From assembly GCA_944381185.1 (NCBI GenBank), contig CALWKE010000002.1, forward strand, positions 217,731 to 281,730: a stretch of DNA of 64,000 nucleotides. Direction: 5' to 3'. The DNA is from an uncultured Clostridia bacterium (GTDB lineage Bacteria > Bacillota > Clostridia > Christensenellales > UBA1242). The translations under genes were made by a program, and so were the position numbers. Below the pieces are notes generated by a model. It saw only the letters and a list, made by a program, of their open reading frames with translations, was not told the origin of the DNA and did not search any database. Of this stretch, positions 1-64,000 are shown piece after piece; positions within the stretch are counted from its first letter, which is position 1, and every line of letters begins with the position of its first letter.

Positions 1-1612
1 TATGTTCATTAAAAGGCATAATTGATTGATTTAAATCGCCAAGAAGAGTCAAATTTGAATTTCTAAAGAGCATTGATAAAATTTTATATTGTGTTATTGA
101 GTAGTCTTGTGCCTCATCTACTAAAACATATTTAATTTTTTTGTTTGCAGTGATTCCAATAATTTTAGATTTAAAGAACATAAAAGGTGTTACGTCTTGA
201 AATTCAATGTTATCATCTGAAAGATTTTTTGCTGTTTCGTCAAAAATAAAATCTAAATTAAAATTAAGAATATCTTCCCTATTAAGTTTTTTTGCAACAT
301 CTTTTACAAGATTGATAAATTCTTCTTTATTTGAATAAAGTTTTTTGAAAAGTGCTGCGATTTTAATTTTGATTTTAACAAGATTTTCAAGAGTTTCTTT
401 TTTAAGTTTTTCAAGAGTAAGTTGTTTTTTTGATTTCATGCTAGCAACAACAAAAATTCGTTCAATAATTTTTTTGCCACGAAGATAAAGGCTTTCACCC
501 TCGTCAGGAATTTTATTTGCAATTTGTTTAATTTCGTCTAGTGAAAGAACAGTTTGTTCTTGAATTTCAATTGGTTCAAGACCCATAAGTTCAATTTCAT
601 TTTGTTTGATAAAGGTTTCTAAAATTTCAGTGTAAAAGTCATCACTTTTAAATTTGACTTCATTGAATTTGTTTAGTGAAAACTCATCTTTTTTTCCGTA
701 AACAATTTCATAAACATCTTCGATTTTTGTTGAGATGTGAAATTCAGTTATATAACTTTTTGCAAATTCATAAAATGTTGCTTGAACAACATTATCTTCG
801 CCAATTTCAGGCAAAACATCAGAAATATAGTTATTAAAAATTTCGTTTGGAGAGAGTATCATAACATTTGTGTTGTTAATTTTATCACGCTCGGCATAAA
901 GCAAGTATGCGATTTTATGCATTGCAATACTGGTTTTTCCACTTCCTGCAGGGCCCTGAACAACCAAAATATCAACATCATTTTTTCGAATAATTTCGTT
1001 TTGTTCTTTTTGAATGGTGTTGACAATATTTTTCATTTTATTTGATGCGTTGGCAGATAAAATATTTTTTAAAATATTATCAATAATTTGAATGTCGGTA
1101 TCAAAAACCTCTTTAATTTCGTCACCTGAAATTTTATATTGCCTTTTAAGAGTAATTTTTCCTGTAATTTTTTCACCAGTTGAAATGGTATAAGATGCAT
1201 CACCAACTTCGCAGTTGTAAAACATACTTGAAATTGGTGCACGCCAGTCATAAACATAAAAATCATCTCCACTTTGAAGTGAAGCTATTCCAATGTAAAC
1301 AGGAATTGTTTCCGTTCCATCATCAAAATCAATTCTGGCAAAATATGCGTTATTTAACATTTTTTTATAACTAGTTAATTTTTTATTTGCATTTTCAGCG
1401 TAAACACTTCTTTTTTGAATGTTGGCAACGGCATAAACGAATTCAGTATCTGAAAGTCTGTTTGTTTTATCCCATGCATAATTCATTTGCTCTTGAATAT
1501 TGTTTGAAAGTGATTTAACCCGAGAACTATATTGTTCTATTTGTTCATTTAAAATATTAATAACTTTTTTTAAATATTTTTTTTCAAGTTCAATTTCTTC
1601 TGGTGTAATCAT
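1..1612 (-). CDS. helD: UvrD/Rep superfamily-1 helicase, HelD/helicase-IV-like. N-terminal part only; the 3' end lies beyond the left window edge.
   Basis: Absent from the ORF track because it runs off the window edge. My translation of the minus strand starts at ATG 1612..1610, with AGGAGA 4 nt upstream, and stays open to nt 1. It contains Walker A VVQGPAGSGKT (about nt 931-963), LVDEAQD (about nt 100-120) and an N-terminal YFARIDF-type motif typical of HelD. Confidence 0.75.
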   Translation of the reverse strand, partial: MITPEEIELEKKYLKKVINILNEQIEQYSSRVKSLSNNIQEQMNYAWDKTNRLSDTEFVYAVANIQKRSVYAENANKKLTSYKKMLNNAYFARIDFDDGTETIPVYIGIASLQSGDDFYVYDWRAPISSMFYNCEVGDASYTISTGEKITGKITLKRQYKISGDEIKEVFDTDIQIIDNILKNILSANASNKMKNIVNTIQKEQNEIIRKNDVDILVVQGPAGSGKTSIAMHKIAYLLYAERDKINNTNVMILSPNEIFNNYISDVLPEIGEDNVVQATFYEFAKSYITEFHISTKIEDVYEIVYGKKDEFSLNKFNEVKFKSDDFYTEILETFIKQNEIELMGLEPIEIQEQTVLSLDEIKQIANKIPDEGESLYLRGKKIIERIFVVASMKSKKQLTLEKLKKETLENLVKIKIKIAALFKKLYSNKEEFINLVKDVAKKLNREDILNFNLDFIFDETAKNLSDDNIEFQDVTPFMFFKSKIIGITANKKIKYVLVDEAQDYSITQYKILSMLFRNSNLTLLGDLNQSIMPFNEH

Positions 1613-1628
1613 AGGTTCTCCTACTCTT

Positions 1629-2924
1629 TTATGGTTTATTTATATTATTTTGTTTGGTTTGAGGAAGTTTTATTGATGCTTCACTTCCATTTTTACTTGG
1701 AATGTAATACACATGGTCTTTTATTTCGTCAGGCAAATATTGTTGGTCAACATAACCGCCATAGTCATGAGGATATTTATATTGTTCTCGTTTTTCATGC
1801 ATGTAATTATAATTTTTTAGATGAGCAGGAACATCACCAGTATAAGTTGCTTCAACATCAATTTTTGCCTTATTCATTGCAACAACGACAGAGTTTGATT
1901 TTGGACTCATACAAACATAAATTATTGCGTGTGTTAGCGGAATAAGACCTTCTGGTGCACCCATTTGAAGATAGGCCTGCAAGGCAGAATTAGCAACAAC
2001 AAGTGCATTAGAATTAGCCAAGCCAACATCTTCACTTGAGTGTGCAAGAAGTCTTCTAAAAATAAGAAGTGGGTCACAACCTGAAGCAATAAGTCTTTGA
2101 GACCAATAAACAGCGGCGTCTGCGTCACTGCCCCGCAAACTTTTGCAAAATGCTGAAAGCATATCAAAATAAAGGTCTTCGTCGATGCTTTTGTTTCCGT
2201 GTGTGCAAACTTCTTTTGCGTCTTTAATTGTAATTTTTATTTTTCCATTTTGCTTTTCAGATGAAAGCACAGCGATTTCAAGATTGTTAAGAGCAATTCT
2301 TGCGTCACCGCCAGATGATGTAATAATATAATCTTTTGCATCATCATCAATATCTATTTCAAGATTGCCAAAACCATTAATTTTATCTTCAAGGGCTCTG
2401 TTAATTGCCTTCTTTATATCATTTTTAGAAAGGGGTTTAAATTCAAAAACTCTGCACCTTGATATTATTGCACGAGTCATTGAAATAAATGGATTTTCAG
2501 TAGTTGCTCCGATAAAAATAATATACCCTTTTTCAATGGCTTCAAGCATAGAATCTGATTGGGCTTTGCTCCACCTATGACATTCATCAAGAAGAAGATA
2601 TGTTTTTTTGCCATATAGTTCAAGATTTGATTTTGCTGTTTGAATAACTTGTTTAACTTCTGCAACTCCAGATGATACTGCATTTAAAATAACAAAATTA
2701 CTTCCAGTAGTTGTTGCAATAATTGAGGCCAGTGTTGTTTTGCCCGTTCCCGGTGGTCCAAAAAAAATAGAGCTTCCAAGTCTGTTTGATGCAATGGCAC
2801 GCCTTAAAAAAGAATTTTTACTAACCAAATGTTCTTGACCAAAAAAATCATCAAAAGATTTTGGTCGCATACGCTCGGCAAGTGGAGCAAGTTTTTTTGT
2901 GTTATCTGAAAATAAATTATCCAT
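1629..2924 (-). CDS. rarA: Replication-associated recombination protein A (RarA/MgsA AAA+ ATPase)
   Basis: 431 aa. N-terminus LAERMRPKSFDDFFGQEHL, Walker A GPPGTGKTT, Walker B LLLDECHRW, and a MgsA-type C-terminal helical domain. RBS AAGAGGG lies upstream of the ATG. Confidence 0.92.
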   Translation of the reverse strand: MDNLFSDNTKKLAPLAERMRPKSFDDFFGQEHLVSKNSFLRRAIASNRLGSSIFFGPPGTGKTTLASIIATTTGSNFVILNAVSSGVAEVKQVIQTAKSNLELYGKKTYLLLDECHRWSKAQSDSMLEAIEKGYIIFIGATTENPFISMTRAIISRCRVFEFKPLSKNDIKKAINRALEDKINGFGNLEIDIDDDAKDYIITSSGGDARIALNNLEIAVLSSEKQNGKIKITIKDAKEVCTHGNKSIDEDLYFDMLSAFCKSLRGSDADAAVYWSQRLIASGCDPLLIFRRLLAHSSEDVGLANSNALVVANSALQAYLQMGAPEGLIPLTHAIIYVCMSPKSNSVVVAMNKAKIDVEATYTGDVPAHLKNYNYMHEKREQYKYPHDYGGYVDQQYLPDEIKDHVYYIPSKNGSEASIKLPQTKQNNINKP

Positions 2925-2989
2925 ATTACCCTCTTAATACTATCAAAAAATTATAGCATAAAAAAGAATAATTTGTAAAGAAAAAGTTA

Positions 2990-3751
2990 CTATGAAAACA
3001 TAGTTACTAAATATGTGATTATTCTTCGTATTTTGTTTTCGGCTTCATAAAGTTCAAGAAAAAAATTATTAATAATATTTTTTTCATTAATATTTTTATT
3101 AAATAAAATTTTTGTTGAATTTGAATTAAAATTTTTAATTGAATAAATTTGTGCCGACCACAATATTTGTTTATTGAATTTTTTTATTTTTTTAACTGAT
3201 TTTGATTTTGTTATGATATATGAAATTTCGTTTAACTCTGAATTAATTTTGTATAATAACAAAATCAATTTTTGAGCAAGAAGTATTTTAAAAATTTTAT
3301 TTTCTTTTTGTCGAAGTGAAAAAACATTTATTAATTCTTTATAATTTTTAAATAAGTTATTTTGATTTGATATTAAAATATTAGTTGCAATTAAAGTTGA
3401 TATTTCATTTATCAGAATTTTGTTTTCTTTGGTTCTATATTTCTGCTTATTTGAATTTATTTTATAATCAATCAATTTGGAAATTGTTAGAATAAATTTT
3501 TTATTATTAAAAATAATTTTTTGGGTCTGAAGCTGTTTTAAATCACAATCATAAATTTCATTAACAAATTTAATTGTGTTGCTTCGTGGCAGTTTTTTAT
3601 ATGAAGTTTTAATTTTATTATGCAAAAAAATATTTTGTAAGTTATATAAATTAACGCAAAAAATATCATTTTTTGATGAAAAAATATATAAAATACAGTA
3701 AATTAACGCAAAAAATATCATTATAAAAAATATAATTAAAAATAAAAACAT
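2990..3751 (-). CDS. Hypothetical N-terminally membrane-anchored Lys/Asn-rich protein
   Basis: 253-aa ORF with a hydrophobic N-terminus (FLFLIIFFIMIFFALIYCILYIF). I recognise no family motif. Confidence 0.45.
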   Translation of the reverse strand: MFLFLIIFFIMIFFALIYCILYIFSSKNDIFCVNLYNLQNIFLHNKIKTSYKKLPRSNTIKFVNEIYDCDLKQLQTQKIIFNNKKFILTISKLIDYKINSNKQKYRTKENKILINEISTLIATNILISNQNNLFKNYKELINVFSLRQKENKIFKILLAQKLILLLYKINSELNEISYIITKSKSVKKIKKFNKQILWSAQIYSIKNFNSNSTKILFNKNINEKNIINNFFLELYEAENKIRRIITYLVTMFS

Positions 3752-3782
3752 ATCATAATTATTGACAATTAATTAATTTTTT

Positions 3783-3813
3783 AAAGAAAAAAACGCATAT
3801 TACTATGCGTTTT
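3783..3813 (-). terminator. Intrinsic terminator of rnpB
   Basis: Minus strand reads AAACGCATA-GTAAT-TATGCGTTT followed by TTTTCTTT, directly after the RNase P RNA P1 3' strand. Confidence 0.8.
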
Positions 3814-4130
3814 AGTTGACCTGTAAGCCGAGTTCTGTCATTTAAGGCAATCATCAATCTAGGCATATCATTGCTGATATGCTCATGCGATTACGGGAAC
3901 GGACGAGCAGCCCATAAGTTCCACATCTTGCACCTCACGGAGTTTACAGCGAATTATTGTCACCAATATTTCGAGTGAGCTCTTACCTCACTATTTCACC
4001 ATTGCCCGAAGGCTGTATATTTCTGTTGCACTTTTCCTCAAATCACTTTGGCTTGATGTTATCAAGCGTGATTGCTCTGTGGTGCTCGGACTTTCCTCAC
4101 CAAAATTTTGGCGTAATTGCCCAGTCAACT
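3814..4130 (-). ncRNA. rnpB: RNase P RNA (bacterial), about 317 nt
   Basis: The minus strand contains the universally conserved GAGGAAAGUCCGAGC (4100..4086), AGUGCAACAGAAA, GGUAAGAGCUCAC and ACAGAACUCGGCUUACAG (3838..3821). The P1 helix pairs AGUUGAC at the 5' end with GUCAACU at the 3' end. GC content is locally higher than in the flanks. Confidence 0.92.
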
Positions 4131-4136
4131 GAAAAT

Positions 4137-4165
4137 ATTATATATTAAATTTTAAATTTTGTCAA
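4137..4165 (-). promoter_or_regulatory. Sigma-A type promoter of rnpB
   Basis: Minus strand has TTGACA (4165..4160), a 17-nt spacer and TATAAT (4142..4137). The RNA 5' end predicted from P1 (4130) is 7 nt downstream of the -10 box. Confidence 0.8.
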
Positions 4166-4199
4166 TAGAATAGTATTTAAAATGGTTATAATATCATAA

Positions 4200-4889
4200 T
4201 TATAATTTGCATTCATTTTTAATTATAGCAAGTGCTTTTTTTTCTAACCTTGAAATATATGATCTTGAAATATTCATTTCAGATGCAAGTTCAATTTGTG
4301 TTTTTGGAATTTCGCCACAAAGTCCGTATCGTTTAATAATAATTTCTTTTTCTCGCTTGTTCAATTTGCTTAATATAATTTTTTCAATTTTTTTATAGAG
4401 AATATTATTTTCAACTTGTGTGTCAATGCTTGTTTCATTATCATTTAAAACTTCATAGAGAGATAAATTATTACCATCTTTATCAACTGAAATCACATCA
4501 TCTAAATAAACTGAATTGACATTTTTTTTGTCAGACCTAAATGTCATTAAAATTTCATTTTCAATACACCTTGATGCATAGGTTGAAAAACTGTTACCTT
4601 TTTCATATGAAAAGGTTTTAATAGATTTCATAAGTCCAATAGAGCCAATTGAAATCAGGTCGTCTAAATCATTATTTTGATTTTTGTATTTTTTTGCAAT
4701 ATGTGCAACTAATCTTAAGTTATGTTTTATAAGCATTTCTTCGGCTTTTATATCTCCGTTTTGCATTTGTATAAAATATTTTTTTTCATCTTCATTTGAA
4801 AGTGGTTTTTCAAATGCATTTTTAGTTTCAAGTTTGCCTGTGAAAAATAATATTTTAGATATAAGTGAAAATAATCCAGAAAAAAACAT
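4200..4889 (-). CDS. sigK: Sporulation-type RNA polymerase sigma factor (SigK/SigE family) with an N-terminal pro-sequence; intact
   Basis: 229 aa. KNAFEKPLSNEDEKKYF..HNLRLVAHIAKKY..DLISIGSIGLMKSI..YASRCIENEILM..ISRSYISRLEKKAL aligns by eye along B. subtilis pro-sigma-K, including the hydrophobic pro-peptide. RBS AGGAGGA. Confidence 0.85.
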   Translation of the reverse strand: MFFSGLFSLISKILFFTGKLETKNAFEKPLSNEDEKKYFIQMQNGDIKAEEMLIKHNLRLVAHIAKKYKNQNNDLDDLISIGSIGLMKSIKTFSYEKGNSFSTYASRCIENEILMTFRSDKKNVNSVYLDDVISVDKDGNNLSLYEVLNDNETSIDTQVENNILYKKIEKIILSKLNKREKEIIIKRYGLCGEIPKTQIELASEMNISRSYISRLEKKALAIIKNECKL

Positions 4890-5009
4890 AAAGTCCTCCT
4901 AAATAACTTTATGTTCTTTTTTGTTAAATTATGTTAAAAATTAAAAATTTATGTTAAAATGCAAAACTTATAGCATATTTTATCAAAAAATACACATTTT
5001 TGCATTTTT

Positions 5010-6242
5010 TTACATTCGCAAAATGTCACCTACTTCAAATGGCAAATCTGTTTTTATCCAAATTTTTTGTTGAACAGCTTTTGCTTCTTGAATAGTATTA
5101 CCTTTTTCGTCTTCCATGTTATCAATTTTTAATGTTTTTCTAAAAAGATTATTTGGTGATAAAATTTCAAGTGTATCACCAATTTTAAATTTATTTCTCT
5201 GTTCAACTAAAATTTTTCCGTTTTCAGTTTTTTGCACGATTGCCATAAATTTGCTGTCTTGTTCTTGAATTGCAGATTCATAGTTTTGAGTTGCATTATT
5301 ATCGTTAAACATAAAACCAGAAGTATATTTTCTGTGACTTGCTTTATTGAGTTCATCTAATAAATCTTTTGGAACTTCATATTTTTTCTTCTCTTTTTCA
5401 CAAGAAAGCATGTAATCAATAGCTCGTCTGTAAGCATTAACAACTGTTGCAACGTAATATGGTGATTTCATTCTTCCTTCTATTTTAAAACTAAAAACTC
5501 CTGCTTCATATATTTTGTCTAAATATTCAATAAGACGCAAATCTTTACTATTAAAAATATATGTGCCACGTGTATCTTCAGTTAAATCTAATTTATCATC
5601 TGGTCGATTTTCTTCAATAACAGAATATTTCCACCTACATGCTTGAACACATTCTCCATGATTTGAATCTCTGCCTGTTAGATAGTTTGAAAGCAAGCAT
5701 CTTCCACTATAACTAATACACATTGCACCATGAACAAATGCTTCAATTTCAAGTTCAGGATTTTCTTTTGTGATATTTTTTATTTCTTCAATAGTCAATT
5801 CCCTTGCAAGAACAACTCGTTCAGCACCAAGTTTATGCCACATTTTGGCAGCTTCACTGTTTGTTGTGTTTGCTTGAGTTGAAATATGAATTGGCAAATT
5901 AGGAAAGTTTTGATGAACAAATGAAAATATTCCGAGGTCTGATATTAAAACAGCATCAACCTTGGCATCAACAAGACTTTTAACATAATCATAAAGTCCA
6001 TCGAAATCATTGTGTCTTGCATAGACATTAAGTGTCACATATCCTTTTTTGCCTGCAGAATGAATGATGTTCATTGCCTCTTTAATTGAAAATTCATCAA
6101 AGTTTGTTCCGTATGCTCGAAGTCCATAATTTTTTCCAGCAAAGTAAACAGCATCTGCACCAAAATGCAATGCTGTTTTTAATTTTTCCATATCGCCTGC
6201 TGGGGCTAATAATTCAATTTTATTTTGAGATTTTTTTTGCAT
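5010..6242 (-). CDS. Peptidase U32 family protein (TrhP/YrrN-YrrO-like, tRNA U34 hydroxylation family)
   Basis: ELLAPAGDMEKLKTALHFGADAVYFAG, a U32-type core and a Cys-rich segment CISYSGRCLLS..HGECVQACRW. The track start at 6266 is a TTG. ATG 6242 (MQKKSQNK) is the more plausible start. Confidence 0.85.
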   Translation of the reverse strand: MQKKSQNKIELLAPAGDMEKLKTALHFGADAVYFAGKNYGLRAYGTNFDEFSIKEAMNIIHSAGKKGYVTLNVYARHNDFDGLYDYVKSLVDAKVDAVLISDLGIFSFVHQNFPNLPIHISTQANTTNSEAAKMWHKLGAERVVLARELTIEEIKNITKENPELEIEAFVHGAMCISYSGRCLLSNYLTGRDSNHGECVQACRWKYSVIEENRPDDKLDLTEDTRGTYIFNSKDLRLIEYLDKIYEAGVFSFKIEGRMKSPYYVATVVNAYRRAIDYMLSCEKEKKKYEVPKDLLDELNKASHRKYTSGFMFNDNNATQNYESAIQEQDSKFMAIVQKTENGKILVEQRNKFKIGDTLEILSPNNLFRKTLKIDNMEDEKGNTIQEAKAVQQKIWIKTDLPFEVGDILRM

Positions 6243-6825
6243 ATAAAATACCATCTTCCGTATCAATTAATTTTATATCATAAAGTTCTTTATGATTTTT
6301 ACACATGTCTATAAAATCATTTAGTCTTTTTATTATAGTTTTAAATCGCTTGGTTGGTGCAATTTGTTCATTTGTTGTATATCCACGAAAAAGAACATTG
6401 TCAACAACCAATGTGCTATTTGGTTTTAGCAAATAAATTAGATTTTCAAGCAGCAATGAGTATTGAGCTTTTGGACCATCAAGAAAAATAAAGTCAAAGT
6501 AATCTTTATATTTATTATCTGCGACCATTTCGGCTATTTTTACATGGCAGTCACCAAACAAAATTTTAACACGCTTATTTACTTTAAATTTTTTAAAATT
6601 GCTTTTTGCAAGTTTAACATAGTTTTTGTTATGTTCAATAGTAACAAGTTTTGCTGATGAAGATTTAAGCATTATTATTCCACTATAACCAATGGCAGTC
6701 CCAATTTCTAAAATACATTTGGGATTATTTTTCTTGATTAAATTTTCTAGAATACTGTGGCTTTTTGTTCTAACAATTGGCACTGCATATTGTTTTGCCA
6801 AAGTTAAAATATCATCATAATTCAT
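6220..6825 (-). CDS. Class I SAM-dependent O-methyltransferase (YrrM/TrmR-like)
   Basis: 201 aa. ILEIGTAIGYSGI SAM-binding motif and FDFIFLDGPK. It sits immediately upstream of a U32 gene, as in the B. subtilis yrrM-yrrN-yrrO cluster. Confidence 0.8.
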   Translation of the reverse strand: MNYDDILTLAKQYAVPIVRTKSHSILENLIKKNNPKCILEIGTAIGYSGIIMLKSSSAKLVTIEHNKNYVKLAKSNFKKFKVNKRVKILFGDCHVKIAEMVADNKYKDYFDFIFLDGPKAQYSLLLENLIYLLKPNSTLVVDNVLFRGYTTNEQIAPTKRFKTIIKRLNDFIDMCKNHKELYDIKLIDTEDGILYAKKISK

Positions 6826-6828
6826 ACT

Positions 6829-8748
6829 TTACACTCTAAAAATAATTGGAAGAATCATAGGTGTTCTCATAGTTTTTTTATAGAAAAAGTTTCGTAGTGG
6901 TTTTCTAATTAAATTTCTAATTTCATTCCAATCATGATTTTCTCTTAAGTTAATTGATTCAATTGTGTCATGCAAAACTTGTTTTGCATCTTCATTAAGT
7001 TTGTTGGCTTCATCATTATAAACAAATCCACGAGTAATAAGATATGGTTCATTAACAAGTTCACCTGTTGCATCTGAAACACCAATAACAACGATAACAA
7101 GTCCGTCTTCAGATAAAAGTTTTCTGTCACGAAGAACAACACTTCCAACATCTCCAATACCAAGTCCGTCAACAAGTTGTTCACCTGCTTGAATATTGCC
7201 TTTAAGAACCATTGAATTTTTGGTTAATTCAATAACATTTCCAATTTCAGGAATAAAACAGTTTGTTTTTGGCATACCAATTTTTTCTGCCAAAAGCACA
7301 TGTTCTTTAAGGTGCCTGTATTCACCATGAACCGGAATAAAGAATTTAGGGTTTAAAAGATTATGAATAATTTTTAATTCTTCTTGACAAGCGTGTCCAG
7401 AAGTATGAACATTTTCAGTAACGACAATAGCACCTTTTTTATATAGATTATTAACGACATCATTTATCATTTTTTCATTGCCGGGAATTGGCGAACTTGA
7501 AAAGATAACAGTGTCGTTTTCACCTATCTCAACTTTGCTAAACTCGCCATTTGCAAGCCTTGAAAGTGCACTTGCTGGCTCGCCTTGACTTCCTGTTGAT
7601 AAAACAAGAACATTTTTGTCTTCAAGCGAAGAAATCTTTTCAATATCAATAAAAACATTTTTGTCAAATTTGAAAAGGCCAATTTTCATTCCAGCATCTA
7701 TGTTGTTAATCATACTTCTGCCAACAACTGCAACTCTTCTTTTATATTTAATTGCAAGGTCAACAATTTGTTCAACACGGTAAATATTACTTGAAAATGT
7801 TGCAACAAAAATTCTTCTGTCTGCATTATCAATGAAGATTCTTTCTAGGTTTTCACCCACCCTTTTTTCAGAAAGTGTATACCCCGGTCTTTCAACATTT
7901 GTGCTTTCGCCAAGCATGAGTGTAACACCTTTTCTTCCAATTTCGGCGATTCTTGCAAGGTCAATAACTTCACCATCAATAGGTTCAAAATCGATTTTAA
8001 AGTCACCTGTATGGAAAATTACACCAGCAGGAGTATTTATTGACAAGGCAAATGCTCCTGGAATTGAGTGATTGACTTTGATAAATTCAACAGTAAAACA
8101 CCCAATTTTCATAACATATCCAGAATTTACACAAATGCCCTTAACGCCTGTTATTTTATGTTCACGAAGTTTATTATCAAGAAGAGTCAAGGTCATTTTG
8201 CTTCCGTAAATTGGGGCTTTTACATCTTTAAGCAAATATGGCAAACTTCCAATATGGTCTTCATGACCATGTGTAATAACAATACCTTTAAGCTTATCAT
8301 AATTTTCTTTAACATAAGAAAAGTCTGGAATAACAAGGTCGACACCGGGCATATCTTCGCCCGGAAATGCAAGACCGCAGTCTATTACAATCATGTCGTT
8401 TCCATATTCAATAGCAGTCATATTTTTGCCAATTTCACCAATACCACCCAAAAATATAACTTTTACTTTATTAGATTTTGAATTTGAGCGATAAGTTATT
8501 CCAGCATTTTTTGTAAAAATTTCTTCTTGTTCAAGTGTGTCTAAATTTAAATTAGGATTAATATTATTTAAGTTTTGTAAAACATTTTGTTTAACTGAAT
8601 TTGAAATTTTTGTTTTAGATTTTTTTATACCAACATTATAACTGCCTGAATTTTGTTCACTTTCTGTGAAAGTTCTTTTTTTCATTGCAGGTTTTTTGTC
8701 TTGATTATTATTAAAATTAGAATTATCTACAATATTATTTTCTTCCAT
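6829..8748 (-). CDS. rnj: Ribonuclease J (metallo-beta-lactamase/beta-CASP) with an N-terminal extension of about 94 aa
   Basis: VIFLGGIGEIGKNMTAIEY, HGHEDHIG, and beta-CASP and C-terminal domains colinear with RNase J1/J2. Confidence 0.93.
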   Translation of the reverse strand: MEENNIVDNSNFNNNQDKKPAMKKRTFTESEQNSGSYNVGIKKSKTKISNSVKQNVLQNLNNINPNLNLDTLEQEEIFTKNAGITYRSNSKSNKVKVIFLGGIGEIGKNMTAIEYGNDMIVIDCGLAFPGEDMPGVDLVIPDFSYVKENYDKLKGIVITHGHEDHIGSLPYLLKDVKAPIYGSKMTLTLLDNKLREHKITGVKGICVNSGYVMKIGCFTVEFIKVNHSIPGAFALSINTPAGVIFHTGDFKIDFEPIDGEVIDLARIAEIGRKGVTLMLGESTNVERPGYTLSEKRVGENLERIFIDNADRRIFVATFSSNIYRVEQIVDLAIKYKRRVAVVGRSMINNIDAGMKIGLFKFDKNVFIDIEKISSLEDKNVLVLSTGSQGEPASALSRLANGEFSKVEIGENDTVIFSSSPIPGNEKMINDVVNNLYKKGAIVVTENVHTSGHACQEELKIIHNLLNPKFFIPVHGEYRHLKEHVLLAEKIGMPKTNCFIPEIGNVIELTKNSMVLKGNIQAGEQLVDGLGIGDVGSVVLRDRKLLSEDGLVIVVIGVSDATGELVNEPYLITRGFVYNDEANKLNEDAKQVLHDTIESINLRENHDWNEIRNLIRKPLRNFFYKKTMRTPMILPIIFRV

Positions 8749-9784
8749 ATTTATTCCTTTTCAATATTTTTTTTAGATTTAGTTTTTTCTTTGATTTATT
8801 TTTGATTTTTTTCATTTTTGTTGTTGTAACTTCTTTTGTTTCTTCTGGAATTGTTGCAAGTGAATAATCTTCTTGTTTCACAACATATTTAGTTGGGTTA
8901 TAAATTAAATTATTGCTTAAATAATATCTCTCACCTTCTATATTTAAGTATACAACCATATAGTAAATGGCTAAAAATACAAAAGTTGCTGGAATTAAAA
9001 CAATAAGTCCGGCAAAAAATGTGAATACACCAATAAAACTATTCACAAAAATTAATGTTAATGAAACAATAACACTCATTGAAAATATTTTTAAAAAGTT
9101 TTTAAAAACATTAACGATACTTTTTCCAAAAGCAACAAATGGACCTGAATTATTATCAACCATATAACCTACATAATAAGTAAAGAGTGATATTTTTACT
9201 GAATTTAATATGATTAAAACAAGCGAAAGAAAGAATAATCCAATAAGTGAAGACGCAATGGTTGTTGCCGCTATTAAATAAACATCAATAAATAAAATAG
9301 TTAAAAATGCAAATGGTAGGTTAAATAACAAATTTGCAAGAGCATATTTTATTGATTGTGATAAATTTTTAACTGCATTTTGAACATAGTTAACATTCAT
9401 ATTCATTGTAATTTTTTGTTGAATAATTGATGCTAAATTATAGAAAGACATTTGAATAAGAATGTATGGCAAAAGTATACCTAAAAAGATAAGCCCTAAA
9501 AGACTAGCCCAAATTGCAGAAAAATTATCAATAATAATTGTTAGAATATGTCTTAAAAATTCACTTAACTTTAGCGCCAATTCACTTGGTGAATGATAAA
9601 CAGTTTGAATAATAACTTCAAATTCATCAACAATAAAATTTTCTCTTAACAAAGAGATTAGTGGCAAAGTTGTTGCGTAAACACAAATTGCGAAGATAGC
9701 TCCGCAAATAAGCAAATAAAGCAATTGTTTCCAAACAAGTGTAAAGTTTGAAATAAAAAGCCTCACTGAATTCTTGTAAGACAT
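8735..9784 (-). CDS. Hypothetical polytopic membrane protein with a Lys-rich C-terminal tail
   Basis: 349 aa with at least 6 hydrophobic segments. RBS AAGGAG. No family recognised. Confidence 0.55.
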   Translation of the reverse strand: MSYKNSVRLFISNFTLVWKQLLYLLICGAIFAICVYATTLPLISLLRENFIVDEFEVIIQTVYHSPSELALKLSEFLRHILTIIIDNFSAIWASLLGLIFLGILLPYILIQMSFYNLASIIQQKITMNMNVNYVQNAVKNLSQSIKYALANLLFNLPFAFLTILFIDVYLIAATTIASSLIGLFFLSLVLIILNSVKISLFTYYVGYMVDNNSGPFVAFGKSIVNVFKNFLKIFSMSVIVSLTLIFVNSFIGVFTFFAGLIVLIPATFVFLAIYYMVVYLNIEGERYYLSNNLIYNPTKYVVKQEDYSLATIPEETKEVTTTKMKKIKNKSKKKLNLKKILKRNKYGRK

Positions 9785-9903
9785 AAAGACTCCTTACCTA
9801 TCAAAGTAAAATTAAAATATTTAAAAAAAACTTTAATCCTGCATTTATTATAATACTATAATAAAACAAAATCAAGTGTTTTAGCAATCATAATAATATA
9901 TGA

Positions 9904-9940
9904 AAAAAAGGAGAAATAAATAAATTATTTCCCCTTTTTT
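9904..9940. terminator. Bidirectional intrinsic terminator
   Basis: AAGGAGAAATAA-ataa-TTATTTCCCCTT hairpin with an A-run on one side and a T-run on the other. It lies just downstream of the holin-like gene on the minus strand. Confidence 0.75.
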
Positions 9941-9958
9941 GGTTATTATTCTTAATAT

Positions 9959-10588
9959 TTAATTTTGATATGTTTGTTCTTGTGCTTGCATTTCTTTTAT
10001 TTCTTCTTGTGAACATTCATTTTGTTGGTTAAGGCAAATATTGTCATTGTTTTGAATTAAAATATTATTATTAAAAGAATTTTCGCAGTTTTCAGTATTA
10101 TTTGTTGATATGTCATCAGTTGTATTTTCTTTTGATGATTCATCAATAATAGTTTTTGCTTCATCGTCAACATTTTCAATATTTTCATCAAGGTTATTAA
10201 TATTTTGTATTTGAATATTGTCTTGCTTTATGTCTTCAGATTTAAAATTATCAAACTCAACATTTTTATTTAATGATGTATCATCATTTTTAGTTTCAGT
10301 ATTGTCAGCATCTACACTATCAGGTTTTAATTCATCTAAACTTGTTTCTGTTGATGCTTCATTTGAGGTTATGTTGTTGTCATTTGTTGTAGTAGTCATT
10401 TTATTAGTTGGCGGAACAATTATGCCTAAAATAACCAGAATACCACAAAGAGTTGTTATTAAATCATTAAACAAACTTTCGTTAACTGAAAATCCAAATT
10501 GATTGCCAAGAAGTTTAATTAAAAGAAATATTGCACTTGATAAACTAACCCAAAAGTTATATGTTTTTATTCTGTCTTTGAGTTTCAT
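9959..10588 (-). CDS. Holin-like protein (phi-LC3/LL-H type two-TM N-terminus) with a long acidic Asn/Asp/Glu/Thr-rich tail
   Basis: The N-terminal 62 aa carry two TM helices (FWVSLSSAIFLLIKLLG and LITTLCGILVILGIIVPPTNK) in the pattern of class II Firmicute phage holins. The remaining roughly 145 aa are low complexity. RBS AGAGGGA. Confidence 0.55.
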   Translation of the reverse strand: MKLKDRIKTYNFWVSLSSAIFLLIKLLGNQFGFSVNESLFNDLITTLCGILVILGIIVPPTNKMTTTTNDNNITSNEASTETSLDELKPDSVDADNTETKNDDTSLNKNVEFDNFKSEDIKQDNIQIQNINNLDENIENVDDEAKTIIDESSKENTTDDISTNNTENCENSFNNNILIQNNDNICLNQQNECSQEEIKEMQAQEQTYQN

Positions 10589-10671
10589 ATTTCCCTCTAT
10601 TAAATAAAATTTTGTTAATTTTATATAGTTTTGATATGTTTTTTATATAAAAAATATATTTTTTTGCGTTT

Positions 10672-10923
10672 TTAATTCGTTTCATTAATCACCGACATGT
10701 TATCATCAAAGCAAACACAAAGTAAGTTATTAGTAATTTTTGAAATATAATTATAAGGATAGTTTTGAATTAAATTTGTTAGTTTTAAGGTGTTTGAAAT
10801 TGTAATTATATTTTTTGATATTGAATTATTAAAGATATAAAAAATCATTTCATTTTCTTTGTTTGCAAAAAGAGAAACATTAGTTCCATTAGATATTTTA
10901 TAGTTTCGGTTTGAAAAAATCAT
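10672..10923 (-). CDS. Hypothetical phage-cluster protein
   Basis: 83-aa ORF whose start overlaps the stop of the upstream gene by 4 nt (operon coupling). Confidence 0.4.
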   Translation of the reverse strand: MIFSNRNYKISNGTNVSLFANKENEMIFYIFNNSISKNIITISNTLKLTNLIQNYPYNYISKITNNLLCVCFDDNMSVINETN

Positions 10924-12914
10924 ATTGATATTTTGATAGCTAAATTTGCTATTACTCCTTCATTATTAGAGCCCAGTAAATCATACTTATTTACAACTAT
11001 TTCATATTGGTCAGTATTAACTGAAACATTTTCAATAAGCATAGAAGTTTCTTTTAAATTATAACCCACAATTGGTTCATCTTTATTATCCATAAAAATT
11101 AAAAGTGTATCTTTTAAAAATTCAAATCCTAAAATTTTAGTTTTATCAATCTCACTAGGAAATCCATTTGAAAATTCTGTTGGTGTGACATATCCAACAA
11201 GATTATAAATTTTATACGTAGAGTTATTATATTTTTGAATTAGGTATATTAAGTTGGTTGAAATATAATCATCTTCTTCACTTCCAAGAATTGATAAATT
11301 ATATTGATAAATCTGTGGATAAAAGTATATCCAGAGATATGGTTCGGTGGTTTTTTCAACAATAATTGCCCTGTTTTTTGTATATATTTCTTTTGTATTT
11401 TTTGTTAATGTTAACGCATAGTTGGTGAAAACATCATACAGAGTTTTATCACTATAGTGGTATACAATTCTGCATGCAACTGAATGTTCACCTTCACGAA
11501 GATATATCATCTGTCCATCAGAAAAATTATTTTTATACATTGCTAAAATATATGAAAATAAATATTCAGAAACAAGATAAGAATCATAAATAAATTTATT
11601 ATTTTCTTGGTCATAAGTGAAGTAAAGGGTGTAACCATAATGCTCTGGTTCAAGTATGAGTCCTAGCATGAATACCCCATTCTTTCCAAGTGTTATATCT
11701 GCATTAAAAATTTTATCAAGACTGTCAAATTTTTCAAAATTTGTTAAATCTAGTTCAGTAAGAACGAGTTCATTATTTGTAATTTTATATGAATATATAT
11801 AGGGTTCAGTTTTAGTGATAACAAAAACATTGTCTTCAAAACTTATTATTTTAAATATATTTTGAATTGTTATGTTACCTGTTTTGATTTGAGTTATTTG
11901 ATATTCGTTGTTTATATAACCATAAATAGTATCTTCAATAACAAAAAATATTTTATCACCATCTTTAGATAAAAACCTAGGAGTTGTGCTGTCAAAAATA
12001 TTATGAAATGGAAGTGTAATTTTATCTCCAAAATCGTTTGCATATTTGCCCGCATAAACATTAGTTTCTTCAAGATTAGTTGATAAATTTTTTATTGATG
12101 AATATGAATTTACATTTTCGCCTAAATCAACAACATAATGTGTTTTTGGAGTATAAGTTTGAGTTGTTGTGGTTAGTGTTTTATATTCTTGCAAGTTGAC
12201 CCTAGCAAAAGGCGAATTTCCAACTAAAAAAACAAGTTCATTGATTTCACCACTGCCTAAATCTGCAGAAAAATTTAAGTTAAGTCCGTCTGATTCAGAA
12301 ATTGTTAGTGAGGTTAAGTATTTTTCAGATGAAGTTGGTTCTTCTCTAAAAATTCGTTTATTAGGAGTTGTATTATTCCCTTTTACCACATAAATATTAT
12401 CATCAAGTCCAAGTCCTAACAAAAAGTTAATAAATTTGTTGTTACCACTAGTAAGCATAATTGAACTATCTTCTATAATAGTAAGATAAATATAAATTGA
12501 AAAAACAATTGCTTCCCCATTCTCTTTTTTTATTCCGTTTGGAAGTTCTTCGCTTATAAGTGAAAAGTAATTATAAATAATTGGATTATCTTCATTATTC
12601 GAAAGTCCTATTTCTTTAATGTATTTATCATTTAAATTTGCATCATCAATAATCACCGATTGTTTTATAAAAAGATTTCCATTTGATATGTCATTTTGTA
12701 AAATTTCTGTTTCAAGTTCATAGGTTTTCAAATAACTCGTTAAATGGTATTCAGTTTGATTTGTTGATGGCTCGCCAGATCCAACACTTGCATATTTATT
12801 AAAAGCTTCAAGATTTTTAAGTTTATCAAACACACTATTTAACATTGTGTTAAAAAATAAATAGTTTTTGTTTTTATATTTAAGCTCAATTTTGTTATGA
12901 AATAAAAACTTCAT
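10920..12914 (-). CDS. Large phage structural protein of unknown type (candidate tail or receptor-binding protein)
   Basis: 664 aa at the distal end of the structural operon. No recognisable motif. Confidence 0.5.
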   Translation of the reverse strand: MKFLFHNKIELKYKNKNYLFFNTMLNSVFDKLKNLEAFNKYASVGSGEPSTNQTEYHLTSYLKTYELETEILQNDISNGNLFIKQSVIIDDANLNDKYIKEIGLSNNEDNPIIYNYFSLISEELPNGIKKENGEAIVFSIYIYLTIIEDSSIMLTSGNNKFINFLLGLGLDDNIYVVKGNNTTPNKRIFREEPTSSEKYLTSLTISESDGLNLNFSADLGSGEINELVFLVGNSPFARVNLQEYKTLTTTTQTYTPKTHYVVDLGENVNSYSSIKNLSTNLEETNVYAGKYANDFGDKITLPFHNIFDSTTPRFLSKDGDKIFFVIEDTIYGYINNEYQITQIKTGNITIQNIFKIISFEDNVFVITKTEPYIYSYKITNNELVLTELDLTNFEKFDSLDKIFNADITLGKNGVFMLGLILEPEHYGYTLYFTYDQENNKFIYDSYLVSEYLFSYILAMYKNNFSDGQMIYLREGEHSVACRIVYHYSDKTLYDVFTNYALTLTKNTKEIYTKNRAIIVEKTTEPYLWIYFYPQIYQYNLSILGSEEDDYISTNLIYLIQKYNNSTYKIYNLVGYVTPTEFSNGFPSEIDKTKILGFEFLKDTLLIFMDNKDEPIVGYNLKETSMLIENVSVNTDQYEIVVNKYDLLGSNNEGVIANLAIKISI

Positions 12915-12916
12915 AT

Positions 12917-13939
12917 TTAATCTCCATAAGTTGAAATTGTAAGGCTTATTTTTGCATTGATGTTTTCTTGCTTATTAAGTGTTTCATTTTGAGATTCAAT
13001 TAAAAAGTTTGCATCATTTTCATCAGTTGTAATAACATAAAATTTTTGATTAAAATTATTAAAATAAGCATAACAAAACTTTAGTTTATAGTTATTATTA
13101 TATAATAATTTTTCATCAGATAAAATTAGATTATTATTTAAAATAACAAAATAACATTTTTGATTTTTAATAAAAGTTATAAGTGTGGAAGAATTATCTG
13201 TGCATGCAGATACATCTTGCACACCTGAAGAAACAAATATTTCATTTTTGTCATTGAAATTTGAATAAAATAAATTGCCTGCTGTGTCAACTCTAAAAAG
13301 TAATAATACTTTGTTTTGTGAATTATAAGCGAAAGAAAATGATTTTGCTGATTTAAATAAATTAAAGTCTTCAGAGTTGAATGACCCAGTGGTTTTATCC
13401 ACTTCTTTGTAAAATAATTGATAGTTATTTAGATATGCCAGCAAAATGTTATTTTCAGTTTCAATGGCTTGATATTTAATATTATTTTTTGTATCAATTA
13501 ATCCCCAAACTGAAAGTGAAACTAAACTCAATGTTACTAATTTATTTTCGGTTGGAGTTATTTCAATGTATATGTCGCTTTGTGTTGAAATTAAAGGATT
13601 ATAAGCCTTCATAATTGAAATTTGATTAAATCCATTTGATAAAGTTTTTGTTGATTTATAAATTGAAATATTATCAACTATAAGTGAAAATGTAACTTTT
13701 TGTGATGTTGTTAAATTGACATCTATTAGCATTTGAAAATATATGCTTGAATTTTTTGTAACTTCAATTTGTGCTATTTGAACTTTTTGTGTCGTTAAAA
13801 TTGAATAGTTAAGAAGATTTTTTGTAAATGTTACATAATTGCTTGTTTCAGTTTTTTCGTTTGAAGTTTCACTTATTTGCTCAATTTCATCTTCAAGTTC
13901 ATTTGTTTTGTTAAGAAGTGTTTTAATTTTATCAATCAT
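12917..13939 (-). CDS. Phage structural protein, unknown function
   Basis: 340 aa, 2-nt gaps to both neighbours, N-terminal coiled-coil-like acidic segment. Confidence 0.45.
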   Translation of the reverse strand: MIDKIKTLLNKTNELEDEIEQISETSNEKTETSNYVTFTKNLLNYSILTTQKVQIAQIEVTKNSSIYFQMLIDVNLTTSQKVTFSLIVDNISIYKSTKTLSNGFNQISIMKAYNPLISTQSDIYIEITPTENKLVTLSLVSLSVWGLIDTKNNIKYQAIETENNILLAYLNNYQLFYKEVDKTTGSFNSEDFNLFKSAKSFSFAYNSQNKVLLLFRVDTAGNLFYSNFNDKNEIFVSSGVQDVSACTDNSSTLITFIKNQKCYFVILNNNLILSDEKLLYNNNYKLKFCYAYFNNFNQKFYVITTDENDANFLIESQNETLNKQENINAKISLTISTYGD

Positions 13940-13941
13940 AA

Positions 13942-15339
13942 TTAATCCTCAATAGTTGAAGTTAAAATATATATTGAATTAATCATAAAACTTTCATCAC
14001 TTTCAATAGTTAATTCAAAAACATGACCAGTAAATCCTAAATTTTCAAAACTTTTACTTCCGTTAATTGACAAATAATATTCATCTAAATCAGATGTTAG
14101 TGTTATGTTATAATTTCCAATTCCAGAAATTTTAAATTTTTTAATAGTTTTCTTTTCATAATCATTAATTATAAATTTGTTAAATCTAATAATTTTATGT
14201 TTATCTATCAGTTTATTTTTGGCAAGTCTTAAAATTTTATATTTATTGTTATTTGAAGTAAGTGCTAGCAATGAGTAGTTATTAATGGTTTTAAGCAGAT
14301 AAATATCATTAACTTGACCAATGTTATAAATATTGCAATTCTCTTTTTCAATATTAAATTCTAGTATAACTGTTTCTAATATGTCATCTATAAGCATTTT
14401 CGTTAGCAAATAATAATTATTGTTATATGATAAAGATTTGAACTCATCGCATTTAATGAGTGTGGTAAATTCATGAAACATTTCTTTTGTATCATTTCCA
14501 TCAAAAATGTAAAGACCTGATGTTGTTAAAAATATTAAATAGTCATCAATTGTTTGAATTGTGTTTTTAATGATTTTAGAATTAATTGCACAAGAATATT
14601 GCAATCTATAAATATTTGAAACTATTGAAAATTTTGCAATACCGTATTGTTGAACAATGTAGATATAATTTTTATAAACAACAATATCAATTATTTCACC
14701 ATACATAGAGTTAATTTTAACTTTTTCATACTCATTATACATGGTTGGTAAATCTTCAATTTCAAAATTATCCGAAGCTATATAAAGATAATTTTTATCA
14801 TTATTAACCAAAAAGAAATATTGATGGTTATAGTCTAAAATTTTTGTTATTTTTGGGAGTGACAAAATAGTTAAAGGAAGTTCGTTGTTTTGTTCAAATA
14901 ACAATAAATTATCATTTGAAGAAAAAATGTAAAGTTTATTATTAAAAGTTAAAAATGTTGGCAATTTATTAAAAGTTATTTGAAGTGATTGAAAATTTTT
15001 AGTTTCAATATTTAGTTCGAATAATGAAAATGTATTATTAACAACAAAAATTCTGCTTTTGTAAGATGAAGTTTCAGAATCAAAATAGTCATAAAAATAA
15101 ATAAATATAATAGTATTAATAAAATTTTCATTATTACATTTAAAATCAATATAATCTTCCCCATTAAAAATTTTTAAGAAAAAATCTTCAAATCCAGATA
15201 GTGGTTCAATAACATTATTTTGGATTGTTAAATTTGATATTGATGAAATTTTTAATTCATTTTTAAAAATTTTATTTATATTTAACTTGTCTTTAAAGTC
15301 AATGAATGTAAAACTTTTACTTGATTGTTTCATTTGCAA
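13942..15339 (-). CDS. Phage structural protein, unknown function (candidate tail hub or adaptor)
   Basis: 465 aa, overlaps the upstream gene by 10 nt. Repetitive beta-strand-like pattern. Confidence 0.45.
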   Translation of the reverse strand: MQMKQSSKSFTFIDFKDKLNINKIFKNELKISSISNLTIQNNVIEPLSGFEDFFLKIFNGEDYIDFKCNNENFINTIIFIYFYDYFDSETSSYKSRIFVVNNTFSLFELNIETKNFQSLQITFNKLPTFLTFNNKLYIFSSNDNLLLFEQNNELPLTILSLPKITKILDYNHQYFFLVNNDKNYLYIASDNFEIEDLPTMYNEYEKVKINSMYGEIIDIVVYKNYIYIVQQYGIAKFSIVSNIYRLQYSCAINSKIIKNTIQTIDDYLIFLTTSGLYIFDGNDTKEMFHEFTTLIKCDEFKSLSYNNNYYLLTKMLIDDILETVILEFNIEKENCNIYNIGQVNDIYLLKTINNYSLLALTSNNNKYKILRLAKNKLIDKHKIIRFNKFIINDYEKKTIKKFKISGIGNYNITLTSDLDEYYLSINGSKSFENLGFTGHVFELTIESDESFMINSIYILTSTIED

Positions 15340-15902
15340 AATGTAGACTTAAATCGTCTTTCCCTTTTATTTCTAACCTTAAAAATTTCATTTAAAAATT
15401 TAGTTTTCCAAAATTCACTTTCATTAAAAAGATTTTTACTTGCTAAAAATTCACTAACAACTCCATAACATAGTATCTTTTTTAAAGTATCAGAAATTTT
15501 CAATTCAGAATCTAAAGTTGAAATTTCTGGTGGAAGATATTTATAATTGACAAAATATGTTTTATTTGATTCAGACAACAAAATATGGTCAGAATATATT
15601 TTAAAATTTACGACATTATTAAATTCGTCATAAATATAAAGAATTTTAAGTGGAGCAAAATCAAATTTATAATAATATATATTTTTATTTGAATCAGAAG
15701 ATATTGGTTGAGTGTGAGTTATTTCTAAATAATTTTCACAGAGTGATGAAAATGTGTAGTTAAAATAATTAATTAATCTTAAAATATCATTTCTAATTTG
15801 TTCATTTTCAATATCAGAAATATCATTTGTGTTTTGAAGTGCAACAATTATATCGTCACGATTTAATAACATTGCACACTTTATTAAAAAGTTTTTTAAC
15901 AT
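15330..15902 (-). CDS. Putative head-tail adaptor or head-completion protein
   Basis: 190 aa, second gene after the capsid gene. Assignment rests on position only. Confidence 0.35.
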   Translation of the reverse strand: MLKNFLIKCAMLLNRDDIIVALQNTNDISDIENEQIRNDILRLINYFNYTFSSLCENYLEITHTQPISSDSNKNIYYYKFDFAPLKILYIYDEFNNVVNFKIYSDHILLSESNKTYFVNYKYLPPEISTLDSELKISDTLKKILCYGVVSEFLASKNLFNESEFWKTKFLNEIFKVRNKRERRFKSTFCK

Positions 15903-15904
15903 TG

Positions 15905-16288
15905 TTAGCCCTCGATTATTTTATTTATATCACCTTTTGAAATATTTGAAGTTCGTTTTGAATAATTAATCAGTTCAACAGATTTCAGGGTAACATTATC
16001 TTTTAATTTTTTTATATTTTTATTTGTTAAATTATAATTATATTTATCAATATTTTTAAATAATAAATTGCTTTGTTCGATTCGTGTTGATTGCAAATAT
16101 TTTATCAAATTCAATGATAATGAATTGGTTTTTAAGCAAATTTGATTGTTTTTTGCAGTATTTATAACAATAAAACATTTTTCTTTATTATTAAATAATA
16201 ACTTATAATTTACATCTATTTTGGTTATTAAATTATAATAATTAAACATATCTTTATATGGAACGCAATATTTAAGTATATTTTTCAT
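15905..16288 (-). CDS. Hypothetical phage head-associated protein
   Basis: 127-aa ORF directly after the capsid gene and its stem-loop. Confidence 0.35.
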   Translation of the reverse strand: MKNILKYCVPYKDMFNYYNLITKIDVNYKLLFNNKEKCFIVINTAKNNQICLKTNSLSLNLIKYLQSTRIEQSNLLFKNIDKYNYNLTNKNIKKLKDNVTLKSVELINYSKRTSNISKGDINKIIEG

Positions 16289-16302
16289 ATATTATCCTTA
16301 AA

Positions 16303-16330
16303 TTAAATCCACACTTATGTGTGGATTTAA
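16303..16330 (-). other. Perfect 12-bp stem-loop immediately after the capsid gene stop
   Basis: Plus strand reads ttaaatccacac-ttat-gtgtggatttaa. On the minus strand it is not followed by a clean U-tract. Confidence 0.6.
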
Positions 16331-17518
16331 TTATGATTCACTAATTCCAGTAATTTTGGCTTGTCCGCTTGGCTTATTGCAAATAATGTCAGCATACTTA
16401 ACAAGTGTAGCTTGGTATGTTGGTTTTCCAAGAGTTTGTTTAATTACCCTGCCATCTTCACCTTCAAGCCAGCTCCAATCACAAAGTTGATGTAAATTAA
16501 ATTCACTTGTGTTAAGCAAAAACATTGTATTTTCAGGTGCAAATCTGTCAGAAACAACAGGAATGCCATTATAAGAAATGGCTTTAAAACCACCTTCAAG
16601 ATTCATTACATCAACATTGCTTCTGTAAGATGAAAGGTATGATTGATAATTTCTTTTTACTCCAGCCGAGCAAACTATAAAGTCTACTTTACTGTCAGCA
16701 GTTTCTTCAAGTTCATCAATTGCTTTTTGCATAACAACTTCAGAAATATTTGTTGTGCTAGTAGATTTGATATCTTTAATATAAGGAACCATCCAAGAAT
16801 AAGAACTTCTGTCAAGTCCATAAAGTGTTCCTGATGATTTAAAAATAGCACCAAGTCCAGTAATTTCATTGTTGTATGAACCTTGAACACAAAGGCTATA
16901 ACCAGTTTTAAAGGCACTAGCACTAAATGACGCTGTTTCAAAAGAAACAATTTTATTTGTTCTATCAATTGATTTAATTCTCAATGATTTTCCATTTGAT
17001 GCTTGTGTTCCATCTTCATCTTCAATAATATCAACGACCATGCCTTCCATTAAATTTTTAACACTATCAACTGTAACAGTTGTTGTTGTGTTTTCTGTTA
17101 TAGAAGCAAGTTTTCCACTTCCGTCGCCATAAAGCATTCTACCAAAATTAAATGCACTGGCCTTAATAAGACCATCCATTTCGGCATTAAGTAAGTTGAC
17201 AAAAGCACCAGCAGAACTTTCAGATGCTCGAATTGCTTTGTCAGAAATTTCAATTCTTCCATAAAGGTTTTTTAAACTTAAAACAAATTGAGCATAATTG
17301 TTGCCCGCAGAAGATGGCAAATTACCATCTTCAGTTCCTGCACCAATACCACCATTTAATCCGTAAGGTGCAAGTTTTCTTATTTCTTTTCCCCAAACAT
17401 CAGCAGTTGTTTGATTAATTTTTGCAAGAAGTGGATTGATAGAAGTGTTAAGTTGATTTGAAAGCACGCCAAGATAAACTTCTTTTAATGCACTATCTGC
17501 AGTAGTTAAAGTTACCAT
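16331..17518 (-). CDS. Major capsid protein (probable HK97 fold)
   Basis: 395 aa, directly downstream of the portal and scaffold genes. Gly/Ser/Ala-rich composition unlike the rest of the window. Size and position fit an MCP. Confidence 0.8.
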   Translation of the reverse strand: MVTLTTADSALKEVYLGVLSNQLNTSINPLLAKINQTTADVWGKEIRKLAPYGLNGGIGAGTEDGNLPSSAGNNYAQFVLSLKNLYGRIEISDKAIRASESSAGAFVNLLNAEMDGLIKASAFNFGRMLYGDGSGKLASITENTTTTVTVDSVKNLMEGMVVDIIEDEDGTQASNGKSLRIKSIDRTNKIVSFETASFSASAFKTGYSLCVQGSYNNEITGLGAIFKSSGTLYGLDRSSYSWMVPYIKDIKSTSTTNISEVVMQKAIDELEETADSKVDFIVCSAGVKRNYQSYLSSYRSNVDVMNLEGGFKAISYNGIPVVSDRFAPENTMFLLNTSEFNLHQLCDWSWLEGEDGRVIKQTLGKPTYQATLVKYADIICNKPSGQAKITGISES

Positions 17519-17526
17519 AAATTCTC

Positions 17527-18132
17527 CTATTTAAGCATTTTTGAAAATATTTCCCCAGCCTCTTTTACTGTTCTTGGCTTATTTTCATTTGGCGAAAAAT
17601 AAATATTTGTTGAATTGCCAGCAATAACTTTTGGGCTTTGTGAAATATTATTTAAATTAGACAAATAGTCAGAAATTATTTTTTCTTTTATTTCATTATT
17701 TGAAAAAATGTATTTGTCTAAATATTCTGGATTGTTTAAAAGATTTGCAGATTTATTAGATGCAGACTTGGCGATTTTTAATGCAATTTGGTATCTATTT
17801 GGCAGATTATTAATTTCATTATCATTAATCAAAATCTCCTCGATATCCTTTTTATATTCATCCATACCAGACTTATTTAAAAACTCGTCAAGTGTTTCAT
17901 TATTTTGAAAAAACGCACTTTCTCCATATTCTTTCTGAAATTCTGCTAATTTTTGGCTTTTTCTCGTAAATTCTGCTTCTAAATTGTTATATGCGTCTAA
18001 CAAACTTTTTACATCTTTAAACTTTCCGTAAATAGAGCCGTCTTGATTTTCTGAATCAAAATTATTTTGAATTTGTTCAGTTTCAAGAACAGGTTGTTCT
18101 ATAATTTTATCTTCCATATATACCTCATTCAT
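17527..18132 (-). CDS. Scaffolding protein
   Basis: 201 aa, acidic and helical, lying between the portal and capsid genes. Confidence 0.6.
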   Translation of the reverse strand: MNEVYMEDKIIEQPVLETEQIQNNFDSENQDGSIYGKFKDVKSLLDAYNNLEAEFTRKSQKLAEFQKEYGESAFFQNNETLDEFLNKSGMDEYKKDIEEILINDNEINNLPNRYQIALKIAKSASNKSANLLNNPEYLDKYIFSNNEIKEKIISDYLSNLNNISQSPKVIAGNSTNIYFSPNENKPRTVKEAGEIFSKMLK

Positions 18133-19984
18133 TTATAAAATTTTTATGTTCTTTGATATGATTTAATAACTTTAATTTAAATTCGCTATCAATATTTTCA
18201 TTGTTAGATATAATATATTTTGTGTGTTCATCTATATGAATTTTGTGATTATCAATTTCAAGTGGACTTTCAAGTTTGATTAATTTTAAATTTTCGTTAT
18301 TTGCACGTTTTGAATGCAAGTCGTCAATGTCTTGAGTTATTTCCCAATTATCTAGTCCTAGCATTTTTAGTAATCTATTTTTATTGCTTGAACTTATTTT
18401 TCCTGATGAATCAAATAATATTCCCTTATCATAAAGTGAAAGGATTAAATCTTTTTTATTATAACTATTTTCTTCTAATTCATTTTTAGAATCTAAAACA
18501 ACATCGTCAGCAGTTATATCACTGTTTTTCCAATAGAACACTTCAATTGAACCATTTTTATCGGTAAATTTATCTAATCTTGTCTGCGTTGCGAATTGTT
18601 TGTATAATCTTAAAATATATTCACCGATTTTCTTTATAGACTCTCTAATGTATTCTGCTGTCAGTGATAGTCTGGTTTCATCTTGTTCAATTAAAAGATT
18701 TAAGGCTGAACCACTATTAATTCCAGTTGGAACATTGGTTGTTGTTGTAACATCGCTAACACAACAAAGATTATTGAGTTCACTTAAAAGCATGGTTTCT
18801 TCATTTTCAAGTTCAGAAGGAATGCTTCCTGCATCTAAAAATTTTGGTGGTGTTGAACCATTTCTATATACTAAAATTTTTCCGGGAGCTAAACCTTCAT
18901 CTTCAAGATTGTCAATATCAACTGAACCATCTTCAACACTCAAAACACCACTTGCAAGTCTTTCAATAAATTCATGTTTTTTATTTTTTATTGCGTTATA
19001 ACTTCGTTGAATTGGGATTGACCTTTCTATGACACTGATACCCCAAAATGATGAAATTTGTTTTGTTGAAACTTGTTTAATAAAAGGATATGTTAATTCA
19101 TTATTTTTTCCGATTTTATATGGCAAATCACCATCGTATAGTAATTTATTTTTACAGATAATAGTTAGTTTTCCATTTGTATTTCTGTTATTTGGTTTTT
19201 CGTATCTTTCAATTACTAAAACGTGATTATGTTTCGTATTATGAGAAATTTTTGTGATGTTGCTTCTGCCAGAAATTCCAGATAAAAAACTAGAGTTATT
19301 TAATTCACAAATATCAATATCTTCACCATCAAGATTTAATCCCCACGATTTATTAATATTTTCAACAGGAACGGCCCTTGCTTCAATTATTGATTCGCAA
19401 TCTTCTATTTCAATTGCTCCATTTGAATCAGGATATATTTCAAATGGTGAACAAACAGAAACTTGAGCATCTCCATTTTTAATTAAGTTTCCGTCGATTT
19501 TTCCAATGACATTTCCAAGAGAATCATTCCATGAAACTTTATAAAAACTCGTTCCTGTAATTTCACTCCAAGCATTAGCTGTAGATATTAATGATTTTAA
19601 AGAGTTTTTTTCGATAAAACTTTGAAGAATAGAGTTTGCTAAATTTGCAGAAAATAAATCATTTTCTGAATTACTTGCGGGTTTAACTGTTAAATTAGGT
19701 TTTATTTTATTCAATTTAGCTAGTCTGGTTTCAATTATTGGTGCAATATGGTTATAAACTTCTCTATTTTCCCAATAATAATGTTTTTCAATGTCAGTAA
19801 GTTCTCCAGAATTAGAAATGTAGGTGTATTGATTACCCACATAAAAATTCATATTTAATTCCCATGCAAGTTCATATGGTCTTCTTTCTTGTTGCCTTCG
19901 TTTGAAATCTTGTGTTATCGAATCAACAATAATTTTATCCTCAATTTCTGAATAGAAGAATTTTTCTTTATTTTTCTGTTTCAT
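18125..19984 (-). CDS. Portal protein
   Basis: 619 aa, between terminase and scaffold. N-terminal RRQQERRPYELAWELNMNFYVGNQY resembles portal N-termini. Confidence 0.8.
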   Translation of the reverse strand: MKQKNKEKFFYSEIEDKIIVDSITQDFKRRQQERRPYELAWELNMNFYVGNQYTYISNSGELTDIEKHYYWENREVYNHIAPIIETRLAKLNKIKPNLTVKPASNSENDLFSANLANSILQSFIEKNSLKSLISTANAWSEITGTSFYKVSWNDSLGNVIGKIDGNLIKNGDAQVSVCSPFEIYPDSNGAIEIEDCESIIEARAVPVENINKSWGLNLDGEDIDICELNNSSFLSGISGRSNITKISHNTKHNHVLVIERYEKPNNRNTNGKLTIICKNKLLYDGDLPYKIGKNNELTYPFIKQVSTKQISSFWGISVIERSIPIQRSYNAIKNKKHEFIERLASGVLSVEDGSVDIDNLEDEGLAPGKILVYRNGSTPPKFLDAGSIPSELENEETMLLSELNNLCCVSDVTTTTNVPTGINSGSALNLLIEQDETRLSLTAEYIRESIKKIGEYILRLYKQFATQTRLDKFTDKNGSIEVFYWKNSDITADDVVLDSKNELEENSYNKKDLILSLYDKGILFDSSGKISSSNKNRLLKMLGLDNWEITQDIDDLHSKRANNENLKLIKLESPLEIDNHKIHIDEHTKYIISNNENIDSEFKLKLLNHIKEHKNFINE

Positions 19985-20147
19985 ACTTATCTTTTATCCT
20001 TTTCATTGAATTAAATAAATTTTTAAAACATGTTTCACATAGATATGAATCACCTTTAAAACTATTTGTTTCTAAACGATATTTTGCTTTTTTATTGCAC
20101 ATTATAGTATCGCATTTAGTAATAAAAATTGGTGTACTAATTTTCAT
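19968..20147 (-). CDS. Small (59 aa) Cys4 zinc-ribbon-like protein, not in the ORF track
   Basis: My translation is MKISTPIFITKCDTIMCNKKAKYRLETNSFKGDSYLCETCFKNLFNSMKRIKDKYETEK. GGAG lies 7 nt upstream of ATG 20147. Cys spacing is C-x4-C-x19-C-x2-C. The ORF overlaps the portal start by 17 nt. Confidence 0.45.
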   Translation of the reverse strand: MKISTPIFITKCDTIMCNKKAKYRLETNSFKGDSYLCETCFKNLFNSMKRIKDKYETEK

Positions 20148-20577
20148 TTGATATCTCCGATATTAGTTTATTTTTTAAATTAATCAATTCTTCATTAGAC
20201 ATGTTTTCTATATCATTAATATCTATCTCCTTCCTAAAAATTTCAAATAGAATTTTAATAGCAAGCATATCAGGCGGAATATAATGCGTGGTAATTTTCT
20301 TTTTAACGAGAGTAAGGTTTTCATTGGTTTGCTTAAAGTTTTCTGGTTTTCCATTTGATACTTCAATGATATCACTAGATTTATAAATATCAGTATTACC
20401 CCTGTCAATTTTATCAAAAAAACTTATATTTTCGCATTTTTGATTATCTTTTTTAGAATTATCTGCTAATTTTTGCGTTTTTTCATATTCTAATAATTCT
20501 TCATTATAGAAGAATCCAGAAGCTTTTTTTATAAGAATTTTAATTAAATCGTTTTCATTAAATTTGCTTTTGCTCAT
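20137..20577 (-). CDS. Hypothetical phage protein
   Basis: 146 aa, start overlaps the TerL stop. No motif recognised. Confidence 0.4.
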   Translation of the reverse strand: MSKSKFNENDLIKILIKKASGFFYNEELLEYEKTQKLADNSKKDNQKCENISFFDKIDRGNTDIYKSSDIIEVSNGKPENFKQTNENLTLVKKKITTHYIPPDMLAIKILFEIFRKEIDINDIENMSNEELINLKNKLISEISNEN

Positions 20578-22007
20578 AACCTCTTTTTTAAAAGTTTAAT
20601 AAACTTTTCTTTATTTTTTAATAAATCAGATTTTTTTGTTGTTTCAAATTTATTGTTAATGCTCATAATGTAATAACGAAGTTCGTCCATTGAATGGTCA
20701 TCATGTTTTGTAGGTGAATCGTTTCCACCCCACCTATAACTTTTAATTTCTCTAATCATATTTGTGCAATTAGAAAAGATAAATAATTTAGATGTTCCAT
20801 TTATATTTTTTAAATATGATTTTACTTTTGATATTCCCGATAACACATCTTTGTTTACATTAGAATTACATAAAATTCCATTTTCATAAAAAAGTTCGAC
20901 TACACTTTTTTGTGATGATAATGTTCTTTGATTTGCTGCACTGTCAATAATGGTTTCAATCATACCATTTGAAGCTGTTTTCCATTTTAAATTGTTTGAT
21001 ATTTCTTTAATTTTGTTAGAATGGTATTCTATTGTTTTATTTGAAGCATAATGCTCTGCAACAACATAAATATTTCCGTCATAATCTTTTGCATACCAAT
21101 GGCATGAAAGTGGGTTTGATAATCCCGGGTCGATTGAAATGTTATCTTGCCAATCAGATGGGATATTGAAGGGTTCAATAACATTAACACTTGGGTCAAA
21201 TTCTGTGTATATTAATCCGCAATCAATTGATGAAAACCTTCCATATTTTCGGCTCTCTATTTCATCTTTAGGCAAAGTGTTTGAAAGTCTTTCAAGTTCC
21301 TTTTTATTTAAGAAAGGATTATCTTCCCACGACATAAATTCGTAGAATACTTCTGGGTCATTTGAATTATTTAGATAAATTTCATTATAGATAAATGTCA
21401 ATCCCTTAAGAGGTGTCATTGTTCCAAAAATTTCACCACATTTGTCAAGAACTCTCATTTTGCATTCGTTATATATATCTTCAGGAGGTTCTTCATCAAA
21501 CCAAACAAAATCTAAACTTGCACCTTGAAATTTTTCTCGTCCTTCTTCGCAAGATTTAAACCAAATTTTACTAGTCAAACCAAATATATTTTTTAAAACT
21601 ATACATTCAATAACACCCTGTTCAGGTGCAGATTTTTTACCTTCAGTCATAATGATGTCTTGAATATAATTCTTGGGTAAATATTTTAAGATTTTCGCCT
21701 GTGCCACTTCTTTTTGAACTCTTGTTGATAGACTAACAACCCAACATTCTGTTTGTTTTTTATTTTGTTTGAAAGGATGAATTCCTAGTGATATCCAAAT
21801 AGTTTCAACAGCACCACATTCTGTTTTTCCTGTTCGATTACCGCCAAAGACCCACCTATTTCGTTTCGTTGATTTATGAAATTGGATTTGTTTTTCGTGG
21901 ACTATTTTTCCAGTATTATATTTCAATAAAGGTAGCAAATTTCTTTTTTCAATTTCTTTTAAAAGTTTAATTAATTTAATAATATTGTTTTTATTCATAA
22001 TATTCAA
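20574..22007 (-). CDS. terL: Terminase large subunit
   Basis: 477 aa. Walker A-like FGGNRTGKTECG, Walker B LDFVWFDEEP, and a C-terminal RNaseH-like nuclease region (IDPGLSNP..DSAANQ..HDDHSMDELRY). Confidence 0.9.
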   Translation of the reverse strand: MNIMNKNNIIKLIKLLKEIEKRNLLPLLKYNTGKIVHEKQIQFHKSTKRNRWVFGGNRTGKTECGAVETIWISLGIHPFKQNKKQTECWVVSLSTRVQKEVAQAKILKYLPKNYIQDIIMTEGKKSAPEQGVIECIVLKNIFGLTSKIWFKSCEEGREKFQGASLDFVWFDEEPPEDIYNECKMRVLDKCGEIFGTMTPLKGLTFIYNEIYLNNSNDPEVFYEFMSWEDNPFLNKKELERLSNTLPKDEIESRKYGRFSSIDCGLIYTEFDPSVNVIEPFNIPSDWQDNISIDPGLSNPLSCHWYAKDYDGNIYVVAEHYASNKTIEYHSNKIKEISNNLKWKTASNGMIETIIDSAANQRTLSSQKSVVELFYENGILCNSNVNKDVLSGISKVKSYLKNINGTSKLFIFSNCTNMIREIKSYRWGGNDSPTKHDDHSMDELRYYIMSINNKFETTKKSDLLKNKEKFIKLLKKRL

Positions 22008-22081
22008 TAAAGTTATTTGAGATGCTAAAATTAGACAAAAATCGCATTTTTTATTAAAAATAATTGAAATATAATATCAAT

Positions 22082-23056
22082 ATGAAAAAAATTTTGATAT
22101 TTTTATCTATTTTAGTTTTGTTTGTAAATGTTAAATTTTGCAATAAAAATGTTTTTGCCACAGCTGAAAATGCTAAATATGCAAAGGCACTTGCAAACTG
22201 CAAATTATATTTGACAGATGATTTAACAGACTCAATTGACAATGTTAAATTTATAATTCCAGAATCATATTTTGTTTTAATTATTGGTCAAATTAATGAT
22301 AATTGCTATTATGTTCAATATGATAAGTTTGTTGGTTATGTTGAATCATCAACAATTACATTAGCAACTTTTATTCCTGAAAATAAAACACTTACAGACA
22401 TTACATGTGAAATTAAATCGTCATCAGGAACGCAAATTTGGTCAAAACCTTCAGTTGCTAGTGGTGAAGTTCTTTCAACAATATCAGCAGGCACAAAAAA
22501 TATTAATTATATTGCATCAATTTATGGTGAAATACCATCAGGTGGTGAAACTAATCTTTGGTATTTTGTTTCATATACTCCGATAACAAATCCAACTGAT
22601 GTTTATGAAGGATATATTTATAGCGAAAATACAATAAATTTATCTAACATACCAATTAATAATGAAAGCAATCCTGAATTAAATAATTCTTCAAATTCAA
22701 ACAATAATAATAAAATAATTATTTCATCGTCATTTCAAACAATTATCATAGCAATAATAGCAATTCCTATTATTTTATTAATTTCAATTATTTTGTATAA
22801 ATTGATAAAAAAATTGCAAGAAAATACAAATAAAAGAAATTTTCAAAATGAAAAATATGAAAAATTAAATTTAAATGCAATTAATTATTATAATCATGAA
22901 GATGAAAGAAAGATAAACTTAAAATCACAAATTGATAATCTTTCACGCAAATCATTTATTCGTAAGAAGCGTCACACATTAACAAATGTTTCACCTATCA
23001 GTCAAAAAAATTATCCTGAATTTCCGAATTATGATTCTGAAGATGATTTATTATGA
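22082..23056 (+). CDS. Membrane protein: signal peptide, two SH3b-like domains, one TM helix, then a Lys/Asn-rich cytoplasmic tail
   Basis: The track start at 22064 is a TTG. ATG 22082 gives MKKILIFLSILVLFVNV. SH3b-like pattern: CKLYLTDDL..FVLIIGQINDNCYYVQYDKFVGYVESSTI plus a second copy ending YEGYIYSENT. TM helix IIIAIIAIPIILLISIILY. Confidence 0.65.
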   Translation: MKKILIFLSILVLFVNVKFCNKNVFATAENAKYAKALANCKLYLTDDLTDSIDNVKFIIPESYFVLIIGQINDNCYYVQYDKFVGYVESSTITLATFIPENKTLTDITCEIKSSSGTQIWSKPSVASGEVLSTISAGTKNINYIASIYGEIPSGGETNLWYFVSYTPITNPTDVYEGYIYSENTINLSNIPINNESNPELNNSSNSNNNNKIIISSSFQTIIIAIIAIPIILLISIILYKLIKKLQENTNKRNFQNEKYEKLNLNAINYYNHEDERKINLKSQIDNLSRKSFIRKKRHTLTNVSPISQKNYPEFPNYDSEDDLL

Positions 23057-23725
23057 AACAGATTTTTGCACTGCTTCATTTTCGGTAACATATGTTTTTG
23101 AATGATTATTATTTTTATATTGATAGTTTGCATTTTTAAAGTAGTCACTTACAATTTTTATAAATTTTTCTTTTAACCAAGTTTCTTGCTTTATTTGGCT
23201 TTCTATAAATCGAAGTGACCAATTTTTTGAAATTGCTCTGCTGTGAATCAAATTTATTATTCTGTCAATTTTTCGATATATTGTTCTAGCAGAAATATTA
23301 AATTCTTTTGAAAGATCTTCAGTTGACCAATTATAAACAAATCTTTTTTCAATAAAATTTAAATCTTCATCTGAAAGGTTTTTAACAAGTTCTTTTGTCA
23401 TAATATAGATGTTTAAAAGAGAGTTTTTTCTCTGTGACAAATCAATCAACGATTCAACTTGATTAATAAGTGAATTACTTCCATTAAAAACATCTGACGA
23501 AAATGAAACAGTTGATGCTTGAAGCTCGATAATTTTATCTACGGTTTTTATAATTTCAGGTATAGTGTTATAAGAAGCAAGAAGTGTTTTAATCCAAAAT
23601 TTAAATTTTGTGTCATCATCCATTTCAGATAAAAAATTTTTTATTAGTTGTTTTTTTGTTTGTTTTGAAATTTTATCTAACTTAAAATTTTTTATGTTAG
23701 ATTTGATTTTAGCCTTTGTATCCAT
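23051..23725 (-). CDS. Sigma-70 region-4-like HTH transcription regulator (candidate Xpf/ArpU/RinA-type late activator)
   Basis: 224 aa. LSDEDLNFIEKRFVYNWSTEDLSKEFNISARTIYRKIDRIINLI resembles a sigma region 4.2 HTH. The gene is co-oriented with the phage operon and divergent from the giant ORF. Confidence 0.55.
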   Translation of the reverse strand: MDTKAKIKSNIKNFKLDKISKQTKKQLIKNFLSEMDDDTKFKFWIKTLLASYNTIPEIIKTVDKIIELQASTVSFSSDVFNGSNSLINQVESLIDLSQRKNSLLNIYIMTKELVKNLSDEDLNFIEKRFVYNWSTEDLSKEFNISARTIYRKIDRIINLIHSRAISKNWSLRFIESQIKQETWLKEKFIKIVSDYFKNANYQYKNNNHSKTYVTENEAVQKSVS

Positions 23726-24059
23726 TTTTACTCTCCTTAAAGTAACATAACATAATGCTTATAACGCATCACAATCACATTTTAATATAAAAATTTTTAA
23801 TAAAATGCTTACCCCTGACAGGATTTTTATAAAAATTTTTAAATATGTGCAAATTGACTAAAAATTTTTTTTATTTAGTTTTATAAAAATTTTGTTATAA
23901 AACTATTACAGCTAAATTTGTGAATGATTTTTATAAAATCAAATAAGTTTTTAAGTTATACGAATAGTTATTTTTTTAGAACATTAAAAATCCGCGTAAA
24001 ATACTATTTTATTTTAATAACAATGGTAAAAATTTGTGCTTTTTTGCATAAATTTTAGT

Positions 24060-24087
24060 TTGCTTATTCGACTAAATATGTTAAAAT
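24060..24087 (+). promoter_or_regulatory. Candidate extended -10 promoter for the giant ORF
   Basis: TTGCTT (24060..24065), 16-nt spacer, TGtTAAAAT (-10 at 24082..24087). The RBS AAAGGTAGGA precedes ATG 24153. Confidence 0.3.
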
Positions 24088-24152
24088 TAGTTAGTAAAGT
24101 ATATAAGTTATTTTATAATAAATGAAACAAACTAATAAAAGGTAGGATTCGT

Positions 24153-27100
24153 ATGAAAAAACTTGCAAAAAGTAACTCAAAAAGAATATTAAGCAAACTT
24201 GCAAAATCTATTTCACTTTGTCTTTTAGCATTTGTGTCAATTTTCTTTGTTGCCTGCGGTCAAACATCATCAGCAAAAGAATCAGGTTTTGATGCTAATG
24301 GAAGGTATAGACTTAATGCACCAAATATAATTCATTATAACCAAACATCTGATGGAACATACAATGAATACACAGGTTCATTTTTGGTTCCTATGGAATT
24401 TTATAATGGTAATGATTATAAAAGTCAAACCAGTGGGCTTGATGCTTTTAATCTGGAAAATTTCTTAAAAAATTATGACCAAGTTGGAAATTGGGCTATA
24501 AGTGAAAATGATGGAACTCGCCTTTCATCAACTGACTTACTTTACCCAGATTATACTTTTTGGGTTGATGGAATAATTTATCAAGTTCATGTTAGTGTTA
24601 ATTTATCACAACTTGAAATTGTTAGAACCGCTGGAGGGTCTGCAAATAGTTACTTTAACGCAACAAACTATGTGTCAGCATTAGATGATTTGTCAAATAT
24701 ATTTAAATTTTCTTACAGAGTTGGAACCTCTGGCGTTTGGCAAGACGCAGATGGTTTTATTTCAGCTGTATATTTAAAAGTTAATGATGCAACAAACACT
24801 ACCGATGTTATTTCTGGAAAATTAGGAAATCAAGACGACTCTTATGACAAAGTTTTTTATATGGCGTTTAATCCTATTCTTCAAAATGGAAATACAACGA
24901 GAAGAATTAGAGTTAAAGCTACTCCTAATGCAAATATATCTTCTGACTTATCAGCAGTTGGAAGTTCTGCTAGTGTTGAATATAAAAATCGTGGAGATTC
25001 AATTTATTCACAAACAATTGTTTACAAAGCATATAAAATGTCATTTGAATCATATTCTCCAAATAGTGCTTATTTAGATTATGGTCAATTGTCTTATGAT
25101 AAAAATAAATTCTTCTTTTATGATGAACAAACAACATTTTCGCTTTCAACAAATAAGTATTACTTAACAAAAATAGATGGATACTTCCCTGAAGGAAGAA
25201 TTGTTGAAGTAAATCGAGAATTTGATAATGATGCAAATGGTGATGATTATGCCCTTCAATCTTGGACAGCAAATAGAAAGGGACAAACAACACTTGTTAC
25301 ACAAGAAACAATTTTAAATGGAATCAATTTTGATTTATTTGAAGACTATGACAGAGGATATCATTCATTATTTGGAACAACTTTAAATGAAAAATACTTT
25401 GCAATAAAGTCATTTATTAATGATAGTGATGTTTATTCAAATGGCTCATCTTACACTACATTTGAAAATATTACTATTTCAAATGACCAATCAACAAGAA
25501 CAGGAACAGTTTATGTTGTTTCAAAAAGCGATTATAACAACTACACATTTTATGCGAATTTTATTAAAATAAATAATTTTGTTCTTAAAGGAACATTATT
25601 TGATGCTGAAAAGATTTTGAATGTTGAAAATGCTAAACTTGAAAATGTTAGTTATCAAATTTATAATAAAGATGGAGTTGCCTACCCTGACAAATCAGGT
25701 ACAACAGCAGACTATACTTTTGAATTTACTGGTCTTGCTTATGGTGACTATGTTGTGTTTACAAAAGAAGATAACACAGATCCAGACAACCCTATTAGTT
25801 ATAAATTTTACGGAAATGATATATCGGGGTTAACTGTAGCTGGAGATTCAGAATTTAATGTTTTAAAGAACTATGTTACTCGTGAAACAAAATTAACAGC
25901 AATTGTTGTTACAGAAATTTACAACAATGTTGTTAGTTATGTTGACCCAGATAGTATGTCTTTTGTTTTTAATAATCGTTCATACTATGTTGATGAAAAC
26001 ACAGTTTATGATAGCAATGGAAACGAATGCACAAACTTTTCTGTTGAATATATCTATAAGGTTTTAGACTTAACAAATGTTTCTGTTCTTGCAACAAAAT
26101 ACGATGATGATACTTCCCTAGTTGTAAATGTTTATGCTCTTAATAATGGAGACCTCATTGACCCTACAGAGCAAGGAATATCTTATGAAGTAATAAAATC
26201 TGTAACCTCTCATGTTGACCAACTTGGTTTTGTTAAAACTACTGTTTATGTATCGGTTGTTCTTCCAAGTAACGCAACGGTTCAAAGTTATAATGTTATA
26301 ACAGATAATAGCATAAATATAAATCTTTTCCAAAACAGCAATAACGAATTTAATAAAATTTTAAAAATAGTAACTTTAAAAAATAAAGAGCAAGTAACCA
26401 ATTATTATTATGTTGATATAACAAGTAATTTGAATTCATCACAAGTCACAGTTAGTTCAAATGGTGGCAACTATTTGATTTATAATGATGAATATTTTGC
26501 CTATGCATTTAAAAATGTATATAACAACACTAATTATTACATTTATCAATCATGTGTTTCTGAAAATATGCTGGTTTCATACACATCAGGTTCAACACAA
26601 TTATATGACTTTTTAGATTTAGAAACAATTAATTATTCAACTAACTCATCAGATGCAAATTATCTTGCAGAAACTGCTGGTGGAACAATTTCAACTGGTT
26701 CAATTTATTCTTACATTCTATTCAATGGTTACACATACTTTTTAGCACCATCGGATATGGATATTTCTATTGAAGGTTTAAAATTAACCTCTAACCTTCC
26801 AAATGAAAAATTCGATGTCAATGTTTCTTATGAAAATGAAATTAATTTTGATGAAGAATCAATAATTCAATCTATATTATCTTCTAACAACAGAACTACA
26901 TACACAAAAGATGAAACATTTAATATTTATAGTGGTCGTTTCTCTATTGTTGGAAATTTAGTTGATAAATATTTCTATAATTTAAAAGTTAGTGCTGAAT
27001 ATAAATTAAATGATGCAACTCACACGATAAAAAGTGAGATGGAATCGTTAGACCCAGTTGTATTATCTATCGAACAAGTAAAATTCGAAAATAGTTCAGA

Positions 27101-30100
27101 ACAAACAACTTATTTCACCTTCTATTATGACGGAGTAAAATACTATTATTTTAGCGGAAAAGTTTATTCACAATATGATCAATATGGCGAAACACATTTC
27201 TATGGTGAAATTTCGCCTGATTCAAATGGTTTTTATGAAGAATTTGATTATGCTAAAGCTGCAATTGATCCATCAACACAAACGGTTGTATTTTCAAAAC
27301 CTGTATTTACCTATTTAAATAGAACTTACTATTTAAAAATAGAAACAACAATTGATGGTAAAACTGTTTACACACTTCATTCTGATTTCTTCTGCACAAG
27401 TGATCCGATTGATTTTGTTAGTGCTTATGGTTATAAAAATTATTCAATAACTGGCAGTAACACAAGCTTTTCTTTAACTCTTGTAAGATATTCAGTTTCA
27501 ATTCAATCATCTTTAATTAGTAACACTTATTATATAAATCCAGAGAGTGAATATATTTTCACTAATTTTGAGTGCACACAAATTTTAGATTCTGGTGATG
27601 ACAAATATGAAATTGATTTAGATAATTCAAAATTCATATTATATAACACCTACAGAACTATGGTGAAATTTAATGTAAGTGGATCAACTAATTATAATGG
27701 AACTTATTATTTTATAGATTCATCATTAGTTTTATTTGAAAAAGTTAACGAAAACTATAATTCAATTAAGAAATTTGTTTATTATGGTGTTTCAATTGAT
27801 GCAACAAATAAAAAACTTTCAGCAAATTTTGGAACAACTTTGATTACAAAAGTAACAACTATCAATAATGGAAGTTTCAATATTAATATATCAAATGGCG
27901 AAATAGAAATTACTAGTGATACTTCTATTGTTGATGCAAAAAATGCTTATCAAACAGTTAATAAGTACTTCGGTTCTTCAAACACATCAATAACTGCAAC
28001 TGCCTACCCAACCGATATGGAATTGAGTGCGTTTTTGATTGGAGATGATTACTATTACATTAATGAAAAATCAAATGAATTAACAATTTATGCAGAAAGC
28101 AATTTCACAGAAGGTAAAATTTTAGCCGATAAAATGTTGTGGACAATTTCTGAAGATTTGCAATCAATTCAAAATATTAGATATTTTTCAACTAAACTTG
28201 GTCGTGTTTTTGAAAGTGACGATGAAACATACACATTATATGACCTTTATAGTGATGCGGTAACCAGTGATAACTATAAGCTTGATGAAATATTTGTAAA
28301 AATTGGCAATAAAAGTGATATTTTAGATAGCAGGGTTGCCTATGCAAACAAAATAACACTTTTTGGCAATTCTTTCTATTATGAATCAAAAACATATTAT
28401 ATTAACCCTGATGAATTCCAAGAAGGAAAAGTTGCAACAATTTATAGTGATGAAGAGTGTACAACTAAAGTTGACGACATTGAACTATTCTATAATGACC
28501 AGTTCACTTTAATTCAGATAACACAAAATGCAGAAACTAATGCAATTTCATTAGCACAAAGTATATATATTCACGACGTTTATTCTATTAAAGAAACTAA
28601 TGTAGACACAAATAGATACGAAATTACTTTGGGCAATCCTACATCTAATTCTCCATTAAATCCAACCATGTCAATTAATGGTTTTAATGTTGACTATAAG
28701 CAAGATTATACTGCTAAATCTAAAGAATCAATTTGCTATGCATATTATGATATTGATTCATACACACATTTAAATGAAGCAACAAATAATCATGAAACAC
28801 AATACTTTTTAACAACTCCAATTGCTAAAAATAGTGTAAAAATTGATGAAAATGGCAATGACATCACTACCCTTTTGTTCTATTATGGCGTTTCAAATTT
28901 TGATGAATTAAGAAATAATGGTTCAATCGTTTTAGGTAACGAAATTTTAAGAAGCACAGGTCACACTGCATTCAAAAACGCTATTGGTGCAAAAATTGAT
29001 AATAGTTGTTATTATTATGTAAATGAACTCGGTGACCCTAGCACTGTTTATGTTTATCAAGAAAAAACAAACCACAGCAATGGTCAAATCGTTTACAGTG
29101 AAACTGAATATTATGATGAACATGGAAACCTTTATGAAGGCGAAGTTTATATAAAACAAAGTGTCTTTTATACAGCATTATTTAAATCTAACAGTGAAAC
29201 TATTTCTGAAATGTCAAATTCAGAAACAAATATTGTAGATAATTATGAATTAAAGTTTAAAAGAACAACATCTACTGGCGATTTAATGTATCAAGTTGAA
29301 TATAACGGAAAAGTTTATTACTTTAGTGAAACAACCTCGCCAACTATTGGTGACAGATATGACCTTTACACAGCGAATGTTAAGACTGAAAACGGAAAAT
29401 CAACTGATTCTGGCTATGATGTAACAATTATTGATAGTTCAACAGCAAGGTTAAATTATCAGTCATTCACTCCGGGTGCAACTTCTGGTTATTTAACAGA
29501 CCAAAATGGAAATGTATATAACTTTAACTCATCTATCACAGCTGGTGACCAAGGTGGAAACTATTCTATTGTTTCAAATCTTGACCAAAAACAAGACCCA
29601 ATTGTTGAACTTCCTGGTGGAGCATATGATAACTTTAACAGTATAATTTATCAAATAAGAGATAATGACACATATTATTATCAAAACAATGTCGTTTACT
29701 CAATGGTTGATGAACCTCTTAACAAAATAAGATTTGTATTAAATTACACACTTTATATTTGTTATGATTCAACAAGTGCAGTTGTTCCAGTAAATCTTTA
29801 TGTAATAAACACTGTTGATAATTCTTCAACAGGTACCTATGACGGATATTGTTACATTGAAGATGGAAAAACCGTAAATGCTGGTCAAACAGTTACAATA
29901 ATAAAGCCATTAAAAGATAGTGCAGGAAAACAAATTAAATTTAGCGATCTTTACACTGCCCTCATCTCTGGTCAAAAATCAATTGACATGCAATTTTTGT
30001 ATGGATCATATCGTGACGATGCACAAATTTATTATTATGACGCTAATTCAACCTATTATTTATTAAATGGTGGAATTTATTATAAGTATGACGAAAAATC

Positions 30101-33100
30101 TTCATCATTTGTTGCTGCAACTGGTGAAGTTAACCCAGGCAGATTAACAAGAGTTAATTCAAAACAAAATGTTGGATTCTCATTCTATTATAACAATAAA
30201 TATTATTATGCTGATGCAGTTGATGGAAATGTTTATGAAGTAGACGCTTTAGATGGTCATAGGTCAAACAAAATTAATTCTACTTACAAATATGACACAT
30301 CTTCACAAACAATATATCTTTCTGACGGAACAACTATTTTTGCAAAATTTAATTATTCAAACAACACCGTAGTAATTGATGGTGTTACTTATCCTGCAGT
30401 AAAATCTGTATATGATTACTTTACAGAAAAAGTTTATTATTTAAACAATAATTCAAAACTTTACAAAGCAACAACTTTTGATAATTCAAATTCTGCATCA
30501 TATAAATTTGAAGATAGTGATTTAGTAACAGAATTTAACTATATTTATATATCAACTGACAACACATTTGAGTTCAGGCCAGCAGCAAGATATTTTGTTT
30601 TTGCTAACTACAAACTAACTGCAATCACAAGAGATAATGCAACTGAAGGTTCTGATAGTTTTGAATTAATTCAAGCAATTAACTCAAATGGTTATGCAAC
30701 ACACATTCCTTCAAACAGAATTATTACTCAAAGCACAGTTCAATATACAAATCAATCTGAATATTATAAAGAGCCAGAATTTGAAAATAAACTTGAAAGA
30801 AAAATTAAAAGTAATGTTGTAGAAGGTGGAAACTCAACCCACTATGTTTCTGGCGGACTTGAAAACTCTGACCTTATTACCCTTCTCGGTAAATTTTCTA
30901 TTTCAGACAGCACTGGTGCCGTTGTGACATATCCTTCATACTCAATTTTAATACCAACCACAACCGGTTCTGCTATTACTGATGAAGATTCTTATTACCC
31001 TGTTGATAACACAATCAGTAGCAATGCAACAGAAGGTTTCCCTGGTGTAACAATGATTGATGGCGTGCCATACATAAATCAAATGTTTGTTTTTGATGTT
31101 TATCACAAACAAGGTATGCCAGCCGAAGTTGACCTTTCTATCTTAATTAACAGTGGTTATTATGTTGAACTTATTTCAAGTATCGTTGAAAAAGAAAATT
31201 CACAAATAATCACAGACTTTTCAACGGTTACATTTAGAGATACTCTTGCTAACTTAAATGGTAATGATTACCTTGACAACATGTATTACATTGTTGATTC
31301 AATCAATTATGGAACAATAGCAGGCTACAGATTAGCAAGAAATGTTTCAGATAATTTAACACATGTTAATTACACAACTTATTACAATGAATATCGTGAT
31401 GATTCATCTCAATATGCATATATCTTTATGTATTTGAATGAATATCTTGAACTTTCTGCTGAAGAAAGAAATTCATATTATGGTTTAATTTATGACCATA
31501 TAAATTACTATCAACTTTACACATCAGCGGTAAGAATAACTGATTGTGCAATGAATAGTGAACTTTCGGATAGTTTTATATATTATAGCGACACAACACA
31601 AATTGGTGATAATGGAAGCACTATTTATGTTGACCATATTTATAGACTTGTTAATGGTGCATTTTCTGAACTTATTGATGAAGAATGTGCAATTTGGGAA
31701 TCTTCTTCATCAAAGTTGACAGATATTCCATATTATGATATTCACACATATTATCAAGATGAAGAAGGTATGATTTACTTAACATCTGATATTGTAAGTG
31801 AAAATCAAAATGCTATTTGTGAAGGTCTTTCAGGTCTTGAACTTGGTGCAACATCTTCATCTTCTGCAGATGTTAATTATGATAATGTTATTGTTGCAGG
31901 TTTAACAACCGCATTTAAGGTTAAAACTGAAGATTTGCAAACTTCACCAACAAACAATTCTTTCCAAGGATATTGGCTTGATAAAGCAATATCTGTTATG
32001 AATGGTTCAGAATCAGCAAACGTTTATCTTGAGTGCTCAACTGAATCAGTCGTTTTGCTTGCCTCTCCTCTTATTACATTTGATGGTGAAATTTATTATA
32101 GATTAAAACAATGGAAAGTTTATTCTCGTGAAAATTCTGAATACTTAATGATTAATAATGATGCTATGGCTATCATTGGCGATGAACTTTATAGTCCAAT
32201 TTTAAGGTTTACATCTAACGCATCAGGTTATTACCTATTCCTTCCTGTTTATGAACGAGTATACTCTATTTCTCTTGCAACTGAAGTTCAAGATGGTTCA
32301 ATAAATGTTGGTGGTTCAGTAAGTATTGAATCTTCTTCTCCATCTGTATCAATTGATGAAGATGATTATCAAGATCAAACATATTTCATTGATTATTTAA
32401 AACCTAGCGATGAAAATTATTATTATTCATCAATAGAAACAAATACATTCTTGTATTTTACTGGTCACTTCAATTCAGAAGGAAGACCTTTGTTCAAACA
32501 ACTTGGTTTAAGTGATGACTATTCAAATTCATCATCTAAATCATATATGTTATTCTATTATAATGAATCAATTACCACAAGATATAAACTTGCAACATTC
32601 GTTGGTCAAAATATGATCAGCTGTGAAGATGTTGATGTTTTGTCAGGTGTTTTAAAAGAAGGAAAATCTGGTTTAATTAGAGTAACAAATAATAACGGTC
32701 AATATAGATTTTCACAAAACTATAGTTATGAACAAACTCTTTCAACTGTTAATGTGTTCTACGATAGTTATAGTTTTAGACCATATGTTTATAATGGTGA
32801 ACAATGTTATATTTACTCATCAAATTCAAATTATAACTATTACACAATAACTGAAATTCTCTCATACTCAATGTCTACTGAAAGAGTTGAAGAAGAAATT
32901 AACACAACTTATAAATTTAGAGTTGTATTGCAAAATAACTCATTCTATATTATTTCTGACGCAACATATAAAAATATAATTGCAAATTCATCAATAACTA
33001 TTGATGGCTTATTGACTTCGCAAAACAAAATTGCAAACCTTGTTGTTCTTAACTTTAATGTTGCAAGACAATCTTCTGATGATAATTACAGACAACCATA

Positions 33101-36100
33101 TTATTCAAATGCAAGCAACAATTTAAATAGTGGCGAACTTTATGCTGATGAAAATGGAAATGTTTACTCTACCCTTCAATATAAGACAAATTATTACGAC
33201 AGAGATTCTGAAATATTGCTCAAAGCCACTGCAAAAACTGGCTACAGGCTTGAAGGTTGGTATCTTGCTACATTTGATGAAACTTATGGTTGGCAAGTTT
33301 CAGAAAATGATATAACAAGTGAAATTTCAACAAACTATTCAGATGAAATTATTAAAACAGAGTTTGCAAATTCATCTTATGTAACAACCTACACTTTGTC
33401 TAAAAAGAGATATTTGCCAAATGGTCAAACAACAAATATGACCTATTCAATTTCATCAAATGTTTATATTGATGTTCTGTTCTCTGATGACATGAGTGAA
33501 GTTCCATCATCTGTTGTTTCAAATTATGCAGGAATTTTTGCTAATTTAGGTTCTTCAAGAACATCTCCATATTTTGTTCAAGTTTATAGCAAAAATGGCA
33601 GCACAACAGATTTGTATTATGATGCAGAATTCACAAAACCTTTAAAATTAACTGACTTTAGTGTTAGAGTTGCATCATTTAATGATTTGTGGACAAATAA
33701 CTATATTGGTTATATGAACTTCTATGATGCAGTTATGACTAACTACACTTATGAAGGCACAACTGTTAAAACAGATTTCCAACAACTTTCTAATGGTGAT
33801 TATATTTCACAAAGCATTAAATACACATTTAATTCTCAAGAAGTATATGCTATTTATAGGTATAATGATAGAACATTCTCTTATGATATTTCTTACTACA
33901 GAAATTATGAAAATGGAAATTATTATGTTGATGAAAATAATGTTTTACATATAACTAATCTTCATTCAAATATAAGAATTGTCGCTAAATTTATTGAAAT
34001 ATATAAAGCGTTTGTATTTAATGAAGCAGAAGAAGAATCTGGCATTTCAGTTGAAGCACTTTATTATTACAACGAAGATGATTCAAAAACAACAATTAGA
34101 ACAAGTGCCAGTGGTTCAAATTTAACGAGTGATGACATTAAACTTGATGGTGCAAATAACTATTTTGGTGCAATGGCACTGGAAAATGGCAACCCATATA
34201 GGTTTAGTTTAATGAATGATGAGAGTGATACATCAAAAACATTGTTTAGTAACACTGAAAGTGACCCATCAAAAACTTATTTTGATACCATTTATAATCA
34301 AACTTCAAAAAATAATTTTAATGCCCTATCACAATTAGCTGGTGGAACAGGTTCATTTGAAAAGAATGCTTATGCAATTTATCGTTCAGATGATTATATG
34401 ATTTCGCTTCGAAATTTCTATTTTGATTCTGGAACAACAATATTCTTATTAATTCGACTTGAAAGTGGTCAACAACTTTCTATTCACTCACTTGGTTTAA
34501 ATCAAAATTATGTTCTTAATTTCTTATTTGAACCAGATATGAATGCAGTTGAATCTTTAAATGAAGATATTGACTATGTTTATTATATTTTAAAAGTAAC
34601 TTTTGATAAAAATATGGAGCAAACAAATGGTTTAACAACAACCATGGGAAATCAAAACCCAGAATATGTTTTGCATCCAGAAAAAGCTATGAATTTAACA
34701 TCTGATGTTTTATCAGGTAACAACATTGATTTTTATGATTCATACTTTGATACCTTCTTAAAATTTAACACAAGCTATTCATCAGATATCAATATGTCAG
34801 AAACAAATTATTTAAAAGTTGTTTCTGGTTCTAATGAATTTGACTTAAAAATAGCATACAATATTGTTTCTACTGCAAAATATGCAAAATCATTCAGTTT
34901 CTCACAAACCATGGCAGAAACACTTTTCTATTGGCTTGTAAAAAACAAAAATCAAGGATTAATAGACCTTGTTAATGATGATACCTTGTATAAGAAAGTT
35001 GTTCAATTTGGAAGTGATGATGTTAAAAATTATACCTTTAATTTTTCAGACTATTTAACTGAACAATCTTCTTATCAAACAAGATATAATGCAATAAAAA
35101 CTTACATTATTGAAGCCTTCAAAATGATTTATTTGACTCAAAAATCAAATAATGCTGGCTATAATTTTGTCAGGGCGGTTCAAACAGTTGTTGATTATTT
35201 AGACGAAGTTGGTATTGAAATTGAAATCAAAACAAAAGCTGGCGAAGAAGTTAACTATAAAACACTTTCAACAATCAATTATTATTTAACCGTATCTGGT
35301 GATTTGTATATTAATCAAGTTTTAATAGATTTAATTCTTGATTCAATTGTTGAAGTAATTTCACCAAATAGTTCATTAAGAGATAATTTAACAATTTATA
35401 CTGCAAATATAGTAGCAGAATTGCAATATAGAACATATTCTCGCCTTTCTGATTTTGTTCGTGATTTAAATCAGATTATTTATGCAGCAACTTATAAAAG
35501 TGAAATATTTAGTATTGACTATGTTCTTTATTCAAAAACATATTATGAAATGTTGTCTGATGTTGAAACAGACCAAGTTTCTTATGAAAACTACATAAGT
35601 TCTGCAACATCAACTCGTGAAAATAATATGTTAAATGGAATAAACAAAATATTCTATAACTCAATTCAAAAATTTGCAAATTATTCAATTTCATCTTCTG
35701 CATCTGATGCTATTACATCTGTTGAAGGCGGATTATCTTTGATTGAACCAAAGAATATCTATACCTATGGTGGACCATTTGCAAATGGAATTATCAACTA
35801 TATAAATCTTTCAAGTATTAAAATTTATACTGTTTCTGTTTCAACATCAATTATTGACACAGTAAACATATCAAGCGATGACTCACTTGATGATCAAGTT
35901 GTTGTAAGCAGTGACACAAACTTTATGCAAAACCCATATTATATTTTGGATGACACCATCTATACGGCTGGTGGAGTTTCATCAAGCCTTGGTGATTTAA
36001 CATATATTGGTGGAGCTTATCAAGAAGATATCACTTCTACCCCAGTAAGATATAATATTGGTTATAAAAAATATCAAACATTCACAAATAAGTTCTATCA

Positions 36101-39100
36101 TAGTAGTGATAGTGAACTTTATATTCGTGAAGGTGATGACATCAATTATAGTTCATATGGCGATGTAACATTTGCGGAATATTCAATTATTCTTTTAGGT
36201 GGATTAAGAATAAAATATGGTCCTAGAGGTGGTTCAGCTAACATTGGTTCAAGCAATCCATATGATGATGTTTTAACCAGAACATCAAATAGCGAAACAT
36301 TTTTTAGTGCATCATATAAAGCTATATATGATGATTATGGCAACTTATATTATGTAATGCAAAATGATGAAACTAGAGAAATATATATTTATTCAAATGA
36401 TTATAGCACAATATATATCTTGCCAACTGGAAGCATTAACTATTCTTCAGTTAACAGTTTTGAAGATGCTCAAGAACATATTTCTAAAGCATATCATTTT
36501 GCTGGTTGGTATTTGCAAACATTCAATGAAGATAATGGCATGTGGTCAAATATGGAATGCGTTTCAACTGACCTTTACAGACCATTTGTAACAACTGCAA
36601 CGTCAAATATTAATATTGCAGCAATTTTTGCAGAAGTTACAAATTTAAAAGTAACCTATGACCCAGAAACTGTTAATGTTTCATTTGAAACAGATGAAGA
36701 CTCATGTGGAAATAAAACTTTAACAACAGTTAATCCAGACGGAACAGAAACTCTTTCTGGTTGGTTCTATTATTCTTCAAATCCAATTTTAATGGTTTCA
36801 CCTCTTGGTGGATTTAGAATTGCTAATTCATTTGACTTTACATATAAAACCATGGATGGTGACACATTCAGTTATAATGTTGACTTAAAAAATAAAGAAC
36901 AAACAGATGGCAATAATGTGGTAACAACTTTTGATGCTGAATTGTTTGGATTCTTGCACTACAATCAAGATACTGCAAAAATTGAAGAAGCAAACTTCAA
37001 TGACATTTCATTAACTGATGTTTCATATTTACAAGTTAATTTTACTGAACTAATGAAAACATTCAACAAAGATGGAGACGAACTTGCTAGTGCATTTGGA
37101 ACATTTGATTTTACGCTAAACACTGAATTCATTGTTCTCACCTACTTTGTTGTTGAAGGTTATGTTGAATCAGATGAAATAACTGGTGACGATGTTGTTA
37201 AATCAAGCATTGCACTTTATTCTTATAACAATGTTAAGAATGAAATTGATGAAGTATTTTTCTTGACAAATAGTGGTAATGATGTTTCTACTCTTGAATT
37301 TAACGAAAGATATCCTGTTGGAAAAGATAGTGCTAATAACACAATAGTTGTTGAATTACAAGGTTCTTCATTAATTTTCTATGGATACTTTGATTATGAA
37401 AAATATAATTCATATATTGATTCATCTAATCCGGGAAATACAAATGAATTTAGTTTAGTTACTGGAATTTACCATGATAATTCAGTAACAACAAGTGAAG
37501 AATATTCTGCTTGGCTCACAAATTTAACAAACATGATTACGGGTGTTAACTTTACAGGAAATTCATTAAATAACTCACCTAACACAATTAAAAACGAAAA
37601 AGTAATTTATTTCTATTATGGAAATAATCAAACTGACGCACAAGATATCAATTCGGGTGCAAATCTTGACCAAAGTTATCACATAATACATTTAAGAGCA
37701 ACAAAGAGTGTTAATTCAATTTTAACAGTTGAAGAAAACTTCTATGAAGTTAAAACTGATGGAACTGTTGATAAAGTTGATGTAAACCCTACTGTTCCAG
37801 TTCCTATTATGCTTATTTATAACACAGATTATTATGGAGAAATTGGTGTTAATGAAGGTGCATTAAAAGGCAATAATGGTCAACTTACATTTGAAAATAA
37901 ATTTAGTGCACAATATAAGTTTGGTAAAAATGCTGGTGATAATAAAAATTCATATTTAACTCTTTCAATTTCAGAAGATTATGAATATTATTATGACAAA
38001 GCAACTGATACCTATTATAAGTTTGTTGGTTACTACACAAATTCTGACCAAATTATCAAAAAAGATAATACTGATTTAATTTATAACTTTTCAGAATTGC
38101 CTGGCGGAACAATTCATGCAGTGTTTATAAAAATAATGCCAATATCAATATATGTAACTTCTGGTGGAAGTTATAGTATTGAAATTAAGAATAACACTTT
38201 ACTAACTTCAGGTTTCTGGAAAGATACAATTGGAAATTCAATTGAAGGAACATCTGGAATTAGCCTTGATATCGGAACCGCTAATAGATATTTTTCAACT
38301 GAAACAAATTCAGTTATAACAGATAAAAGTTTTAATTATGTTATTTATGGAAGCAATGTAACAATTAGCCCACTAGCCACTGATGGTTACGCAATTAGTT
38401 CAGTGACAGTTGATAATAATTTAATTACTGATGAAAATAACTATACAACCAAAATTGAGTATTATGACCAAACACATACTTTCCAATATATCTATTCAAA
38501 TGCTCATATTGTAACAATAAAACAATATCAACTTTCATCTTTAAGTGAATCGGCTATTGCTGAATTATATAACGATAAATCTCTTGCGAAACTTTTTGTT
38601 AAACAAATTGATTTTAATGATGCTGACTTTTTAAATTCACTTATATTTGATAGATACACAAACGCAAATATTGATAAAGTTAATATGAAACTTTCACTTG
38701 CTGATGGTGCAGATTTTTATATTTATTTCTTTGCCCCATCAACAATGCAATTTGTTGGCTTCTATAAAAATGGAGTATTGATTGCAGGTTCAAAAGATAT
38801 AACACCACTTAAGTCAATAACTATTGGTGGCGAAACATACACTGTTTATGAATTAAGATTTAGTGAAGTTAATAATGGCAAAGGTGCGATTAGTGACCTT
38901 TCTCTTGAAGTTAGATTTTCATCTATTGTCACATTTGAAACAATTATTGATGGCTTAACTCCTGATAATTCTGGTGAGTATCCTTATGATAATATTTTAG
39001 ATGACTCACAAATGGAAGTTGTGTTAGATGATGATAAAAACATTATTGAATATGTTATTTCTAAAACTTCTAACGGAAATCAAACATTAGGGTTAAATAC

Positions 39101-42100
39101 TAATAAAACTAATCCAATAAGTATTTCATCTGGTGATGTTATTGACTACAATATCTTCACAGTTCCTAATGCTGAATATTCATTTGTTAACTATTTCTTC
39201 TACAAAAAATATGAAGCTACAAGATTAAGCAGTTCAGCAACCAACAATGTTTGGTATTCAGTTAACTATGAAGGTCAAACATATTTCTTCAGAGAAGATT
39301 TAACAGACCTTTATGAAACAATGGATGAAGAAAACGGAGTTCCAACTGGTGATCGAGTTGGTGTTAATGCAACTCTTGATGAATCTGGCAAATATGTTCT
39401 TGTTGAATCAATAATCAGTTATAATTCAGACACAAATATCACAATTAACTCAATTATGATTGATAATATTTTAGATGGTCAACCTTTAAGAATATATGCA
39501 AAATTCGCTCAGGTTGTTAAATTAACATTTACTAAATCAGTTAACCCACATAATGATGATAAAAACTTCTATGAATCACCTGAAACTAATGAAGAATTTT
39601 TGAACTATTTCAATGCCCTTATTGTTTACACAAACCCTAATGGTAATGAAACAACTGCAACTTTAAGTGATGGTCTTTCAACAACAATCACACTTGCAAA
39701 ATCTTCAACTGTTAGAGTTTATCCATATATTGCACCACAGGTTGAAAATAGATATATCACAACAGACACAATTTATATTTCAACTGAAAACACTTCTCGT
39801 GCAGAATTTAAAGCTGTTGATGGTGTGTTTACAATTTATACAAATGCAAGTTTAAACTCATACACAGACCTTTCAACAACTTTGCAATTCTATAGTGCAT
39901 ACACAATCACTATTAACAAAACAATTAATGGTGAAGGAATGGATGACAATATAACAAATGCAAATAAATCAAATGATATGATACATATGATTAATTTGTC
40001 ATCATTGGCTGAATATTCTGATGGTAGTTTGCCTGTTTCAGATACTCATTATTTAACAAGTTATGATTTGATTTATGAAGACATTAGAAACACCACAAGC
40101 ATAACAAAACTTGCTTATCATAATGCAGATTCATACACACTTACCTACCCAATCAGTAGAAGTTCTTCATCAGGAACTTATTACACAACTCAAACACTAT
40201 CAACCAGTCTTATGTCTGGAACCAACATTTCGAATTTGGTATTCTATGGTTGGTATTTAAATGGATATTTGTATTCAACAAATAGCACCATTACCCTTCC
40301 ATTAAATAATTTCATGCAGTTATCAACTGAAACTGATGGTTATATTATAATTTATAATAACAATTCAAATGAAAATGTTATAAGTTCTGTTGTTCCACTT
40401 TCTTATGATTCTAGTCAAGGAAATTATTCATTCATATTTAATGATACTACTTACAGAATTTCAAAAGGAACAGACCTTGAAAACTTCACAGGTAAAATTG
40501 AAGCTGGTGGAATATCTTTTGAATATGTTTACATGGCTTCAGATAATATCACATTCACCGCTTCTTACGGAACATTTACTAAAGTTTCATACACAACCAA
40601 CCCAATTCAAGAAGATGGAAATATTCTTGTAAATTCAACTCTTTCTGGTAACTTGTTAGGTATTACAACAAGCAATGAAGCAATAACTGGAAGTGTTGGA
40701 AACTATTATATTTACGATGACACAGCTTACTATAATATTTTGGCAAATTCAAAATTGCAAGATAGCATAGCAAATCTTGGTGACTATAAACTTTCTGCAG
40801 CTGTTCAATCATACACACTTAAAGAAGATAGTTTGAATAATCCAAATAATTCAGTTTACGCATTAACTGGGTCTAACCTGTTAATTACGGGTGGACATTT
40901 AATTGGCTATCGAGTTATTCGTTATGAATTTACCGGCAAACGACTTGTTATCAGGTCAACTCTTAATGGCGATGGTCAAATTGTTTATACATATTCAACT
41001 GAAGATATTGGAAATCGAAGTGTATCTGTTCTTTCTGGTGATAACTCAATGGGTTATATCAACCTTGGAACTAATGAAATTTTAACTGAAATTAAAGTAA
41101 CAGTTGTATTTGAAGAGGTTTATCAAGTTTCAACAACCGTTTCAACATTAGATAGTTATGATGACAATAATGTATCAAGTTCAACATCAACTAATGGTGG
41201 TTCAATTGAAGTTTATTCATACAACAGTCAAAGTTCTATTGATGTTAATGATGGAACATTCTATTCAAACACATATGATATGCTTTCAATAACACCAAAA
41301 GCAAATGATGGTTATACATTCGTTGGTTTATTCCTTGATGGACAATACCTTGGAGAAGACCAATTAGGCTATGACACTTATGCAAGAACCGAACCAATAA
41401 TTTTGGATTTAAAGAATTTAGGTTTTGCTGGTGATGATTGCAAGAGTATTTTGCTTGAAGCTAGGTTTGCTAAAAATATTAAATTTACAATTAGGCTTGC
41501 TATTGAAGATACAAACCTTCGTGATACAATTTATAACTTGTATGGAATAAGTGACAGAAATAGTGATTTATTCGATATAAAGATTACCCTTTCATCAATC
41601 TATTCTAACATTGTTTATGGTGCGTCTGGCGATGTTCCTCTTACTGAAGAAGAACTAACAAAGAGTATTTGGGATTATATGCCAGTTAAGGTCAATGTTG
41701 GTGACACCTATGACACAACTGAAAATTATTATTTTGAAGATGGAACGCCATATTCACGTGATGATGACGATGGTTATTGGGACGAATATGGAAAAGCAAC
41801 TCCAACTAACCCACTCTACACTCATGACGATGAATTTTTATATATTGAATTCACAGTTGCTTATGGAACTCATGTAGAATTTGAAGTTGCAAGTGAAGAC
41901 CCACAAATTCAATTTAATAATAATGTTAGAACTTATCACTTTAATGGTTGGTATTTATATAACAGAAATCAAATATCTCTTTCTAACTCTGTTATTGATT
42001 ATTCAACTGTTTTAGACCTTTATGCAACTCAAGACTATTATGGTTCAACAATTGAAATTATTGCTAAATATGATTTAGATGATGTTAGCGAAACAATTTC

Positions 42101-45100
42101 AACAACTAAAGAAATTGAAATCATTGATGAAGCAAATGCAAATTTAGATATTGACATTAATTCTATTAACACATCAAACTATGAAAATGGCATCTTGACC
42201 TTAAACGGAAAAGAATATATGTTTGCTGGTTGGTGGCAAGTTGTTGCGGATTCAACAAGACCATCAACATACATCTTAATTTCTAATGATTTCTTTGATG
42301 AACTTCCAACTGTTAACTATTTAGTTGCAAGATTTGTAAGGTTAATGCCAATAACAATAACATTACCTGAAGAATCTTCTGGATATGTTCAAACAAGATT
42401 AAATTACAGATATTTCTATACATTTAATGATGTTAATGATAACAGAATACAAAACTATATTACTGAAAATAATAACCTAGTTCTTCATTACAATGTTCCA
42501 ATTGACACCTATTTCAATAACACCAATATCTTTGCTTATACCGGACACTACTTCACTATTACAGATTCAATTAAAACAGATAATTATGTTTCTTATATTG
42601 TTTCAAGTAGTGACAGAGTTAATAACACTATTGGTGAAAGACAAGATGTTGAAAGTTTAAATTATATTGAACATAACGGAAATATTTATTATATCAATAA
42701 TAACACTTTATATAATAAGGTTTCAGCTGAAGATGGTTCAATTAGGTTCTATAATGTAGACAGCACTGGTGCTGAAACAAATTTAACAATTGAACAACTT
42801 GACCCAACAATTAATAGTTACACAATTAGAGGAAATCAAGTGACAATTTATTATGGAACAAATAACAGCGTTTCAAGAACAATTGTTGCAGCAAATTATG
42901 TAATTTATAATAACAATGTTTACTTTGTTGTTGGCTCAAACTTATATTCAAGTGTCAAGGCTACTGATGAATCAGTTATCAGTTCAATTGATATTAATGG
43001 TACAACTATTTATTATTTAATATTAAACAATGTTGTTATATTCTCAACAGATAACAATTCAAATATTGGCTTATCTGGAACAAGCATTGAAATTGAAAGC
43101 ATAAATAAAGCTGGATTTAAATATGAAGTTGAAAGTGATTATGATGTTCTTTCAGTTATCGATGGTGGATATACCATTAGCTACATTGTAACAACCATTG
43201 AAGATGATGGCAGTTATGGTGTAACTGATTCGGTTGCAGGTGGAAGATTTGTTTCACAATCAATTAACACTGTTGGTGGAACTGAATCAACAAGCAAATA
43301 TGTTTATTCTTCAAACTTCCCTATTTTGAATTTAAGATTAAGCCCATCAACCGGATACACTTTCATTGGTCTATATATCAATGGTGAATATGTTGAAAAT
43401 TCATATAACACACTTTCACTTTCAATTAATCTTTCAGATTATAGCAGTGATATTGTTGTTGAGGCAAAATTTGCTAAAAATATTTCTATTGAATATAGAC
43501 TTTCAGTTGATAATAGTGATTCTAAATCATTTATTTATCAAGAATTAGGTTTAACTGACCTTGCTATTGAAGGACTTATTAACAATATTTATAGTTCAAT
43601 CAATGCATCATACACACTTGGTGACGAAATTTATTCATCTTCAATCAATATCAACGATATCAATATTGAAGATAATGAAGTTTCACTTATATTTATTGTT
43701 ACTGTTCCTTATGGAACAAGGCTCACCTTTGGTATTAATTCAAACTTACATGAAGTGCAAGCAAGCAATGGAACACCATATTACTTCTATGGTTGGTATC
43801 TTTATGAAAATAATGATATTTCTCAATCAAACTCACTTGTAACTTCTGGTGGTTCATTCACTATTTATGCTATTGATGATGGTGAATCTACCCTTCAATT
43901 TGTTGCAAAATATCTTAAATCTGAAAATACATCTCCAATTTATACAACTGCAAATATTGAAGTATATTCTTATGTTGATGACCAGTTAATGATTCAATCT
44001 GTAAGTTATAATGAATTCATTAACACATATGGTGACCTTCAACTTCGCAAAACAATAAATGGAAAAGAATATTTGTTTGCTGGTTGGTGGCAAGTTATTA
44101 ATGATAGAACAAAAATATTAGTTTCAAATAACCCAACCGACCAAGAACTTATTTCTAATTGTATTGGAAGATATATTGAGCTTAAAACAATAACAATTGA
44201 TTATTCAGAACAATCATCAATTTCAATTTCTGGTAACTTGCATCAATCATTCAGTTATGCTCAATCAACAACAATATCTTCTCCAATTTTAAGTGCAGAT
44301 ATTGATGTTGGAAATTCTGATTTAATTATAACAACGACAATATTTAGTGCCTTTACTAATGTTGTAATCAGGGCACATAATGGTTTCTACTTTAGAAATG
44401 AAAATGATGTTTATGATGCAACTGAAGTCACTGGGCTCGAATTTAAATTGCATGGTGAAAATTATAGTGATTTGTTCACAGTTTCAAATAACACTTCAGA
44501 AATTGCAGATGTTTATATCAGATATTCAAGAGTATATTCTGATGAAAACCAATTCTTAACAAATGTTGAAAATTCAAATCCAAATGATGAAGTTGTTGTT
44601 GCAATTCAAAATAACAATAACACATTCAGAGTTTCAATTGTTGCTGAAAATATTTCAACAACTATAAATGACGCTAACAGAGAAAATGCTTCATCATCAA
44701 TATTTGTTGTTATGAATGGCATTAGTCAAAATAACTTAAATCAAAATCAATTTTTAGATAGCACCATTCAGTCAATTTATATTGAAGATAGAATTATTTA
44801 CATTTACAATAATGCACTATATAAAAATCTTTTATCATTAAAAATTTATAAAGAAAGATTTGATGATGTTTATTACATAACACAAAATAATGTAAATTAT
44901 TATATCGAATTTGACTCATATGGCAATTTCTTAAAATTGACAGATAGCGATGGCAAAGATGTTTCTTTGAATGTTATCACTGGATATTCAACAAATGTTG
45001 CGCTTATAACTCCAGATAAATACACACTTTATATTTACACAAACAAAGCAACAAACGATGAATATAATTTAAAAACAACTGTAACAAGCGATACTGTAAG

Positions 45101-48100
45101 TTGTGATATTGAATATACAAATTCAAACAACATTAAAGCTACTGAAACATTCATGATAGCAAACAATGTTGTTGATAGATATTACACTAGATACACTCAC
45201 CTAGTTGTAACTCTTTCTAAAGAATATTACACTGAAAGTTTCCTTGGATTTAGAATAATTTATGACAGTGGAATAACAACATTCTATAGTGCAAAGGTTT
45301 ATGGTTATTCATTATCATTAATTGTTAATGAATCTGTAACAATTTCAGCTCAATTTGAAGAAGCTATAAATGACCCTAATTCTGCTGCTTCAAACAACGG
45401 CTCTTCAAGTGGTGGAAATCAAGGCACAGAACAAGGTGCTCCATCTGATAAACCTGAATATGGTGATGGTGATGACCAAACTGGTGAAATTGTGACAATT
45501 GAAACAACAAACACATCATCAATTCAATATTTGCATGAAATTCAATTAAATATTTCAGGAACTAGATTAAACTTTGTATATGATTATTCATCAAATAGTT
45601 TCGAAGTTTCTGGTAATAATGAATTTGGAATTTCTGTTGCAGGAATTGCAAACACTTCAGTATCTGATGATTTAGGTCAAATATTCTATAGAAACGCAAC
45701 AATAAGCATTCCTCTATCAGTTTATGAAAGCAACACAATTACTTTTGATATAATCACATATAACATTTACACATTAAATGTTTCTGTTTCTCAAAACGAT
45801 AGTTCAACTGTTTCATCTGGTGGAAATAATGAATATATTGCCGAAATTGATATATTATATCCACATGATTACATGGAAAATCAAAATGCAGGAAATAGAA
45901 CTGAATTTATTAACAACATAAAACTTTATATGTATTTATCAAGTATTATTTCAACCAAAGATTGTGACATAATTTCAGGCATTAAATTAAGTGACACAAT
46001 GACAGAAAATGGTTTTATTGATGGTTTCTATGCCTTTGAAACAAATGTTCAACTGCAAGATGGCGTAACAACTGGTGCAAAACTTACTGGAACTACTGCT
46101 GATGGCGAAGGCAAATATGATGGTAACGTTGTTCTTATTCAAACTGATATTTACAATTATAGTTTAGTTTATAACTTCAGAACACAAGGAACTATTAGAA
46201 TTTATATTCATCCACAATACTTCACAGGTTCTGGTTACGATGCAAATAGAACAAGCAGTTTGATTCTTGGCATAGCTGAAGAAGATCTCATTAAAGACAT
46301 TATTATAGTTGGAAATCCTGATAATCAAGATATCACAGTCGGTGAATTAACATTTGACCCTAACTATAAACGACAGCCAAGTGCGAATAGTGCAACAGGT
46401 TCATGGTATGTTGATATAACCTATTACTTCTCTGAACCAATTTCAATTTACTTTAAATCAACTTATTTGTCGTTCAGCAATTATTATTACTATAATAATG
46501 GTCAAACAACTCCTGAAAATGTGACTCAACTTTCAAAGGACCCATATCCACTTTATTCAAATAACTCTGCCTTATCAATTTCTTATGATGAATATTTGTC
46601 ATTAAGAAAGAGTTCTCAAAATGGTGATATGGTAATATTGAATTGTGTTGCATCTGAATCAATAAAATCAACAACTGTTAAGTTTGAATATGAAAAAGCA
46701 AATCTCAAATTAACAGTTGAGATTAATGGCAAAAATTATATTTACAACTCAAATAATGGAATATTCACCTGTTCTGCAACAACCGGTCAAACAACATATA
46801 ATACTCAACAAGTTGAGTTGGTTAATGAAATTGATAGTAATGATACAATTTCATTAACTGTTCAAAGTTTCTATGATTCATCAAATGCAAAATATCCATT
46901 TAACATAAAGTTTATTTATGGACATGAGTTAGTTTCAAATGGTGCTAGATTTAATGTTGAATTAATAGACTTTGAAGCAAAATATCAATATTCAGGTCTT
47001 GAAGGTCCTAATGACCCAATTGTTAAAGTTAAAGATTTTGGAACCTACCTGCTTGGCTTCAAAAATGCTTATTGTGAAAATGCATCACAATTAATAACAG
47101 TCAGCACAACACCGGGTCTTGTAGAACCAGAATTCACATTCCAATTGGGTGAAAACTTTGCAGATAGCAATGAAATTATAATTGAAACAAATAGATACTA
47201 TTATATTTTATACATGAAAGACTACACCTATATGAATGGTGATTATGGTGTTCCAACAATTGAACTTAATGTAACTGAACCAGGTGTTGGAAGTAACAAA
47301 TATGTTCCACTAGCAACACATGGAACAGATGGTGGCCGTAAACATACATTTGCTTTGTATGCTTATGTTCTTGACGGCAGTGCCGTTGAAGTTATTGCTG
47401 GTGCTCCTGATGAAAGTGATACTGAACATTTAGTGTATGGCATTCTTTACAGAGAAAACTTTAACACTTTAACTGAATCTGTATTAATTGAAACACTTTT
47501 AGATGGTGATATTAACAATTACATTTATTCTCAAAATAATAATGGTGCCATTATGGATGCATCAGTTCCATCTGCAATTATTAAGTCTGAAACTGCTGGA
47601 TTTACAAGCATAAGCAACTTAACATCATCAACAACAAAATATATTTATATTCCTGAAAGTAGCAGAGCGTATATTGCTGATTATTATGGCATTGAAGGCG
47701 TTGCATCTGACATCAAACTTGTTGGTATAATTGCTCCTGGAAATTCATCTGAATATAAATATGGCTCAAATCCTATTTTAAATATTAGTAGTCATACAAA
47801 TGGTTATAACTTTATTATTGAACAATCAACATATGGTTCAGAAGTTATTTTCATTCAAGAAGTAGATGATAAATATAAATATTCACAGAAAGAAATACTT
47901 GAACAAAATGGAAATATTTATATTGACGCAGATGATGATGAAGCTGTAAATTCACTTACCTATACCAGATTTGAAACCACACAAATAACAGTTTATCTAT
48001 TAAATAATTCAGTTAGTCAATATTCATATCTTGTAAGTTCTTCATACAATTCAAATGGACTTACAACAGGCTTTTATAAACAATTAGTTCTTCCTCCAAT

Positions 48101-51100
48101 TAATGAAGGAAAAGAAATGGATTTCATTGTTAAAGATACTATTGAAAGTTATATTGAAGATACAAGTGTAACCGAAAGTACCTTTAATAATTCTGTGTAT
48201 TATACTATTGGTATAAATGGTTCTATGCAGATTGCTGAAAAATATGAAAATGGAAAAGTTTACTTTATTAGAAGTGATAAAGATTTAATTATCCATGGCA
48301 TAACTCTTCATTATGGTGGAAAAGATTATTACATAACAAATACAGGAATTTATGATGACCCATCTTTTGAAAAAGAATATAACCCTGCTGAAAAATCTAT
48401 ATTTATTCAACCAAACTACGACGATTATTCAGTAAAAATTTATCATTTCACCTATACATTTAAATTAAATGGTCAAAACTACACATACGATGGCAAAGAT
48501 GTTAAGGACTCAAATGGTAATATAGTTCAAGGTGCTTCAGTAGACTTCACAGGTATTCCAATTTTAACAATAGGAACTGCTTCAGATATTGCAACATCAA
48601 TATCAATTGACCCTAGTGCAACTGAAACAATAAGTCTTATTGATAAAGAAGAATATAATGAAATTCAAAATGAACTACAAGAAAATGCAAATAATCCTGA
48701 CTATGAAGATACTCATAAGTATGTTTATAAACTAATTAAAGTTAGGATTGTTGAAAGTGAATATATTGAATATACTTTAAACGATGAAGAAAATGCACTT
48801 ATTGAACTTGAAGATGGCAATAGTGTAAGTTCAGATATTGTAATAAGTTATGAAACAAAAGAAAGGCGCGGTGTATACTATGTTGAAATAAACGGAACAA
48901 TTTATTACATCAATAATGTTACCCTTTATAAAGATTTTGAATGCACTATTCCTGTTGAAAATGATGAACTTGATAACTATATTGTTTATTACAAAGAAAT
49001 GTATATAGACAAAAATGCTACCCCACTTGAAGTTAAAGAAGATGCTTCAGGTTATCATTTTGGAACTGGTGATGCAATTTATGACTTTGATATTGTGACT
49101 GGTGATTTAACTGCAGATAGTTTAAAACCTTCAAAACCTGATCCTAATTATCCTGATGACCCAACCAAAGTAATTAACTTAACTTACAGGTTTGATTCAC
49201 CTATTGTTAAAATTGATTCAAATAAATATAATACTGTTAAAGAAGATATTTATGTTGACCAATTTAATGTTGGAGGCGTAAATTATTATATTAACAATCT
49301 AAAACTCTATAGTGATTACCCATTTATTGATGCAAATAAATATGTACCAAATAGTGATAACCCAAACACAATTTCAAGTTATCATATTTTCCCTGAATTT
49401 ATTAGATATGATAGCGTAAGATATACAAAAGTAAATGATAATCCATCGGATTATAATGCTATTCAATATCAATCAGATAGTGGAGAAACAATCACATTAA
49501 ATGAATCAACTGGCGTAGTAACAAAAATAATAGATGGCGTTTCAACTGATATAACTTCTAATGTTAAATTCTCAAATTCAAAGGTTGTTCGATATAAACT
49601 TTATGTTGAAAATGCTGATGGAAGTGTAACTGAAAGTTCAAGCGAACAGATTATAAATTCAGGAAAAGATTATATCATTGATATCATCAATTCAGAAGCA
49701 ACTGGCTCATTCTCTTCAACATATACTGATGTAACCATTACTAAATTGCAAGCAAATGCTTATGATGGATATTATATTAAAGGATTTGTAATCTTTAGTG
49801 ATGCAGAACTTGCAAAAGACCGAAATATGTGGCTTCACTATGAACTTGACACAACAACAGCAAATGGACTAGCTGGTCTTCAAGGATTGGATACATATTC
49901 ATCATTTAAATATATGAACTATATTCCTATTGAGTATCAAACCTATCAAAGTGATGTTAATGATGCATATGAATTAATTAAAGATGAAAATGGAAATATC
50001 GTTAGTGTTGCATTAAATATTAATTTAAAATTAAATGGTTCATTTAAAATTTATGCAGTTTATGCACCAGTAATATATTCAGTTTCATTTAATATTCTAA
50101 ACGTTCAGGAAATCATTTCTAAAGATGGTGTTATCAACTATAATGATATCTATAATAGGTTCTTGATTTCAGATAATTTAGAAGAAACTACTGCTGGATA
50201 CATAAAAGGTCAAATGCTTGCTGAACATGGTGGAAATGCATGGATTAGAGCTTTTGCAAACCAAGGTAGCGAATTTATCGGACTTTCTCTTGCATATAGT
50301 TCAATGACTGAACAAATTCAATCAATATATTCTAATTTAACCATAGATAACAATCTATCAGTTGATGAAGTTATTAATTCTGGAATTCTTGATGCTGGCG
50401 ATGAAGGTTTAGATGATGATAAATTAAATCTTTACAAAGCTCAAGGCGTAAATGCTCCTTATGAAGAAAATGGCACTAAAAAATACTATTTCTTAAGTGA
50501 AAAGAATATGTATTATGACATTTATGGAAATCCAGAAAATCCAGATGATACAAATTATGTTAATAGTGGAAATATCAACGCAACAAGTTCAACAGACAAA
50601 ATTAATAGTTTATTCTTGTTTAATATCACAGACGATGTAACATTGAATTTCTACTTTAAATCAATCGAATATACTCTTGATATTGTTATTGGTGAAAGCA
50701 ATTCTGGATATTATGATTCAGATAACGACGCAGGCACAAACTCAAATGGTGTTGATAATGCTTCTGGTTCAGATTCATTCTTATCATACGGCGAAGATGT
50801 AATCAATGGAACTAACGAAAATGGTGAAAGTTGGAAAAATCCAACAAACAACATGGTTTCAGAAGCCCTTGGTGATTTGCCATACACAGATGTTATTTCA
50901 TCTGAAGGTAGCAAAGTTGATGATGCTAGTGGTTTCTATTCTCTAGATAAAGAAAACCCATATAAATTTATTTCTGATACAGATCCACTTGTTTATACAA
51001 TCTTCGATTATCAAGGCAACTTAATTTCAGCTCAATGGAAAGATGCAAACGGTGCAATAACAGAACGAGTAAATCCAAGTGCAATTTTGTCTTCAACAAT

Positions 51101-54092
51101 CAATTTTGATATATCAACAAAATGTGGTTTCTTGGTATTCAATTCTGTTGATGGTAGTAATGATTACTATGTTCCATCACTCTATGCAACCACTTCAAAA
51201 TCAGGATTTAGTAGTGAATCAAATGAATATTTTGGTGAAATTTACAAAGACGCTGATGGCAACTTATATGTTAAAAAAGAAAAAACTACTTATCATTTAA
51301 ATAAAACTGGAGAGTCAGACCCTACTCTTACAACAGAATCTAAAGAAATTTACTTTAGAGTTATTAAATATTATGAAACTGACACTTATGCAGAATATAG
51401 TGCAGACTATATTAGTGATTATGTAAACAAATCATCTGATTATGATGATGAATCAACTCCACTTGTAATTTTTGATTCTAAAAACATTTCAACTTATGAA
51501 AGTGCTGAAGGATCTAAATTTAACATTAGTCAAAATAAATTCTACAGCAATGAAATTTTAAATGTAACTGGAAATATTGTTGCTGGAAACAGCAAATATA
51601 TCTACTCTATCTTCTATTTTGATAATGAAGGAAACTTTGTTTATGATGGATATGCACACCATGTAACAACAAAAGAAATTTCTGAATCAACAACTGGTTC
51701 TATACCTTATATGGTTTACAACCAAACAGTAACAATTGACGGCGTTGATTACATATTTGCAGTATCTGCATCAACTGCACTGGGAACATATAATCCAGAC
51801 ACAAATAACACAAACTGGTGGGTTCAATACACAACTGCTTATATTGACACGGTTATTTCAAATTACACATTGAATGGTGGTGATTCAAATTCATCTAACC
51901 CATACAAACAAGCTTATGAAAATATTATGAGAACAATAATATTGACATCTGAATATGATTCTAATTTAGCAACAAATCGCACTAATAATATCTCTAGCAC
52001 AAATATTAATAACTACATTGAAAATTATTCAAAATTTGTTGATATTTCTAGAGGTTCAAGTGGTGATGTTGTTAAATTGAAAGAAAATTTATTCACAATT
52101 TCAATTGATGGAAATGAATATGATAGTTCAAGTTTCAGAAGTGACAGAACAACAATAACTTCATCAGATTCTGATAATCCATTTATGCAAGGTGAATTTT
52201 ATGGAACTTTACATTATAAATATGTTACATCAGCAGATGGTGTTCTTCAGATAATTTTATATGCTGAATTACGCATTCCATATAATTCAAATGGTCAACC
52301 ACCTATTGTAACAATTACTGGACATGATAATAAGATTGCTAATGGTGAAGACCCTAATTATAACCTGTCTTATGTCGGTGCAACTGTTAATTATAATAAT
52401 GTATATGAAGACCATAACCTTAACCTATCAGAAACAGATACAAACTATAAGCCACTTTCTGTTACAGAAAGGTTTGCGACAAGATATGATAACTACACCT
52501 CTGGTGTTGGAGTTGACTCATATTACATTAGCCAACCTCAAGATGTAACTGGATTCTTCCAAGAAATCTATACTGGCGGTTATTCAAATTCAAACACAGC
52601 TGAAATTCCTAATCTTAATGTTACTGTTAATTTGGTGTATAGACATCAAATAAAACAAATTTTAGCAAATGTAACAATAGATGAAAACGAATCTATGGTT
52701 GGTGAAGATTATATGACAAATAATAATAATCAAACAACCATAAGTCTTTTGAATAACAGTTCATATAGTTTCTTATCAAACAATTCAAATTGGCAGAAAT
52801 TATATAGCAAAAATCTTTTAAATGAACAAGTTTTAGCAGAATCTCCAGTAAATGATGATTTGATTGATTTATTAGGAAATAAAGGTAAGAAGAATCCTGA
52901 TCCAAATCAAATCAGAATGAATGGTTGGATGATTGAGCAATATAGTGTTTATGTTATTCCAAACGCATATCTAGTTCTTGATATGATTGATTCAATTATT
53001 CATGATAAGAGATATGCAAGTCGTGCATCAGTTAAAAAAGAGGCAACAATGTATCAAGCATACATTTTAACTTATGACCCTGAATGCTACTCTCAAAATC
53101 AATATCTGTTTAGTGAAGATTCTAAATATACTTATAAAGAATTATTTGAATTTTTAACACTCTATTACAGAGATGATGATGGCAATACGAACATTAACTT
53201 GCCAAGTCCAAATCAAGTAAAGAGCTTTATGAAAGTTAGAAAAATTGACTTCTTCACAACAGCAAGGCGTGGTGTTTACTCTAACTTTACCGGCAACTAC
53301 TTCACTCAAAATGACTTGCTTGTGACATCAACAATTTTAAAGCCAAAATATCAAGAAGCACTTGAATACGATACGCGAATTATATGGCTTATTGAAAATT
53401 ATGGTGGTTCTCGTCCTTATAGTTATTATGATAATGCAACAGCATCAATTGACTATTCAGGGCAAAATAATACTGGTAAAATCAATATGTCACCTGCAAC
53501 AATAGGAAACAAATATTTAACTGATAGCATTTCTCAAGGTTTGATATTCCAATTCTATAGGTTGCAATCAGACTTGACTAGTGACAAGTTGGCAACTATT
53601 GGTGCGGTATCACTTCTATCTCCAGATGAATTTTCAACTGGCGGAGGGTCAAGTGGTTCGCAACAAATTAACTATATAACATCAAATGTTGAAATTAATG
53701 CATTCATGTTATATGACGAAAATAACGACTACGATTCTAAAGATAACTATAAAAACAGAGCTGTTATTGAAGAATTTTGTTTCATAAGAACATATGCATC
53801 TGATATTATTGATGTCGGTTCAAAAATTGGTGCAGGACTTGCAATAGCTGTTTCAATACTTGTCTCTGGTGGTACGGCGACAGCAATTTGGGCTACTATC
53901 GGTGGTGTTTTATTAGTCGGTGGTAATGTCGTATCTAATTTAGGACAAGGTCAAGAAGCCATAATTAGTGGATTATTCCAATTACTTCCTGACACTGTGT
54001 TAAATGGTATTTCTGGTGATGATTTTGAAAAACAACTAGAATATCTTTATAACCAAGGTGCGGGCACCGAATGCTTACTGCATCAGACATGA
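24153..54092 (+). CDS. Giant (9,979 aa) predicted cell-surface protein with an N-terminal lipoprotein-type signal peptide, divergent Listeria-Bacteroides (Flg_new)-like beta modules and a C-terminal hydrophobic anchor
   Basis: One open frame of 29,940 nt. The other five frames over the same interval give no ORF above 107 aa in the track. Strong RBS. N-terminus is MKKLAKSNSKRILSKLAKSISLCLLAFVSIFFVAC|GQ. The C-terminus contains IGAGLAIAVSILVSGGTATAIWATIGGVLLVGG. A terminator follows the TGA stop. Confidence 0.9.
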   Translation: MKKLAKSNSKRILSKLAKSISLCLLAFVSIFFVACGQTSSAKESGFDANGRYRLNAPNIIHYNQTSDGTYNEYTGSFLVPMEFYNGNDYKSQTSGLDAFNLENFLKNYDQVGNWAISENDGTRLSSTDLLYPDYTFWVDGIIYQVHVSVNLSQLEIVRTAGGSANSYFNATNYVSALDDLSNIFKFSYRVGTSGVWQDADGFISAVYLKVNDATNTTDVISGKLGNQDDSYDKVFYMAFNPILQNGNTTRRIRVKATPNANISSDLSAVGSSASVEYKNRGDSIYSQTIVYKAYKMSFESYSPNSAYLDYGQLSYDKNKFFFYDEQTTFSLSTNKYYLTKIDGYFPEGRIVEVNREFDNDANGDDYALQSWTANRKGQTTLVTQETILNGINFDLFEDYDRGYHSLFGTTLNEKYFAIKSFINDSDVYSNGSSYTTFENITISNDQSTRTGTVYVVSKSDYNNYTFYANFIKINNFVLKGTLFDAEKILNVENAKLENVSYQIYNKDGVAYPDKSGTTADYTFEFTGLAYGDYVVFTKEDNTDPDNPISYKFYGNDISGLTVAGDSEFNVLKNYVTRETKLTAIVVTEIYNNVVSYVDPDSMSFVFNNRSYYVDENTVYDSNGNECTNFSVEYIYKVLDLTNVSVLATKYDDDTSLVVNVYALNNGDLIDPTEQGISYEVIKSVTSHVDQLGFVKTTVYVSVVLPSNATVQSYNVITDNSININLFQNSNNEFNKILKIVTLKNKEQVTNYYYVDITSNLNSSQVTVSSNGGNYLIYNDEYFAYAFKNVYNNTNYYIYQSCVSENMLVSYTSGSTQLYDFLDLETINYSTNSSDANYLAETAGGTISTGSIYSYILFNGYTYFLAPSDMDISIEGLKLTSNLPNEKFDVNVSYENEINFDEESIIQSILSSNNRTTYTKDETFNIYSGRFSIVGNLVDKYFYNLKVSAEYKLNDATHTIKSEMESLDPVVLSIEQVKFENSSEQTTYFTFYYDGVKYYYFSGKVYSQYDQYGETHFYGEISPDSNGFYEEFDYAKAAIDPSTQTVVFSKPVFTYLNRTYYLKIETTIDGKTVYTLHSDFFCTSDPIDFVSAYGYKNYSITGSNTSFSLTLVRYSVSIQSSLISNTYYINPESEYIFTNFECTQILDSGDDKYEIDLDNSKFILYNTYRTMVKFNVSGSTNYNGTYYFIDSSLVLFEKVNENYNSIKKFVYYGVSIDATNKKLSANFGTTLITKVTTINNGSFNINISNGEIEITSDTSIVDAKNAYQTVNKYFGSSNTSITATAYPTDMELSAFLIGDDYYYINEKSNELTIYAESNFTEGKILADKMLWTISEDLQSIQNIRYFSTKLGRVFESDDETYTLYDLYSDAVTSDNYKLDEIFVKIGNKSDILDSRVAYANKITLFGNSFYYESKTYYINPDEFQEGKVATIYSDEECTTKVDDIELFYNDQFTLIQITQNAETNAISLAQSIYIHDVYSIKETNVDTNRYEITLGNPTSNSPLNPTMSINGFNVDYKQDYTAKSKESICYAYYDIDSYTHLNEATNNHETQYFLTTPIAKNSVKIDENGNDITTLLFYYGVSNFDELRNNGSIVLGNEILRSTGHTAFKNAIGAKIDNSCYYYVNELGDPSTVYVYQEKTNHSNGQIVYSETEYYDEHGNLYEGEVYIKQSVFYTALFKSNSETISEMSNSETNIVDNYELKFKRTTSTGDLMYQVEYNGKVYYFSETTSPTIGDRYDLYTANVKTENGKSTDSGYDVTIIDSSTARLNYQSFTPGATSGYLTDQNGNVYNFNSSITAGDQGGNYSIVSNLDQKQDPIVELPGGAYDNFNSIIYQIRDNDTYYYQNNVVYSMVDEPLNKIRFVLNYTLYICYDSTSAVVPVNLYVINTVDNSSTGTYDGYCYIEDGKTVNAGQTVTIIKPLKDSAGKQIKFSDLYTALISGQKSIDMQFLYGSYRDDAQIYYYDANSTYYLLNGGIYYKYDEKSSSFVAATGEVNPGRLTRVNSKQNVGFSFYYNNKYYYADAVDGNVYEVDALDGHRSNKINSTYKYDTSSQTIYLSDGTTIFAKFNYSNNTVVIDGVTYPAVKSVYDYFTEKVYYLNNNSKLYKATTFDNSNSASYKFEDSDLVTEFNYIYISTDNTFEFRPAARYFVFANYKLTAITRDNATEGSDSFELIQAINSNGYATHIPSNRIITQSTVQYTNQSEYYKEPEFENKLERKIKSNVVEGGNSTHYVSGGLENSDLITLLGKFSISDSTGAVVTYPSYSILIPTTTGSAITDEDSYYPVDNTISSNATEGFPGVTMIDGVPYINQMFVFDVYHKQGMPAEVDLSILINSGYYVELISSIVEKENSQIITDFSTVTFRDTLANLNGNDYLDNMYYIVDSINYGTIAGYRLARNVSDNLTHVNYTTYYNEYRDDSSQYAYIFMYLNEYLELSAEERNSYYGLIYDHINYYQLYTSAVRITDCAMNSELSDSFIYYSDTTQIGDNGSTIYVDHIYRLVNGAFSELIDEECAIWESSSSKLTDIPYYDIHTYYQDEEGMIYLTSDIVSENQNAICEGLSGLELGATSSSSADVNYDNVIVAGLTTAFKVKTEDLQTSPTNNSFQGYWLDKAISVMNGSESANVYLECSTESVVLLASPLITFDGEIYYRLKQWKVYSRENSEYLMINNDAMAIIGDELYSPILRFTSNASGYYLFLPVYERVYSISLATEVQDGSINVGGSVSIESSSPSVSIDEDDYQDQTYFIDYLKPSDENYYYSSIETNTFLYFTGHFNSEGRPLFKQLGLSDDYSNSSSKSYMLFYYNESITTRYKLATFVGQNMISCEDVDVLSGVLKEGKSGLIRVTNNNGQYRFSQNYSYEQTLSTVNVFYDSYSFRPYVYNGEQCYIYSSNSNYNYYTITEILSYSMSTERVEEEINTTYKFRVVLQNNSFYIISDATYKNIIANSSITIDGLLTSQNKIANLVVLNFNVARQSSDDNYRQPYYSNASNNLNSGELYADENGNVYSTLQYKTNYYDRDSEILLKATAKTGYRLEGWYLATFDETYGWQVSENDITSEISTNYSDEIIKTEFANSSYVTTYTLSKKRYLPNGQTTNMTYSISSNVYIDVLFSDDMSEVPSSVVSNYAGIFANLGSSRTSPYFVQVYSKNGSTTDLYYDAEFTKPLKLTDFSVRVASFNDLWTNNYIGYMNFYDAVMTNYTYEGTTVKTDFQQLSNGDYISQSIKYTFNSQEVYAIYRYNDRTFSYDISYYRNYENGNYYVDENNVLHITNLHSNIRIVAKFIEIYKAFVFNEAEEESGISVEALYYYNEDDSKTTIRTSASGSNLTSDDIKLDGANNYFGAMALENGNPYRFSLMNDESDTSKTLFSNTESDPSKTYFDTIYNQTSKNNFNALSQLAGGTGSFEKNAYAIYRSDDYMISLRNFYFDSGTTIFLLIRLESGQQLSIHSLGLNQNYVLNFLFEPDMNAVESLNEDIDYVYYILKVTFDKNMEQTNGLTTTMGNQNPEYVLHPEKAMNLTSDVLSGNNIDFYDSYFDTFLKFNTSYSSDINMSETNYLKVVSGSNEFDLKIAYNIVSTAKYAKSFSFSQTMAETLFYWLVKNKNQGLIDLVNDDTLYKKVVQFGSDDVKNYTFNFSDYLTEQSSYQTRYNAIKTYIIEAFKMIYLTQKSNNAGYNFVRAVQTVVDYLDEVGIEIEIKTKAGEEVNYKTLSTINYYLTVSGDLYINQVLIDLILDSIVEVISPNSSLRDNLTIYTANIVAELQYRTYSRLSDFVRDLNQIIYAATYKSEIFSIDYVLYSKTYYEMLSDVETDQVSYENYISSATSTRENNMLNGINKIFYNSIQKFANYSISSSASDAITSVEGGLSLIEPKNIYTYGGPFANGIINYINLSSIKIYTVSVSTSIIDTVNISSDDSLDDQVVVSSDTNFMQNPYYILDDTIYTAGGVSSSLGDLTYIGGAYQEDITSTPVRYNIGYKKYQTFTNKFYHSSDSELYIREGDDINYSSYGDVTFAEYSIILLGGLRIKYGPRGGSANIGSSNPYDDVLTRTSNSETFFSASYKAIYDDYGNLYYVMQNDETREIYIYSNDYSTIYILPTGSINYSSVNSFEDAQEHISKAYHFAGWYLQTFNEDNGMWSNMECVSTDLYRPFVTTATSNINIAAIFAEVTNLKVTYDPETVNVSFETDEDSCGNKTLTTVNPDGTETLSGWFYYSSNPILMVSPLGGFRIANSFDFTYKTMDGDTFSYNVDLKNKEQTDGNNVVTTFDAELFGFLHYNQDTAKIEEANFNDISLTDVSYLQVNFTELMKTFNKDGDELASAFGTFDFTLNTEFIVLTYFVVEGYVESDEITGDDVVKSSIALYSYNNVKNEIDEVFFLTNSGNDVSTLEFNERYPVGKDSANNTIVVELQGSSLIFYGYFDYEKYNSYIDSSNPGNTNEFSLVTGIYHDNSVTTSEEYSAWLTNLTNMITGVNFTGNSLNNSPNTIKNEKVIYFYYGNNQTDAQDINSGANLDQSYHIIHLRATKSVNSILTVEENFYEVKTDGTVDKVDVNPTVPVPIMLIYNTDYYGEIGVNEGALKGNNGQLTFENKFSAQYKFGKNAGDNKNSYLTLSISEDYEYYYDKATDTYYKFVGYYTNSDQIIKKDNTDLIYNFSELPGGTIHAVFIKIMPISIYVTSGGSYSIEIKNNTLLTSGFWKDTIGNSIEGTSGISLDIGTANRYFSTETNSVITDKSFNYVIYGSNVTISPLATDGYAISSVTVDNNLITDENNYTTKIEYYDQTHTFQYIYSNAHIVTIKQYQLSSLSESAIAELYNDKSLAKLFVKQIDFNDADFLNSLIFDRYTNANIDKVNMKLSLADGADFYIYFFAPSTMQFVGFYKNGVLIAGSKDITPLKSITIGGETYTVYELRFSEVNNGKGAISDLSLEVRFSSIVTFETIIDGLTPDNSGEYPYDNILDDSQMEVVLDDDKNIIEYVISKTSNGNQTLGLNTNKTNPISISSGDVIDYNIFTVPNAEYSFVNYFFYKKYEATRLSSSATNNVWYSVNYEGQTYFFREDLTDLYETMDEENGVPTGDRVGVNATLDESGKYVLVESIISYNSDTNITINSIMIDNILDGQPLRIYAKFAQVVKLTFTKSVNPHNDDKNFYESPETNEEFLNYFNALIVYTNPNGNETTATLSDGLSTTITLAKSSTVRVYPYIAPQVENRYITTDTIYISTENTSRAEFKAVDGVFTIYTNASLNSYTDLSTTLQFYSAYTITINKTINGEGMDDNITNANKSNDMIHMINLSSLAEYSDGSLPVSDTHYLTSYDLIYEDIRNTTSITKLAYHNADSYTLTYPISRSSSSGTYYTTQTLSTSLMSGTNISNLVFYGWYLNGYLYSTNSTITLPLNNFMQLSTETDGYIIIYNNNSNENVISSVVPLSYDSSQGNYSFIFNDTTYRISKGTDLENFTGKIEAGGISFEYVYMASDNITFTASYGTFTKVSYTTNPIQEDGNILVNSTLSGNLLGITTSNEAITGSVGNYYIYDDTAYYNILANSKLQDSIANLGDYKLSAAVQSYTLKEDSLNNPNNSVYALTGSNLLITGGHLIGYRVIRYEFTGKRLVIRSTLNGDGQIVYTYSTEDIGNRSVSVLSGDNSMGYINLGTNEILTEIKVTVVFEEVYQVSTTVSTLDSYDDNNVSSSTSTNGGSIEVYSYNSQSSIDVNDGTFYSNTYDMLSITPKANDGYTFVGLFLDGQYLGEDQLGYDTYARTEPIILDLKNLGFAGDDCKSILLEARFAKNIKFTIRLAIEDTNLRDTIYNLYGISDRNSDLFDIKITLSSIYSNIVYGASGDVPLTEEELTKSIWDYMPVKVNVGDTYDTTENYYFEDGTPYSRDDDDGYWDEYGKATPTNPLYTHDDEFLYIEFTVAYGTHVEFEVASEDPQIQFNNNVRTYHFNGWYLYNRNQISLSNSVIDYSTVLDLYATQDYYGSTIEIIAKYDLDDVSETISTTKEIEIIDEANANLDIDINSINTSNYENGILTLNGKEYMFAGWWQVVADSTRPSTYILISNDFFDELPTVNYLVARFVRLMPITITLPEESSGYVQTRLNYRYFYTFNDVNDNRIQNYITENNNLVLHYNVPIDTYFNNTNIFAYTGHYFTITDSIKTDNYVSYIVSSSDRVNNTIGERQDVESLNYIEHNGNIYYINNNTLYNKVSAEDGSIRFYNVDSTGAETNLTIEQLDPTINSYTIRGNQVTIYYGTNNSVSRTIVAANYVIYNNNVYFVVGSNLYSSVKATDESVISSIDINGTTIYYLILNNVVIFSTDNNSNIGLSGTSIEIESINKAGFKYEVESDYDVLSVIDGGYTISYIVTTIEDDGSYGVTDSVAGGRFVSQSINTVGGTESTSKYVYSSNFPILNLRLSPSTGYTFIGLYINGEYVENSYNTLSLSINLSDYSSDIVVEAKFAKNISIEYRLSVDNSDSKSFIYQELGLTDLAIEGLINNIYSSINASYTLGDEIYSSSININDINIEDNEVSLIFIVTVPYGTRLTFGINSNLHEVQASNGTPYYFYGWYLYENNDISQSNSLVTSGGSFTIYAIDDGESTLQFVAKYLKSENTSPIYTTANIEVYSYVDDQLMIQSVSYNEFINTYGDLQLRKTINGKEYLFAGWWQVINDRTKILVSNNPTDQELISNCIGRYIELKTITIDYSEQSSISISGNLHQSFSYAQSTTISSPILSADIDVGNSDLIITTTIFSAFTNVVIRAHNGFYFRNENDVYDATEVTGLEFKLHGENYSDLFTVSNNTSEIADVYIRYSRVYSDENQFLTNVENSNPNDEVVVAIQNNNNTFRVSIVAENISTTINDANRENASSSIFVVMNGISQNNLNQNQFLDSTIQSIYIEDRIIYIYNNALYKNLLSLKIYKERFDDVYYITQNNVNYYIEFDSYGNFLKLTDSDGKDVSLNVITGYSTNVALITPDKYTLYIYTNKATNDEYNLKTTVTSDTVSCDIEYTNSNNIKATETFMIANNVVDRYYTRYTHLVVTLSKEYYTESFLGFRIIYDSGITTFYSAKVYGYSLSLIVNESVTISAQFEEAINDPNSAASNNGSSSGGNQGTEQGAPSDKPEYGDGDDQTGEIVTIETTNTSSIQYLHEIQLNISGTRLNFVYDYSSNSFEVSGNNEFGISVAGIANTSVSDDLGQIFYRNATISIPLSVYESNTITFDIITYNIYTLNVSVSQNDSSTVSSGGNNEYIAEIDILYPHDYMENQNAGNRTEFINNIKLYMYLSSIISTKDCDIISGIKLSDTMTENGFIDGFYAFETNVQLQDGVTTGAKLTGTTADGEGKYDGNVVLIQTDIYNYSLVYNFRTQGTIRIYIHPQYFTGSGYDANRTSSLILGIAEEDLIKDIIIVGNPDNQDITVGELTFDPNYKRQPSANSATGSWYVDITYYFSEPISIYFKSTYLSFSNYYYYNNGQTTPENVTQLSKDPYPLYSNNSALSISYDEYLSLRKSSQNGDMVILNCVASESIKSTTVKFEYEKANLKLTVEINGKNYIYNSNNGIFTCSATTGQTTYNTQQVELVNEIDSNDTISLTVQSFYDSSNAKYPFNIKFIYGHELVSNGARFNVELIDFEAKYQYSGLEGPNDPIVKVKDFGTYLLGFKNAYCENASQLITVSTTPGLVEPEFTFQLGENFADSNEIIIETNRYYYILYMKDYTYMNGDYGVPTIELNVTEPGVGSNKYVPLATHGTDGGRKHTFALYAYVLDGSAVEVIAGAPDESDTEHLVYGILYRENFNTLTESVLIETLLDGDINNYIYSQNNNGAIMDASVPSAIIKSETAGFTSISNLTSSTTKYIYIPESSRAYIADYYGIEGVASDIKLVGIIAPGNSSEYKYGSNPILNISSHTNGYNFIIEQSTYGSEVIFIQEVDDKYKYSQKEILEQNGNIYIDADDDEAVNSLTYTRFETTQITVYLLNNSVSQYSYLVSSSYNSNGLTTGFYKQLVLPPINEGKEMDFIVKDTIESYIEDTSVTESTFNNSVYYTIGINGSMQIAEKYENGKVYFIRSDKDLIIHGITLHYGGKDYYITNTGIYDDPSFEKEYNPAEKSIFIQPNYDDYSVKIYHFTYTFKLNGQNYTYDGKDVKDSNGNIVQGASVDFTGIPILTIGTASDIATSISIDPSATETISLIDKEEYNEIQNELQENANNPDYEDTHKYVYKLIKVRIVESEYIEYTLNDEENALIELEDGNSVSSDIVISYETKERRGVYYVEINGTIYYINNVTLYKDFECTIPVENDELDNYIVYYKEMYIDKNATPLEVKEDASGYHFGTGDAIYDFDIVTGDLTADSLKPSKPDPNYPDDPTKVINLTYRFDSPIVKIDSNKYNTVKEDIYVDQFNVGGVNYYINNLKLYSDYPFIDANKYVPNSDNPNTISSYHIFPEFIRYDSVRYTKVNDNPSDYNAIQYQSDSGETITLNESTGVVTKIIDGVSTDITSNVKFSNSKVVRYKLYVENADGSVTESSSEQIINSGKDYIIDIINSEATGSFSSTYTDVTITKLQANAYDGYYIKGFVIFSDAELAKDRNMWLHYELDTTTANGLAGLQGLDTYSSFKYMNYIPIEYQTYQSDVNDAYELIKDENGNIVSVALNINLKLNGSFKIYAVYAPVIYSVSFNILNVQEIISKDGVINYNDIYNRFLISDNLEETTAGYIKGQMLAEHGGNAWIRAFANQGSEFIGLSLAYSSMTEQIQSIYSNLTIDNNLSVDEVINSGILDAGDEGLDDDKLNLYKAQGVNAPYEENGTKKYYFLSEKNMYYDIYGNPENPDDTNYVNSGNINATSSTDKINSLFLFNITDDVTLNFYFKSIEYTLDIVIGESNSGYYDSDNDAGTNSNGVDNASGSDSFLSYGEDVINGTNENGESWKNPTNNMVSEALGDLPYTDVISSEGSKVDDASGFYSLDKENPYKFISDTDPLVYTIFDYQGNLISAQWKDANGAITERVNPSAILSSTINFDISTKCGFLVFNSVDGSNDYYVPSLYATTSKSGFSSESNEYFGEIYKDADGNLYVKKEKTTYHLNKTGESDPTLTTESKEIYFRVIKYYETDTYAEYSADYISDYVNKSSDYDDESTPLVIFDSKNISTYESAEGSKFNISQNKFYSNEILNVTGNIVAGNSKYIYSIFYFDNEGNFVYDGYAHHVTTKEISESTTGSIPYMVYNQTVTIDGVDYIFAVSASTALGTYNPDTNNTNWWVQYTTAYIDTVISNYTLNGGDSNSSNPYKQAYENIMRTIILTSEYDSNLATNRTNNISSTNINNYIENYSKFVDISRGSSGDVVKLKENLFTISIDGNEYDSSSFRSDRTTITSSDSDNPFMQGEFYGTLHYKYVTSADGVLQIILYAELRIPYNSNGQPPIVTITGHDNKIANGEDPNYNLSYVGATVNYNNVYEDHNLNLSETDTNYKPLSVTERFATRYDNYTSGVGVDSYYISQPQDVTGFFQEIYTGGYSNSNTAEIPNLNVTVNLVYRHQIKQILANVTIDENESMVGEDYMTNNNNQTTISLLNNSSYSFLSNNSNWQKLYSKNLLNEQVLAESPVNDDLIDLLGNKGKKNPDPNQIRMNGWMIEQYSVYVIPNAYLVLDMIDSIIHDKRYASRASVKKEATMYQAYILTYDPECYSQNQYLFSEDSKYTYKELFEFLTLYYRDDDGNTNINLPSPNQVKSFMKVRKIDFFTTARRGVYSNFTGNYFTQNDLLVTSTILKPKYQEALEYDTRIIWLIENYGGSRPYSYYDNATASIDYSGQNNTGKINMSPATIGNKYLTDSISQGLIFQFYRLQSDLTSDKLATIGAVSLLSPDEFSTGGGSSGSQQINYITSNVEINAFMLYDENNDYDSKDNYKNRAVIEEFCFIRTYASDIIDVGSKIGAGLAIAVSILVSGGTATAIWATIGGVLLVGGNVVSNLGQGQEAIISGLFQLLPDTVLNGISGDDFEKQLEYLYNQGAGTECLLHQT
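41090..42380 (+). repeat. Copy A of a divergent tandem module of about 430 aa inside the giant ORF
   Basis: Colinear with copy B. Shared anchors are GYTFVGLFLDG, EARFAKNI, YHFNGWYLYN, IIAKY and NGKEYMFAGWWQV. A 37-nt stretch from 42207 is identical at 36 of 37 positions to the stretch from 44061. Confidence 0.8.
43130..44220 (+). repeat. Copy B of the divergent tandem module
   Basis: Anchors GYTFIGLYING, EAKFAKNI, YYFYGWYLYEN, FVAKY and NGKEYLFAGWWQV occur in the same order as in copy A. The anchor offsets are in frame (2004 nt and 1854 nt). Confidence 0.8.
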
Positions 54093-54101
54093 TGAAAAAT
54101 A

Positions 54102-54138
54102 AAAAACCAATTTAATATTGGTTTTTTATTTTTTTTAT
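54102..54138 (+). terminator. Intrinsic terminator after the giant ORF
   Basis: AAAAACCAAT-ttaat-ATTGGTTTTT (10 bp) followed by a long T-run, starting 10 nt after the stop codon. Confidence 0.8.
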
Positions 54139-54172
54139 TTGTATTTAAAATTAAATTTGCTATAATAAATAT

Positions 54173-56206
54173 ATGAAGAAATATTGCATTAAATTAACTA
54201 AAATATTCACTTTAGCGTTATTTGCGTTCCTTTTATCATTCAGTTTGATAAATAATTTTACTATAAAATTTGATAAAACTTTAACGAAATCAAACGCATC
54301 ATCAATATCTGCAGATTTTAGCATTTTTATCAGCAATGCCACCTACTCTACTTTTTATAACAATAAAATTTATTTTATTGATAGTTATGATAATTTGCTA
54401 AAAATTTATGACACTAACAATAAAAAATTTTTAAATGAATATCTTGATTTAACAGAATATGAAGAAATTGTTGACGCCACCTATTTAGATGGAAATATAT
54501 TTTTATATTCATCACTAAATCAATTAGTAATAATTAATTTAAATGATTTGTCAATAAAAACTATATCTAATGAATTATTAACAAATAGCTTAAGCAAAAT
54601 ATCTGTTACAAAAATAAATGATGAAGATTTGCAAAAATTTGCTATAACCCTTTCCCCTGATATAATAAATGAACAAGTTTCACCAGTTGTTATGTTGATT
54701 GATGAAACATCTTTAGAGTTATCTGAAATATGTAAAATTAATTTAGTTTCAAATGATTTTGATGATATTAAAACAAGTCTTATAAAAATATTTGTTTTAA
54801 ATTCTCAAACCGTTGATAATGAAATTAATATTATGTTTTTTTACGGAAGTAATGTAGCCTTTGCATCACTTTCAATTAACTCATTAAAAAACAATGAAAC
54901 AATTTCATCGGTAACATTAATTTCGGCGCAACTTGATAACACCAATCATAACATAAATATAAAAAATATCAATTTGATGCAAATATCAAATAATTCATAT
55001 TATCTTATAACCTATTCTGACAACTCAAACAATGCTTATTCAAGGCTTTACAGATACAAACTTACAAATAGCATAGAAACAAGTTTTGAGTATTTATCTC
55101 AAATAGAAACCTCAAACACTAAATATGTTTTAACTTCAAATGAATATGTAATTTTTCCAAATGATAACCAATCAATAACCTATGTAAAAATAGAATATGA
55201 TGATGAAAATGAAATTATTTCTAATATTAACACAACAATAACAAACCCAATTGTTACACCTGAATATTTTGAAGAAGAAAATTTTGTTTATATGCAAACA
55301 AATAAAAACACAAAACTACTTTCTTCTCCTTGGGATTTCGACGAAATAATTATTATAAATGAAAATATTGATATAATAAACATTGGAAAAGGCAAAATTG
55401 AAAGCGAAAATTCAGTCATTGAAGACTTTTTGTATTGTTTATACACATTTGATGGCGTCAATTATAAAGGTTACATTAAAACCGAAGATTTGACTGAAAA
55501 ACAAATAATACCTGTTGAAAATTATCCTTATCCGGTGTTCAAAACAGTTCCAAACTCAAATCTATACTCCCTGCCAACAAAAGTTTTGGGCGACATGATA
55601 ACAAATGATTTATCATCATCTGTAATTATGCAAATTGAAGCAAATTCAAGAGTTGAAGTTTTAGATGTTATTTGTGGCTACACTTCTCTTGATTCAACAA
55701 TGATAAAAGTAAAAGTAAATAATAACCAAATTGGATATATTGAAACAAATAACATAATTCACCCAAGTGATAAAGTTGATTATGTCATAACAAATTCAGC
55801 AATCAAACAAGATAAAACAAATGTTTATATAAATGCTAATTCAAATAGTGCAATTATTTATACATTAGATAAAGGTTATAGAATAAGAATAAATGCAGTT
55901 CGTGACACAAAAACTGGATACACAAGTATAACTTTTAATGACGAATACGGAAATGAATTTTCTGGTTATATTATCACTGATGTAATTTCAGCAGATAGTT
56001 GGACAACATTGCAAATAGTTGGTTGCATTTTAATAGCAATAAATATTGGCCTTTTAATATTAATTCTGTTATTCAAAAAAGAAAAAATCGGAGGACGAGG
56101 TCAAAAATATACTGCTAGTGAAACCACAAATTACGGCAAAACAAATATTACAAATTCTAATATAAAATCAAATGAATCAAACAACAAAAAAGAAGATGAA
56201 AAGTAA
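54173..56206 (+). CDS. Membrane protein: signal peptide, beta-rich ectodomain, three SH3b-like repeats, TM helix, then a Lys/Asn/Glu-rich tail
   Basis: 677 aa. N-terminal signal IFTLALFAFLLSFSLI. SH3b-like repeats end in YKGYIKTEDL, QIGYIETNNI and FSGYIITDVI. TM helix LQIVGCILIAINIGLLILILLF. Confidence 0.65.
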   Translation: MKKYCIKLTKIFTLALFAFLLSFSLINNFTIKFDKTLTKSNASSISADFSIFISNATYSTFYNNKIYFIDSYDNLLKIYDTNNKKFLNEYLDLTEYEEIVDATYLDGNIFLYSSLNQLVIINLNDLSIKTISNELLTNSLSKISVTKINDEDLQKFAITLSPDIINEQVSPVVMLIDETSLELSEICKINLVSNDFDDIKTSLIKIFVLNSQTVDNEINIMFFYGSNVAFASLSINSLKNNETISSVTLISAQLDNTNHNINIKNINLMQISNNSYYLITYSDNSNNAYSRLYRYKLTNSIETSFEYLSQIETSNTKYVLTSNEYVIFPNDNQSITYVKIEYDDENEIISNINTTITNPIVTPEYFEEENFVYMQTNKNTKLLSSPWDFDEIIIINENIDIINIGKGKIESENSVIEDFLYCLYTFDGVNYKGYIKTEDLTEKQIIPVENYPYPVFKTVPNSNLYSLPTKVLGDMITNDLSSSVIMQIEANSRVEVLDVICGYTSLDSTMIKVKVNNNQIGYIETNNIIHPSDKVDYVITNSAIKQDKTNVYINANSNSAIIYTLDKGYRIRINAVRDTKTGYTSITFNDEYGNEFSGYIITDVISADSWTTLQIVGCILIAINIGLLILILLFKKEKIGGRGQKYTASETTNYGKTNITNSNIKSNESNNKKEDEK

Positions 56207-56222
56207 TCATCTTCTTTTTTTA
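56191..56222 (+). terminator. Intrinsic terminator overlapping the stop codon of the 677-aa gene
   Basis: AGAAGATGA-aaagtaa-TCATCTTCT (9 bp) followed by T6. Confidence 0.75.
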
Positions 56223-56251
56223 GATTCATTAGAATTAATATTGTTATCAAA

Positions 56252-56770
56252 TTATTCAATTTGGTCCAACTTATAAAGCAAAAATTCATTAATAGCACGT
56301 TCTATCATAGACTTGTCACGCTTTAATAATCGTGCTTTAATAACATCTTCATAATCAAGGAAAGAAATTTGAACATCACCATCGTCAAATTCGCCTTTTA
56401 ACCCTAAATTATGTTCTTTAAATCCTTTAAATTTACAAAAATAGAAAAATTCAACACGATCTGAATCAAAAGTAATGCCATCATAATTAAAATTTTTTGA
56501 AGTATGATAATATTTGCCAACAATTTTTATTGGAATAATTTCAGCACCAGTTTCTTCAAAAACCTCTCTAATAACCGCATCTTTAATAGTTTCGTTTTCT
56601 TCTATTGTTCCACCGGGAATTGAAAATCCATTATGTTTATTAGAATGCAATAACAAAATTTGACCCATATCATTTAAAATTATACCCCTAACCTTTCGGG
56701 TACATTTATGGTTCAAATAGTTTTCATAGTATAGTCTTGATTTATCTTCATAATATTCTTTAGATGCCAT
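56252..56770 (-). CDS. NUDIX hydrolase
   Basis: 172 aa with a complete Nudix box, GTIEENETIKDAVIREVFEETGA (G-x5-E-x7-REUxEExGU). Confidence 0.9.
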   Translation of the reverse strand: MASKEYYEDKSRLYYENYLNHKCTRKVRGIILNDMGQILLLHSNKHNGFSIPGGTIEENETIKDAVIREVFEETGAEIIPIKIVGKYYHTSKNFNYDGITFDSDRVEFFYFCKFKGFKEHNLGLKGEFDDGDVQISFLDYEDVIKARLLKRDKSMIERAINEFLLYKLDQIE

Positions 56771-56784
56771 AATATCTTACTGCA

Positions 56785-56813
56785 ATTTTATACCTATATT
56801 TAAAATTTGTCAA
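56785..56813 (-). promoter_or_regulatory. Sigma-A type promoter of the NUDIX gene, giving a very short leader
   Basis: Minus strand has TTGACA (56813..56808), 17-nt spacer and TAAAAT (56790..56785). The ATG at 56770 is 14 nt downstream of the -10 box, and no SD is visible. Confidence 0.5.
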
Positions 56814-56828
56814 ATATGAAATTATTAA

Positions 56829-58634
56829 TTAAATTTTATCTTCACTATTGTTTTTAATTAAACTGATATGAATTTCTTCAATTTGTTTATCGGTTACAAA
56901 ATCAGGTGCTTCCATAACAAGGTCTGCACTTGTTTGAATTTTAGGAAATGCAATAACTGACTTAATATCAGATGAACCTGAAAGTAACATAACAAGCCTG
57001 TCAAGTCCAAAGGCTAACCCACCATGTGGTGGTGCACCATATTTAAATGCTTCAATGAAAAATCCAAAAAGTTCGTTAATTTTCTTATCATCCATACCAA
57101 GTGCTTCAAACATTTTAGCCTGAAGTTCAGGGTCATGAATTCTAATACTTCCACCACCAACTTCATATCCGTTGATAACAATATCATATGCTTTTGCATA
57201 TACTTTTTCAGGACTGGTTAACAAATATTTAATACAGTCATCTTTAGGAGCAGTAAACGGATGATGAAGTGCAACAAATCTTTCTTCTTCATCACTATAT
57301 TCAAATTCAGGAAAATCAACAACCCAGAGTGCATTAAATTTTGATTTATCAATTAAATCAAACTTTTCAGCAAGATGAAGTCGAAGTTTGCCAAGAGCAG
57401 TTAAAACAATTTTATTTTTTGCATCAGCCACAAAGAATATAACATCGCCTTTTGTTGCATTAGTTCTCTTAATAATTTCATCAATTTGTTCTTTTGTAAA
57501 GAATTTTAATAAAGGACTCTTTGGAGTATCTTCTTCAAAAGTAATATAACTCATGCCCGGAGCACCAGTTCCCTTGACAAAAGTAACAAGTTTTTCAAGT
57601 TCAGTTCTAGATAATTTTTCAAACATTCCCTTTCCGTTAATAACACGAACACTGCCACCTTGAAGCACTGCATTTTTAAATGGAACAAGTGTGCAATCTT
57701 TTGCTAGGTCAGAAATATCAACAAGTTCAAGTCCAAATCTTGTATCTGGCTTATCAGAACCATATTTTGACATGGCTTCATCATAAGTAATTCGTGGTAA
57801 TGTCCCTAGATCATAGCCAATTGTGTCTTTGAAAATTTTAACAAAAAGTTTTTCAGTTATTTGCATAACTTGTTCTTCTTTATCAACAAAAGACATTTCC
57901 ATATCGACTTGAGTAAATTCTGGTTGCCTGTCAGCTCTTAAATCTTCATCTCTAAAACATTTTGCAATTTGATAATATCTATCAATACCAGAAATCATTA
58001 AAAGTTGTTTATAAAGTTGTGGACTTTGTGGAAGAGCAAAAAACTTGTTTGGAAAAACTCGGCTAGGAACTAAATAATCTCTAGCACCCTCTGGAGTAGA
58101 TTTTCCAAGAATTGGGGTTTCAACTTCAATAAATGAATTGTTATCAAAAAAATCACGAACAATTTTACATATCTCGTTTCGCAAAAGAAGTTTTTGCATA
58201 ACAACATCTCTTCTAATATCAAGATACCTGTATTTTAATCTAACAGAATCTGAAGGACTGTCGTCTTCGTTAATTTGAAAAGGTATTGGCAAACTTTTCG
58301 CTAATACTTTCATTTTAACAGCACGGATTTCAATATATCCAGTTTTGCTTTTTGGATCAATAGTATCTTCTTCTCTTTTTACAAGTTTTCCACAAACTGA
58401 AATAACAAATTCATTTCTTAATTTGTCAACTTTATCATAATCATCTAAAAATTTTGACCTATCAAAAACAACTTGAAGTTTACCAGTTCTGTCACGAAGG
58501 TCAACAAACACAAGGTCACCAAAATCCCTTCTGTTAGCAACCCAACCATGTGCAACAACTTCACTATCCAAATCATCAGTAGTAAATTCTCCACAAAATT
58601 TTGTTCGTTCTAATCCATCTAAAATATCTAACAT
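56829..58634 (-). CDS. aspS: Aspartate--tRNA ligase
   Basis: Colinear with bacterial AspRS, including the OB-fold N-terminus HGWVANRRDFGDLVFVDLRDRTG and class II motifs (FRDEDLRADRQPEFTQ, GGGSIRIH, GLAFGLDR). I moved the start to ATG 58634 (MLDILDG), which has AAGGAGA 6 nt upstream. The track start at 58673 lies inside the terminator/leader. Confidence 0.93.
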   Translation of the reverse strand: MLDILDGLERTKFCGEFTTDDLDSEVVAHGWVANRRDFGDLVFVDLRDRTGKLQVVFDRSKFLDDYDKVDKLRNEFVISVCGKLVKREEDTIDPKSKTGYIEIRAVKMKVLAKSLPIPFQINEDDSPSDSVRLKYRYLDIRRDVVMQKLLLRNEICKIVRDFFDNNSFIEVETPILGKSTPEGARDYLVPSRVFPNKFFALPQSPQLYKQLLMISGIDRYYQIAKCFRDEDLRADRQPEFTQVDMEMSFVDKEEQVMQITEKLFVKIFKDTIGYDLGTLPRITYDEAMSKYGSDKPDTRFGLELVDISDLAKDCTLVPFKNAVLQGGSVRVINGKGMFEKLSRTELEKLVTFVKGTGAPGMSYITFEEDTPKSPLLKFFTKEQIDEIIKRTNATKGDVIFFVADAKNKIVLTALGKLRLHLAEKFDLIDKSKFNALWVVDFPEFEYSDEEERFVALHHPFTAPKDDCIKYLLTSPEKVYAKAYDIVINGYEVGGGSIRIHDPELQAKMFEALGMDDKKINELFGFFIEAFKYGAPPHGGLAFGLDRLVMLLSGSSDIKSVIAFPKIQTSADLVMEAPDFVTDKQIEEIHISLIKNNSEDKI

Positions 58635-58663
58635 AATATTTCTCCTTTTTATTACTTTAAATG

Positions 58664-58695
58664 AAAAAAGCACATCCGAGTTATTTCGAATGTGC
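58664..58695 (-). terminator. Attenuator terminator in the aspS leader
   Basis: Minus strand reads GCACATTCGA-AATAAC-TCGGATGTGC (10 bp, one G-U) followed by TTTTTT. It ends 16 nt before the aspS RBS. Confidence 0.75.
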
Positions 58696-58746
58696 CAAAC
58701 ATTAAAATTTTAACAATTAACAAAATAACCCATTTAATAATGTGCT

Positions 58747-58788
58747 TTAGTCGTTATTATTGTTATTATTGTTAATAAATCTTTTCAT
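58747..58788 (-). CDS. Leader peptide MKRFINNNNNNND (seven Asn codons then one Asp codon) upstream of aspS
   Basis: Minus strand reads GAGGT-aact-ATG AAA AGA TTT ATT AAC AAT AAT AAC AAT AAT AAC GAC TAA. It lies between a near-consensus promoter and the attenuator terminator. Confidence 0.6.
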   Translation of the reverse strand: MKRFINNNNNNND

Positions 58789-58810
58789 AGTTACCTCAAT
58801 AAACAATAAA

Positions 58811-58839
58811 ATATTATCATAATTATTCACTAATGTCAA
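58811..58839 (-). promoter_or_regulatory. Sigma-A type promoter of the aspS leader
   Basis: Minus strand has TTGACA (58839..58834), 17-nt spacer and TAATAT (58816..58811). Confidence 0.7.
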
Positions 58840-58966
58840 TAACTTTTAAATAATTTACAAAAAGTTATATTTATATAATTGATAATATAATTTAATAAAT
58901 AAAATTTTACAACAAATATGCAATTTTATATCAATATTTCATTTAAAATAAATAAATTTTGCGTTT

Positions 58967-59560
58967 TTATAAATTAATAATATAATTATAAATATCTTTC
59001 CAATTGCTAAAATAAACAATGTTTTTATTAACAAATGATTTTTTTATTTCATTTGTTATTCTAATTGTTTTTATACCTAAAAGAGCAGAAGCTGTGCAAT
59101 TTGTTAAACTATCATCAATAAATAAATCTATTTTTTGATTTTGAATTTCAATAGACTTATTTTTAGCATTAACAACAATTTTATCATACATTATGTTATT
59201 TTTATCAAGCCAATCTTTGCTTAATTTATATGGGTCTTCATGAAAAACAGTATCTCTTGCTGTTATTATAATAATTTTATTGCCCATTGCTTTTAATTTA
59301 TTAATTGCTTGAACTGCAAAATCTCTTGGCTTTGCGTTGTTCATAATTTCTTCCTGAATATCTCGCATAAAAAACATGAATTCATCATCATTAAAATTAA
59401 AATATTTTTGATAACATGAACCATCATTTTTTACATCTTCAATAATTTTATTTGTTTTTGGCAAAGGTTTCCCCAACTCTTTTAAATAATTAAATCCACT
59501 ATTATAAAATTCTTTTTTTATATCAGTTATTGTATCGTCTATATCAACCCCAATATTCAT
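58967..59560 (-). CDS. HAD-superfamily hydrolase, 5'(3')-nucleotidase-like
   Basis: 197 aa. HAD motif I DIDDT at residues 6-10, motif II IIIITARD, motif III/IV K..DLFIDDS. RBS GAAGGTG. Confidence 0.6.
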   Translation of the reverse strand: MNIGVDIDDTITDIKKEFYNSGFNYLKELGKPLPKTNKIIEDVKNDGSCYQKYFNFNDDEFMFFMRDIQEEIMNNAKPRDFAVQAINKLKAMGNKIIIITARDTVFHEDPYKLSKDWLDKNNIMYDKIVVNAKNKSIEIQNQKIDLFIDDSLTNCTASALLGIKTIRITNEIKKSFVNKNIVYFSNWKDIYNYIINL

Positions 59561-59583
59561 TTATCACCTTCTAAATTAATTTT

Positions 59584-59645
59584 AAATAAAAATGCGAACT
59601 TTAGATTTGAGTTAAAACTATTAAAACTCGCATTCAAGTTCGCAT
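59584..59645 (-). terminator. Long hairpin terminator downstream of tRNA-Leu
   Basis: Minus strand has ATGCGAACTT...AAGTTCGCAT (10-bp outer stem with an inner GAGTT/AACTC helix) followed by TTTTATTT. Confidence 0.6.
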
Positions 59646-59655
59646 TATTAAAATT

Positions 59656-59741
59656 TGGTGCCGAAGGCGGGACTTGAACCCGCACGAAGTTACCCTCAAC
59701 AGATTTTGAGTCTGTCGTGTCTGCCATTTCACCACTTCGGC
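59656..59741 (-). tRNA. tRNA-Leu (anticodon CAA), class II long variable arm, CCA encoded
   Basis: Minus strand reads GCCGAAGTGGTGAAATGGCAGACACGACAGACTCAAAATCTGTTGAGGGTAACTTCGTGCGGGTTCAAGTCCCGCCTTCGGCACCA. Acceptor stem GCCGAAG/CTTCGGC, anticodon stem ACAGA/TCTGT with loop CU-CAA-AA, T-arm GCGGG-TTCAAGT-CCCGC. Confidence 0.93.
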
Positions 59742-59825
59742 AAATTATTTATATGTCACTTAACGAGAACTATAATAACATATAAACAATTTTTTTGCAA
59801 TAAAAATTAATAAATTTAATTTATT

Positions 59826-60557
59826 TTACCAAATCTCATCGCCTTCATTATCATCAGCATGCGACATAAAAGTTTCTTCATTGTCATTTTGTTTTTCAAT
59901 AAGTTTTTTCATCTTTTTGTTCTCACGCTGTTCTTTATTAAATTTATGTGCAATTTTTGATATTGTGTTAACAACAAAGTTGTATTTCATATAAGTATCT
60001 TCATTTGGTTCTTCATAAATATCTTCAATTTTAATTAAATGTTTCTCATCACCTGATGTGTTTAATGAAACATTATAGCCTAAAACTTCACCCGTTCTTG
60101 TGTTTATCATGCTAAGTAAACCTTTTGCATTAATTTTAACAAGACCCGCTGTGTCGTTATTAAAAATAAAGAAATTTGAACTTTTATCAAATTCACCAAC
60201 ATAATCACATAAAAAATAATTATCACGAAGTTCTGAATTATCTGAATAAACTTTGTGAATTTTTACTTTTCTAATGCTTGCCTGTTCAAAATTTGAAGTA
60301 GCCGGAAAGTGTATTCCAAGTTTATCAAACATTGCCCTATCAAAACAACTTGAAATACTTTCTTGAGATTGCAGATGCATTTGGTTTATGCAGTCAAGTT
60401 TATTATCTTGTTTTCTTACTCTTAAATATATATTGCCTTCATTATCATAAAGCCAAACTCTAACAACCTTATGCCATAAACCTTTATAATGAACATCAAA
60501 TTCATCTTCAGATGATTGAAAAACACCATTTTCATCAAATGTATCGTAATATTCCAT
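59826..60557 (-). CDS. Nudix-fold-like protein with a degenerate Nudix box
   Basis: 243 aa. The N-terminus, YYDTFDENG..HYKGLWHKVVRVWLYDNEGNIYLRVRKQDNK, matches the Idi/YfcD-like Nudix pattern. The box region reads QESISSCFDRAMFDKLGI, with REx2EE replaced by RAx2DK. The gene starts 9 nt after the cysS stop. Confidence 0.5.
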   Translation of the reverse strand: MEYYDTFDENGVFQSSEDEFDVHYKGLWHKVVRVWLYDNEGNIYLRVRKQDNKLDCINQMHLQSQESISSCFDRAMFDKLGIHFPATSNFEQASIRKVKIHKVYSDNSELRDNYFLCDYVGEFDKSSNFFIFNNDTAGLVKINAKGLLSMINTRTGEVLGYNVSLNTSGDEKHLIKIEDIYEEPNEDTYMKYNFVVNTISKIAHKFNKEQRENKKMKKLIEKQNDNEETFMSHADDNEGDEIW

Positions 60558-60566
60558 AATACCTCT

Positions 60567-61994
60567 TTATATTTTTTTATCTAAAACATCAACACCTAAT
60601 TCTATTAATTTGTCACGAATATAATCAGATAGTTGATAATTTTTTTCAGAACGCAATTTTGTTCTAATATCAGAAATCAAATTTAAAAGTTCAGAATCTT
60701 TAGTTTTATTTTCTGATTTTATTTTATCACAAACAAACTCTAATCCCAAAACATCTTCAACAACTTTTATAATAGAATTTATAATTATTAAGGTTTCTGA
60801 CTCATTATTTTTTAATGCATTACTTGCAAGTTTAGAAAGTTTTAAAACTTCTGCCATTGCAAGAGGTGTATTAAAATCATCACTCATAGCTGAAATAAAA
60901 TTATTATAAATTTCAGAAAGTTCATCATTATTTATTTTATTACTTTTTAAATTAATAATTTTGTTTAAAGATTTTTCTTTTACTTGTGAAAAATTTTCAA
61001 CAAGCTTGTCATACTGCTCTTTAACTTTGCTTATTGCATTAAAACTAAAATCAACTGGTTTTCTATAATGAAATTGCAAAATATAATATCTTATTAAAAG
61101 TGGGTCAAATTTTTCAAATAAATCATTAAGTGTGATGAAGTTACCTAAACTTTTACCCATTTTTGTTCCATTAACAGTAACAAGATTATTATGCATAAAA
61201 TAATTAACAAAAGGTTTTCCGTTAGCAACTTCACTTTGAGCAATTTCACTATCATGATGAGGAAATATATTATCAATTCCACCACCATGAATATCAAATG
61301 TTTCACCTAAAAATTTGCGGCTTAATGTTGAACATTCAATATGCCAGCCCGGATATCCAACTCCCCAAGGTGAATTCCATTTCATTATGTGTCCACCGAC
61401 TGCTGATTTCCATAAGGCAAAATCTTCCGGATATTCTTTATCATCTGCAACAGAGATTCGCTCTCCTGAAAGATTATTTTCAATTTTTCTATTTGAAAGT
61501 TTTCCATAATCAGAAAATTTATGAACTGAAAAGTAAACATTGCCCTGTTTTGTCACATAAGCATATCCTTTTTCAATTATTTTTTGGATAAATTCAATAA
61601 TATCAGGAATAAAGCCTGTTGCTCTTGCACTAATGGTTGGTCTTTTAATATTAAGCTTATCCATAAAATAAAAATATTCTGTTTCATATTTATATGCAAG
61701 TGCATATGGGTCAACATTCTCTTTTTGGGCTTGAACCAAAATTTTATCTTGACCATCATCACTATCACCAACCAAATGGCCAACATCAGTTATATTTTGA
61801 ACATATTTAACATTATAGCCAGCATATTCAAAAAATCTTCTAACAACATCAAAATTAACATAAGATTTTGCATGACCTAAATGTGGTGGACCGTAAACAG
61901 TTGGACCACAAACATACATTCCAACCCTTCCTTCTTGAATTGGTTTAAAAATTTCTTTTTTTCTTGACAATGAATTATAAATAAATATTTGCAT
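60567..61994 (-). CDS. cysS: Cysteine--tRNA ligase
   Basis: HIGH motif PPHLGHAKSY and KMSKS motif TKMGKSLGN, colinear with CysRS. I moved the start to ATG 61994 (MQIFIYNS), 6 nt downstream of GGAGG (62005..62001). The track start at 62000 abuts the RBS. Confidence 0.93.
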   Translation of the reverse strand: MQIFIYNSLSRKKEIFKPIQEGRVGMYVCGPTVYGPPHLGHAKSYVNFDVVRRFFEYAGYNVKYVQNITDVGHLVGDSDDGQDKILVQAQKENVDPYALAYKYETEYFYFMDKLNIKRPTISARATGFIPDIIEFIQKIIEKGYAYVTKQGNVYFSVHKFSDYGKLSNRKIENNLSGERISVADDKEYPEDFALWKSAVGGHIMKWNSPWGVGYPGWHIECSTLSRKFLGETFDIHGGGIDNIFPHHDSEIAQSEVANGKPFVNYFMHNNLVTVNGTKMGKSLGNFITLNDLFEKFDPLLIRYYILQFHYRKPVDFSFNAISKVKEQYDKLVENFSQVKEKSLNKIINLKSNKINNDELSEIYNNFISAMSDDFNTPLAMAEVLKLSKLASNALKNNESETLIIINSIIKVVEDVLGLEFVCDKIKSENKTKDSELLNLISDIRTKLRSEKNYQLSDYIRDKLIELGVDVLDKKI

Positions 61995-62007
61995 AAACAT
62001 CCTCCAA

Positions 62008-62039
62008 ACAAAAAAGATGAGCAGTTATCTACTCATCTT
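62008..62039 (-). terminator. Attenuator terminator in the cysS leader
   Basis: Minus strand reads AAGATGAG-TAGATAACTG-CTCATCTT followed by TTTTG, ending 2 nt before the cysS RBS. Confidence 0.7.
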
Positions 62040-62088
62040 AATATATTAGACAACTGAAAAAAACCTTATAAAAAGGTTAAAATTTTAT

Positions 62089-62115
62089 TCAGTTACAACA
62101 ACACATTTTTTTCAT
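62089..62115 (-). CDS. Leader peptide MKKMCCCN (three consecutive Cys codons) upstream of cysS
   Basis: Minus strand reads GAGGG-aaat-ATG AAA AAA ATG TGT TGT TGT AAC TGA, about 15 nt downstream of the predicted transcription start of a consensus promoter. Confidence 0.65.
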   Translation of the reverse strand: MKKMCCCN

Positions 62116-62136
62116 ATTTCCCTCAAATATACAAAA

Positions 62137-62165
62137 ATTATATACTAGCATTAAATTTATGTCAA
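62137..62165 (-). promoter_or_regulatory. Consensus sigma-A promoter of the cysS leader
   Basis: Minus strand has TTGACA (62165..62160), 17-nt spacer and TATAAT (62142..62137). Confidence 0.75.
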
Positions 62166-62175
62166 GCATATTAAA

Positions 62176-64000
62176 TTACAAATTCTTCCCCACAAAATAA
62201 CCAGACTGAATTATTGTTGCCATGTCACAAATTTCTAATGCGTTACCTATTAAAAAAAGTTGACCATTATATCCACTTTTTACCAACTCATAATATATTT
62301 TATTGTTTGGATATATATCTGGCTCATAAATAAATAGATCACAGTCAATTGTTTTTGCCTTTGCCTCAAAAGAATAATTTGATCCAGAAATATAATTTAA
62401 AATAAGTGATTGAAAATTTTTATTTTTCAATTTATTATTAACAAAAATCTCAATAAAATCCTCTTGAATATATTTAACTTTTGAAAAAGGATAAACTTTC
62501 GCTTTAAGTTTTTTAAAAGCAAACAAATAATAAGTAAGCCTATCATTTGGTATGTTTTTTAAAAAATCCATAGACTCAATTATTATTGATATTTTTTTAT
62601 TTTGATTCAAAAGATATAGAGCAAGTTTAAAAGATAATTCTGATTTTGCATTAATAACAATATGTTCTTTTTTTTCAAAAATTTTATATGAATCTAAACA
62701 ATCAAATATACTTTTAACATTTTTTAAAATAGCACCTGTAATGTTTAAAAATTTTTCGTGAAAACCAGATGCAACAACAATTGAACAATATTTTTTTAAA
62801 TCATAACTATTAACATCAAAATTTTTATTTAACAATAATGTAATATTTTCATGAAAATTATGAACTTCATTTTCGAGATAGTCGTTATAATCATTAAGCA
62901 ACTTATCATATCCAAAAATTTCGCACCTTCTTGAACTACTATTAATTTTATTATTTCTATCATAAATATCAACGCAAAAACCTCTTCTTGCAAGTGTTAT
63001 TGCACAAATAATTCCTGATAAACCTGCACCAATAATTGCAACTTTTTTTGTTTTATTATAGCTTGAAAATAATAGTGTTTTGTTTATTAGTTCTGGATTG
63101 ATTGCACACTCAATTTTACCATTTTTTTTCGATATTTGGTCACAAAATGAACATTTTATACAATTTTTAGATATTTTTTGCGTTTTTTCATTTAATAAAA
63201 ACCTGCTATCACTATAAATATTTTTAGTGACATCAAAAATATCAATTAAGTTATTATTTAATAATTGTTCACATAGTCTTAAATCATTATAATAATCTTT
63301 AATTAATATTTTAACTGGCAAATCAAACTTTGTTTTTAATGAAGTATTTTCAAAAAACTGTTTTATTTCTTTAACGAAATTTTCAAATAGATTTTCTTTT
63401 TGAAACTGATTAAAAGTTTTAAAAAATTCAGTTTCATATGTTCCAAATTCAAATATAAATGCGTCAACACCAAAGTTAACAAGTTGTGTTAAAAATTTAA
63501 ACAAATTAAAACCATTTTTGTTTATTTTAATATTTTTTATTGTGTTTATTTCTTTAATATTTTTTTCATAAACAATTTCAATAAATGAAGAAAGAGTTAT
63601 ATTATACACCAAATTAATGTTTTTGATTTCTGTAACAATTGATGAAATTATTTTAGATGGAAAATCAATTAATTCTGAAAAATAACCAAATTTTCTTCTA
63701 TTAAATTCATAGCTAGAAAACTCACCAACAATGCCGAATAAATTTCCATCAATAAGCACACCATCAAATCCTAAATTAATTGCCATTTTAGAAGCATTTT
63801 TATATTCTTCGACAATTTGATAACATTTGTTATCAGACAGCCTTACACATGGCAAATTTGCCTCATTATAAGATTTGTTATTTGATGCTGAATATGAAAA
63901 TATATTTAAAAACTTATTTTCATTGTCCGCTCTTCCATATATTGATTTTATTGTTAAAAATATTTTAGTTCCATATCTATGAATATTTGAAATCGTTTTA
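62176..64000 (-). CDS. Old-Yellow-Enzyme/2,4-dienoyl-CoA-reductase-like flavoprotein (TIM-barrel domain, Fe-S Cys motif, FAD/NAD(P) Rossmann domain). The 5' end lies beyond the right window edge.
   Basis: The track M at 63855 is an internal TTG. My translation stays open to nt 64000 (..IHRYGTKIFLTIKSIYGRA.., OYE-like). It contains CIKCSFCDQ..ECAINP (FadH-type Fe-S motif) and VAIIGAGLSGIICAITLARRG (a GxGxxG dinucleotide fold). Confidence 0.7.
   Translation of the reverse strand, partial: KTISNIHRYGTKIFLTIKSIYGRADNENKFLNIFSYSASNNKSYNEANLPCVRLSDNKCYQIVEEYKNASKMAINLGFDGVLIDGNLFGIVGEFSSYEFNRRKFGYFSELIDFPSKIISSIVTEIKNINLVYNITLSSFIEIVYEKNIKEINTIKNIKINKNGFNLFKFLTQLVNFGVDAFIFEFGTYETEFFKTFNQFQKENLFENFVKEIKQFFENTSLKTKFDLPVKILIKDYYNDLRLCEQLLNNNLIDIFDVTKNIYSDSRFLLNEKTQKISKNCIKCSFCDQISKKNGKIECAINPELINKTLLFSSYNKTKKVAIIGAGLSGIICAITLARRGFCVDIYDRNNKINSSSRRCEIFGYDKLLNDYNDYLENEVHNFHENITLLLNKNFDVNSYDLKKYCSIVVASGFHEKFLNITGAILKNVKSIFDCLDSYKIFEKKEHIVINAKSELSFKLALYLLNQNKKISIIIESMDFLKNIPNDRLTYYLFAFKKLKAKVYPFSKVKYIQEDFIEIFVNNKLKNKNFQSLILNYISGSNYSFEAKAKTIDCDLFIYEPDIYPNNKIYYELVKSGYNGQLFLIGNALEICDMATIIQSGYFVGKNL

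Follow-up and report, generated by a model that had tools for sequence, protein, structure and literature searches.

The window, as we call the whole 64,000-nucleotide stretch of DNA from an uncultured Clostridia bacterium that was analyzed, harbors a cluster of phage head and short-tail genes spanning ~14 kb. This cluster is probably a domesticated viriform of the gene transfer agent (GTA) type, descended from a short-tailed phage with a P22-type portal and now fixed at one chromosomal position throughout a large uncultured clade of gut Clostridia. The cluster is neither a decaying nor a mobile prophage. Given vertical inheritance and intactness across many species, the cluster therefore most likely makes GTA-like particles for its host. 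A preliminary description of the same DNA had leaned toward a host-controlled particle-producing element over decay because the ORFs are intact; this lean is borne out by the fixed position, the purifying selection, the intact core genes and the lack of integrase and att sites in the window.

Architecture of the Locus

The genes from TerL to the holin (9959-22007, minus strand) form a single tightly coupled operon, as previously read, in which most gene-to-gene junctions overlap or lie 2-8 nt apart (Table 1). All ORFs listed in the preliminary description are present on this strand at the same positions and lengths, and profile searches agree with its identification of TerL, the portal, the major capsid protein (MCP) and the holin. 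As is characteristic of GTAs and other viriforms, head, tail and packaging genes (TerL, the TerS-like gene, portal, MCP, nozzle and holin) reside in a cellular chromosome; genes for autonomous replication, integration or excision and lysogeny control are lacking in the 64-kb window and in the flanks of related loci; and the cluster is inherited vertically with the host under purifying selection.

Table 1. Features of the cluster and associated genes (window positions).
Feature	Position	Strand	Basis
Polytopic membrane protein, 349 aa, co-travels with the cluster	8735-9784	-	Translation: multiple TM segments
Holin, 209 aa, N-terminal holin domain and long low-complexity tail	9959-10588	-	Phage_holin_1, phrog_297
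83-aa protein	10672-10923	-	ORF, homologues in ~7 close relatives
Lineage-variable beta-rich protein, 664 aa, beta-propeller; receptor-binding/distal tail candidate	10920-12914	-	AlphaFold2
Lineage-variable protein, 340 aa, N-terminal coiled coil; distal tail (plug/fibre) candidate	12917-13939	-	
Tail nozzle/hub, 465 aa, P22 gp10-like beta-propeller fold (predicted)	13942-15339	-	AlphaFold2 and Foldseek
Conserved protein, 190 aa; head-to-tail adaptor candidate	15330-15902	-	Position alone
Conserved protein, 127 aa; head-completion/decoration candidate	15905-16288	-	Position kept in 55 loci
MCP, podovirus-type, 395 aa	16331-17518	-	NF033394, phrog_14242
Scaffolding protein candidate, 201 aa	17527-18132	-	Position, helical acidic sequence
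Portal, P22 type, 619 aa	18125-19984	-	P22_portal, phrog_156
Cys4 zinc-ribbon mini-protein, 59 aa	19968-20147	-	CxxxxC...CxxC in translation
Small-terminase-like core, 146 aa (putative)	20137-20577	-	Family PHROG matches
TerL, large terminase, 477 aa	20574-22007	-	Terminase_6N/6C, phrog_2
16-mer AAAATGCGATTTTTGT, non-coding, conserved; candidate promoter/operator	22035-22050	-	Locus comparison
SH3b membrane protein, 330 aa	22064-23056	+	Translation, Pfam SH3_3 in homologues
Sigma-70 region-4-like activator, 224 aa; RinA/Xpf-like late-gene regulator candidate	23051-23725	-	Profile matches
SH3-containing protein, 677 aa	54173-56206	+	Profile from upstream neighbours, SH3_3

Packaging and Head Genes

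TerL matches Terminase_6N (1e-9), Terminase_6C (6e-6) and phrog_2 (2e-28), and its translation shows a Walker A (GGNRTGKT) and a Walker B (DFVWFDEE) motif. No small terminase had been recognized before, but of the 40 members of the family that includes the 146-aa protein, 32 match phrog_309 (terminase small subunit, best 1.6e-8) and 10 match the TerS model phrog_23444. The phrog_309-type match is confined to profile positions 195-246 of 319; the median length of the family is 102 aa, and the window member carries a lineage-specific low-complexity insertion. As judged by sequence, the protein is a small terminase core without the N-terminal DNA-binding domain. Homologues of the Cys4 mini-protein hold the same position in 43 loci. 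The portal (Pfam P22_portal, 2e-10; phrog_156, 2e-26) occurs in 70 loci.

Between portal and MCP, 76 loci encode the 201-aa protein, which had zero matches in Pfam, PHROG and NCBIfam profile searches; its position and its helical, acidic sequence make it a candidate scaffold. The MCP matches NCBIfam NF033394 (capsid_maj_Podo, 4.6e-85) and phrog_14242 (3.9e-59), and no N4-gp56 model is among its matches at E <= 0.01. Identity of the MCP is 58-81% across 80 genome loci, and the nearest cultured-phage capsids share just 26-28% identity with it. The 127-aa protein, for which Pfam, PHROG and PDB-sequence searches gave nothing, is a candidate for head completion or decoration.

Tail Genes, Holin and Lysis

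Directly upstream of the nozzle gene in 72 loci lies the gene for the 190-aa protein, which returned nothing from Pfam, NCBIfam, PHROG and PDB-sequence searches; by analogy with podovirus gene order it may be the head-to-tail adaptor. The 465-aa protein had been counted among five proteins without assignment. Its AlphaFold2 model (pLDDT 85, pTM 0.83) is matched by Foldseek to the podovirus nozzles of Pa223 (3.5e-16) and P22 (gp10, 8eap_D, 3.2e-14), followed in order by VP1, GP4, SU10 and T7 gp12, and one homologue matches phrog_3287 (virion structural protein, 1.5e-9); the family is found in 61 loci. The protein is thus predicted to fold as a podovirus tail nozzle resembling P22 gp10, and this fold and the portal family support the proposed P22-like short-tailed module.

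The distal genes are lineage-variable. Homologues of the 340-aa protein (dN/dS 0.07 against the same-species contig) occur in only ~8 close relatives, the slot being filled by other genes elsewhere, and Pfam and PHROG profile searches returned nothing. The 664-aa protein has 67 homologues (dN/dS 0.035); its AlphaFold2 model (pLDDT 92.7) finds just generic beta-propellers in PDB and BFVD, and profile searches detected no enzymatic domain. Neither of the two has a specific structural match in these databases, and no tail needle or plug, tailspike or ejection protein was identified in the cluster. The 83-aa ORF shares 4 nt with the 664-aa gene, at the stop of the latter. The holin matches Pfam Phage_holin_1 (4.5e-5, above cutoff) and phrog_297 (4.9e-10) and occurs in 25 loci; a homologous locus encodes a BhlA/UviB-like "bacteriocin" small protein beside its own holin. 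As already noted in the preliminary description, no endolysin or other muralytic enzyme is recognizable, here by profile searches of the cluster and the 64-kb window.

Regulator and Upstream Region

The regulator has weak HTH and sigma matches in Pfam and PHROG, and its family profile matches sigma region 4 in PDB (3hug, 7e-6). TIGR02937 is matched by 25 of 36 homologues, the phage RinA model by 8 and NF005385 ("positive control sigma-like factor"), which we take to be the Xpf-type family, by 6; the suggested analogy with Xpf thus has some support. The regulator keeps its position in 44 loci. Its description as a sigma-like protein upstream of the operon holds for the sigma-70 region 4, but the gene lies outside the TerL transcription unit because the 330-aa gene on the opposite strand intervenes. 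The product of this neighbor combines a signal peptide and SH3b domains with a TM helix and a cytoplasmic tail; the gene lies between regulator and TerL in 47 loci, and Pfam SH3_3 is found in 18 of 42 homologues. A profile built from upstream neighbors (at least 22 loci) matches the 677-aa SH3 protein at 1e-85. Its orthologue adjoins the regulator directly in other lineages, whereas here a 30-kb giant gene intervenes, and its association with the element is uncertain. The conserved SH3 membrane proteins next to the regulator could help to control the element or to recognize recipients.

Upstream of TerL, the core of AAAATGCGATTTTTGT is identical in the window and two related loci (L001, L008) despite dS above 1, with variants in two others (L002, L006), and the exact 14-nt core is single-copy in the window. 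The 16-mer may serve as a promoter or operator.

Missing Phage Functions

Neither the cluster nor the whole 64-kb window contains an integrase, recombinase, repressor, replication gene or tape-measure-sized ORF, so that profile searches concur with what had been read from the ORFs. No integrase, primase or repressor lies within the 10-kb flanks of dozens of related loci, and no exact direct repeats or att-like repeats flanking the cluster were found; an adjacent integrase or att site would have spoken for an ordinary prophage. The rest of the window encodes RNase J, an O-methyltransferase, a U32 peptidase, SigK, AspRS, CysRS, tRNA-Leu and similar genes. Taken with the 10-kb flanks of the relatives, the surroundings are housekeeping only, including SSB, a polysaccharide deacetylase and aminoacyl-tRNA synthetases. 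The 349-aa membrane protein, formerly taken for a housekeeping neighbor, instead co-travels with the cluster: it follows the holin in 29 loci, in some of which RNase J is not the next gene.

Inheritance and Selection

Dozens of species-level genomes carry this cluster next to RNase J, at one common chromosomal site, so that the position proposed for comparison is kept in many relatives, all of them metagenome-assembled genomes (MAGs) or metagenome contigs. Gene order and the RNase J neighbor persist where RNase J is only 43-54% identical to that of the window. In Mantel tests on 19 genomes, MCP, TerL and portal each have an identity matrix correlated with the RNase J matrix (r = 0.87-0.92, p <= 0.0005). 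Pairs of genomes share on average 68.5% identity in MCP and 63% in TerL, compared with 54.5% in RNase J. The GC content of the cluster tracks that of its flanks from 26 to 58% (r = 0.98). From TerL to holin, 98 synonymous and 37 non-synonymous differences separate the window from a same-species contig (dN/dS ~0.09); the cluster is under purifying selection, as had been suggested for testing. Nearly all copies of the core genes, compared in 44-79 loci, are full length. Overall, a collection with one genome per species yielded 196 matching stretches, and more than 6,400 family proteins were found.

Some more distant loci (L043, L054, L062, L069, L078, L148) lie in other genomic contexts, and in some the module that follows the capsid gene is a different one. 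Given these differences, the element may have been mobile or exchanged modules in the past.

Comparison with Known Systems

Among published systems, the nearest counterpart is FpGTA, a podovirus-like GTA from Faecalibacterium (PMC12946183). In F. prausnitzii, FpGTA forms 40-nm capsids containing ~8.5-9 kb of host DNA (Borodovich et al., Nat Commun 2026; PMC12946183). Each of the two elements occupies ~10-14 kb of a gut Clostridia chromosome and encodes TerL, a portal, a capsid and a nozzle resembling P22 gp10 (in FpGTA, RCH50846 carries the annotation "Tail nozzle (PDB=8eap)", the entry matched by the 465-aa model), both have a TerS candidate without DNA-binding domain, and both are near-ubiquitous in their host clade and devoid of integrase and replication genes. 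In contrast, the FpGTA capsid (RCH50849) is named "N4-gp56 family" by NCBI and the window MCP belongs to NF033394, a comparison by annotation alone. FpGTA encodes a Prp-like protease (RCH50850) where a scaffold gene is found here, its TerS is listed before rather than after TerL, and its tail fibre, holin and endolysin lie in a second locus 125 kb away, whereas the window cluster has its holin within the main operon and no endolysin was seen. The host order also differs. The window element shares the podovirus-type 8eap-like nozzle with the FpGTA family but, by annotation, neither its N4-gp56 capsid nor the full complement of FpGTA I genes (among them TerS, TerL, portal, Prp-like protein and MCP).

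PBSX of Bacillus subtilis is likewise a phage-like element that is defective, does not replicate and sits in the chromosome of a Gram-positive bacterium, with a holin-based release step and a sigma-like positive control factor, the model matched by six regulator homologues here; in both, such a factor is adjacent to the late operon. However, PBSX is myovirus-like, with sheath, tube, tape measure and killing by the tail, and its structural genes have no detectable sequence relationship to those of the window. A PBSX-like defective myovirus or tailocin was rejected: the cluster has no ORF for contractile tail components (sheath, tube, tape measure, baseplate), and its tail protein is a podovirus-type nozzle. 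RcGTA of the Alphaproteobacteria resembles the window element in being a head-tail cluster that is passed on vertically throughout an order or class and kept by purifying selection, without integration or replication genes and with partly unlinked lysis genes; an RcGTA-type TerS also lacks the DNA-binding domain (cited in PMC12946183). It differs in being siphovirus-like, with a tape measure, another capsid lineage and another host phylum, and is controlled by host CtrA and GafA rather than by a nearby sigma-like factor.

With P22-like podophages (P22, SU10, Pa223, VP1, GP4) the element shares the order of portal, scaffold, capsid, small proteins and nozzle, the P22_portal family and the nozzle fold of gp10, Pa223 and SU10. 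The same gene order is seen in L146, a relative that is probably a free phage. Unlike the P22-like phages, it is a fixed chromosomal locus without a tailspike or needle homologue, identified ejection proteins, or replication, lysogeny and endolysin genes. The cf-PICIs are also small (10-15 kb) and encode their own terminase, portal and capsid, but they carry integrase, regulatory and replication genes, vary between strains and borrow helper tails; the window element has its own nozzle and distal tail genes and a fixed position. A cf-PICI satellite was rejected, since profile searches of the window found no integrase, AlpA-type regulatory gene or primase/replication gene.

Alternative Explanations

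Domestication evidence is silent on what the particles do, and a host-maintained element could have been selected for a function other than gene transfer. Its particles might kill or lyse cells in the manner of PBSX, supply extracellular DNA, or serve as decoys by adsorbing phages or competitors. The sigma-like regulator and holin parallel PBSX and clostridial bacteriocin and toxin release systems, the "bacteriocin" small protein near a homologous holin points the same way, and DNA transfer by FpGTA itself is left undecided (PMC12946183). We nevertheless regard such a function as unlikely. The genes under the strongest constraint in the element include those for TerL, the TerS-like protein and the portal, which argues that DNA packaging itself is under selection. 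The known killing particles of this kind (PBSX, tailocins) act via long contractile or flexible tails, yet this element has a podovirus-type nozzle alone, without sheath, tube or tape measure.

A functional temperate phage or cf-PICI-like satellite, whose remaining genes lie outside the examined region or are supplied by a helper, would accommodate the ~60 fragments called viral by IMG/VR pipelines, the lineage-variable distal genes and the loci in other contexts. It is nonetheless very improbable: integrase, primase and repressor are absent from the window and, in dozens of loci, from the flanking 10 kb; att repeats were not found; the cluster occupies one and the same insertion site even where RNase J has diverged to ~45% identity; and it has co-diverged with RNase J with its GC fully ameliorated. 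A functional temperate prophage was rejected, its integrase, att sites, repressor or antirepressor, replication module and endolysin being undetected in the window and flanks. Least credible of all is a functionless, decaying remnant kept by chance. In its favor, most phage modules are missing and the 664-aa gene is split into two ORFs in a few metagenome contigs (L081, L086), but core genes are intact in 44-79 loci, dN/dS is 0.03-0.07 even in tail genes without assigned role, and capsid and terminase proteins exceed RNase J in conservation across the clade.

Proposed Mechanism

For a GTA-type viriform, the sigma-region-4-like activator would switch on the TerL-to-holin operon, and a procapsid would be built from portal, scaffold and capsid protein. 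TerL and the TerS core may then fill it by headful packaging with little sequence specificity, and because of this the packaged DNA would be mostly host DNA; the missing DNA-binding region of TerS hints at such non-specific packaging. In a GTA, the capsid would hold less DNA than its own locus spans. The portal would be closed, and a short tail formed, by the candidate adaptor (190 aa), the nozzle (465 aa) and the lineage-variable distal proteins (340 and 664 aa); this tail may determine the target cells to which DNA is presumably delivered. The holin would release the particles together with a lytic enzyme whose gene lies elsewhere or with an autolysin of the host.

Significance

Few GTAs are known, mostly from Alphaproteobacteria. 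Not until 2026 was a podovirus-like GTA, which is also the first known from any gut commensal, described in one genus; if the present reading is true, the phenomenon reaches a second, much broader clade of abundant uncultured gut Clostridia. The evolutionary evidence is unusually clear, with capsid and terminase more conserved than RNase J, a fixed site and GC ameliorated across 26-58%. MAGs of the clade are labelled Christensenellaceae, Christensenella, CAG-917 and similar. In Christensenellaceae (genus QANA01), GTA-like packaging of ~6.3-kb fragments has been reported with the locus unassigned (PMC12946183), and the window locus is a concrete candidate for this gene cluster. Tentatively, the element may represent an independent and ancient podovirus domestication, with a capsid family unlike that of FpGTA, that co-diverged with an order-scale clade of uncultured gut Clostridia and constitutes the genetic basis of the ~6-kb GTA-like packaging of host DNA by Christensenellaceae in virus-like particles from human faeces.

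In practice, virus-detection pipelines file these host loci as viral contigs, as the IMG/VR fragments illustrate.

Organization of the cluster and its surroundings

The element comprises thirteen ORFs on the minus strand, from 22007 down to 9959, whose junctions overlap or nearly abut in a window of ~27% GC. The features with coordinates or profile assignments are listed in the table. Annotation of the 64-kb window returned no integrase, recombinase, repressor or replication gene, in agreement with the preliminary description of the locus as a phage morphogenesis cluster. That description is confirmed here with three corrections: a small terminase is present, the tail nozzle is identified, and an SH3 gene on the opposite strand had been missed. 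No exact direct repeats were found flanking the cluster; an att-flanked insertion was considered and rejected, the repeats detected being imperfect, AT-rich and of the kind found by chance. Promoter and terminator scans are uninformative at 27% GC, with promoter-like sites rarer in the window than in shuffled sequences and terminator-like sites falling within coding regions.

Features of the cluster and its neighborhood in the window
Feature	Position	Strand	Size	Assignment or remark
SigK, sporulation sigma factor	4200-4889	-		NCBIfam PRK05803, 3e-80; 5 kb from the cluster
Holin		-		Phage_holin_1, phrog_297
Major capsid protein (MCP)		-		phrog_14242, 4e-59; NCBIfam NF033394 'capsid_maj_Podo', 4.6e-85, far over cutoff
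Protein in scaffold position		-	201 aa	
Portal, P22 type		-		P22_portal, 2e-10; phrog_156, 2e-26
Cys4 protein		-	59 aa	within the cluster
TerS-like protein		-	146 aa	follows TerL
Large terminase (TerL)		-	477 aa	Terminase_6N/6C, phrog_2; Walker A GGNRTGKT and Walker B DFVWFDEE in the translation
16-mer AAAATGCGATTTTTGT	22035-22050	-	16 nt	~30-45 nt upstream of TerL
SH3b-like protein	22064-23056	+	330 aa	opposite strand, between regulator and TerL
Sigma-like HTH regulator	23051-23725		224 aa	upstream of the cluster
Giant ORF	24153-54092	+	9979 aa	30-kb gene
SH3 protein	54173-56206	+	677 aa	

The rest of the window is occupied by housekeeping genes: SigK, U32 peptidase, O-methyltransferase, RNase J, Nudix hydrolase, AspRS, tRNA-Leu, CysRS and an oxidoreductase. 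Counted with them is a 431-aa AAA+ ATPase that matches phage clamp-loader PHROGs. A link to sporulation was rejected as unsupported, the adjacency of SigK being confined to the closest relative(s) (locus L001). The giant ORF gave no Pfam match in the 6000 residues sampled, and it is also found in four related loci (L001, L006, L008 and L083). An orthologue of the 677-aa SH3 protein directly adjoins the sigma-like regulator in at least 22 other loci (profile E = 1e-85); in the window, the giant gene stands between the two and appears to be a lineage-specific insertion.

Terminase and tail proteins

The preliminary description saw no recognizable small terminase, a point that does not hold at the level of protein families, which were built from 80 related genome loci with iterative HMMs. 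Among 40 members of the 146-aa family, 32 match phrog_309 (best 1.6e-8) and 10 match phrog_23444, both annotated as terminase small subunit. The match is limited to positions 195-246 of a 319-position profile, and the usual N-terminal DNA-binding domain is missing, because the family's median length of 102 aa leaves no room for it. On these profile matches, the 146-aa protein is a predicted small terminase (TerS) core lacking that domain. The window's copy alone gives no match because of a lineage-specific low-complexity insertion.

Pfam and PHROG scans give no match for the 127-, 190-, 465-, 340-, 664- and 83-aa proteins, and PDB sequence-profile searches return nothing significant for the 146-, 127-, 190-, 465- and 664-aa families or for the MCP. 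The first five of the unmatched proteins had been listed as unknown; the 465-aa protein can now be named from its fold. Its AlphaFold2 model is confident (pLDDT 85, pTM 0.83), and its best full-length structural matches are all podovirus nozzle or hub proteins: Pa223 (3.5e-16), P22 gp10 (8eap_D, 3.2e-14), VP1, GP4, Pan3, SU10 and T7 gp12. According to the model, the protein is a tail nozzle, an identity that came solely from structure prediction and not from sequence-profile searches.

In podoviruses, the gene just upstream of that for the nozzle encodes the portal-nozzle adaptor, and this position is occupied here by the 190-aa gene. No assignment came from PHROG and PDB-sequence scans of the 190-aa family, nor from Pfam, PHROG and NCBIfam scans of the copy in the window. 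The protein is thus a candidate adaptor by position, since no homologue was detected. Downstream, the 664-aa protein and the 340-aa coiled-coil protein fill a slot that in other loci holds DUF7934 and coiled-coil proteins. Because this slot varies between lineages, both fit receptor-binding or distal tail parts. The model of the 664-aa protein (pLDDT 92.7) matches just generic beta-propellers in PDB and BFVD, and its identification as a tailspike or enzyme was rejected on that account. In two metagenome contigs, gene calling splits the 664-aa gene into two overlapping ORFs (294+420 aa at 4980-7080 of L081; 485+282 aa at 14369-16600 of L086); a frameshift, a misassembly or the local decay of a distal tail gene could account for this. 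Just upstream of the holin, several relatives encode a small protein (15903-16226 in L045) matching PHROG 2429/1625, annotated as 'involved in bacteriocin production or immunity', and possibly BhlA/UviB-like. The window's slot holds the 83-aa protein, unrelated to that of L045.

Regulator and candidate control site

The regulator had been recognized as a sigma-like protein upstream of the operon, and this stands; the 330-aa gene of opposite orientation between it and TerL had been overlooked. The regulator family matches sigma-70 region 4 (PDB 3hug, 7e-6; SigF, FliA). Of its 36 members, 25 match TIGR02937, 8 match the model for the phage late activator RinA, and 6 match that for a 'positive control sigma-like factor'. 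The 330-aa protein combines a signal peptide and SH3b-like domains with a TM helix and a cytoplasmic tail. Upstream of TerL, AAAATGCGATTTTTGT is conserved in the window and in two related loci (L001, L008), with variants in two others (L002, L006), between genomes whose synonymous sites are saturated. The window contains a single exact copy of its 14-nt core, and the 16-mer is a candidate control site.

Conservation, selection and vertical inheritance

In a one-genome-per-species collection, 196 stretches match the MCP. The best 80 of these (58-81% identity to the window's MCP) are all from uncultured gut or rumen Clostridia MAGs, labeled, among others, Clostridia, Christensenellaceae, Christensenella sp., Ca. 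Limihabitans and 'CAG:917'. From locus to locus, the genes recur in the order regulator, SH3 protein (on the reverse strand), TerL, TerS-like, Cys4, portal, scaffold and MCP, followed by the 127-aa and 190-aa proteins, nozzle, variable distal block, holin and a 349-aa membrane protein, after which many loci continue with RNase J, O-methyltransferase and U32 peptidase. The cluster keeps this chromosomal position even where RNase J is just 43-54% identical to the window's.

Two alternatives have to be weighed against a domesticated element: a decaying prophage remnant, and a mobile prophage or satellite. The intactness of the ORFs had been held to argue against simple decay, and core genes are indeed full length in nearly all loci. 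Compared with a contig from the same species (98.9% identical in nucleotides over 21 kb), TerL to holin carries 98 synonymous and 37 non-synonymous differences (dN/dS ~0.09), with values of 0.035-0.07 for the 664-, 340- and 465-aa genes; against the more distant relative L081, dN/dS is 0.08-0.33. The values indicate purifying selection. The cluster also diverges together with its neighbor: across 19 genomes, the pairwise identity matrices of MCP, TerL and portal follow the RNase J matrix (Pearson correlations of 0.90, 0.87 and 0.92, respectively; Mantel p <= 0.0005), at mean pairwise identities of 68.5% (MCP), 63% (TerL), 54.5% (RNase J) and 52.5% (portal). Over a range of 26% to 58%, cluster GC tracks the GC of the host genes on either side (r = 0.98), and the composition of the cluster is ameliorated to the host. 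The flanks of distant loci hold polysaccharide deacetylase, SSB and SH3 protein genes and no integrase.

These comparative results combined exclude a decaying remnant, which is contradicted by purifying selection and full-length core genes. A mobile prophage or satellite is very unlikely in view of the fixed position, co-divergence, amelioration and integrase-free flanks. A domesticated GTA/PBSX-like element, the reading originally preferred, is supported by the tests of position and selection.

Wider family and free relatives

IMG/VR holds ~60 mostly short contigs (L085-L144) of the same element in the same order, some with RNase J (e.g., L130). Virus-calling pipelines thus file the element as viral, and viral databases are contaminated by a domesticated chromosomal locus. 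Four contigs (L100, L128, L134, L140) retain the regulator, the SH3 protein and the TerL-to-MCP head module, and their post-capsid genes differ (ORFs of ~370, 370, 900-950 and 460 aa), which suggests tail-module replacement in some lineages. In four others (L114, L130, L133, L136), the TerL profile matches just 176-308-aa ORFs, and extra 500-730-aa ORFs are found upstream of the TerS-like gene; TerL may be interrupted there by an insertion or intein, or the terminase may have been replaced.

More distantly, a contig of GCA_028748505.1 (L148) carries a sister element (MCP 44% identical) at another chromosomal site, among PFK, BipA/TypA and DUF1508 genes, with a 111-aa ORF upstream of TerL, a DUF7934 protein after the nozzle, and no TerS-like or Cys4 genes after TerL. 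The JGI 3300010430 contig (L146; MCP 35% identical) carries a small-terminase-like gene of the HTH_Tnp_1_2 type, an anti-CBASS-type gene (Acb2/Tad1-hairpin) and a P22-type portal gene, followed by MCP, genes for 138-, 179-, 673- and 1028-aa proteins, and a peptidase_S8 gene. From portal through scaffold, MCP and small proteins to a large nozzle, its order is that of the window, and from its gene content L146 looks like a genuine podophage relative. The MCPs of cultured phages are only 26-28% identical to the window's. The MCP superfamily counts 3043 representatives of 50%-identity clusters (E <= 1e-3).

Putative mode of action and comparison with known systems

What is established for the element is its parts list and its evolutionary maintenance. 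In the proposed mechanism, the sigma-like activator would switch on the TerL-holin operon, and a procapsid would be assembled from portal, scaffold and MCP. TerL, with a TerS core devoid of a DNA-binding domain, may then package DNA by a headful mechanism with little specificity. Together with the nozzle, the 190-aa adaptor candidate and the lineage-variable distal proteins would complete the short tail, and particles could be released by the holin, assisted by a lysin encoded elsewhere or by an autolysin of the host.

Among published systems, FpGTA of Faecalibacterium (PMC12946183) comes closest. Its main operon (10.5 kb; FpGTA I, CP030777 2536737-2546346, RCH50844-RCH50853) encodes TerS-like, TerL, portal, a Prp-like protein, MCP, an 8eap-like nozzle and others, a second locus (5.5 kb) contains fiber, holin and endolysin genes, and the 40-nm capsids carry ~8.5-9 kb of host DNA (PMC12946183). 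On paper, the window's element works like FpGTA. By annotation, however, the FpGTA MCP is named 'N4-gp56 family', whereas the window's matches only capsid_maj_Podo, and a Prp-like gene occupies the slot of the scaffold gene. Also unlike FpGTA as annotated in that paper, the TerS-like gene follows TerL, and the holin lies in the main operon rather than in a second locus. By the available annotation, the two do not belong to the same family. PBSX follows the same sigma-like regulator logic but is myovirus-like; RcGTA resembles the element in its evolutionary pattern and in having a TerS without DNA-binding domain, but is siphovirus-like. In contrast to the window's element, cf-PICIs possess integrase and replication genes and lack tail genes. 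GTA-like packaging of ~6.3-kb fragments has been described in Christensenellaceae (QANA01), on scaffolds such as 928T_NODE_10_length_189893 (QANA01 sp019420265), with no locus identified (PMC12946183). In the literature searched, such an element is not otherwise described from these bacteria. This is a second podovirus-type GTA-like element, apparently independent of FpGTA, with putative particles, host-DNA packaging and transfer; it is far more broadly distributed than FpGTA.

Follow-up and report, generated by a model that had tools for sequence, protein, structure and literature searches.

A putative domesticated phage-like cluster and a giant lipoprotein gene as probable separate neighbours in an uncultured Clostridia bacterium

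The 64,000-nucleotide stretch of DNA analysed here (the window) carries a giant open reading frame bracketed by genes for two SH3b membrane proteins, here called A and B, with a regulator gene lying between A and the giant gene (Table 1). We lean towards reading this arrangement as two separate neighbours: a domesticated phage-like cluster that includes the regulator and A, and beside it an independent giant gene. The original prediction had joined all four genes into one functional unit around a giant "cargo". Its SH3b and helix-turn-helix (HTH) domain calls and the co-occurrence of the genes stood up to analysis, but the regulator and A most likely do not belong to the giant gene; a sister lineage keeps both with the cluster in the absence of the giant gene, and their role is therefore most likely in the phage-like element. 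The cargo-unit interpretation is thus most likely wrong for two of its three accessory genes, on account of the sister-lineage arrangement, a related contig (L055) described below, the genes' own promoters and terminator, and the late-activator family of the regulator.

The open reading frames have the coordinates and strands originally described, with A and B on the strand of the giant gene, one on each side of it, and the divergent regulator and giant genes are separated by the AT-rich spacer already reported. A and the regulator are convergent and overlap by 6 bp, and the large-terminase gene (terL) is located 56-75 bp away from A. The phage-like cluster, which abuts A at the large terminase, had been overlooked. 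Its left flank is the host gene for RNase J, while to the right of B are the host genes for a NUDIX protein, convergent with B, and then aspS.

Table 1. Features of the locus, in window coordinates (SP, signal peptide; TM, transmembrane helix)
Feature	Position	Strand	Description
RNase J gene	6829-8748		host gene
349-aa protein	8735-9784	-	downstream of holin; possible last cluster gene, lysis candidate
Holin	9959-10588	-	Pfam Phage_holin_1 4.5e-5; phrog_297 4.9e-10
Five conserved genes	10920-16288	-	664, 340, 465, 190, 127 aa; presumed tail/adaptor/fibre
Major capsid protein	16331-17518	-	phrog_14242 3.9e-59
201-aa protein	17527-18132	-	portal-capsid gap (scaffold position); position conserved in all loci
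Portal protein, P22-like	18125-19984	-	Pfam P22_portal 2.1e-10; phrog_156 2.4e-26
146-aa protein	20137-20577	-	terminase-portal gap; position conserved
Large terminase subunit	20574-22007	-	first late-operon gene; Pfam Terminase_6N, Terminase_6C; phrog_2 1.7e-28
terL-A conserved elements	22032-22081	+	alignment of 19 close loci
A	22082-23056 (alternative start 22064)	+	type-I membrane protein: predicted SP, SH3b ~30-95 and ~108-185, TM ~216-240, cytoplasmic tail
Regulator	23051-23725	-	224 aa; sigma region-4/RinA-like HTH; on the cluster's strand, upstream of it
Regulator-giant spacer	23726-24152		427 bp, 19% GC
Giant-gene promoter	24059-24087	+	sigma-A-type; TTTGCT 24059-24064, 17 nt, TG-n-TAAAAT to 24087
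Giant ORF	24153-54092	+	9979 aa
Intrinsic terminator	54094-54143	+	AT-rich, 3' of giant gene; AAAAAACCAAT...ATTGGTTTTTT then T-run
B promoter	54158-54172	+	extended -10, TGCTATAAT; 6 nt to ATG; leaderless-type start
B	54173-56206	+	membrane protein: N-terminal signal/anchor helix, beta-propeller 56-360, three SH3b 372-607, TM 612-638, short tail
Hairpin terminator	56186-56220		between B and convergent NUDIX gene; terminator scan and folding

The cluster occupies about 8.7-22.0 kb of the minus strand and would represent a chromosomal, vertically inherited, short-tailed-phage-like element in the order large terminase (likely ATG start at 21998), 146-aa protein, portal, scaffold-position gene, capsid, five unassigned genes, and holin. 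The 201-aa protein is a putative scaffold from its position alone, and the 146-aa protein, without a family match, is possibly the small terminase subunit. The five-gene stretch runs colinearly in every relative (identity 25-71%), with the 664- and 340-aa genes absent from locus L019 and from the sister lineage. The 349-aa protein, which matches neither Pfam nor PHROG families, adjoins the holin in L019 and L046 as well. No integrase or replication genes were found in the cluster, and endolysin, tail, and small-terminase genes were not recognisable there. Across species, identities and dN/dS ratios are 69-88% and 0.08-0.16 for the capsid (26 species), 48-86% and 0.07-0.19 for the portal, and 59-86% and 0.06-0.14 for the terminase, so that the structural genes together span 0.06-0.19, at dS values of 1 or more (synonymous sites saturated). 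The cluster is under strong purifying selection (dN/dS about 0.1). Its capsid protein shares only about 28% identity with the closest phage capsids in GenBank. The genes it carries, its constant place in the chromosome, and the selection acting on it make a domesticated element of the gene-transfer-agent (GTA, viriform) type the most plausible reading. FpGTA of Faecalibacterium, a podovirus-like GTA, has a 10.5-kb terminase-portal-scaffold-capsid operon and a second operon of holin and endolysin (PMC12946183), and the present cluster resembles it in domesticated GTA-type gene content.

The whole block is present in the same gene order and chromosomal position in all 26 GTDB species-level relatives found, and wherever a relative carries the giant ORF it keeps the order A, regulator, giant gene (the 26 species-representative loci and others), which is the co-occurrence that the original prediction called for. 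B lies directly 3' of the giant gene, before the NUDIX gene, in 7/7 loci with B identities down to 36%. Over the 26 species loci, identity is 33-63% for A, 25-77% for the regulator, and 26-70% for the N-terminus of the giant protein; the head, packaging, and lysis genes of the cluster are better conserved than any of these. All parts are adjacent in genomes with the giant gene, so synteny inside the lineage cannot separate them. Scanning IMG/VR with the capsid alignment yielded a graded series of relatives, in which contigs with capsids 54-63% identical (L055, L060, L063, L064, and L067) retain the convergent regulator and A next to terL, as do the long sister-lineage contigs L090, L091, L092, L094, and L095. 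At every locus of both lineages A is flanked by the regulator and terL and runs antisense to them. Where the giant gene and B would be expected, the long contigs have sporulation and housekeeping genes instead, with neighbours that comprise an SSB-like gene, a polysaccharide deacetylase gene, a sigG-like gene, spoIIGA, and sigE; these five contigs hold no piece of the giant gene and no B within 10 kb. Contig L055 has an intact B-family gene of 615 aa (hhalign probability 98.6%, E 5e-16) that is divergent from the regulator and its immediate neighbour, at the place which the giant gene takes in the window, a state represented by this one 13-kb contig. Both A and the regulator are missing from more distant, true-phage-like relatives (capsid at most 48% identical, different TerL).

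The SH3b-like character first proposed for A is borne out by its AlphaFold model (ectodomain residues 30-190, pLDDT about 96) and by Foldseek, which matches the ectodomain best to tandem bacterial SH3 modules (E 6e-5 to 7e-4, probability 1.0), including Trichomonas vaginalis NlpC/P60 (6biq), a YrvJ model, and the endolysin of phage phiSM101 (4krt). The ectodomain of A also matches SH3b wall-binding modules of phage endolysins. Pfam SH3_3 matches 17/44 members of the A family, but not the protein of the window itself. The model of B (mean pLDDT 83) shows a beta-propeller with WD40/BamB-like fold matches, and its SH3_3 score of 26.3 bits is below the cut-off of 27. With 18 clusters and two loci, the family of B is a small one and, save for L055, so far confined to the giant-bearing lineage. 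Models and alignments agree with the common plan previously described for the two proteins (ectodomain, two or three SH3b repeats, transmembrane helix, tail), and the G-Y-[IV]-x-[ST] ending is seen in all five repeats, at G85-YVES and G177-YIYS in A and at G433-YIKT, G521-YIET, and G598-YIIT in B, with every glycine invariant in the family alignments. "Paralogous architecture" is a fair description as regards the shared architecture; "paralogues" would not be, as pairwise comparison gives no significant similarity (BLASTP E 0.078), and the two profiles show a weak colinear match over two SH3b domains and the transmembrane helix (hhalign E 0.0018, probability 15%). In the family alignment the cytoplasmic tail of A closes with the conserved motif YPxFPxYDSDDDLL, ending DDDLL here versus ...IIDY in the sister lineage.

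The giant protein has a lipoprotein signal peptide with a lipobox (FVAC/G) kept in 23/23 orthologue N-termini, and hydrophobic segments near the C-terminus (9885-9927). BLASTP self-comparison detected no significant internal repeats, and Pfam, NCBIfam, and PDB-sequence searches were empty except for one sub-threshold Flg_new_2 match. A second giant gene in the genome encodes 11,382 aa; L001, L003, and L006 show one of its ends, and nothing resembling A or B adjoins it there.

Judged from their sequences, A, the giant gene, and B each appear to have a promoter of their own, and the giant gene a terminator as well. Between terL and A, the motif TAGACAAAAATCGCATTTT (22032-22050) is conserved in the 19 close loci aligned, and the -10 box of A lies in GAAATATAAT, where TATAAT is 6 nt from the ATG; this leaderless-type start lacks a Shine-Dalgarno sequence, unlike most genes of the window. 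The sister-lineage counterpart reads TTGTCA-17-TGTGTTAAAAT-6-ATG. The regulator-giant spacer is 330-450 bp long across loci (1 kb in L036) and, in an alignment of 23 loci, contains a conserved ACCCCTGACA block (23811-23820) and GTTAT...ATAAC operator-like blocks. The giant promoter, whose core TCGAC-N8-TG-N-TAAAAT recurs in 19/23 loci, the most distant included, is followed by the Shine-Dalgarno sequence AAGGTAGG. The terminator of the giant gene (predicted fold energy -18.3 kcal/mol) was missed by a consensus scan that needs at least three G-C pairs; it is kept, like the B promoter, in L003, L005, and L006.

Sigma region 4 scores weakly in the regulator of the window, yet the HTH originally assigned to it is well represented among 27 orthologues (TIGR02937 in 25/27, Sigma70_r4_2 in 20/27, RinA in 11/27 with a best E-value of 3e-7). 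The regulator also matches phrog_36 (3.6e-7) and, in a PDB profile search, YlxM and region 4 of SigF. Homologues in the sister lineage score HMM E-values of 1e-18 to 1e-27, and that of L055 exceeds the Pfam cut-offs for Sigma70_r4_2 and DUF1492. The RinA and DUF1492 matches point to a family of phage late-gene activators; two of the 27 members weakly resemble BotR-type toxin sigma factors. Motif searches linked the regulator to neither the terminase promoter nor the giant promoter. It could also act on the latter, given that the divergence is kept in all 26 species and TCGAC is conserved in the promoter spacer.

Were the four genes one unit, the giant lipoprotein would be the cargo, A and B would anchor or assemble it at the wall and membrane, and the sigma-like protein would be its dedicated regulator. 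The order A, regulator, giant gene, B is invariant wherever the giant gene occurs, the divergent regulator faces it across a conserved spacer with operator-like blocks, A and B, as modelled, may be wall-binding, membrane-seated, and anchor-like, and there is the weak BotR likeness; this scheme is nevertheless unlikely in view of the sister-lineage contigs, five long and others short, that have A, regulator, and cluster but no giant gene, of L055, of the housekeeping-type promoter and own terminator of the giant gene, and of the second giant gene without such a neighbour at its visible end. A division in which A and the regulator go with the phage-like element and B is the true partner of the giant protein deserves tentative consideration, though we doubt it; the B propeller could, for example, hold the membrane-embedded C-terminal end of the giant protein, with wall attachment of the complex provided by the SH3b domains. 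The constant place of B behind the giant gene despite its divergence, the near confinement of its family to the giant-bearing lineage, and the five sister-lineage contigs without B near the cluster speak for such a partnership, whereas a terminator and a separate promoter part the two genes, the NUDIX gene is equally invariant beside B, as though the lineage simply keeps gene order, and L055 lacks the giant gene but has B adjoining the regulator.

Gene order might also be mere inheritance in a small, slowly rearranging genome, with functionally unrelated neighbours, A and B as general envelope proteins, and an HTH protein acting elsewhere. Order is widely conserved around the locus (NUDIX, aspS, cysS, an oxidoreductase gene, the second giant gene) and each gene has its own promoter, but we consider this improbable because the regulator/A overlap and the antisense position of A before terL survive between lineages whose other neighbours differ wholly, the regulator matches phage late-activator families, and A carries an endolysin-like SH3b module. 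That the cluster is an ordinary decaying prophage, with A and the regulator as leftover morons, is very improbable indeed: the lack of integrase and replication genes, a split portal gene in one sister-lineage contig, and the listing of these regions as viral contigs in IMG/VR would fit, but in 26 species the cluster has intact ORFs, all its genes in the same order, and one shared place in the chromosome, the capsid is highly conserved despite saturated synonymous sites under the selection noted above, and the sister lineage holds the cluster at a conserved position of its own.

From folds, synteny, selection, and promoter and terminator sequences, we infer the following functions under the favoured reading of two separate neighbours. 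Rather than forming the centre of a unit, the giant gene seems to have been inserted in this sublineage or lost from others; it would stand on its own between the regulator and B, encoding a Sec-exported surface lipoprotein lipid-anchored at its N-terminus. B would belong with A among the wall-binding envelope factors, since it has A-like architecture and an A-like leaderless promoter and since one related contig, where the giant gene is missing, has it next to the regulator. RinA and ArpU in phages and Xpf in PBSX are late-gene activators, and the HTH protein would by analogy activate the terminase-to-holin operon. Together with A, which is wedged antisense before the terminase gene, it would form the conserved "front end" of the cluster. 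Expressed from a sigma-A-type leaderless promoter of its own, A would enter the membrane and grip peptidoglycan via its endolysin-like SH3b module; with a tail conserved only within this lineage, it may have gained a lineage-specific partner. In this position A would act at a wall-associated step in the working of the element, whether particle release, adsorption or uptake, or the protection of kin cells.

The genes for A and B, the two SH3b-TM proteins that flank the giant ORF, together with the gene for the HTH regulator and the giant ORF itself, were found as the original prediction had described them, in a window of ~28% GC that is matched by a 415-kb metagenome scaffold. Beside A lies a phage-like cluster that had been missed in that prediction. 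The large terminase (TerL) gene of this cluster is on the strand opposite to A, with its start 56-75 bp leftward of A, and is followed by a 146-aa gene, a P22-like portal, a gene in the scaffold position, the major capsid protein (phrog_14242, 4e-59), five genes without assigned function, and a holin, after which comes host RNase J. Farther to the left (4200-4889) is a 229-aa sigma factor with regions 2 and 4, which is unrelated to the 224-aa regulator and is separated from the cluster by RNase J, O-methyltransferase, and U32 peptidase genes.

Features of the locus and their positions in the window
Feature	Position	Strand	Description
Phage-like cluster, TerL to holin	8735-22007	-	Order and position conserved in 26 species
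Conserved TerL-A intergenic motif	22032-22050		TAGACAAAAATCGCATTTT
A	22082-23056	+	ORF, 324 aa
HTH regulator	23051-23725	-	ORF, 224 aa
Conserved block	23811-23820		ACCCCTGACA; regulator-giant intergenic region
Giant-gene promoter	24059-24087	+	Predicted; TTTGCT-17-TG-n-TAAAAT, with a good Shine-Dalgarno sequence
Giant ORF	24153-54092	+	ORF, 9979 aa
AT-rich intrinsic terminator after giant gene	54094-54143	+	Predicted; conserved hairpin and T-run, -18 kcal/mol
B	54173-56206	+	ORF, 677 aa
Leaderless-type starts of A and B	22066-22084; 54158-54175	+	-10 box, 6 nt to ATG, no Shine-Dalgarno sequence

A scan of GTDB species representatives recovered 26 loci of the giant-gene-bearing lineage, and the order of phage-like cluster, A, HTH regulator, and giant N-terminus is kept in every locus that is long enough. 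The co-occurrence that the original prediction had proposed as a check is thereby found, A and the regulator adjoining giant-gene homologues in each of these loci; synteny within the lineage is uninformative as to whether the two serve the giant gene or the cluster. The phage-like genes are the best-conserved part of the locus, with identities across the lineage of 69-88% for the capsid, 59-86% for TerL, and 48-86% for the portal, the corresponding ranges being 33-63% for A, 25-77% for the regulator, and 26-70% for the giant N-terminus. The dN/dS values of capsid, portal, and TerL are 0.06-0.19, about 0.1 for the capsid, with synonymous sites saturated. Based on the retained order and position, these identities, and the low dN/dS, the cluster is inherited vertically and under selection, and is not a prophage that happens to lie there. 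It has the structural, packaging, and lysis gene set of a gene transfer agent (GTA) without genes for replication, integration, or lysogeny (no integrase, repressor, or replication gene was found in the cluster), and it shows the fixed chromosomal site (in 26 species), vertical inheritance, and purifying selection of such agents; it is considered here a candidate GTA-type element of uncultured gut Clostridia. In GTAs, the particles take up random pieces of host DNA, too short to hold the gene cluster itself, and carry them into recipient cells. A capsid-forming PICI was rejected, as integrase and replication genes are absent and the locus has stayed fixed over deep divergence. The nearest capsid relatives among GenBank phages belong to actinophages and are ~28% identical.

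Scanning of IMG/VR with the capsid alignment yielded graded relatives, which were annotated with HMMs for A, B, and the HTH regulator and with BLAST. In the tier with capsids 54-63% identical, referred to here as the sister lineage, no giant gene was found beside the regulator. An HTH homologue (HMM E 1e-18 to 1e-27) in this tier converges on an A homologue (244-265 aa, E 1e-32 to 1e-36) that lies antisense and adjoins TerL, and the sister-lineage A family comprises 254 homologue clusters. The sister-lineage phage-like clusters measure ~8.5 kb from TerL to holin, with host genes on either side, and the 340- and 664-aa genes, which are presumed to encode tail fibres, are absent from this whole lineage and from L019, a close relative. 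In five long contigs (L090, L091, L092, L094, and L095), the order runs from holin through capsid and portal to TerL, then A, then the regulator, beyond which come SSB-like, polysaccharide deacetylase, sigG-like, spoIIGA, and sigE genes; neither a piece of the giant gene nor B was found within 10 kb. The sporulation genes and their neighbours, at ~11.4-15.8 kb of the same contigs, are conserved in order, and particle production may conceivably be tied to sporulation in the sister lineage. The portal gene of L094 is in two ORFs (216 and 381 aa, 6133-7989), which may reflect a frameshift or local decay.

In contig L055, the position held by the giant gene in the window is taken by a gene, divergent from the regulator, for a complete 615-aa B-family protein (hhalign probability 98.6%, E 5e-16) with propeller-like repeats, three SH3b units, and a TM helix, L055 being the one contig from which this B-without-giant state is known. 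Neither A nor the regulator was found in relatives whose capsid is 48% identical or less and whose TerL is different, and IMG/VR scans with the regulator, A, and B alignments returned same-lineage copies only, or nothing. Taken together, the sister-lineage contigs, L055, and the distant relatives indicate that A and the regulator travel with the phage-like cluster whether or not the giant gene is present. The proposal that A, B, the regulator, and the giant gene form one functional unit is made unlikely by this comparison, since A and the regulator are kept with the cluster in contigs that have no giant gene, and the idea of a new secretion or anchoring system for the giant protein is probably false.

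The predicted model of A, built from a 44-sequence alignment, has an ectodomain (residues 30-190) of two beta modules with pLDDT ~96 followed by a TM helix, and its best Foldseek matches are tandem bacterial SH3 domains (NlpC/P60 6biq, YrvJ, and the phiSM101 endolysin 4krt; probability 1.0), the wall-binding modules of phage endolysins being matched as well. The B model (pLDDT 83) comprises a beta-propeller (56-360) that matches WD40/BamB-type folds, three SH3b units, a TM helix, and a tail, and by Foldseek the models of both A and B have a tandem SH3-type beta-barrel fold. At the level of family profiles, window A has no Pfam SH3_3 match above the curated cut-off and window B scores 26.3 bits (cut-off 27); SH3_3 matches 17 of 44 A-family members at E <=0.01 (best 1.5e-6), and PF08239 is a precomputed assignment on several B homologues. 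Repeats ending in G-Y-[IV]-x-[ST] were found, with glycines that are invariant in the A and B family alignments. The fold checks, including the tandem SH3b matches, and the family alignments thus confirm the original observation that A and B share a plan of SH3b-like repeats with these endings and a TM helix. Compared pairwise, A and B are not significantly similar (BLASTP E 0.078), and hhalign gives a weak match (E 0.0018, probability 15%) in which the two SH3b units and TM helix of A are colinear with the last two SH3b units and TM helix of B.

Peptidoglycan binding is the activity expected of SH3b domains and, by analogy, of A and B. The tandem SH3b fold is common to A, B, and the modules of endolysins and autolysins (phiSM101 Psm 4krt, PlyB-/PBC5-type, YrvJ, and 6biq). 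Unlike Gram-positive endolysins and autolysins, A and B lack a catalytic domain; both are predicted to be exported by Sec and anchored by a C-terminal TM helix, with their tails in the cytoplasm, and B has the extra beta-propeller. In the window's lineage, A carries at the end of this tail a strongly conserved YPxFPxYDSDDDLL-COOH motif (residues 311-324, window about 23012-23053), whereas sister-lineage A has a short tail ending ...KEIIDY, which suggests a lineage-specific cytoplasmic partner. A classical anti-sigma factor was rejected as an identity for A because the topology is wrong, the gene is not co-transcribed, and the tail is not kept between lineages. More than 145 A homologues were found, every one from uncultured Clostridia MAGs. 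The B homologues form 18 clusters, with each neighbourhood that was read placing B 3' of a 9.4-10k-aa gene and before NUDIX, and a JGI metagenome scan with B added two short loci and no more.

The sigma region-4-like HTH called in the regulator is sub-threshold in the window protein and consistent across 27 orthologues, Sigma70_r4_2 matching 20 and TIGR02937 matching 25 of them, and the region 4 HTH of the sigma-70 family, by which the -35 element is recognised, is found across the set; the L055 homologue scores 28.6 bits against Sigma70_r4_2 (cut-off 25.7). No match to region 2 (Sigma70_r2), the part of sigma factors that binds core RNA polymerase and reads the -10 element, was reported among the 27, and TIGR02937 aligns over model positions 85-161 of 165 and no others; region 2 is seen in the true sigma factors of these loci. 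The RinA model TIGR01636 matches 11 of the 27 orthologues (best E 3e-7), the window protein not among them, and DUF1492 matches the L055 homologue at 26.5 bits (cut-off 21.5). The window protein is matched by phrog_36 'transcriptional regulator' at 3.6e-7, and YlxM and SigF region 4 were returned by PDB profile searches. No relatives of the regulator were found in GenBank phages. A small terminase was rejected, the matches being transcription factors and not terminases.

RinA/ArpU (TIGR01636, DUF1492) and Xpf of the Bacillus subtilis element PBSX are late-gene activators and, like the regulator here, small sigma-region-4-like HTH proteins; they appear to be its precedents. In every locus of the two lineages, the HTH gene, like theirs, shares its strand with the terminase and morphogenesis operon and stands just upstream of it. 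The regulator differs in its greater length (224 aa), in a conserved N-terminal helical region without family matches, and in being parted from the terminase gene by the antisense gene A. The PaLoc of Clostridioides difficile, with its sigma factor TcdR, large toxins, and phage-derived holin TcdE, likewise has a small alternative-sigma-like regulator beside genes for very large proteins and lysis genes of phage origin, and BotR/TcdR-type models match 2 of the 27 orthologues. In contrast to the PaLoc, the giant gene here is preceded by a promoter of housekeeping type and its product bears a lipoprotein signal peptide, toxin domains were not found, and the regulator accompanies the phage-like cluster into genomes without the giant gene.

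The core of the giant-gene promoter is present in 19 of 23 loci, the most distant included, and its spacer holds a conserved TCGAC. The terminator after the giant gene was missed by the consensus scan, its stem having fewer than three G-C pairs. Downstream of it, B has its own promoter box, TGCTATAAT, 6 nt before the ATG, and with a terminator and a TGnTATAAT promoter in the 80-bp gap, the giant gene and B appear not to be co-transcribed. A has TATAAT at the same spacing from its ATG, and the leaderless-type start is kept in orthologues as well as the sister lineage, where A reads TTGTCA-17-TGTGTTAAAAT-6-ATG; nearly all other window genes have a Shine-Dalgarno sequence. Given the separate promoters and the terminator, A, the regulator, the giant gene, and B are predicted to form four transcription units. 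The regulator-giant intergenic region (23726-24058) includes paired GTTAT...ATAAC operator-like elements among its conserved blocks. A consensus promoter scan of the window, in DNA of 19-29% GC, gave promoter-like counts equal to shuffled counts, and window-wide searches with GACAWWWWWNSCAT and the giant-promoter core, which sought a motif shared by the TerL-A and the regulator-giant intergenic regions, gave matches no more than chance. The nGACA in all three conserved blocks is the ordinary -35 consensus, and motif searches of the conserved intergenic blocks did not reveal regulator targets.

A lipobox is conserved in 23 of 23 giant-protein orthologue N-termini, and the C-terminus has hairpin-like hydrophobic segments (residues 9885-9927). 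S, N, Y, and T are abundant in the protein; BLASTP self-comparison found no significant internal repeats, and Pfam, NCBIfam, and PDB-sequence searches returned one sub-threshold InlB-B-repeat match and nothing else. For a protein of 9979 aa, such a lack of recognisable domains or internal repeats is unusual. Surface proteins of 10,000-30,000 aa have been described from gut Clostridia (West-Roberts et al., 2023, bioRxiv 10.1101/2023.11.21.568195), and the giant protein has in common with them an origin in mammalian-gut Clostridia, a length of ~10,000 aa, and a presumed adhesion or surface role; those proteins carry recognisable repeats such as Listeria-Bacteroides, YG, and dockerin, whereas the one here has no detectable repeats. 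A second giant gene, of 11,382 aa, lies on the opposite strand ~8 kb beyond B and the right end of the window (L001 20259-22034), with counterparts of 11,597 and 9,388 aa in relatives. At the C-terminus its product bears no relation to the first giant protein, and the gene is followed by an FMN/FAD oxidoreductase gene, with no A- or B-like neighbour at the visible end.

The closest precedent for the phage-like cluster appears to be FpGTA, a gene transfer agent of podovirus-like type found in Faecalibacterium (Borodovich et al., Nat Commun 2026, PMC12946183). The two have in common an occurrence in gut Clostridia, near-ubiquity within their lineage, a compact chromosomal terminase/portal/scaffold/capsid operon with a few genes without assigned function, short-tailed-phage-type proteins, a holin, and no replication or integration genes. 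In FpGTA, a small terminase lies upstream of TerL, and a second locus, at a distance of 125 kb, carries the holin, endolysin, and fibre genes. At the locus studied here, all genes are in one cluster, and upstream of TerL lies the antisense SH3b membrane-protein gene, preceded by the sigma-4-like regulator; the available part of the FpGTA description includes neither such a regulator nor an SH3b-TM gene.

With the functions that we infer for the genes at the locus, the finding is best read as straddling two units, a domesticated element and an independent giant gene. The former would be a domesticated podovirus-like element of GTA type, its conserved front end made up of a RinA/sigma-4-like activator and A, which lies antisense between the HTH gene and the cluster. 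The latter would be the gene of a giant surface lipoprotein, expressed independently and situated between regulator and B in the window's sublineage and probably gained by or lost from a pre-existing locus; the HTH protein may regulate its promoter. A wider reading, to which we give little credence, joins the convergence of the HTH gene on an antisense leaderless SH3b-TM gene with a cell-side role for A and B and a co-opted regulator. The regulator/SH3b-TM pair may then be an undescribed control and envelope module of a large GTA-like family in uncultured gut and rumen Clostridia, with A, together with B in loci that have it, as the cell-side component. This component could act as a receptor or entry factor that spans the wall and renders kin cells receptive to particles or, alternatively, as a membrane tether that restrains the activator via the cytoplasmic tail, and in the window's lineage the regulator would be co-opted, coupling display of the giant lipoprotein with particle production.

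Under the preferred reading of a domesticated element and an independent giant gene, the tempting lead of a secretion or anchoring system for the giant protein is replaced by a concrete, testable phage-derived particle cluster, and the probable independence of the giant gene matters when the function of giant proteins is inferred from their neighbours. To our knowledge, GTAs of Gram-positive gut anaerobes were demonstrated only in 2026, with FpGTA (PMC12946183). The cluster here, compact and strongly conserved, with its front end of regulator and SH3b-membrane-protein genes, is fixed in two or more lineages of uncultured gut Clostridia, which account for hundreds of protein clusters. We know of no regulators or cell-side factors for the GTAs of Gram-positive gut anaerobes, and the locus supplies candidate genes for both.

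Follow-up and report, generated by a model that had tools for sequence, protein, structure and literature searches.

The two synthetase genes and their leaders

The window, by which we mean the whole 64 kb stretch of DNA analysed here, from an uncultured gut Clostridia bacterium, contains only two aminoacyl-tRNA synthetase (aaRS) genes, cysS and aspS, just as the original prediction had it. No further aaRS gene lies in the flank beyond the window, and these two were also the only aaRS genes reachable for the clade. Both are preceded on the minus strand by the predicted series of a promoter, a Shine-Dalgarno (SD) sequence, a mini-ORF, a segment complementary to the apex of a terminator and the terminator itself, in the right order and where they had been placed. 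The cysS locus contains the following features:

62137..62165, minus strand: near-consensus sigma-70 promoter of the leader, TTGACA (62165-62160), 17 nt spacer, TATAAT (62142-62137)
62119..62124, minus strand: SD of the mini-ORF, GAGGGA
62089..62115, minus strand: mini-ORF MKKMCCCN-stop, with its Cys codons at 62095-62103
62088..62095, minus strand: segment 1, UAACUGAA, paired with segment 2 in the MFE structure
62062..62078, minus strand: small hairpin AACCUU/AAGGUU, then a U-rich run
62047..62058, minus strand: segment 2, UUCAGUUGUCUA, with segment 1 and the terminator apex as alternative partners
62008..62039, minus strand: intrinsic terminator, 11-bp stem (62039-62014), loop AUAA, T6
62022-62031, minus strand: segment 3, the terminator apex UAGAUAACUG
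60567..61994, minus strand: cysS, the putatively regulated gene, 475 aa, Pfam tRNA-synt_1e and DALR_2
59826..60557, minus strand: ORF of 243 aa, no Pfam hit, 9 nt 3' of cysS

The promoter boxes match the consensus at 12/12 positions. The last Cys codon, the Asn codon and the UGA stop all fall at least partly within segment 1. The small hairpin may be a pause hairpin or a piece of an extended 1:2 stem. In the antiterminator, CAGUUGUCUA pairs with the apex UAGAUAACUG over 10 bp; this pairing stops at the apical 10 nt, so that an 8-bp lower stem of the terminator remains formally free. The SD of cysS itself (GGAGG) follows about 4 nt past the T-run. The gene for the 243-aa ORF sits after cysS in every clade locus and is probably co-transcribed with it, which would place it under the same attenuator.

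For aspS, the arrangement is as follows:

58811..58839, minus strand: near-consensus sigma-70 promoter of the leader, TTGACA (58839-58834), 17 nt spacer, TAATAT (58816-58811), TG before the -10 box
58793..58797, minus strand: SD of the mini-ORF, GAGGU
58747..58788, minus strand: mini-ORF MKRFINNNNNNND-stop, in which the run of seven Asn codons (58753-58773) is segment 1
58740..58746, minus strand: AGCACAU directly 3' of the mini-ORF stop, basal 5' strand of the antiterminator, partner of the terminator 3' arm AUGUGCU
58710..58731, minus strand: segment 2, GGGUUAUUUUGUUAAUUGUUAA, with the Asn-codon run as one partner and the terminator apex, reached through GGGUUAUUUUG, as the other (MFE structure)
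58663..58696, minus strand: intrinsic terminator, 11-bp stem (58696-58669), loop AAUAAC, T6
58678-58688, minus strand: terminator apex CGAAAUAACUC
56829..58634, minus strand: aspS, the putatively regulated gene, 601 aa, bacterial type with GAD domain, Pfam tRNA_anti-codon, tRNA-synt_2 and GAD

Here the antiterminator pairing joins GGGUUAUUUUG and the apex CGAAAUAACUC over 11 bp, and the SD of aspS lies about 16 nt past the T-run. The folds of both leaders beat 200/200 shuffles (z = -3.1 and -4.2). The expectation that each mini-ORF is enriched for the cognate codon holds for cysS with its Cys run but fails for aspS, where the run consists of Asn codons and the single Asp codon is not conserved.

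Conservation of the leaders among related Clostridia

The cysS leader recurs across seven species-level lineages of related uncultured Clostridia (68-100% CysRS identity), which yield nine different sequences. TTGAC-17-TATAAT-like boxes occupy the equivalent place upstream of cysS in the relatives, most of which also have a purine-rich SD; in L171, L176 and L184 it is weak or distant. Their mini-ORFs read MKKLCCNN, MKNLCCNN, MLKICCCN and MKKCCCN (4 lineages), each followed by a stop. Two to three consecutive Cys codons, with synonymous TGT/TGC variation, are found in 8/9 sequences, the exception being L171/L172, where MIRHCYLY-stop has a single Cys codon and a weak SD. The helix of segments 1 and 2 is paired in 95% of the alignment cells with one compensatory pair, and an ACCUU..AAGGU hairpin with varying loops is present in every relative. 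Segment 2, invariant apart from one G/A position, and the terminator apex, invariant across all relatives, form nearly unchanged blocks in an AT-rich alignment that is otherwise 74% identical. Their 10-bp pairing is kept in 100% of the cells (8 sequences), and pairing in the terminator stem reaches 98.9%, with compensatory changes at 2 positions.

The aspS leader is retained in five lineages of related uncultured Clostridia (75-100% AspRS identity), together with the TTGAC box; the clade member L001 lacks this leader. The mini-ORFs of the relatives read MKKLINDNNNNNF, (GTG)IKIINNNNNNNLKTHF, MMIRVINNNNNNNSLSAYNYGLFLYC and MFMIINNNNNNNNSNTF, each again ending in a stop. All five lineages contain 5-8 consecutive Asn codons, held in frame from non-homologous start codons, and no Asp codon is conserved across these leader ORFs. 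In the alignment, the 1:2 helix is 86% paired, the apical antiterminator 97% and the terminator stem 98.5% with 3 compensatory positions; as a control for both leaders, sliding the 3' partners by 1-3 columns gave 23-67% pairing. The antiterminator helices of both leaders are conserved without co-varying, so the support for their pairing comes from invariance, with compensatory changes playing no part. The strand upstream of the aspS terminator and the terminator 3' arm read GCACAU/AUGUGC in the window and in L175 (there GCGCAU), and ACACAU/AUGUGU in L173, L174 and L176. This is a three-way co-variation, in which the G/A of the upstream strand and of the terminator 5' arm tracks the C/U of the 3' arm.

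Among the 158 mini-ORFs of 5-30 codons that follow an SD in the window, only those of cysS and aspS have a Cys run of at least 3 or an Asn run of more than 3. An Asn run of at least six is found a single time when the 64 kb are read in all six frames. Together with the fold z-scores and the conservation across species, this bears out the assumption that coincidence is unlikely: the leader pattern lies well beyond chance, which is excluded.

An Rfam search of the leaders gave no family match at E values up to 10, and neither leader contains a T-box; Stem I, the specifier loop and the T-box sequence are all missing. In the nearest outgroups, cysS and aspS are preceded neither by a T-box nor by such a leader. 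The data hence show a gain within the clade, not a demonstrated swap such as the wholesale replacement of T-boxes originally suggested.

Probable attenuation and competing explanations

As originally proposed, we think it very probable that the two leaders share one design and act as classical ribosome-mediated (leader-peptide) transcription attenuators, which would sense Cys-tRNA(Cys) and Asn-tRNA(Asn), respectively. The elements, their co-variation and the alternative pairings, conserved in several species together with compensatory changes in the terminators, are observed directly; ribosome stalling and conditional read-through would complete the mechanism in both leaders. The strong promoter would produce a leader RNA of roughly 130-170 nt. 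By default, with the mini-ORF untranslated or finished and the ribosome gone, segments 1 and 2 would pair, and the downstream hairpin with its U-run would end transcription ahead of the synthetase gene. When the matching aminoacyl-tRNA is scarce, a ribosome would stall on the regulatory codon run and cover segment 1, so that segment 2 would be free to pair with the terminator, and RNA polymerase would read through into the gene. In cysS, the sensed species would be the product of the regulated enzyme, and segment 2 would pair with the terminator apex only. In aspS, segment 2 would likewise pair with the apex, and the second strand after the stop with the whole 3' arm.

For modelling, a 28-nt ribosome footprint was masked at each mini-ORF codon and the equilibrium ensemble was refolded. 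In 4/5 aspS homologues, the terminator, with a probability of about 0.96 at the start, gave way under masking to the antiterminator, whose probability rose to as much as 0.97. The flip occurred only for an A-site window that opens at the Ile codon before the Asn run and peaks inside the run; once the A-site reached the final Asn codons or the stop, the modelled ensemble reverted to the terminator. Pairing of the basal strand AGCACAU appeared in the masked ensembles. The leader of L175 did not flip in this model. In favour of attenuation, its ORF runs through segment 2, like in the E. coli trp paradigm. For cysS the outcome is ambiguous: in the full transcript the terminator stays in 5/7 homologues despite the masked ribosome, while in shortened transcripts the antiterminator forms without a ribosome in several homologues. 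The switch would thus have to be kinetic, or to operate via steric exclusion outside the reach of the folding model. Separately, we note that a ribosome waiting on the stop codon of the cysS leader would mask segment 1 like a stalled one.

Judged from its codons, the aspS leader looks like a sensor of Asn and not of Asp, with Asn-tRNA(Asn) as the species that would be sensed. Of the 11 T-boxes that immediately precede aspS in other Clostridia, 9 have a specifier reading AAC (Asn), and the leader thus resembles a ribosome-mediated equivalent of the Asn T-box. It also fits Asn sensing that Asn is the commonest residue here, at 9.6%. Asn sensing makes sense if AspRS is non-discriminating, as we infer, and provides the Asp-tRNA(Asn) that GatCAB amidates. 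The leader would then do the job of the Asn-specifier T-boxes upstream of clostridial aspS.

One may ask if the attenuators instead report ribosome supply or translation speed in general, with the codon runs mattering mainly as RNA. Indeed, segment 1 of aspS consists of the Asn codons, which pair with segment 2, AAU/AAC changes preserve G-C or G-U pairing, the Asn-UGA end of the cysS mini-ORF is constrained by pairing, and a single Cys codon suffices in L171, if that leader is functional at all. We nevertheless regard such a general sensor as unlikely. In both leaders, the amino acid of the run matches the tRNA-charging product or pathway of the gene. The Cys codons upstream of segment 1 are unneeded for pairing, yet kept in 8/9 sequences with synonymous changes, the reading frame and a start codon persist although the starts are not homologous, and the Asn-specifier T-boxes on aspS of relatives show selection for Asn-specific control.

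A riboswitch-like, tRNA- or aaRS-binding leader RNA could also control the terminator, with the mini-ORFs being incidental. The conservation of segment 2 and the terminator apex as sequence, beyond pairing, would fit, and E. coli thrS is a precedent for aaRS autoregulation via leader RNA (PMC2965389). We consider this very improbable, given the missing Rfam match and T-box core and leaders that are short and AT-rich, with the alternative hairpins as the only conserved structure. It also gives no account of the SD, the start codon and the in-frame runs of exactly the relevant codons, which recur across a dozen sequences of two unrelated leaders.

The hardest to sustain is a reading without regulation, in which ordinary terminators or insulators of upstream genes, separate promoters and chance mini-ORFs coincide in AT-rich DNA: promoter-like hexamers are common there (71 found versus 60 expected) and short ORFs are many (the 158 above), but the terminators lie downstream of the leader promoters and would therefore stop the aaRS transcripts themselves, such codon runs are confined to these two mini-ORFs, the elements are conserved where the proteins are only 68-76% identical while the spacers diverge, and the terminator stems show compensatory changes, so that the comparative data effectively refute it.

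Relation to known leader systems

With E. coli pheST and the trp, his, thr and leu attenuators, the two leaders share the promoter, the SD-preceded short ORF with its run of regulatory codons, the alternative hairpins 1:2, 2:3 and 3:4 and the intrinsic terminator just before the gene; with pheST, they also share a synthetase as the regulated gene. They differ in that they occur in Clostridia, show no sequence similarity, encode much shorter peptides (8-13 codons in the window) and use an antiterminator that pairs with the apex, in cysS only with the apex and not with the whole 5' arm. Moreover, the aspS leader appears to sense a non-cognate amino acid, Asn.

An Asn-specifier T-box upstream of aspS in Clostridia has reportedly been described by Saad et al. 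in 2012 (J Biol Chem; cited in PMC4206432). These T-boxes share with our leader the gene, the inferred tRNA-Asn charging signal and the antitermination before aspS. Their sensor is a tRNA-binding RNA of about 200 nt, whereas in the aspS leader it would be the ribosome translating Asn codons.

The closest counterpart for cysS is uORFC-8-2 of Rhodobacterales, a tandem-Cys uORF with stems and a terminator upstream of cysS that was read as a Cys-tRNA(Cys)-responsive, ribosome-mediated attenuator (PMC8632094). Both share the Cys-codon uORF and the terminator, but uORFC-8-2 is confined to alpha-proteobacteria, and its Cys codons are usually codons 14-15 of a longer peptide (PMC8632094), while here they occupy positions 4-7 of 7-8 codons. 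No sequence relation or Rfam-type match is detectable between the two, which probably arose independently. In Mycobacteria and other Actinobacteria, cys genes are preceded by polycysteine short ORFs that are Cys-responsive attenuators (PMC1262725; bioRxiv 10.1101/834739) and share the Cys codon run, placed late in a short upstream ORF. In contrast to our leaders, they are leaderless, target biosynthetic operons and not cysS, and function without an intrinsic terminator or antiterminator hairpins (PMC1262725).

Within the Firmicutes, a His leader peptide upstream of hisS paralogues/hisZ in bacilli was explicitly described as replacing a T-box (PMC2965389). It is likewise a leader-peptide attenuator on an aaRS-family gene, though for another amino acid, gene and class (Bacilli), and it acts on paralogues, whereas our leaders precede what appear to be the sole copies of cysS and aspS seen in the locus. 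With this example, the published leucine-rich attenuator peptide of S. aureus (PMC5794164) and the Rhodobacterales cysS uORF (PMC8632094), the original idea of a regime undescribed for the phylum is too strong. The mechanism itself is well known; both examples, and the control of an aspartate enzyme gene by Asn codons, appear to be new.

The cysS and aspS leaders

Judged by their sequence, conservation and predicted folding, the leaders of cysS and aspS are very probably both ribosome-mediated transcription attenuators, and the case is firmer for aspS than for cysS. The window (GC ~28%) belongs to an uncultured bacterium of Clostridia type that is known from metagenome assemblies only, and proteins identical to those it encodes are found on ENA metagenome contigs of 286-590 kb. 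TGA is a genuine stop codon here. The features needed below are as follows.

Features of the window
3808-4132, minus strand: RNase P RNA, class A (250 bits)
~9959-23725: prophage-like block with holin, SU10-like capsid (weak match), P22-like portal, large terminase and HTH protein
24153-54092, plus strand: giant ORF of 9979 aa, no precomputed Pfam match
56829-58634, minus strand: aspS
59656-59741, minus strand: tRNA-Leu(CAA), located between aspS and cysS; a promoter-like site of its own at 59800-59772
59826-60557, minus strand: ORF of 243 aa without Pfam match, 9 nt after cysS
60567-61994, minus strand: cysS
62176-63855, plus strand: FMN/FAD oxidoreductase

The minus-strand order is cysS, the 243-aa ORF, tRNA-Leu(CAA), a HAD-like gene, aspS and a NUDIX gene. 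The 243-aa ORF follows cysS in every locus of the clade of related uncultured Clostridia as well; it is probably co-transcribed with cysS and Cys-regulated. As had been said, cysS and aspS are the sole aaRS genes in the window, the remainder of which consists of the prophage-like block, housekeeping genes and the giant ORF. The left flank, with its helicase, LepA and HrcA-GrpE-DnaK genes, holds no further aaRS gene.

Some observations on the surroundings are recorded here in their own right. The 9979-aa ORF carries a lipoprotein-like signal (..FVAC), C-terminal hydrophobic segments and an S/N/Y/T-rich composition. A second giant gene of ~11,400 aa (~34 kb) lies past the right end of the window (L081 1-4204 and L083 1-7564, the loci fetched there), and both giant genes converge on the cysS-aspS island. 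Clade members on long contigs have the same island flanked by giant genes of ~9,000-12,500 aa. Directly after the aspS stop and just upstream of the NUDIX gene, there is a strong promoter-like site, TTGACA-17-TAAAAT (11/12; 56785-56813, minus strand).

Both leaders have the anatomy that was originally predicted. The cysS leader starts from a perfect TTGACA-17-TATAAT promoter and contains the SD GAGGGA, the ORF MKKMCCCN and an 11-bp terminator with T6, which ends ~4 nt ahead of the cysS SD; a small hairpin with a U-run is also present. The aspS leader has TTGACA-17-(TG)TAATAT, the SD GAGGU, the ORF MKRFINNNNNNND and likewise an 11-bp terminator with T6. The middle segments (segment 2) are indeed complementary to the terminator apices (CAGUUGUCUA with UAGAUAACUG, and GGGUUAUUUUG with CGAAAUAACUC), so that segment 2 can pair either with segment 1, the mini-ORF end or codon run, or with the apex as an antiterminator. 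The predicted enrichment for cognate codons holds for cysS (Cys) only; the aspS run is made of Asn codons, which are pathway-related and not cognate, and Asp is not conserved.

Coincidence had been thought unlikely, and it is not a serious explanation given the counts: among the 158 SD-preceded mini-ORFs of the window, a Cys run of at least 3 or an Asn run of more than 3 occurs in these two only, and an Asn run of at least 6 occurs a single time across all six frames. Asn is the commonest residue of the window's proteins (9.6%). For both leaders, moreover, none of the 200 dinucleotide shuffles folds as well as the real sequence (z = -3.1 and -4.2). In the minimum free energy folds the terminators are intact, with the mini-ORF end UAACUGAA paired with UUCAGUUG in cysS and the Asn codon run paired with GUUAUUUUGUUAAUUGUU in aspS. 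Homology between the two leaders was considered and rejected; because only GUUAU/AUAAC is common to both, we treat them as independent.

Conservation and modelled switching in relatives

An early impression that the leader is not conserved came from searching AspRS in genome contigs alone (L001, then ~55% identity) and was mistaken. A large clade at 68-87% identity emerged from protein searches, and the encoding contigs were fetched; the loci are carried by the MAGs ERZ28614420, ERZ24773308 and ERZ28613423 (ENA) and GCA_017467625.1, GCA_965350915.1 and GCA_017522705.1 (NCBI). All clade members examined have the cysS leader, down to 68% identity, with the peptides MKKLCCNN, MKNLCCNN, MLKICCCN and MKKCCCN, the last in four lineages; 2-3 consecutive Cys codons are found in 8/9 sequences. 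The deviant one (L171/L172, 9843-10003; GCA_017467625.1, 72% CysRS identity) encodes MIRHCYLY with a single Cys codon, behind a weak SD and with an interrupted T-run. Segment 2 and the apex of the terminator are retained in it, and another part of its ORF, UUAGACA, shows complementarity to segment 2.

The aspS leader was found in four further lineages at 75-87% identity, with the peptides MKKLINDNNNNNF, (GTG)IKIINNNNNNNLKTHF, MMIRVINNNNNNNSLSAYNYGLFLYC and MFMIINNNNNNNNSNTF. All 5/5 lineages have 5-8 consecutive Asn codons, and although the start codons are non-homologous among lineages, the run is nonetheless always in the Asn frame. The SD and start codon of the leader ORF are kept in relatives, some of the SDs being weak. 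L001, a clade member and the closest species representative (77% AspRS identity), carries a TG-extended promoter before aspS but neither mini-ORF nor terminator (1-215), so that the aspS leader is patchily distributed. No Asn-run mini-ORF was seen upstream of aspS in 80 genome loci, for some of which gene starts are approximate. CysRS relatives at 56-64% identity from the metagenome contig search have short intergenic regions and no leader.

The alternative helices are retained across these sequences. The eight aligned cysS sequences have a mean column identity of 74%, with near-invariant blocks at segment 2 and at the apex of the terminator. Their pairing amounts to 98.9% in the terminator (two compensatory positions), 100% in the antiterminator and 95% in the 1:2 helix, while sliding the 3' partners as a control gave 23-52%. 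For the six aligned aspS sequences, pairing reaches 98.5% in the terminator, where three positions are compensatory, 97% in the apical antiterminator and 86% in the 1:2 helix. The aspS leader additionally offers a second antiterminator strand: AGCACAU, right after the stop, repeats the sequence of the terminator 5' arm and can thereby pair with the 3' arm, and its G/A covaries with C/U of that arm across lineages. The terminators are thus backed by compensatory change and the antiterminators by invariance, which is the weaker evidence. A basal second strand was also sought in the cysS leader and nothing convincing was found; a weak 5-bp pairing of AAGGU with AUCUU and an SD-like GAG:CUC pairing were dismissed.

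To model the switch, we masked a 28-nt ribosome footprint codon by codon and computed ensemble probabilities. Without a ribosome the aspS terminator dominates in the model (0.95-0.97). With masking, the two-part antiterminator reaches up to 0.97; the A-site window opens at the Ile before the Asn run and peaks inside the run. With the A-site at the last Asn codons or the stop, AGCACAU lies under the ribosome, and the modelled terminator therefore forms again. This codon-dependent flip was reproduced in 4/5 homologues. The aspS model matches the textbook logic of trp-type attenuation, and in the relative L175 the ORF even extends through segment 2.

The cysS antiterminator spans the terminator apex alone. 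In full-length equilibrium with a masked ribosome the terminator persists in most homologues, and in truncated transcripts of several homologues the antiterminator forms without a ribosome. As masked folding gave no clean switch, we do not count it as support. For the lower terminator stem and the antiterminator to exist together, a pseudoknot with a zero-length connecting loop would be needed; we judge this sterically impossible, so that the two structures should still be mutually exclusive. The cysS switch is probably kinetic, and a conserved ACCUU/AAGGU hairpin with a U-rich tail in the leader may act as a pause site.

Asn codons, T-boxes and the reach of the proposed regime

Asn control of aspS has a counterpart in T-boxes. 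In 11 more distant loci that we examined, a T-box lies directly upstream of aspS (~50-300 nt). We assigned the specifier position on the RF00230 alignment from what we take to be the T-box architecture within that model; an Asn or Asp codon stands there in every case, which supports the assignment.

Specifier codons of T-boxes upstream of aspS
AAC (Asn), 9/11: L023, L059, L060, L064, L067, L068, L070, L073, L080
GAC (Asp), 2/11: L028, L055

With AAC in 9/11, control of aspS by tRNA(Asn) charging appears to be common in Clostridia. Such control would fit a putative non-discriminating AspRS that supplies GatCAB (general background in PMC2330236 and PMC3367201); PMC4206432 (ref. 18) cites a T-box example from C. 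acetobutylicum. The enzymes themselves, compared across loci L001-L080, differ at x of the AspRS motif RRD-x-G, in step with how the gene is regulated. This residue is Met in all nine Asn-T-box-linked enzymes, Leu (in one case Lys) in Asp/His-T-box-linked AspRS and in the nearest outgroup, and Phe in the clade (residue 38 of the window's AspRS, RRD-F-G, codon within 58520-58525, minus strand). Residue x may be a marker of tRNA(Asn) acceptance.

Within the clade, RF00230 at gathering score gave no match in the window or in ~137 kb of loci, and in the leaders neither a match with E up to 10 nor the T-box core motif (GGUGGNACCNCG) was found, while positive controls in other loci were detected. 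Indeed, the Rfam search of the window (gathering score) and of the leaders (E up to 10) returned RNase P RNA and tRNA only, and no known leader family. The nearest outgroup loci likewise gave no T-box. Since these outgroups have neither leader nor T-box on cysS and aspS, the leaders were gained within the clade.

It would be a much larger claim that the clade is largely or entirely devoid of T-boxes and has placed its aaRS genes under leader-peptide attenuators, including an Asn-tRNA(Asn) sensor that sets the level of a non-discriminating AspRS. Leader peptides on 2/2 aaRS genes raise the prior for more of them; all T-box-negative clade loci represent one and the same genomic neighbourhood. 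We regard this wider reading as rather unlikely. If true, it would mean that a whole lineage of Bacillota has changed its sensing system, and that a leader peptide which senses the product of the tRNA-dependent transamidation pathway is known for the first time.

Comparison with known systems

In summary, we describe two clean, comparatively supported examples of probable aaRS gene attenuation from Clostridia, on primary cysS and aspS genes. Sister lineages meet one regulatory need by no leader, a T-box or a leader peptide, which indicates that the sensing system changes quickly. The poly-Asn aspS leader is a compact natural, predicted sensor of Asn-tRNA(Asn) and a candidate bioinformatic marker for non-discriminating AspRS, and the 8-codon Cys leader, among the shortest attenuators of its type, could become a small synthetic-biology part. 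Annotation pipelines that use Rfam only will overlook aaRS regulation in such MAGs.

Among aaRS genes, E. coli pheST and Streptomyces trpS and leuS are known to be controlled by leader-peptide attenuation, a mechanism that in its classical form was long held to be absent from aaRS genes of Firmicutes (PMC1262725). The sole aaRS-family case reported in Firmicutes since then concerns hisS paralogues of bacilli, in which an upstream His leader peptide was described as a T-box replacement (PMC2965389). A leucine-rich attenuator peptide is known from S. aureus (PMC5794164). With these Firmicutes leader peptides published, the original prediction of a regime undescribed for the phylum was overstated. 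In the literature that we covered, which is incomplete, neither an Asn-codon leader peptide nor leader-peptide control of clostridial aspS or cysS turned up.

For Cys, operons of the cys type stand under polycysteine uORFs in Actinobacteria (PMC1262725; bioRxiv 10.1101/834739), and a Cys-codon uORF attenuator precedes cysS in Rhodobacterales (PMC8632094). The latter, uORFC-8-2, has two stems, and its Cys codons stand in tandem near positions 14-15 of the upstream ORF (PMC8632094). Compared by its published description, it differs from our cysS leader, which has no Rfam match, in peptide length, codon position and taxon. The mechanism of attenuation is thus already known, and the aspS leader adds a twist to it: the amino acid that would be sensed is a non-cognate one.

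Follow-up and report, generated by a model that had tools for sequence, protein, structure and literature searches.

A candidate ribosome-mediated attenuator rich in asparagine codons upstream of aspS in an AT-rich Clostridia-like Firmicute

The aspS gene in the stretch of DNA analysed here (64 kb, hereafter the window) occupies positions 56829..58634 of the minus strand. It encodes a bacterial-type aspartyl-tRNA synthetase (AspRS) of 601 aa with a GAD domain (NF001750, 797 bits; TIGR00459, the NCBIfam aspS_bact model, 765 bits). It is preceded by a terminator and, further upstream, by a short predicted reading frame made up largely of asparagine codons. Why should codons for asparagine stand before the gene of an aspartyl-tRNA synthetase, and could they control it? 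The analysis indicates that the aspS leader is very probably a ribosome-mediated (leader-peptide) transcription attenuator that is set by the supply of Asn-tRNA(Asn).

All elements of the leader lie on the minus strand. The promoter is of the sigma-70 type with an extended -10 element (58811..58839). Its TTGACA at 58839..58834 is followed after 17 nt by TG-n-TAATAT at 58819..58811, in which the TG of the extended -10 is at 58819..58818 and TAATAT at 58816..58811. The predicted leader ORF, MKRFINNNNNNND (58747..58788), has 13 codons and a stop (ATG AAA AGA TTT ATT AAC AAT AAT AAC AAT AAT AAC GAC TAA), with a Shine-Dalgarno sequence GAGGT (58793..58797; GAGG at 58797..58794) 5 nt ahead of its ATG. 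The seven Asn codons AAC AAT AAT AAC AAT AAT AAC form region 1 (58753..58773). Region 2a, AGCACAU (58740..58746), is complementary to AUGUGCU at the base of the 3' arm of the terminator, in region 4. Region 2b with its extension covers 58707..58731, of which 2b itself is GGGUUAUUUUG (GGGTTATTTTG as DNA, 58731..58721). Its partner, region 3 (CGAAAUAACUC, 58678..58688), comprises the top of the terminator 5' arm, the loop and the first bases of the 3' arm. The intrinsic terminator, GGCACATTCGA-AATAAC-TCGGATGTGCT followed by U6 (58664..58696), was also found by the terminator scan; its hairpin (58696..58669; GGCACAUUCGA / AAUAAC / UCGGAUGUGCU in the RNA) has an 11-bp stem, and the U6 tract runs to 58664. 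The Shine-Dalgarno sequence of aspS, AAGGAGA, is at 58641..58647. The promoter, Shine-Dalgarno sequence, leader ORF, AGCACAT segment, terminator and aspS start that the preliminary description had listed were thus all found at the same coordinates. The U-tract is separated from the aspS ATG by 29 nt in the window and by 22-45 nt across lineages, and no promoter lies in between. Because of this short promoterless gap, aspS depends on read-through of the terminator. The cysS gene, 3 kb away, has an analogous leader of the same architecture with Cys codons (MKKMCCCN before the stop), which is conserved in one relative as MTYCCRLS before the stop.

Asn codons are common in AT-rich DNA, and the preliminary description had warned that the run might have arisen by chance. 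In the window, which has 28% GC, the leader run is the sole AAY run of at least five triplets when both strands (128 kb) are counted, and none of the window proteins contains an Asn run longer than four. Among the other fetched loci, AAY runs of at least six triplets were confined to aspS leaders of the same clade. The run in the window is a 9-nt tandem duplication. Relatives were sought in GTDB species genomes and JGI metagenome collections, where the nearest were 77% and 55% identical; the useful relatives were obtained only by protein search and contig look-ups. The aspS leader was found in six further lineages with AspRS 96-75% identical to that of the window, always with a promoter, a Shine-Dalgarno sequence and an in-frame start. 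The homologous leader peptides, in frame, are MKKFINNNNNNNG, MKKLINDNNNNNF, (GTG)IKIINNNNNNNLKTHF, MFMIINNNNNNNNSNTF, MRFFNNNNNNNNLVNDQ and MMIRVINNNNNNNSLSAYNYGLFLYC. In all seven lineages the leader has 6-9 Asn codons, and the run begins at codon 5-7. The AAC/AAT differences between lineages are synonymous, and the residues flanking the run and the position of the stop codon vary. An origin of the run by chance from AT richness, or as a simple tandem repeat, was therefore rejected, since the run is unique in the window and its AAC/AAT patterns and repeat units differ in relatives. The proposed comparison of aspS leaders thus yielded a mini-ORF that is conserved and Asn-rich in seven lineages.

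The signals around the run are conserved as well. All seven leader-bearing lineages have a TTGAC(A) -35 element and a TGnTAnAAT-like -10 element at the corresponding place, and each carries a predicted ORF with its own Shine-Dalgarno sequence and in-frame ATG or GTG. The Shine-Dalgarno-like sequences are GAGG, GGAG, AGGAG or AGGGGG, 5-12 nt ahead of the start; that of lineage L166 is weak and stands 12 nt from its start codon. In all leaders the Asn run is 18-22 nt from region 2b, the conserved GGGUUAUUU segment. The stop codon varies in place between 15 nt ahead of region 2b and 21 nt past its start. The leader is absent from two lineages of the same clade, L001 (AspRS 77% identical) and L169 (76%), which have short UTRs, indicating that this control of aspS is dispensable. 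A covariance model of the element found no further copy in 742 kb.

The codon after the run is D, G, F, L, S or L/S depending on the lineage, and GAT occurs within the run in one lineage only. Because the terminal Asp codon is variable, Asp was rejected as the sensed codon, and the sensor would read Asn. The earlier proposal of ribosome-mediated attenuation reading tRNA-Asn and/or tRNA-Asp therefore stands for Asn, for which conservation and folding speak, but not for Asp.

A signal from Asn-tRNA(Asn) would make sense for aspS if the AspRS of this lineage acts together with GatCAB, being a non-discriminating enzyme that makes Asp-tRNA(Asn) as the precursor of Asn-tRNA(Asn). Comparisons with relatives speak for this indirectly. 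In the window, Asn codons (9.5%) outnumber Asp codons (5.8%), so Asn-tRNA(Asn) would be the limiting product of AspRS. In the nearest outgroup (61-67% AspRS identity), aspS is followed directly by gatC-gatA-gatB, and nine pairs of AspRS and GatB sequences come from contigs of equal length. Relatives in which a gatCAB-linked aspS is preceded by a T-box have an AAC (Asn) specifier, whereas the T-boxes of unlinked aspS genes have a GAC (Asp) specifier. The Asn-specifier T-boxes on aspS-gatCAB in relatives suggest that the same logic applies here with a different device.

An unlikely alternative is that the Asn sensor controls a discriminating AspRS, either because Asn starvation is a proxy for a shortage of the aspartate family, or as a relic of a GatCAB-coupled ancestor. 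In the leader-bearing clade, aspS no longer adjoins gatCAB, a NUDIX gene and other genes coming next. GatCAB genes are absent from the 64 kb window, and a search with the GatB of the L173 operon yielded, in its best 120 relatives, none that could be assigned to the window genome. Two candidates were rejected, P0208, which comes from a different organism whose AspRS-gatCAB locus is of archaeal type, and P0230, which is on an unrelated 36%-GC contig. Neither AsnRS nor tRNA(Asn) was present in the fetched loci. The anticodon-binding domain had been suggested as a place to look for non-discriminating features. Non-discriminating AspRS enzymes reportedly carry a signature of His31 and Gly82-83 (P. 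aeruginosa numbering) in this domain. This His/Gly signature is that of proteobacterial and actinobacterial non-discriminating AspRS. It is missing from the window AspRS, whose residues there are Phe38 and Asp; the non-discriminating enzymes of P. aeruginosa and Mycobacterium have His and Gly, and the E. coli enzyme has Leu and Lys.

In contrast, the closest outgroups, all linked to gatCAB, share this Phe. At the position equivalent to His31, Phe is found in the window AspRS and in all gatCAB-linked relatives of the 61-67% group. Leu at this position is gatCAB-linked in none of 61 enzymes, and Met is found in 55 of 58 other enzymes of known context, gatCAB-linked or unlinked. Because Phe is common to the gatCAB-linked relatives, the proteobacterial His/Gly signature may not be applicable to the window lineage. 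The match between specifier and linkage in the T-box relatives, Asn with gatCAB and Asp without, also speaks against a discriminating enzyme, and the cysS leader shows the device used cognately in the same genome. Moreover, a cell short of Asn-tRNA(Asn) would gain nothing from more of a discriminating AspRS, and selection would then not be expected to keep 6-9 Asn codons in seven lineages. Indirectly, these results favor an AspRS that works with GatCAB.

The leader is not a T-box. The T-box model (RF00230) gave no match in the window at its gathering score, nor at E <= 10 in 58400..59100, although the same model scores 94-137 bits upstream of aspS in relatives. Consistently, the leader has neither a stem I with specifier loop nor the T-box sequence GGGUGGUACCGCG. 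The Rfam check proposed earlier therefore excludes this alternative. No match of the aspS leader to the Rfam amino-acid leader families (His, Trp, Thr, Leu, Phe and others) was obtained. The only Rfam matches were sub-threshold and at the level of chance, among them SpF39 with 35.8 bits (gathering 60) and rteR with 22.6 bits (72). An identity with the SpF39 sRNA was rejected, since the alignment is driven by the terminator and A/U-rich filler.

The leader RNA folds more stably than its shuffled versions (z = -3.0), and two exclusive structures are conserved in it. In the terminator, 97% of positions are paired across lineages, with compensatory changes at 3 pairs. The antiterminator (2a with region 4 and 2b with region 3) is 94% paired with 2 compensatory pairs, versus 33-52% for slid controls. 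Of its two helices, AGCACAU:AUGUGCU is paired in 92% of cells, one pair having changed from G-C to A-U on both sides, and the 11-bp helix GGGUUAUUUUG:CGAAAUAACUC is 96% paired across lineages. L166 has U in place of C in region 3 and, correspondingly, A in place of G both in region 4 and in region 2. Region 2b can pair either with region 3 or, together with UUAAUUGUUAAAAU, with region 1, and in the minimum-energy fold the Asn run pairs with GUUAUUUUGUU. The alternative pairings noticed at the outset, the two helices and the pairing of the Asn run, are thus borne out. The competing structures are also close in energy, with -15.4 to -15.7 kcal/mol for the terminator and -14.4 kcal/mol for the antiterminator in the window. 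Of the other six lineages, four keep the gap within 2 kcal/mol; the antiterminators of L164 and L171 are much weaker, and the values of L171 and L177 are distorted by alignment indels.

Folding was also computed with a modelled ribosome on the leader, as had been proposed. With Asn codon 4 occupied by the ribosome and the terminator still lacking its 3' arm, pairing of 2b with region 3 was the minimum-energy fold in all seven lineages. Without a ribosome, the nascent RNA adopted the 1:2 pairing in six of seven, the exception being L177. For full-length RNA at equilibrium, the switch was seen in three of seven lineages, and in the other four the terminator stayed the minimum-energy fold under the stalled ribosome. 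It follows that the switch has to work kinetically, like that of other attenuators. In these models region 1 may have a double role, being both the putative sensor and the 5' strand with which an anti-antiterminator engages region 2. A ribosome at the stop codon had been thought to mask AGCACAT and so to favor termination. In the window, AGCACAU would lie under such a ribosome, but GGGUUAUUUUG, beginning 15 nt past the stop, probably would not. It is more likely that pairing of the Asn run with GGGUUAUUUUG after ribosome release enforces termination.

The same pairing raises the question whether translation is needed at all. In a translation-independent RNA switch, the AAY segment would be the anti-antiterminator strand or a protein site, as with TRAP and its triplet repeats, and the mini-ORF would be incidental. 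The extensive pairing of the Asn run with region 2 fits such a switch and means that structure, and not coding alone, constrains the sequence of the run. Since the run is one strand of a conserved helix, its conservation could be partly structural. The AAC/AAU alternation is likewise compatible with G-U/A-U pairing, and leader translation is predicted from sequence only. Nevertheless, all seven leaders have kept a Shine-Dalgarno sequence and an in-frame ATG or GTG 4-6 codons before the run despite diverged flanks. The run is always read as Asn, while the other frames give stops in one case and Thr-Ile repeats in the second, and no lineage has an in-frame stop before the end of the run. The 18-22 nt spacing from the run to region 2 fits a ribosome footprint. 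In the cysS leader, the Cys codons match the gene, as codon sensing would predict and a protein-binding repeat would not. A switch that works without translation is therefore quite improbable. Still less credible is the absence of any regulation, with a constitutive leaky terminator or RNA-stabilising hairpin, maybe at the end of a small transcript or sRNA, and the mini-ORF as a low-complexity accident: the 28% GC genome with its common Asn codons (9.5%), the tandem duplication, the two leaderless lineages and the SpF39 match would suit it, but the run is unique in 128 kb and kept in seven lineages with differing patterns and repeat units, the 22-45 nt gap makes read-through necessary, the competing helix that ties up the terminator is kept by covariation and matches it in energy, and the SpF39 alignment consists of terminator and filler.

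Attenuation by a translating ribosome, the preferred reading, would work as follows. Transcription would start at the promoter (58839..58811), and a ribosome would load onto the 13-codon leader ORF. When Asn-tRNA(Asn) is scarce, the ribosome would stall at the first of the seven Asn codons and occupy region 1, leaving region 2 (AGCACAU...GGGUUAUUUUG), about 20 nt downstream, free. Region 2 could then pair with the emerging 5' arm and loop and with the 3' arm of the terminator, and the resulting antiterminator would allow read-through into aspS. When Asn-tRNA(Asn) is plentiful, the ribosome would reach the stop codon, masking 2a in the window and both 2a and 2b in deeper lineages. After its release, the Asn run would pair with region 2, the terminator (58696..58669 and U6) would form, and transcription would end at about 58664. 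Against this reading, leader-peptide attenuation needs a ribosome that keeps pace with RNA polymerase, which is not known to be the rule in Bacillus subtilis.

The aspS leader is a real addition to the class of leader-peptide attenuators. In 8 million full texts and in Rfam, no earlier leader-peptide attenuator that is specific for Asn or acts on aspS was found, although such an absence is no proof. Its codon content gives a prediction, from sequence only, of the physiological role of an AspRS, which is hard to obtain from the protein sequence. In earlier surveys, T-boxes alone filled this role for synthetase genes in Firmicutes (PMC1262725). The aspS and cysS leaders suggest that in some Firmicutes synthetase genes are controlled by attenuation with the ribosome as sensor. 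It is conceivable, as a more tentative extension, that a clade of small-genome AT-rich Clostridia has swapped the T-boxes of its synthetase genes for leader-peptide attenuators, at least for aspS and cysS here. If so, transcription and translation would be coupled tightly enough for ribosome sensing in these Firmicutes. The Asn leader would also mark cells that make Asn-tRNA(Asn) solely through a Phe38-type non-discriminating AspRS and GatCAB, and it would be the first attenuator to sense an amino acid other than the nominal substrate of the enzyme it controls.

Among known attenuators of synthetase genes, the closest in design are E. coli pheST with its pheM leader and the predicted leader-peptide attenuators of Streptomyces trpS and leuS (PMC1262725). 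In common with them, the aspS leader has a short ORF, here predicted, that is rich in codons of one amino acid, regions 1-4 with 1:2 and 3:4 pairing exclusive of 2:3, and a terminator just before the synthetase gene. In contrast, their codons are those of the synthetase's own amino acid, whereas here Asn codons precede aspS; their hosts are a proteobacterium and an actinobacterium, whereas the host here is an AT-rich Clostridia-like Firmicute; and there is no sequence similarity between the leaders. Within the Firmicutes, histidine leader peptides lie upstream of Bacillus hisS paralogues/hisZ (Naville & Gautheret 2010, PMC2965389). There, as here, an attenuator replaces a T-box before a gene of a synthetase family, so that the sensing system is switched, but those leaders are cognate (His), the present one is cross-specific (Asn for aspS), and the gene and taxon differ. 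Ribosome-mediated attenuation at bmrCD (PMC4191407) and at yxjB/tlrB, the latter with NusG-dependent pausing (PMC6851288), in B. subtilis shows that translation of a leader ORF can control an intrinsic terminator in Firmicutes, although these systems respond to antibiotic-induced stalling and not to the charging of one tRNA.

In function, the nearest counterpart is the Asn T-box ('NT-box') of Clostridium acetobutylicum, which reportedly controls tRNA-dependent asparagine formation (Saad et al. 2012 and 2013, as cited in PMC4206432 and PMC4574755). The NT-box and the AAC T-boxes of the relatives share with the aspS leader a GatCAB-coupled AspRS, which is inferred here, a signal from tRNA(Asn) charging, and a choice between terminator and antiterminator. 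They differ in that a T-box binds uncharged tRNA directly and is about 250 nt long, whereas the proposed sensor here is a ribosome translating Asn codons in an element of about 140 nt, and in that only aspS, without gatCAB, lies downstream of the present leader. The tracking of tRNA(Asn) charging by AspRS expression, known from the clostridial Asn T-box, would thus have arisen a second time in a neighbouring lineage, with a sensor of unrelated kind.

The aspS leader was read on the minus strand across 58500..59100, and each feature of the preliminary description was found at its coordinates. An extended -10 promoter (TTGACA, 17 nt, TG-A-TAATAT; 58839..58811) precedes the SD GAGGT, five nt 5' of the ATG at 58788, and the leader ORF ATG AAA AGA TTT ATT AAC AAT AAT AAC AAT AAT AAC GAC TAA (58788 to 58747), whose Asn-codon run is region 1. 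Next come AGCACAT (58746..58740, region 2a), GGGTTATTTTG (58731..58721, region 2b), an intrinsic terminator with an 11-bp stem, an AAUAAC loop and U6 (58696..58664; 5' arm top, loop and first 3'-arm bases, region 3; 3' arm, region 4), the aspS SD AAGGAGA and the aspS ATG at 58634. The aspS product is a bacterial-type aspartyl-tRNA synthetase (AspRS; NF001750, 797 bits; TIGR00459, 765 bits).

GTDB and metagenome scans gave nearest AspRSs of 77% and 55% identity. Relatives were taken as a graded AspRS series from a large protein collection, with upstream DNA from their contigs. The leader was found 5' of aspS in six further lineages (AspRS identity 96–75%), all keeping the Asn-rich mini-ORF. The leader peptides are MKKFINNNNNNNG (96%), MKKLINDNNNNNF (87%), IKIINNNNNNNLKTHF (82%, GTG start), MFMIINNNNNNNNSNTF (76%), MRFFNNNNNNNNLVNDQ (one 75% lineage) and MMIRVINNNNNNNSLSAYNYGLFLYC (the other). 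In all leader-bearing lineages the in-frame start is preceded by an SD and by a promoter with a TTGAC -35 and a TGnTAnAAT-like -10. The Asn run starts at codon 5–7, and its end lies 18–22 nt from GRGUUAUU in each lineage, whereas the stop codon may fall as far as 15 nt 5' or 21 nt 3' of the GRGUUAUU start. Clade members lacking the leader, with a promoter and short UTR, are L001 (77%) and L169/170 (76%), the latter retaining cysS-tRNALeu-aspS synteny; in several clade members the tRNA-Leu(CAA) (window 59656..59741, minus strand) separates the cysS operon from aspS. A covariance model of the seven leaders found no further copies in 742 kb made up of the window and the relatives' loci.

A chance origin of the run in AT-rich DNA had been a concern. 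The window is 28% GC; this is its sole AAY run of at least 5 triplets on both strands, and no window protein has more than four consecutive Asn. The AAC/AAT order also varies by lineage, so the window's 9-nt tandem repeat is not the conserved feature, and the concern is answered. Sensing of tRNA-Asn and/or tRNA-Asp had been proposed. The Asn part is supported by the run in seven lineages, but the Asp part is not: depending on lineage, the run is followed by D, G, F, L, S or L/S, which places Asp outside the sensor.

Pairing was counted over the cells of the seven-leader alignment. In the terminator, 97% of cells were paired and three pairs carried compensatory changes. The antiterminator proposed earlier (AGCACAU:AUGUGCU plus GGGUUAUUUUG:CGAAAUAACUC) held up, with 94% of cells paired against 33–52% when the partners were slid, and two pairs changed on both sides. 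In L166, one of the relatives' loci, the shared strand has U in place of C, and each of its two alternative partners compensates with A in place of G. In the window, the terminator and antiterminator had similar energies, -15.7 and -14.4 kcal/mol; of the other six lineages, four showed a gap of at most 2 kcal/mol, and the antiterminators of L164 and L171 scored much weaker, the L171 and L177 values being skewed by alignment indels.

The Asn run also pairs with GUUAUUUUGUUAAUUGUU in the unconstrained fold, alongside the terminator, as had been suggested. In nascent RNA lacking the terminator 3' arm, this 1:2 pairing formed without a ribosome in six of seven lineages, and with a ribosome footprint on Asn codon 4 the 2b:3 helix was the minimum-energy fold in all seven. 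A 30-nt footprint over the early Asn codons flipped full-length RNA to the antiterminator in three of seven at equilibrium. Together, these modelled folds amount to the four-region scheme of classical attenuation. A ribosome reaching the stop codon had been expected to mask AGCACAU and favour termination. It would cover that segment, but GGGUUAUUUUG, starting 15 nt past the window's stop, would probably be left uncovered, so that 1:2 pairing after ribosome release is the more likely route to termination there. In the 75–82% lineages the stop lies at or past the GGGUUAUUUUG-equivalent segment, and a ribosome there would mask it directly. In L177 (2770..2860, a 75% lineage) the leader ORF runs through region 2 (26 codons), and in the full-length fold the leader SD/start region can pair with region 2, which hints at an extra control layer in which the ribosome-binding site of the leader would itself be sequestered.

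The leader matches no curated RNA family, T-boxes included. At gathering thresholds, Rfam reported only RNase P RNA (bacterial class A, 3808..4132, minus strand, 250 bits) and a tRNA in the window. A T-box, which by the preliminary description would have told against the attenuator, was found in neither window nor leader, and permissive searches for a T-box or curated family gave only sub-threshold matches. The best, SpF39 sRNA (35.8 bits versus a gathering score of 60), was carried by the terminator and A/U filler.

The Asn codons may be understood from gatCAB context. Neither gatA nor gatB is in the window; no GatB of this genome was recognised among the best 120 GatB relatives, and two candidates were unrelated on inspection. 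In the nearest outgroup (AspRS 61–67% identical), gatC-gatA-gatB lies directly 3' of aspS; this linkage recurs in many more distant relatives, and further AspRS/GatB pairs are on equal-size contigs. Several distant aspS-gatCAB relatives have an Rfam T-box just 5' of aspS (94–137 bits), with specifier loops GAAGAACA and variants in which AAC (Asn) precedes the conserved purine (L068 2698..2950, L059 2639..2888, L023 2649..2904, L070 2709..2953; also L080, L138, L064, L073 and L100). The AAC often lies within GAAGAACA with GAA overlapping, like the clostridial 'NT-box'. T-boxes of aspS without gatCAB linkage have GAC (Asp) specifiers (L028, L093, L113, L124, L130). AAC before the purine is the arrangement of the C. 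acetobutylicum Asn-responsive T-box, as Saad et al. 2012/2013 are cited in PMC4206432 and PMC4574755. The specifier difference indicates that GatCAB-partnered AspRS in these relatives follows tRNA(Asn) charging, and by analogy the window clade would so control AspRS too, via a leader peptide. Window ORFs use 9.5% Asn and 5.8% Asp codons, so an indirect-pathway organism would spend most AspRS output on tRNA(Asn). Two other operons were observed. A human-gut lineage (L173..L176, AspRS 67% identical) has asparaginase-aspS-gatC-gatA-gatB, the 359-aa asparaginase-family gene (PF00710, 1916..2995) lying 5 nt 5' of aspS. Another AT-rich organism (L179 1391..6446, also L180 and L183; 25% GC) encodes an archaeal-type AspRS (429 aa, no GAD domain) with gatC, gatA (573 aa, unusually long) and gatB (481 aa) next downstream.

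AspRS residue 38 (window codon 58521..58523, minus strand) was compared in 177 loci and 120 proteins. The site is Leu in E. coli and His in the non-discriminating Pseudomonas and Mycobacterium enzymes, and His/Gly is the signature of proteobacterial and actinobacterial non-discriminating AspRS. The equivalent of P. aeruginosa His31 is Phe in the window clade and all 61–67% relatives. The residue goes with gatCAB linkage: counts linked/unlinked were 55/3 for Met, 5/13 for Phe (the 13 being the leader-bearing clade), 0/61 for Leu, 0/9 for His and 1/15 for Lys. In Clostridia, a Met or Phe here may therefore point to a non-discriminating AspRS. For the window genome, the analogy with relatives gives good reason to propose a link between leader and non-discriminating AspRS.

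A second leader-peptide attenuator (62008..62163, minus strand) lies upstream of cysS (60567..62000, minus strand), with promoter TTGACA-17-TATAAT, SD GAGGG and mini-ORF ATG AAA AAA ATG TGT TGT TGT AAC TGA (MKKMCCCN*, 62114..62088). Its CAGUUGUCU pairs with the Cys-codon region or alternatively with AGAUAACUG of the intrinsic terminator (GAUGAGUAGAUAACUGCUCAUC+U6); the fold z is -3.8. A 76% relative (L169 345..371) has MTYCCRLS* in the same position and layout. Both synthetase genes of the window thus appear to carry cognate-signal leader peptides, and Cys codons on cysS strengthen the codon-sensing reading of the aspS leader.

Elsewhere in the window, 24153..54092 (plus strand) is a single 9,979-aa ORF whose first 2,000 residues match no Pfam family. 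Orthologues (~9,900–11,100 aa where complete) hold the same position in clade members whose flanks reach it, neighboured by a 640–710-aa protein, NUDIX and aspS. An ORF at 54173..56206 has a weak SH3_3 match. Most ORFs of the minus-strand block at ~10000..23700 match no Pfam family. Among its ORFs are a P22-like portal (18125..19984) and a large terminase (20574..22007), and the block probably represents a prophage or what is left of one.

The aspS leader is a real, conserved regulatory element, and most likely a ribosome-mediated attenuator reading Asn-tRNA(Asn). It shows every sequence-level feature of the leader-peptide attenuator class and belongs neither to the T-boxes nor to an Rfam family. 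A literature search of incomplete coverage found no prior report of an Asn-codon leader or aspS attenuation. Among synthetase genes, pheST of enterobacteria and trpS and leuS of Streptomyces have known or predicted leader-peptide attenuators, and the survey in question knew of no Firmicute synthetase gene under classical attenuation (PMC1262725). A later prediction placed His leaders before hisS paralogues of bacilli (PMC2965389), and ribosome-mediated attenuation operates on antibiotic-responsive genes of B. subtilis (PMC4191407, PMC6851288). The class is thus already known, and the Asn specificity and aspS target appear to be new. Unlike other synthetase attenuators, the aspS leader would sense an amino acid other than its enzyme's nominal substrate. 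It would read tRNA(Asn) charging as does the Asn T-box on the relatives' aspS-gatCAB, but through a leader peptide.
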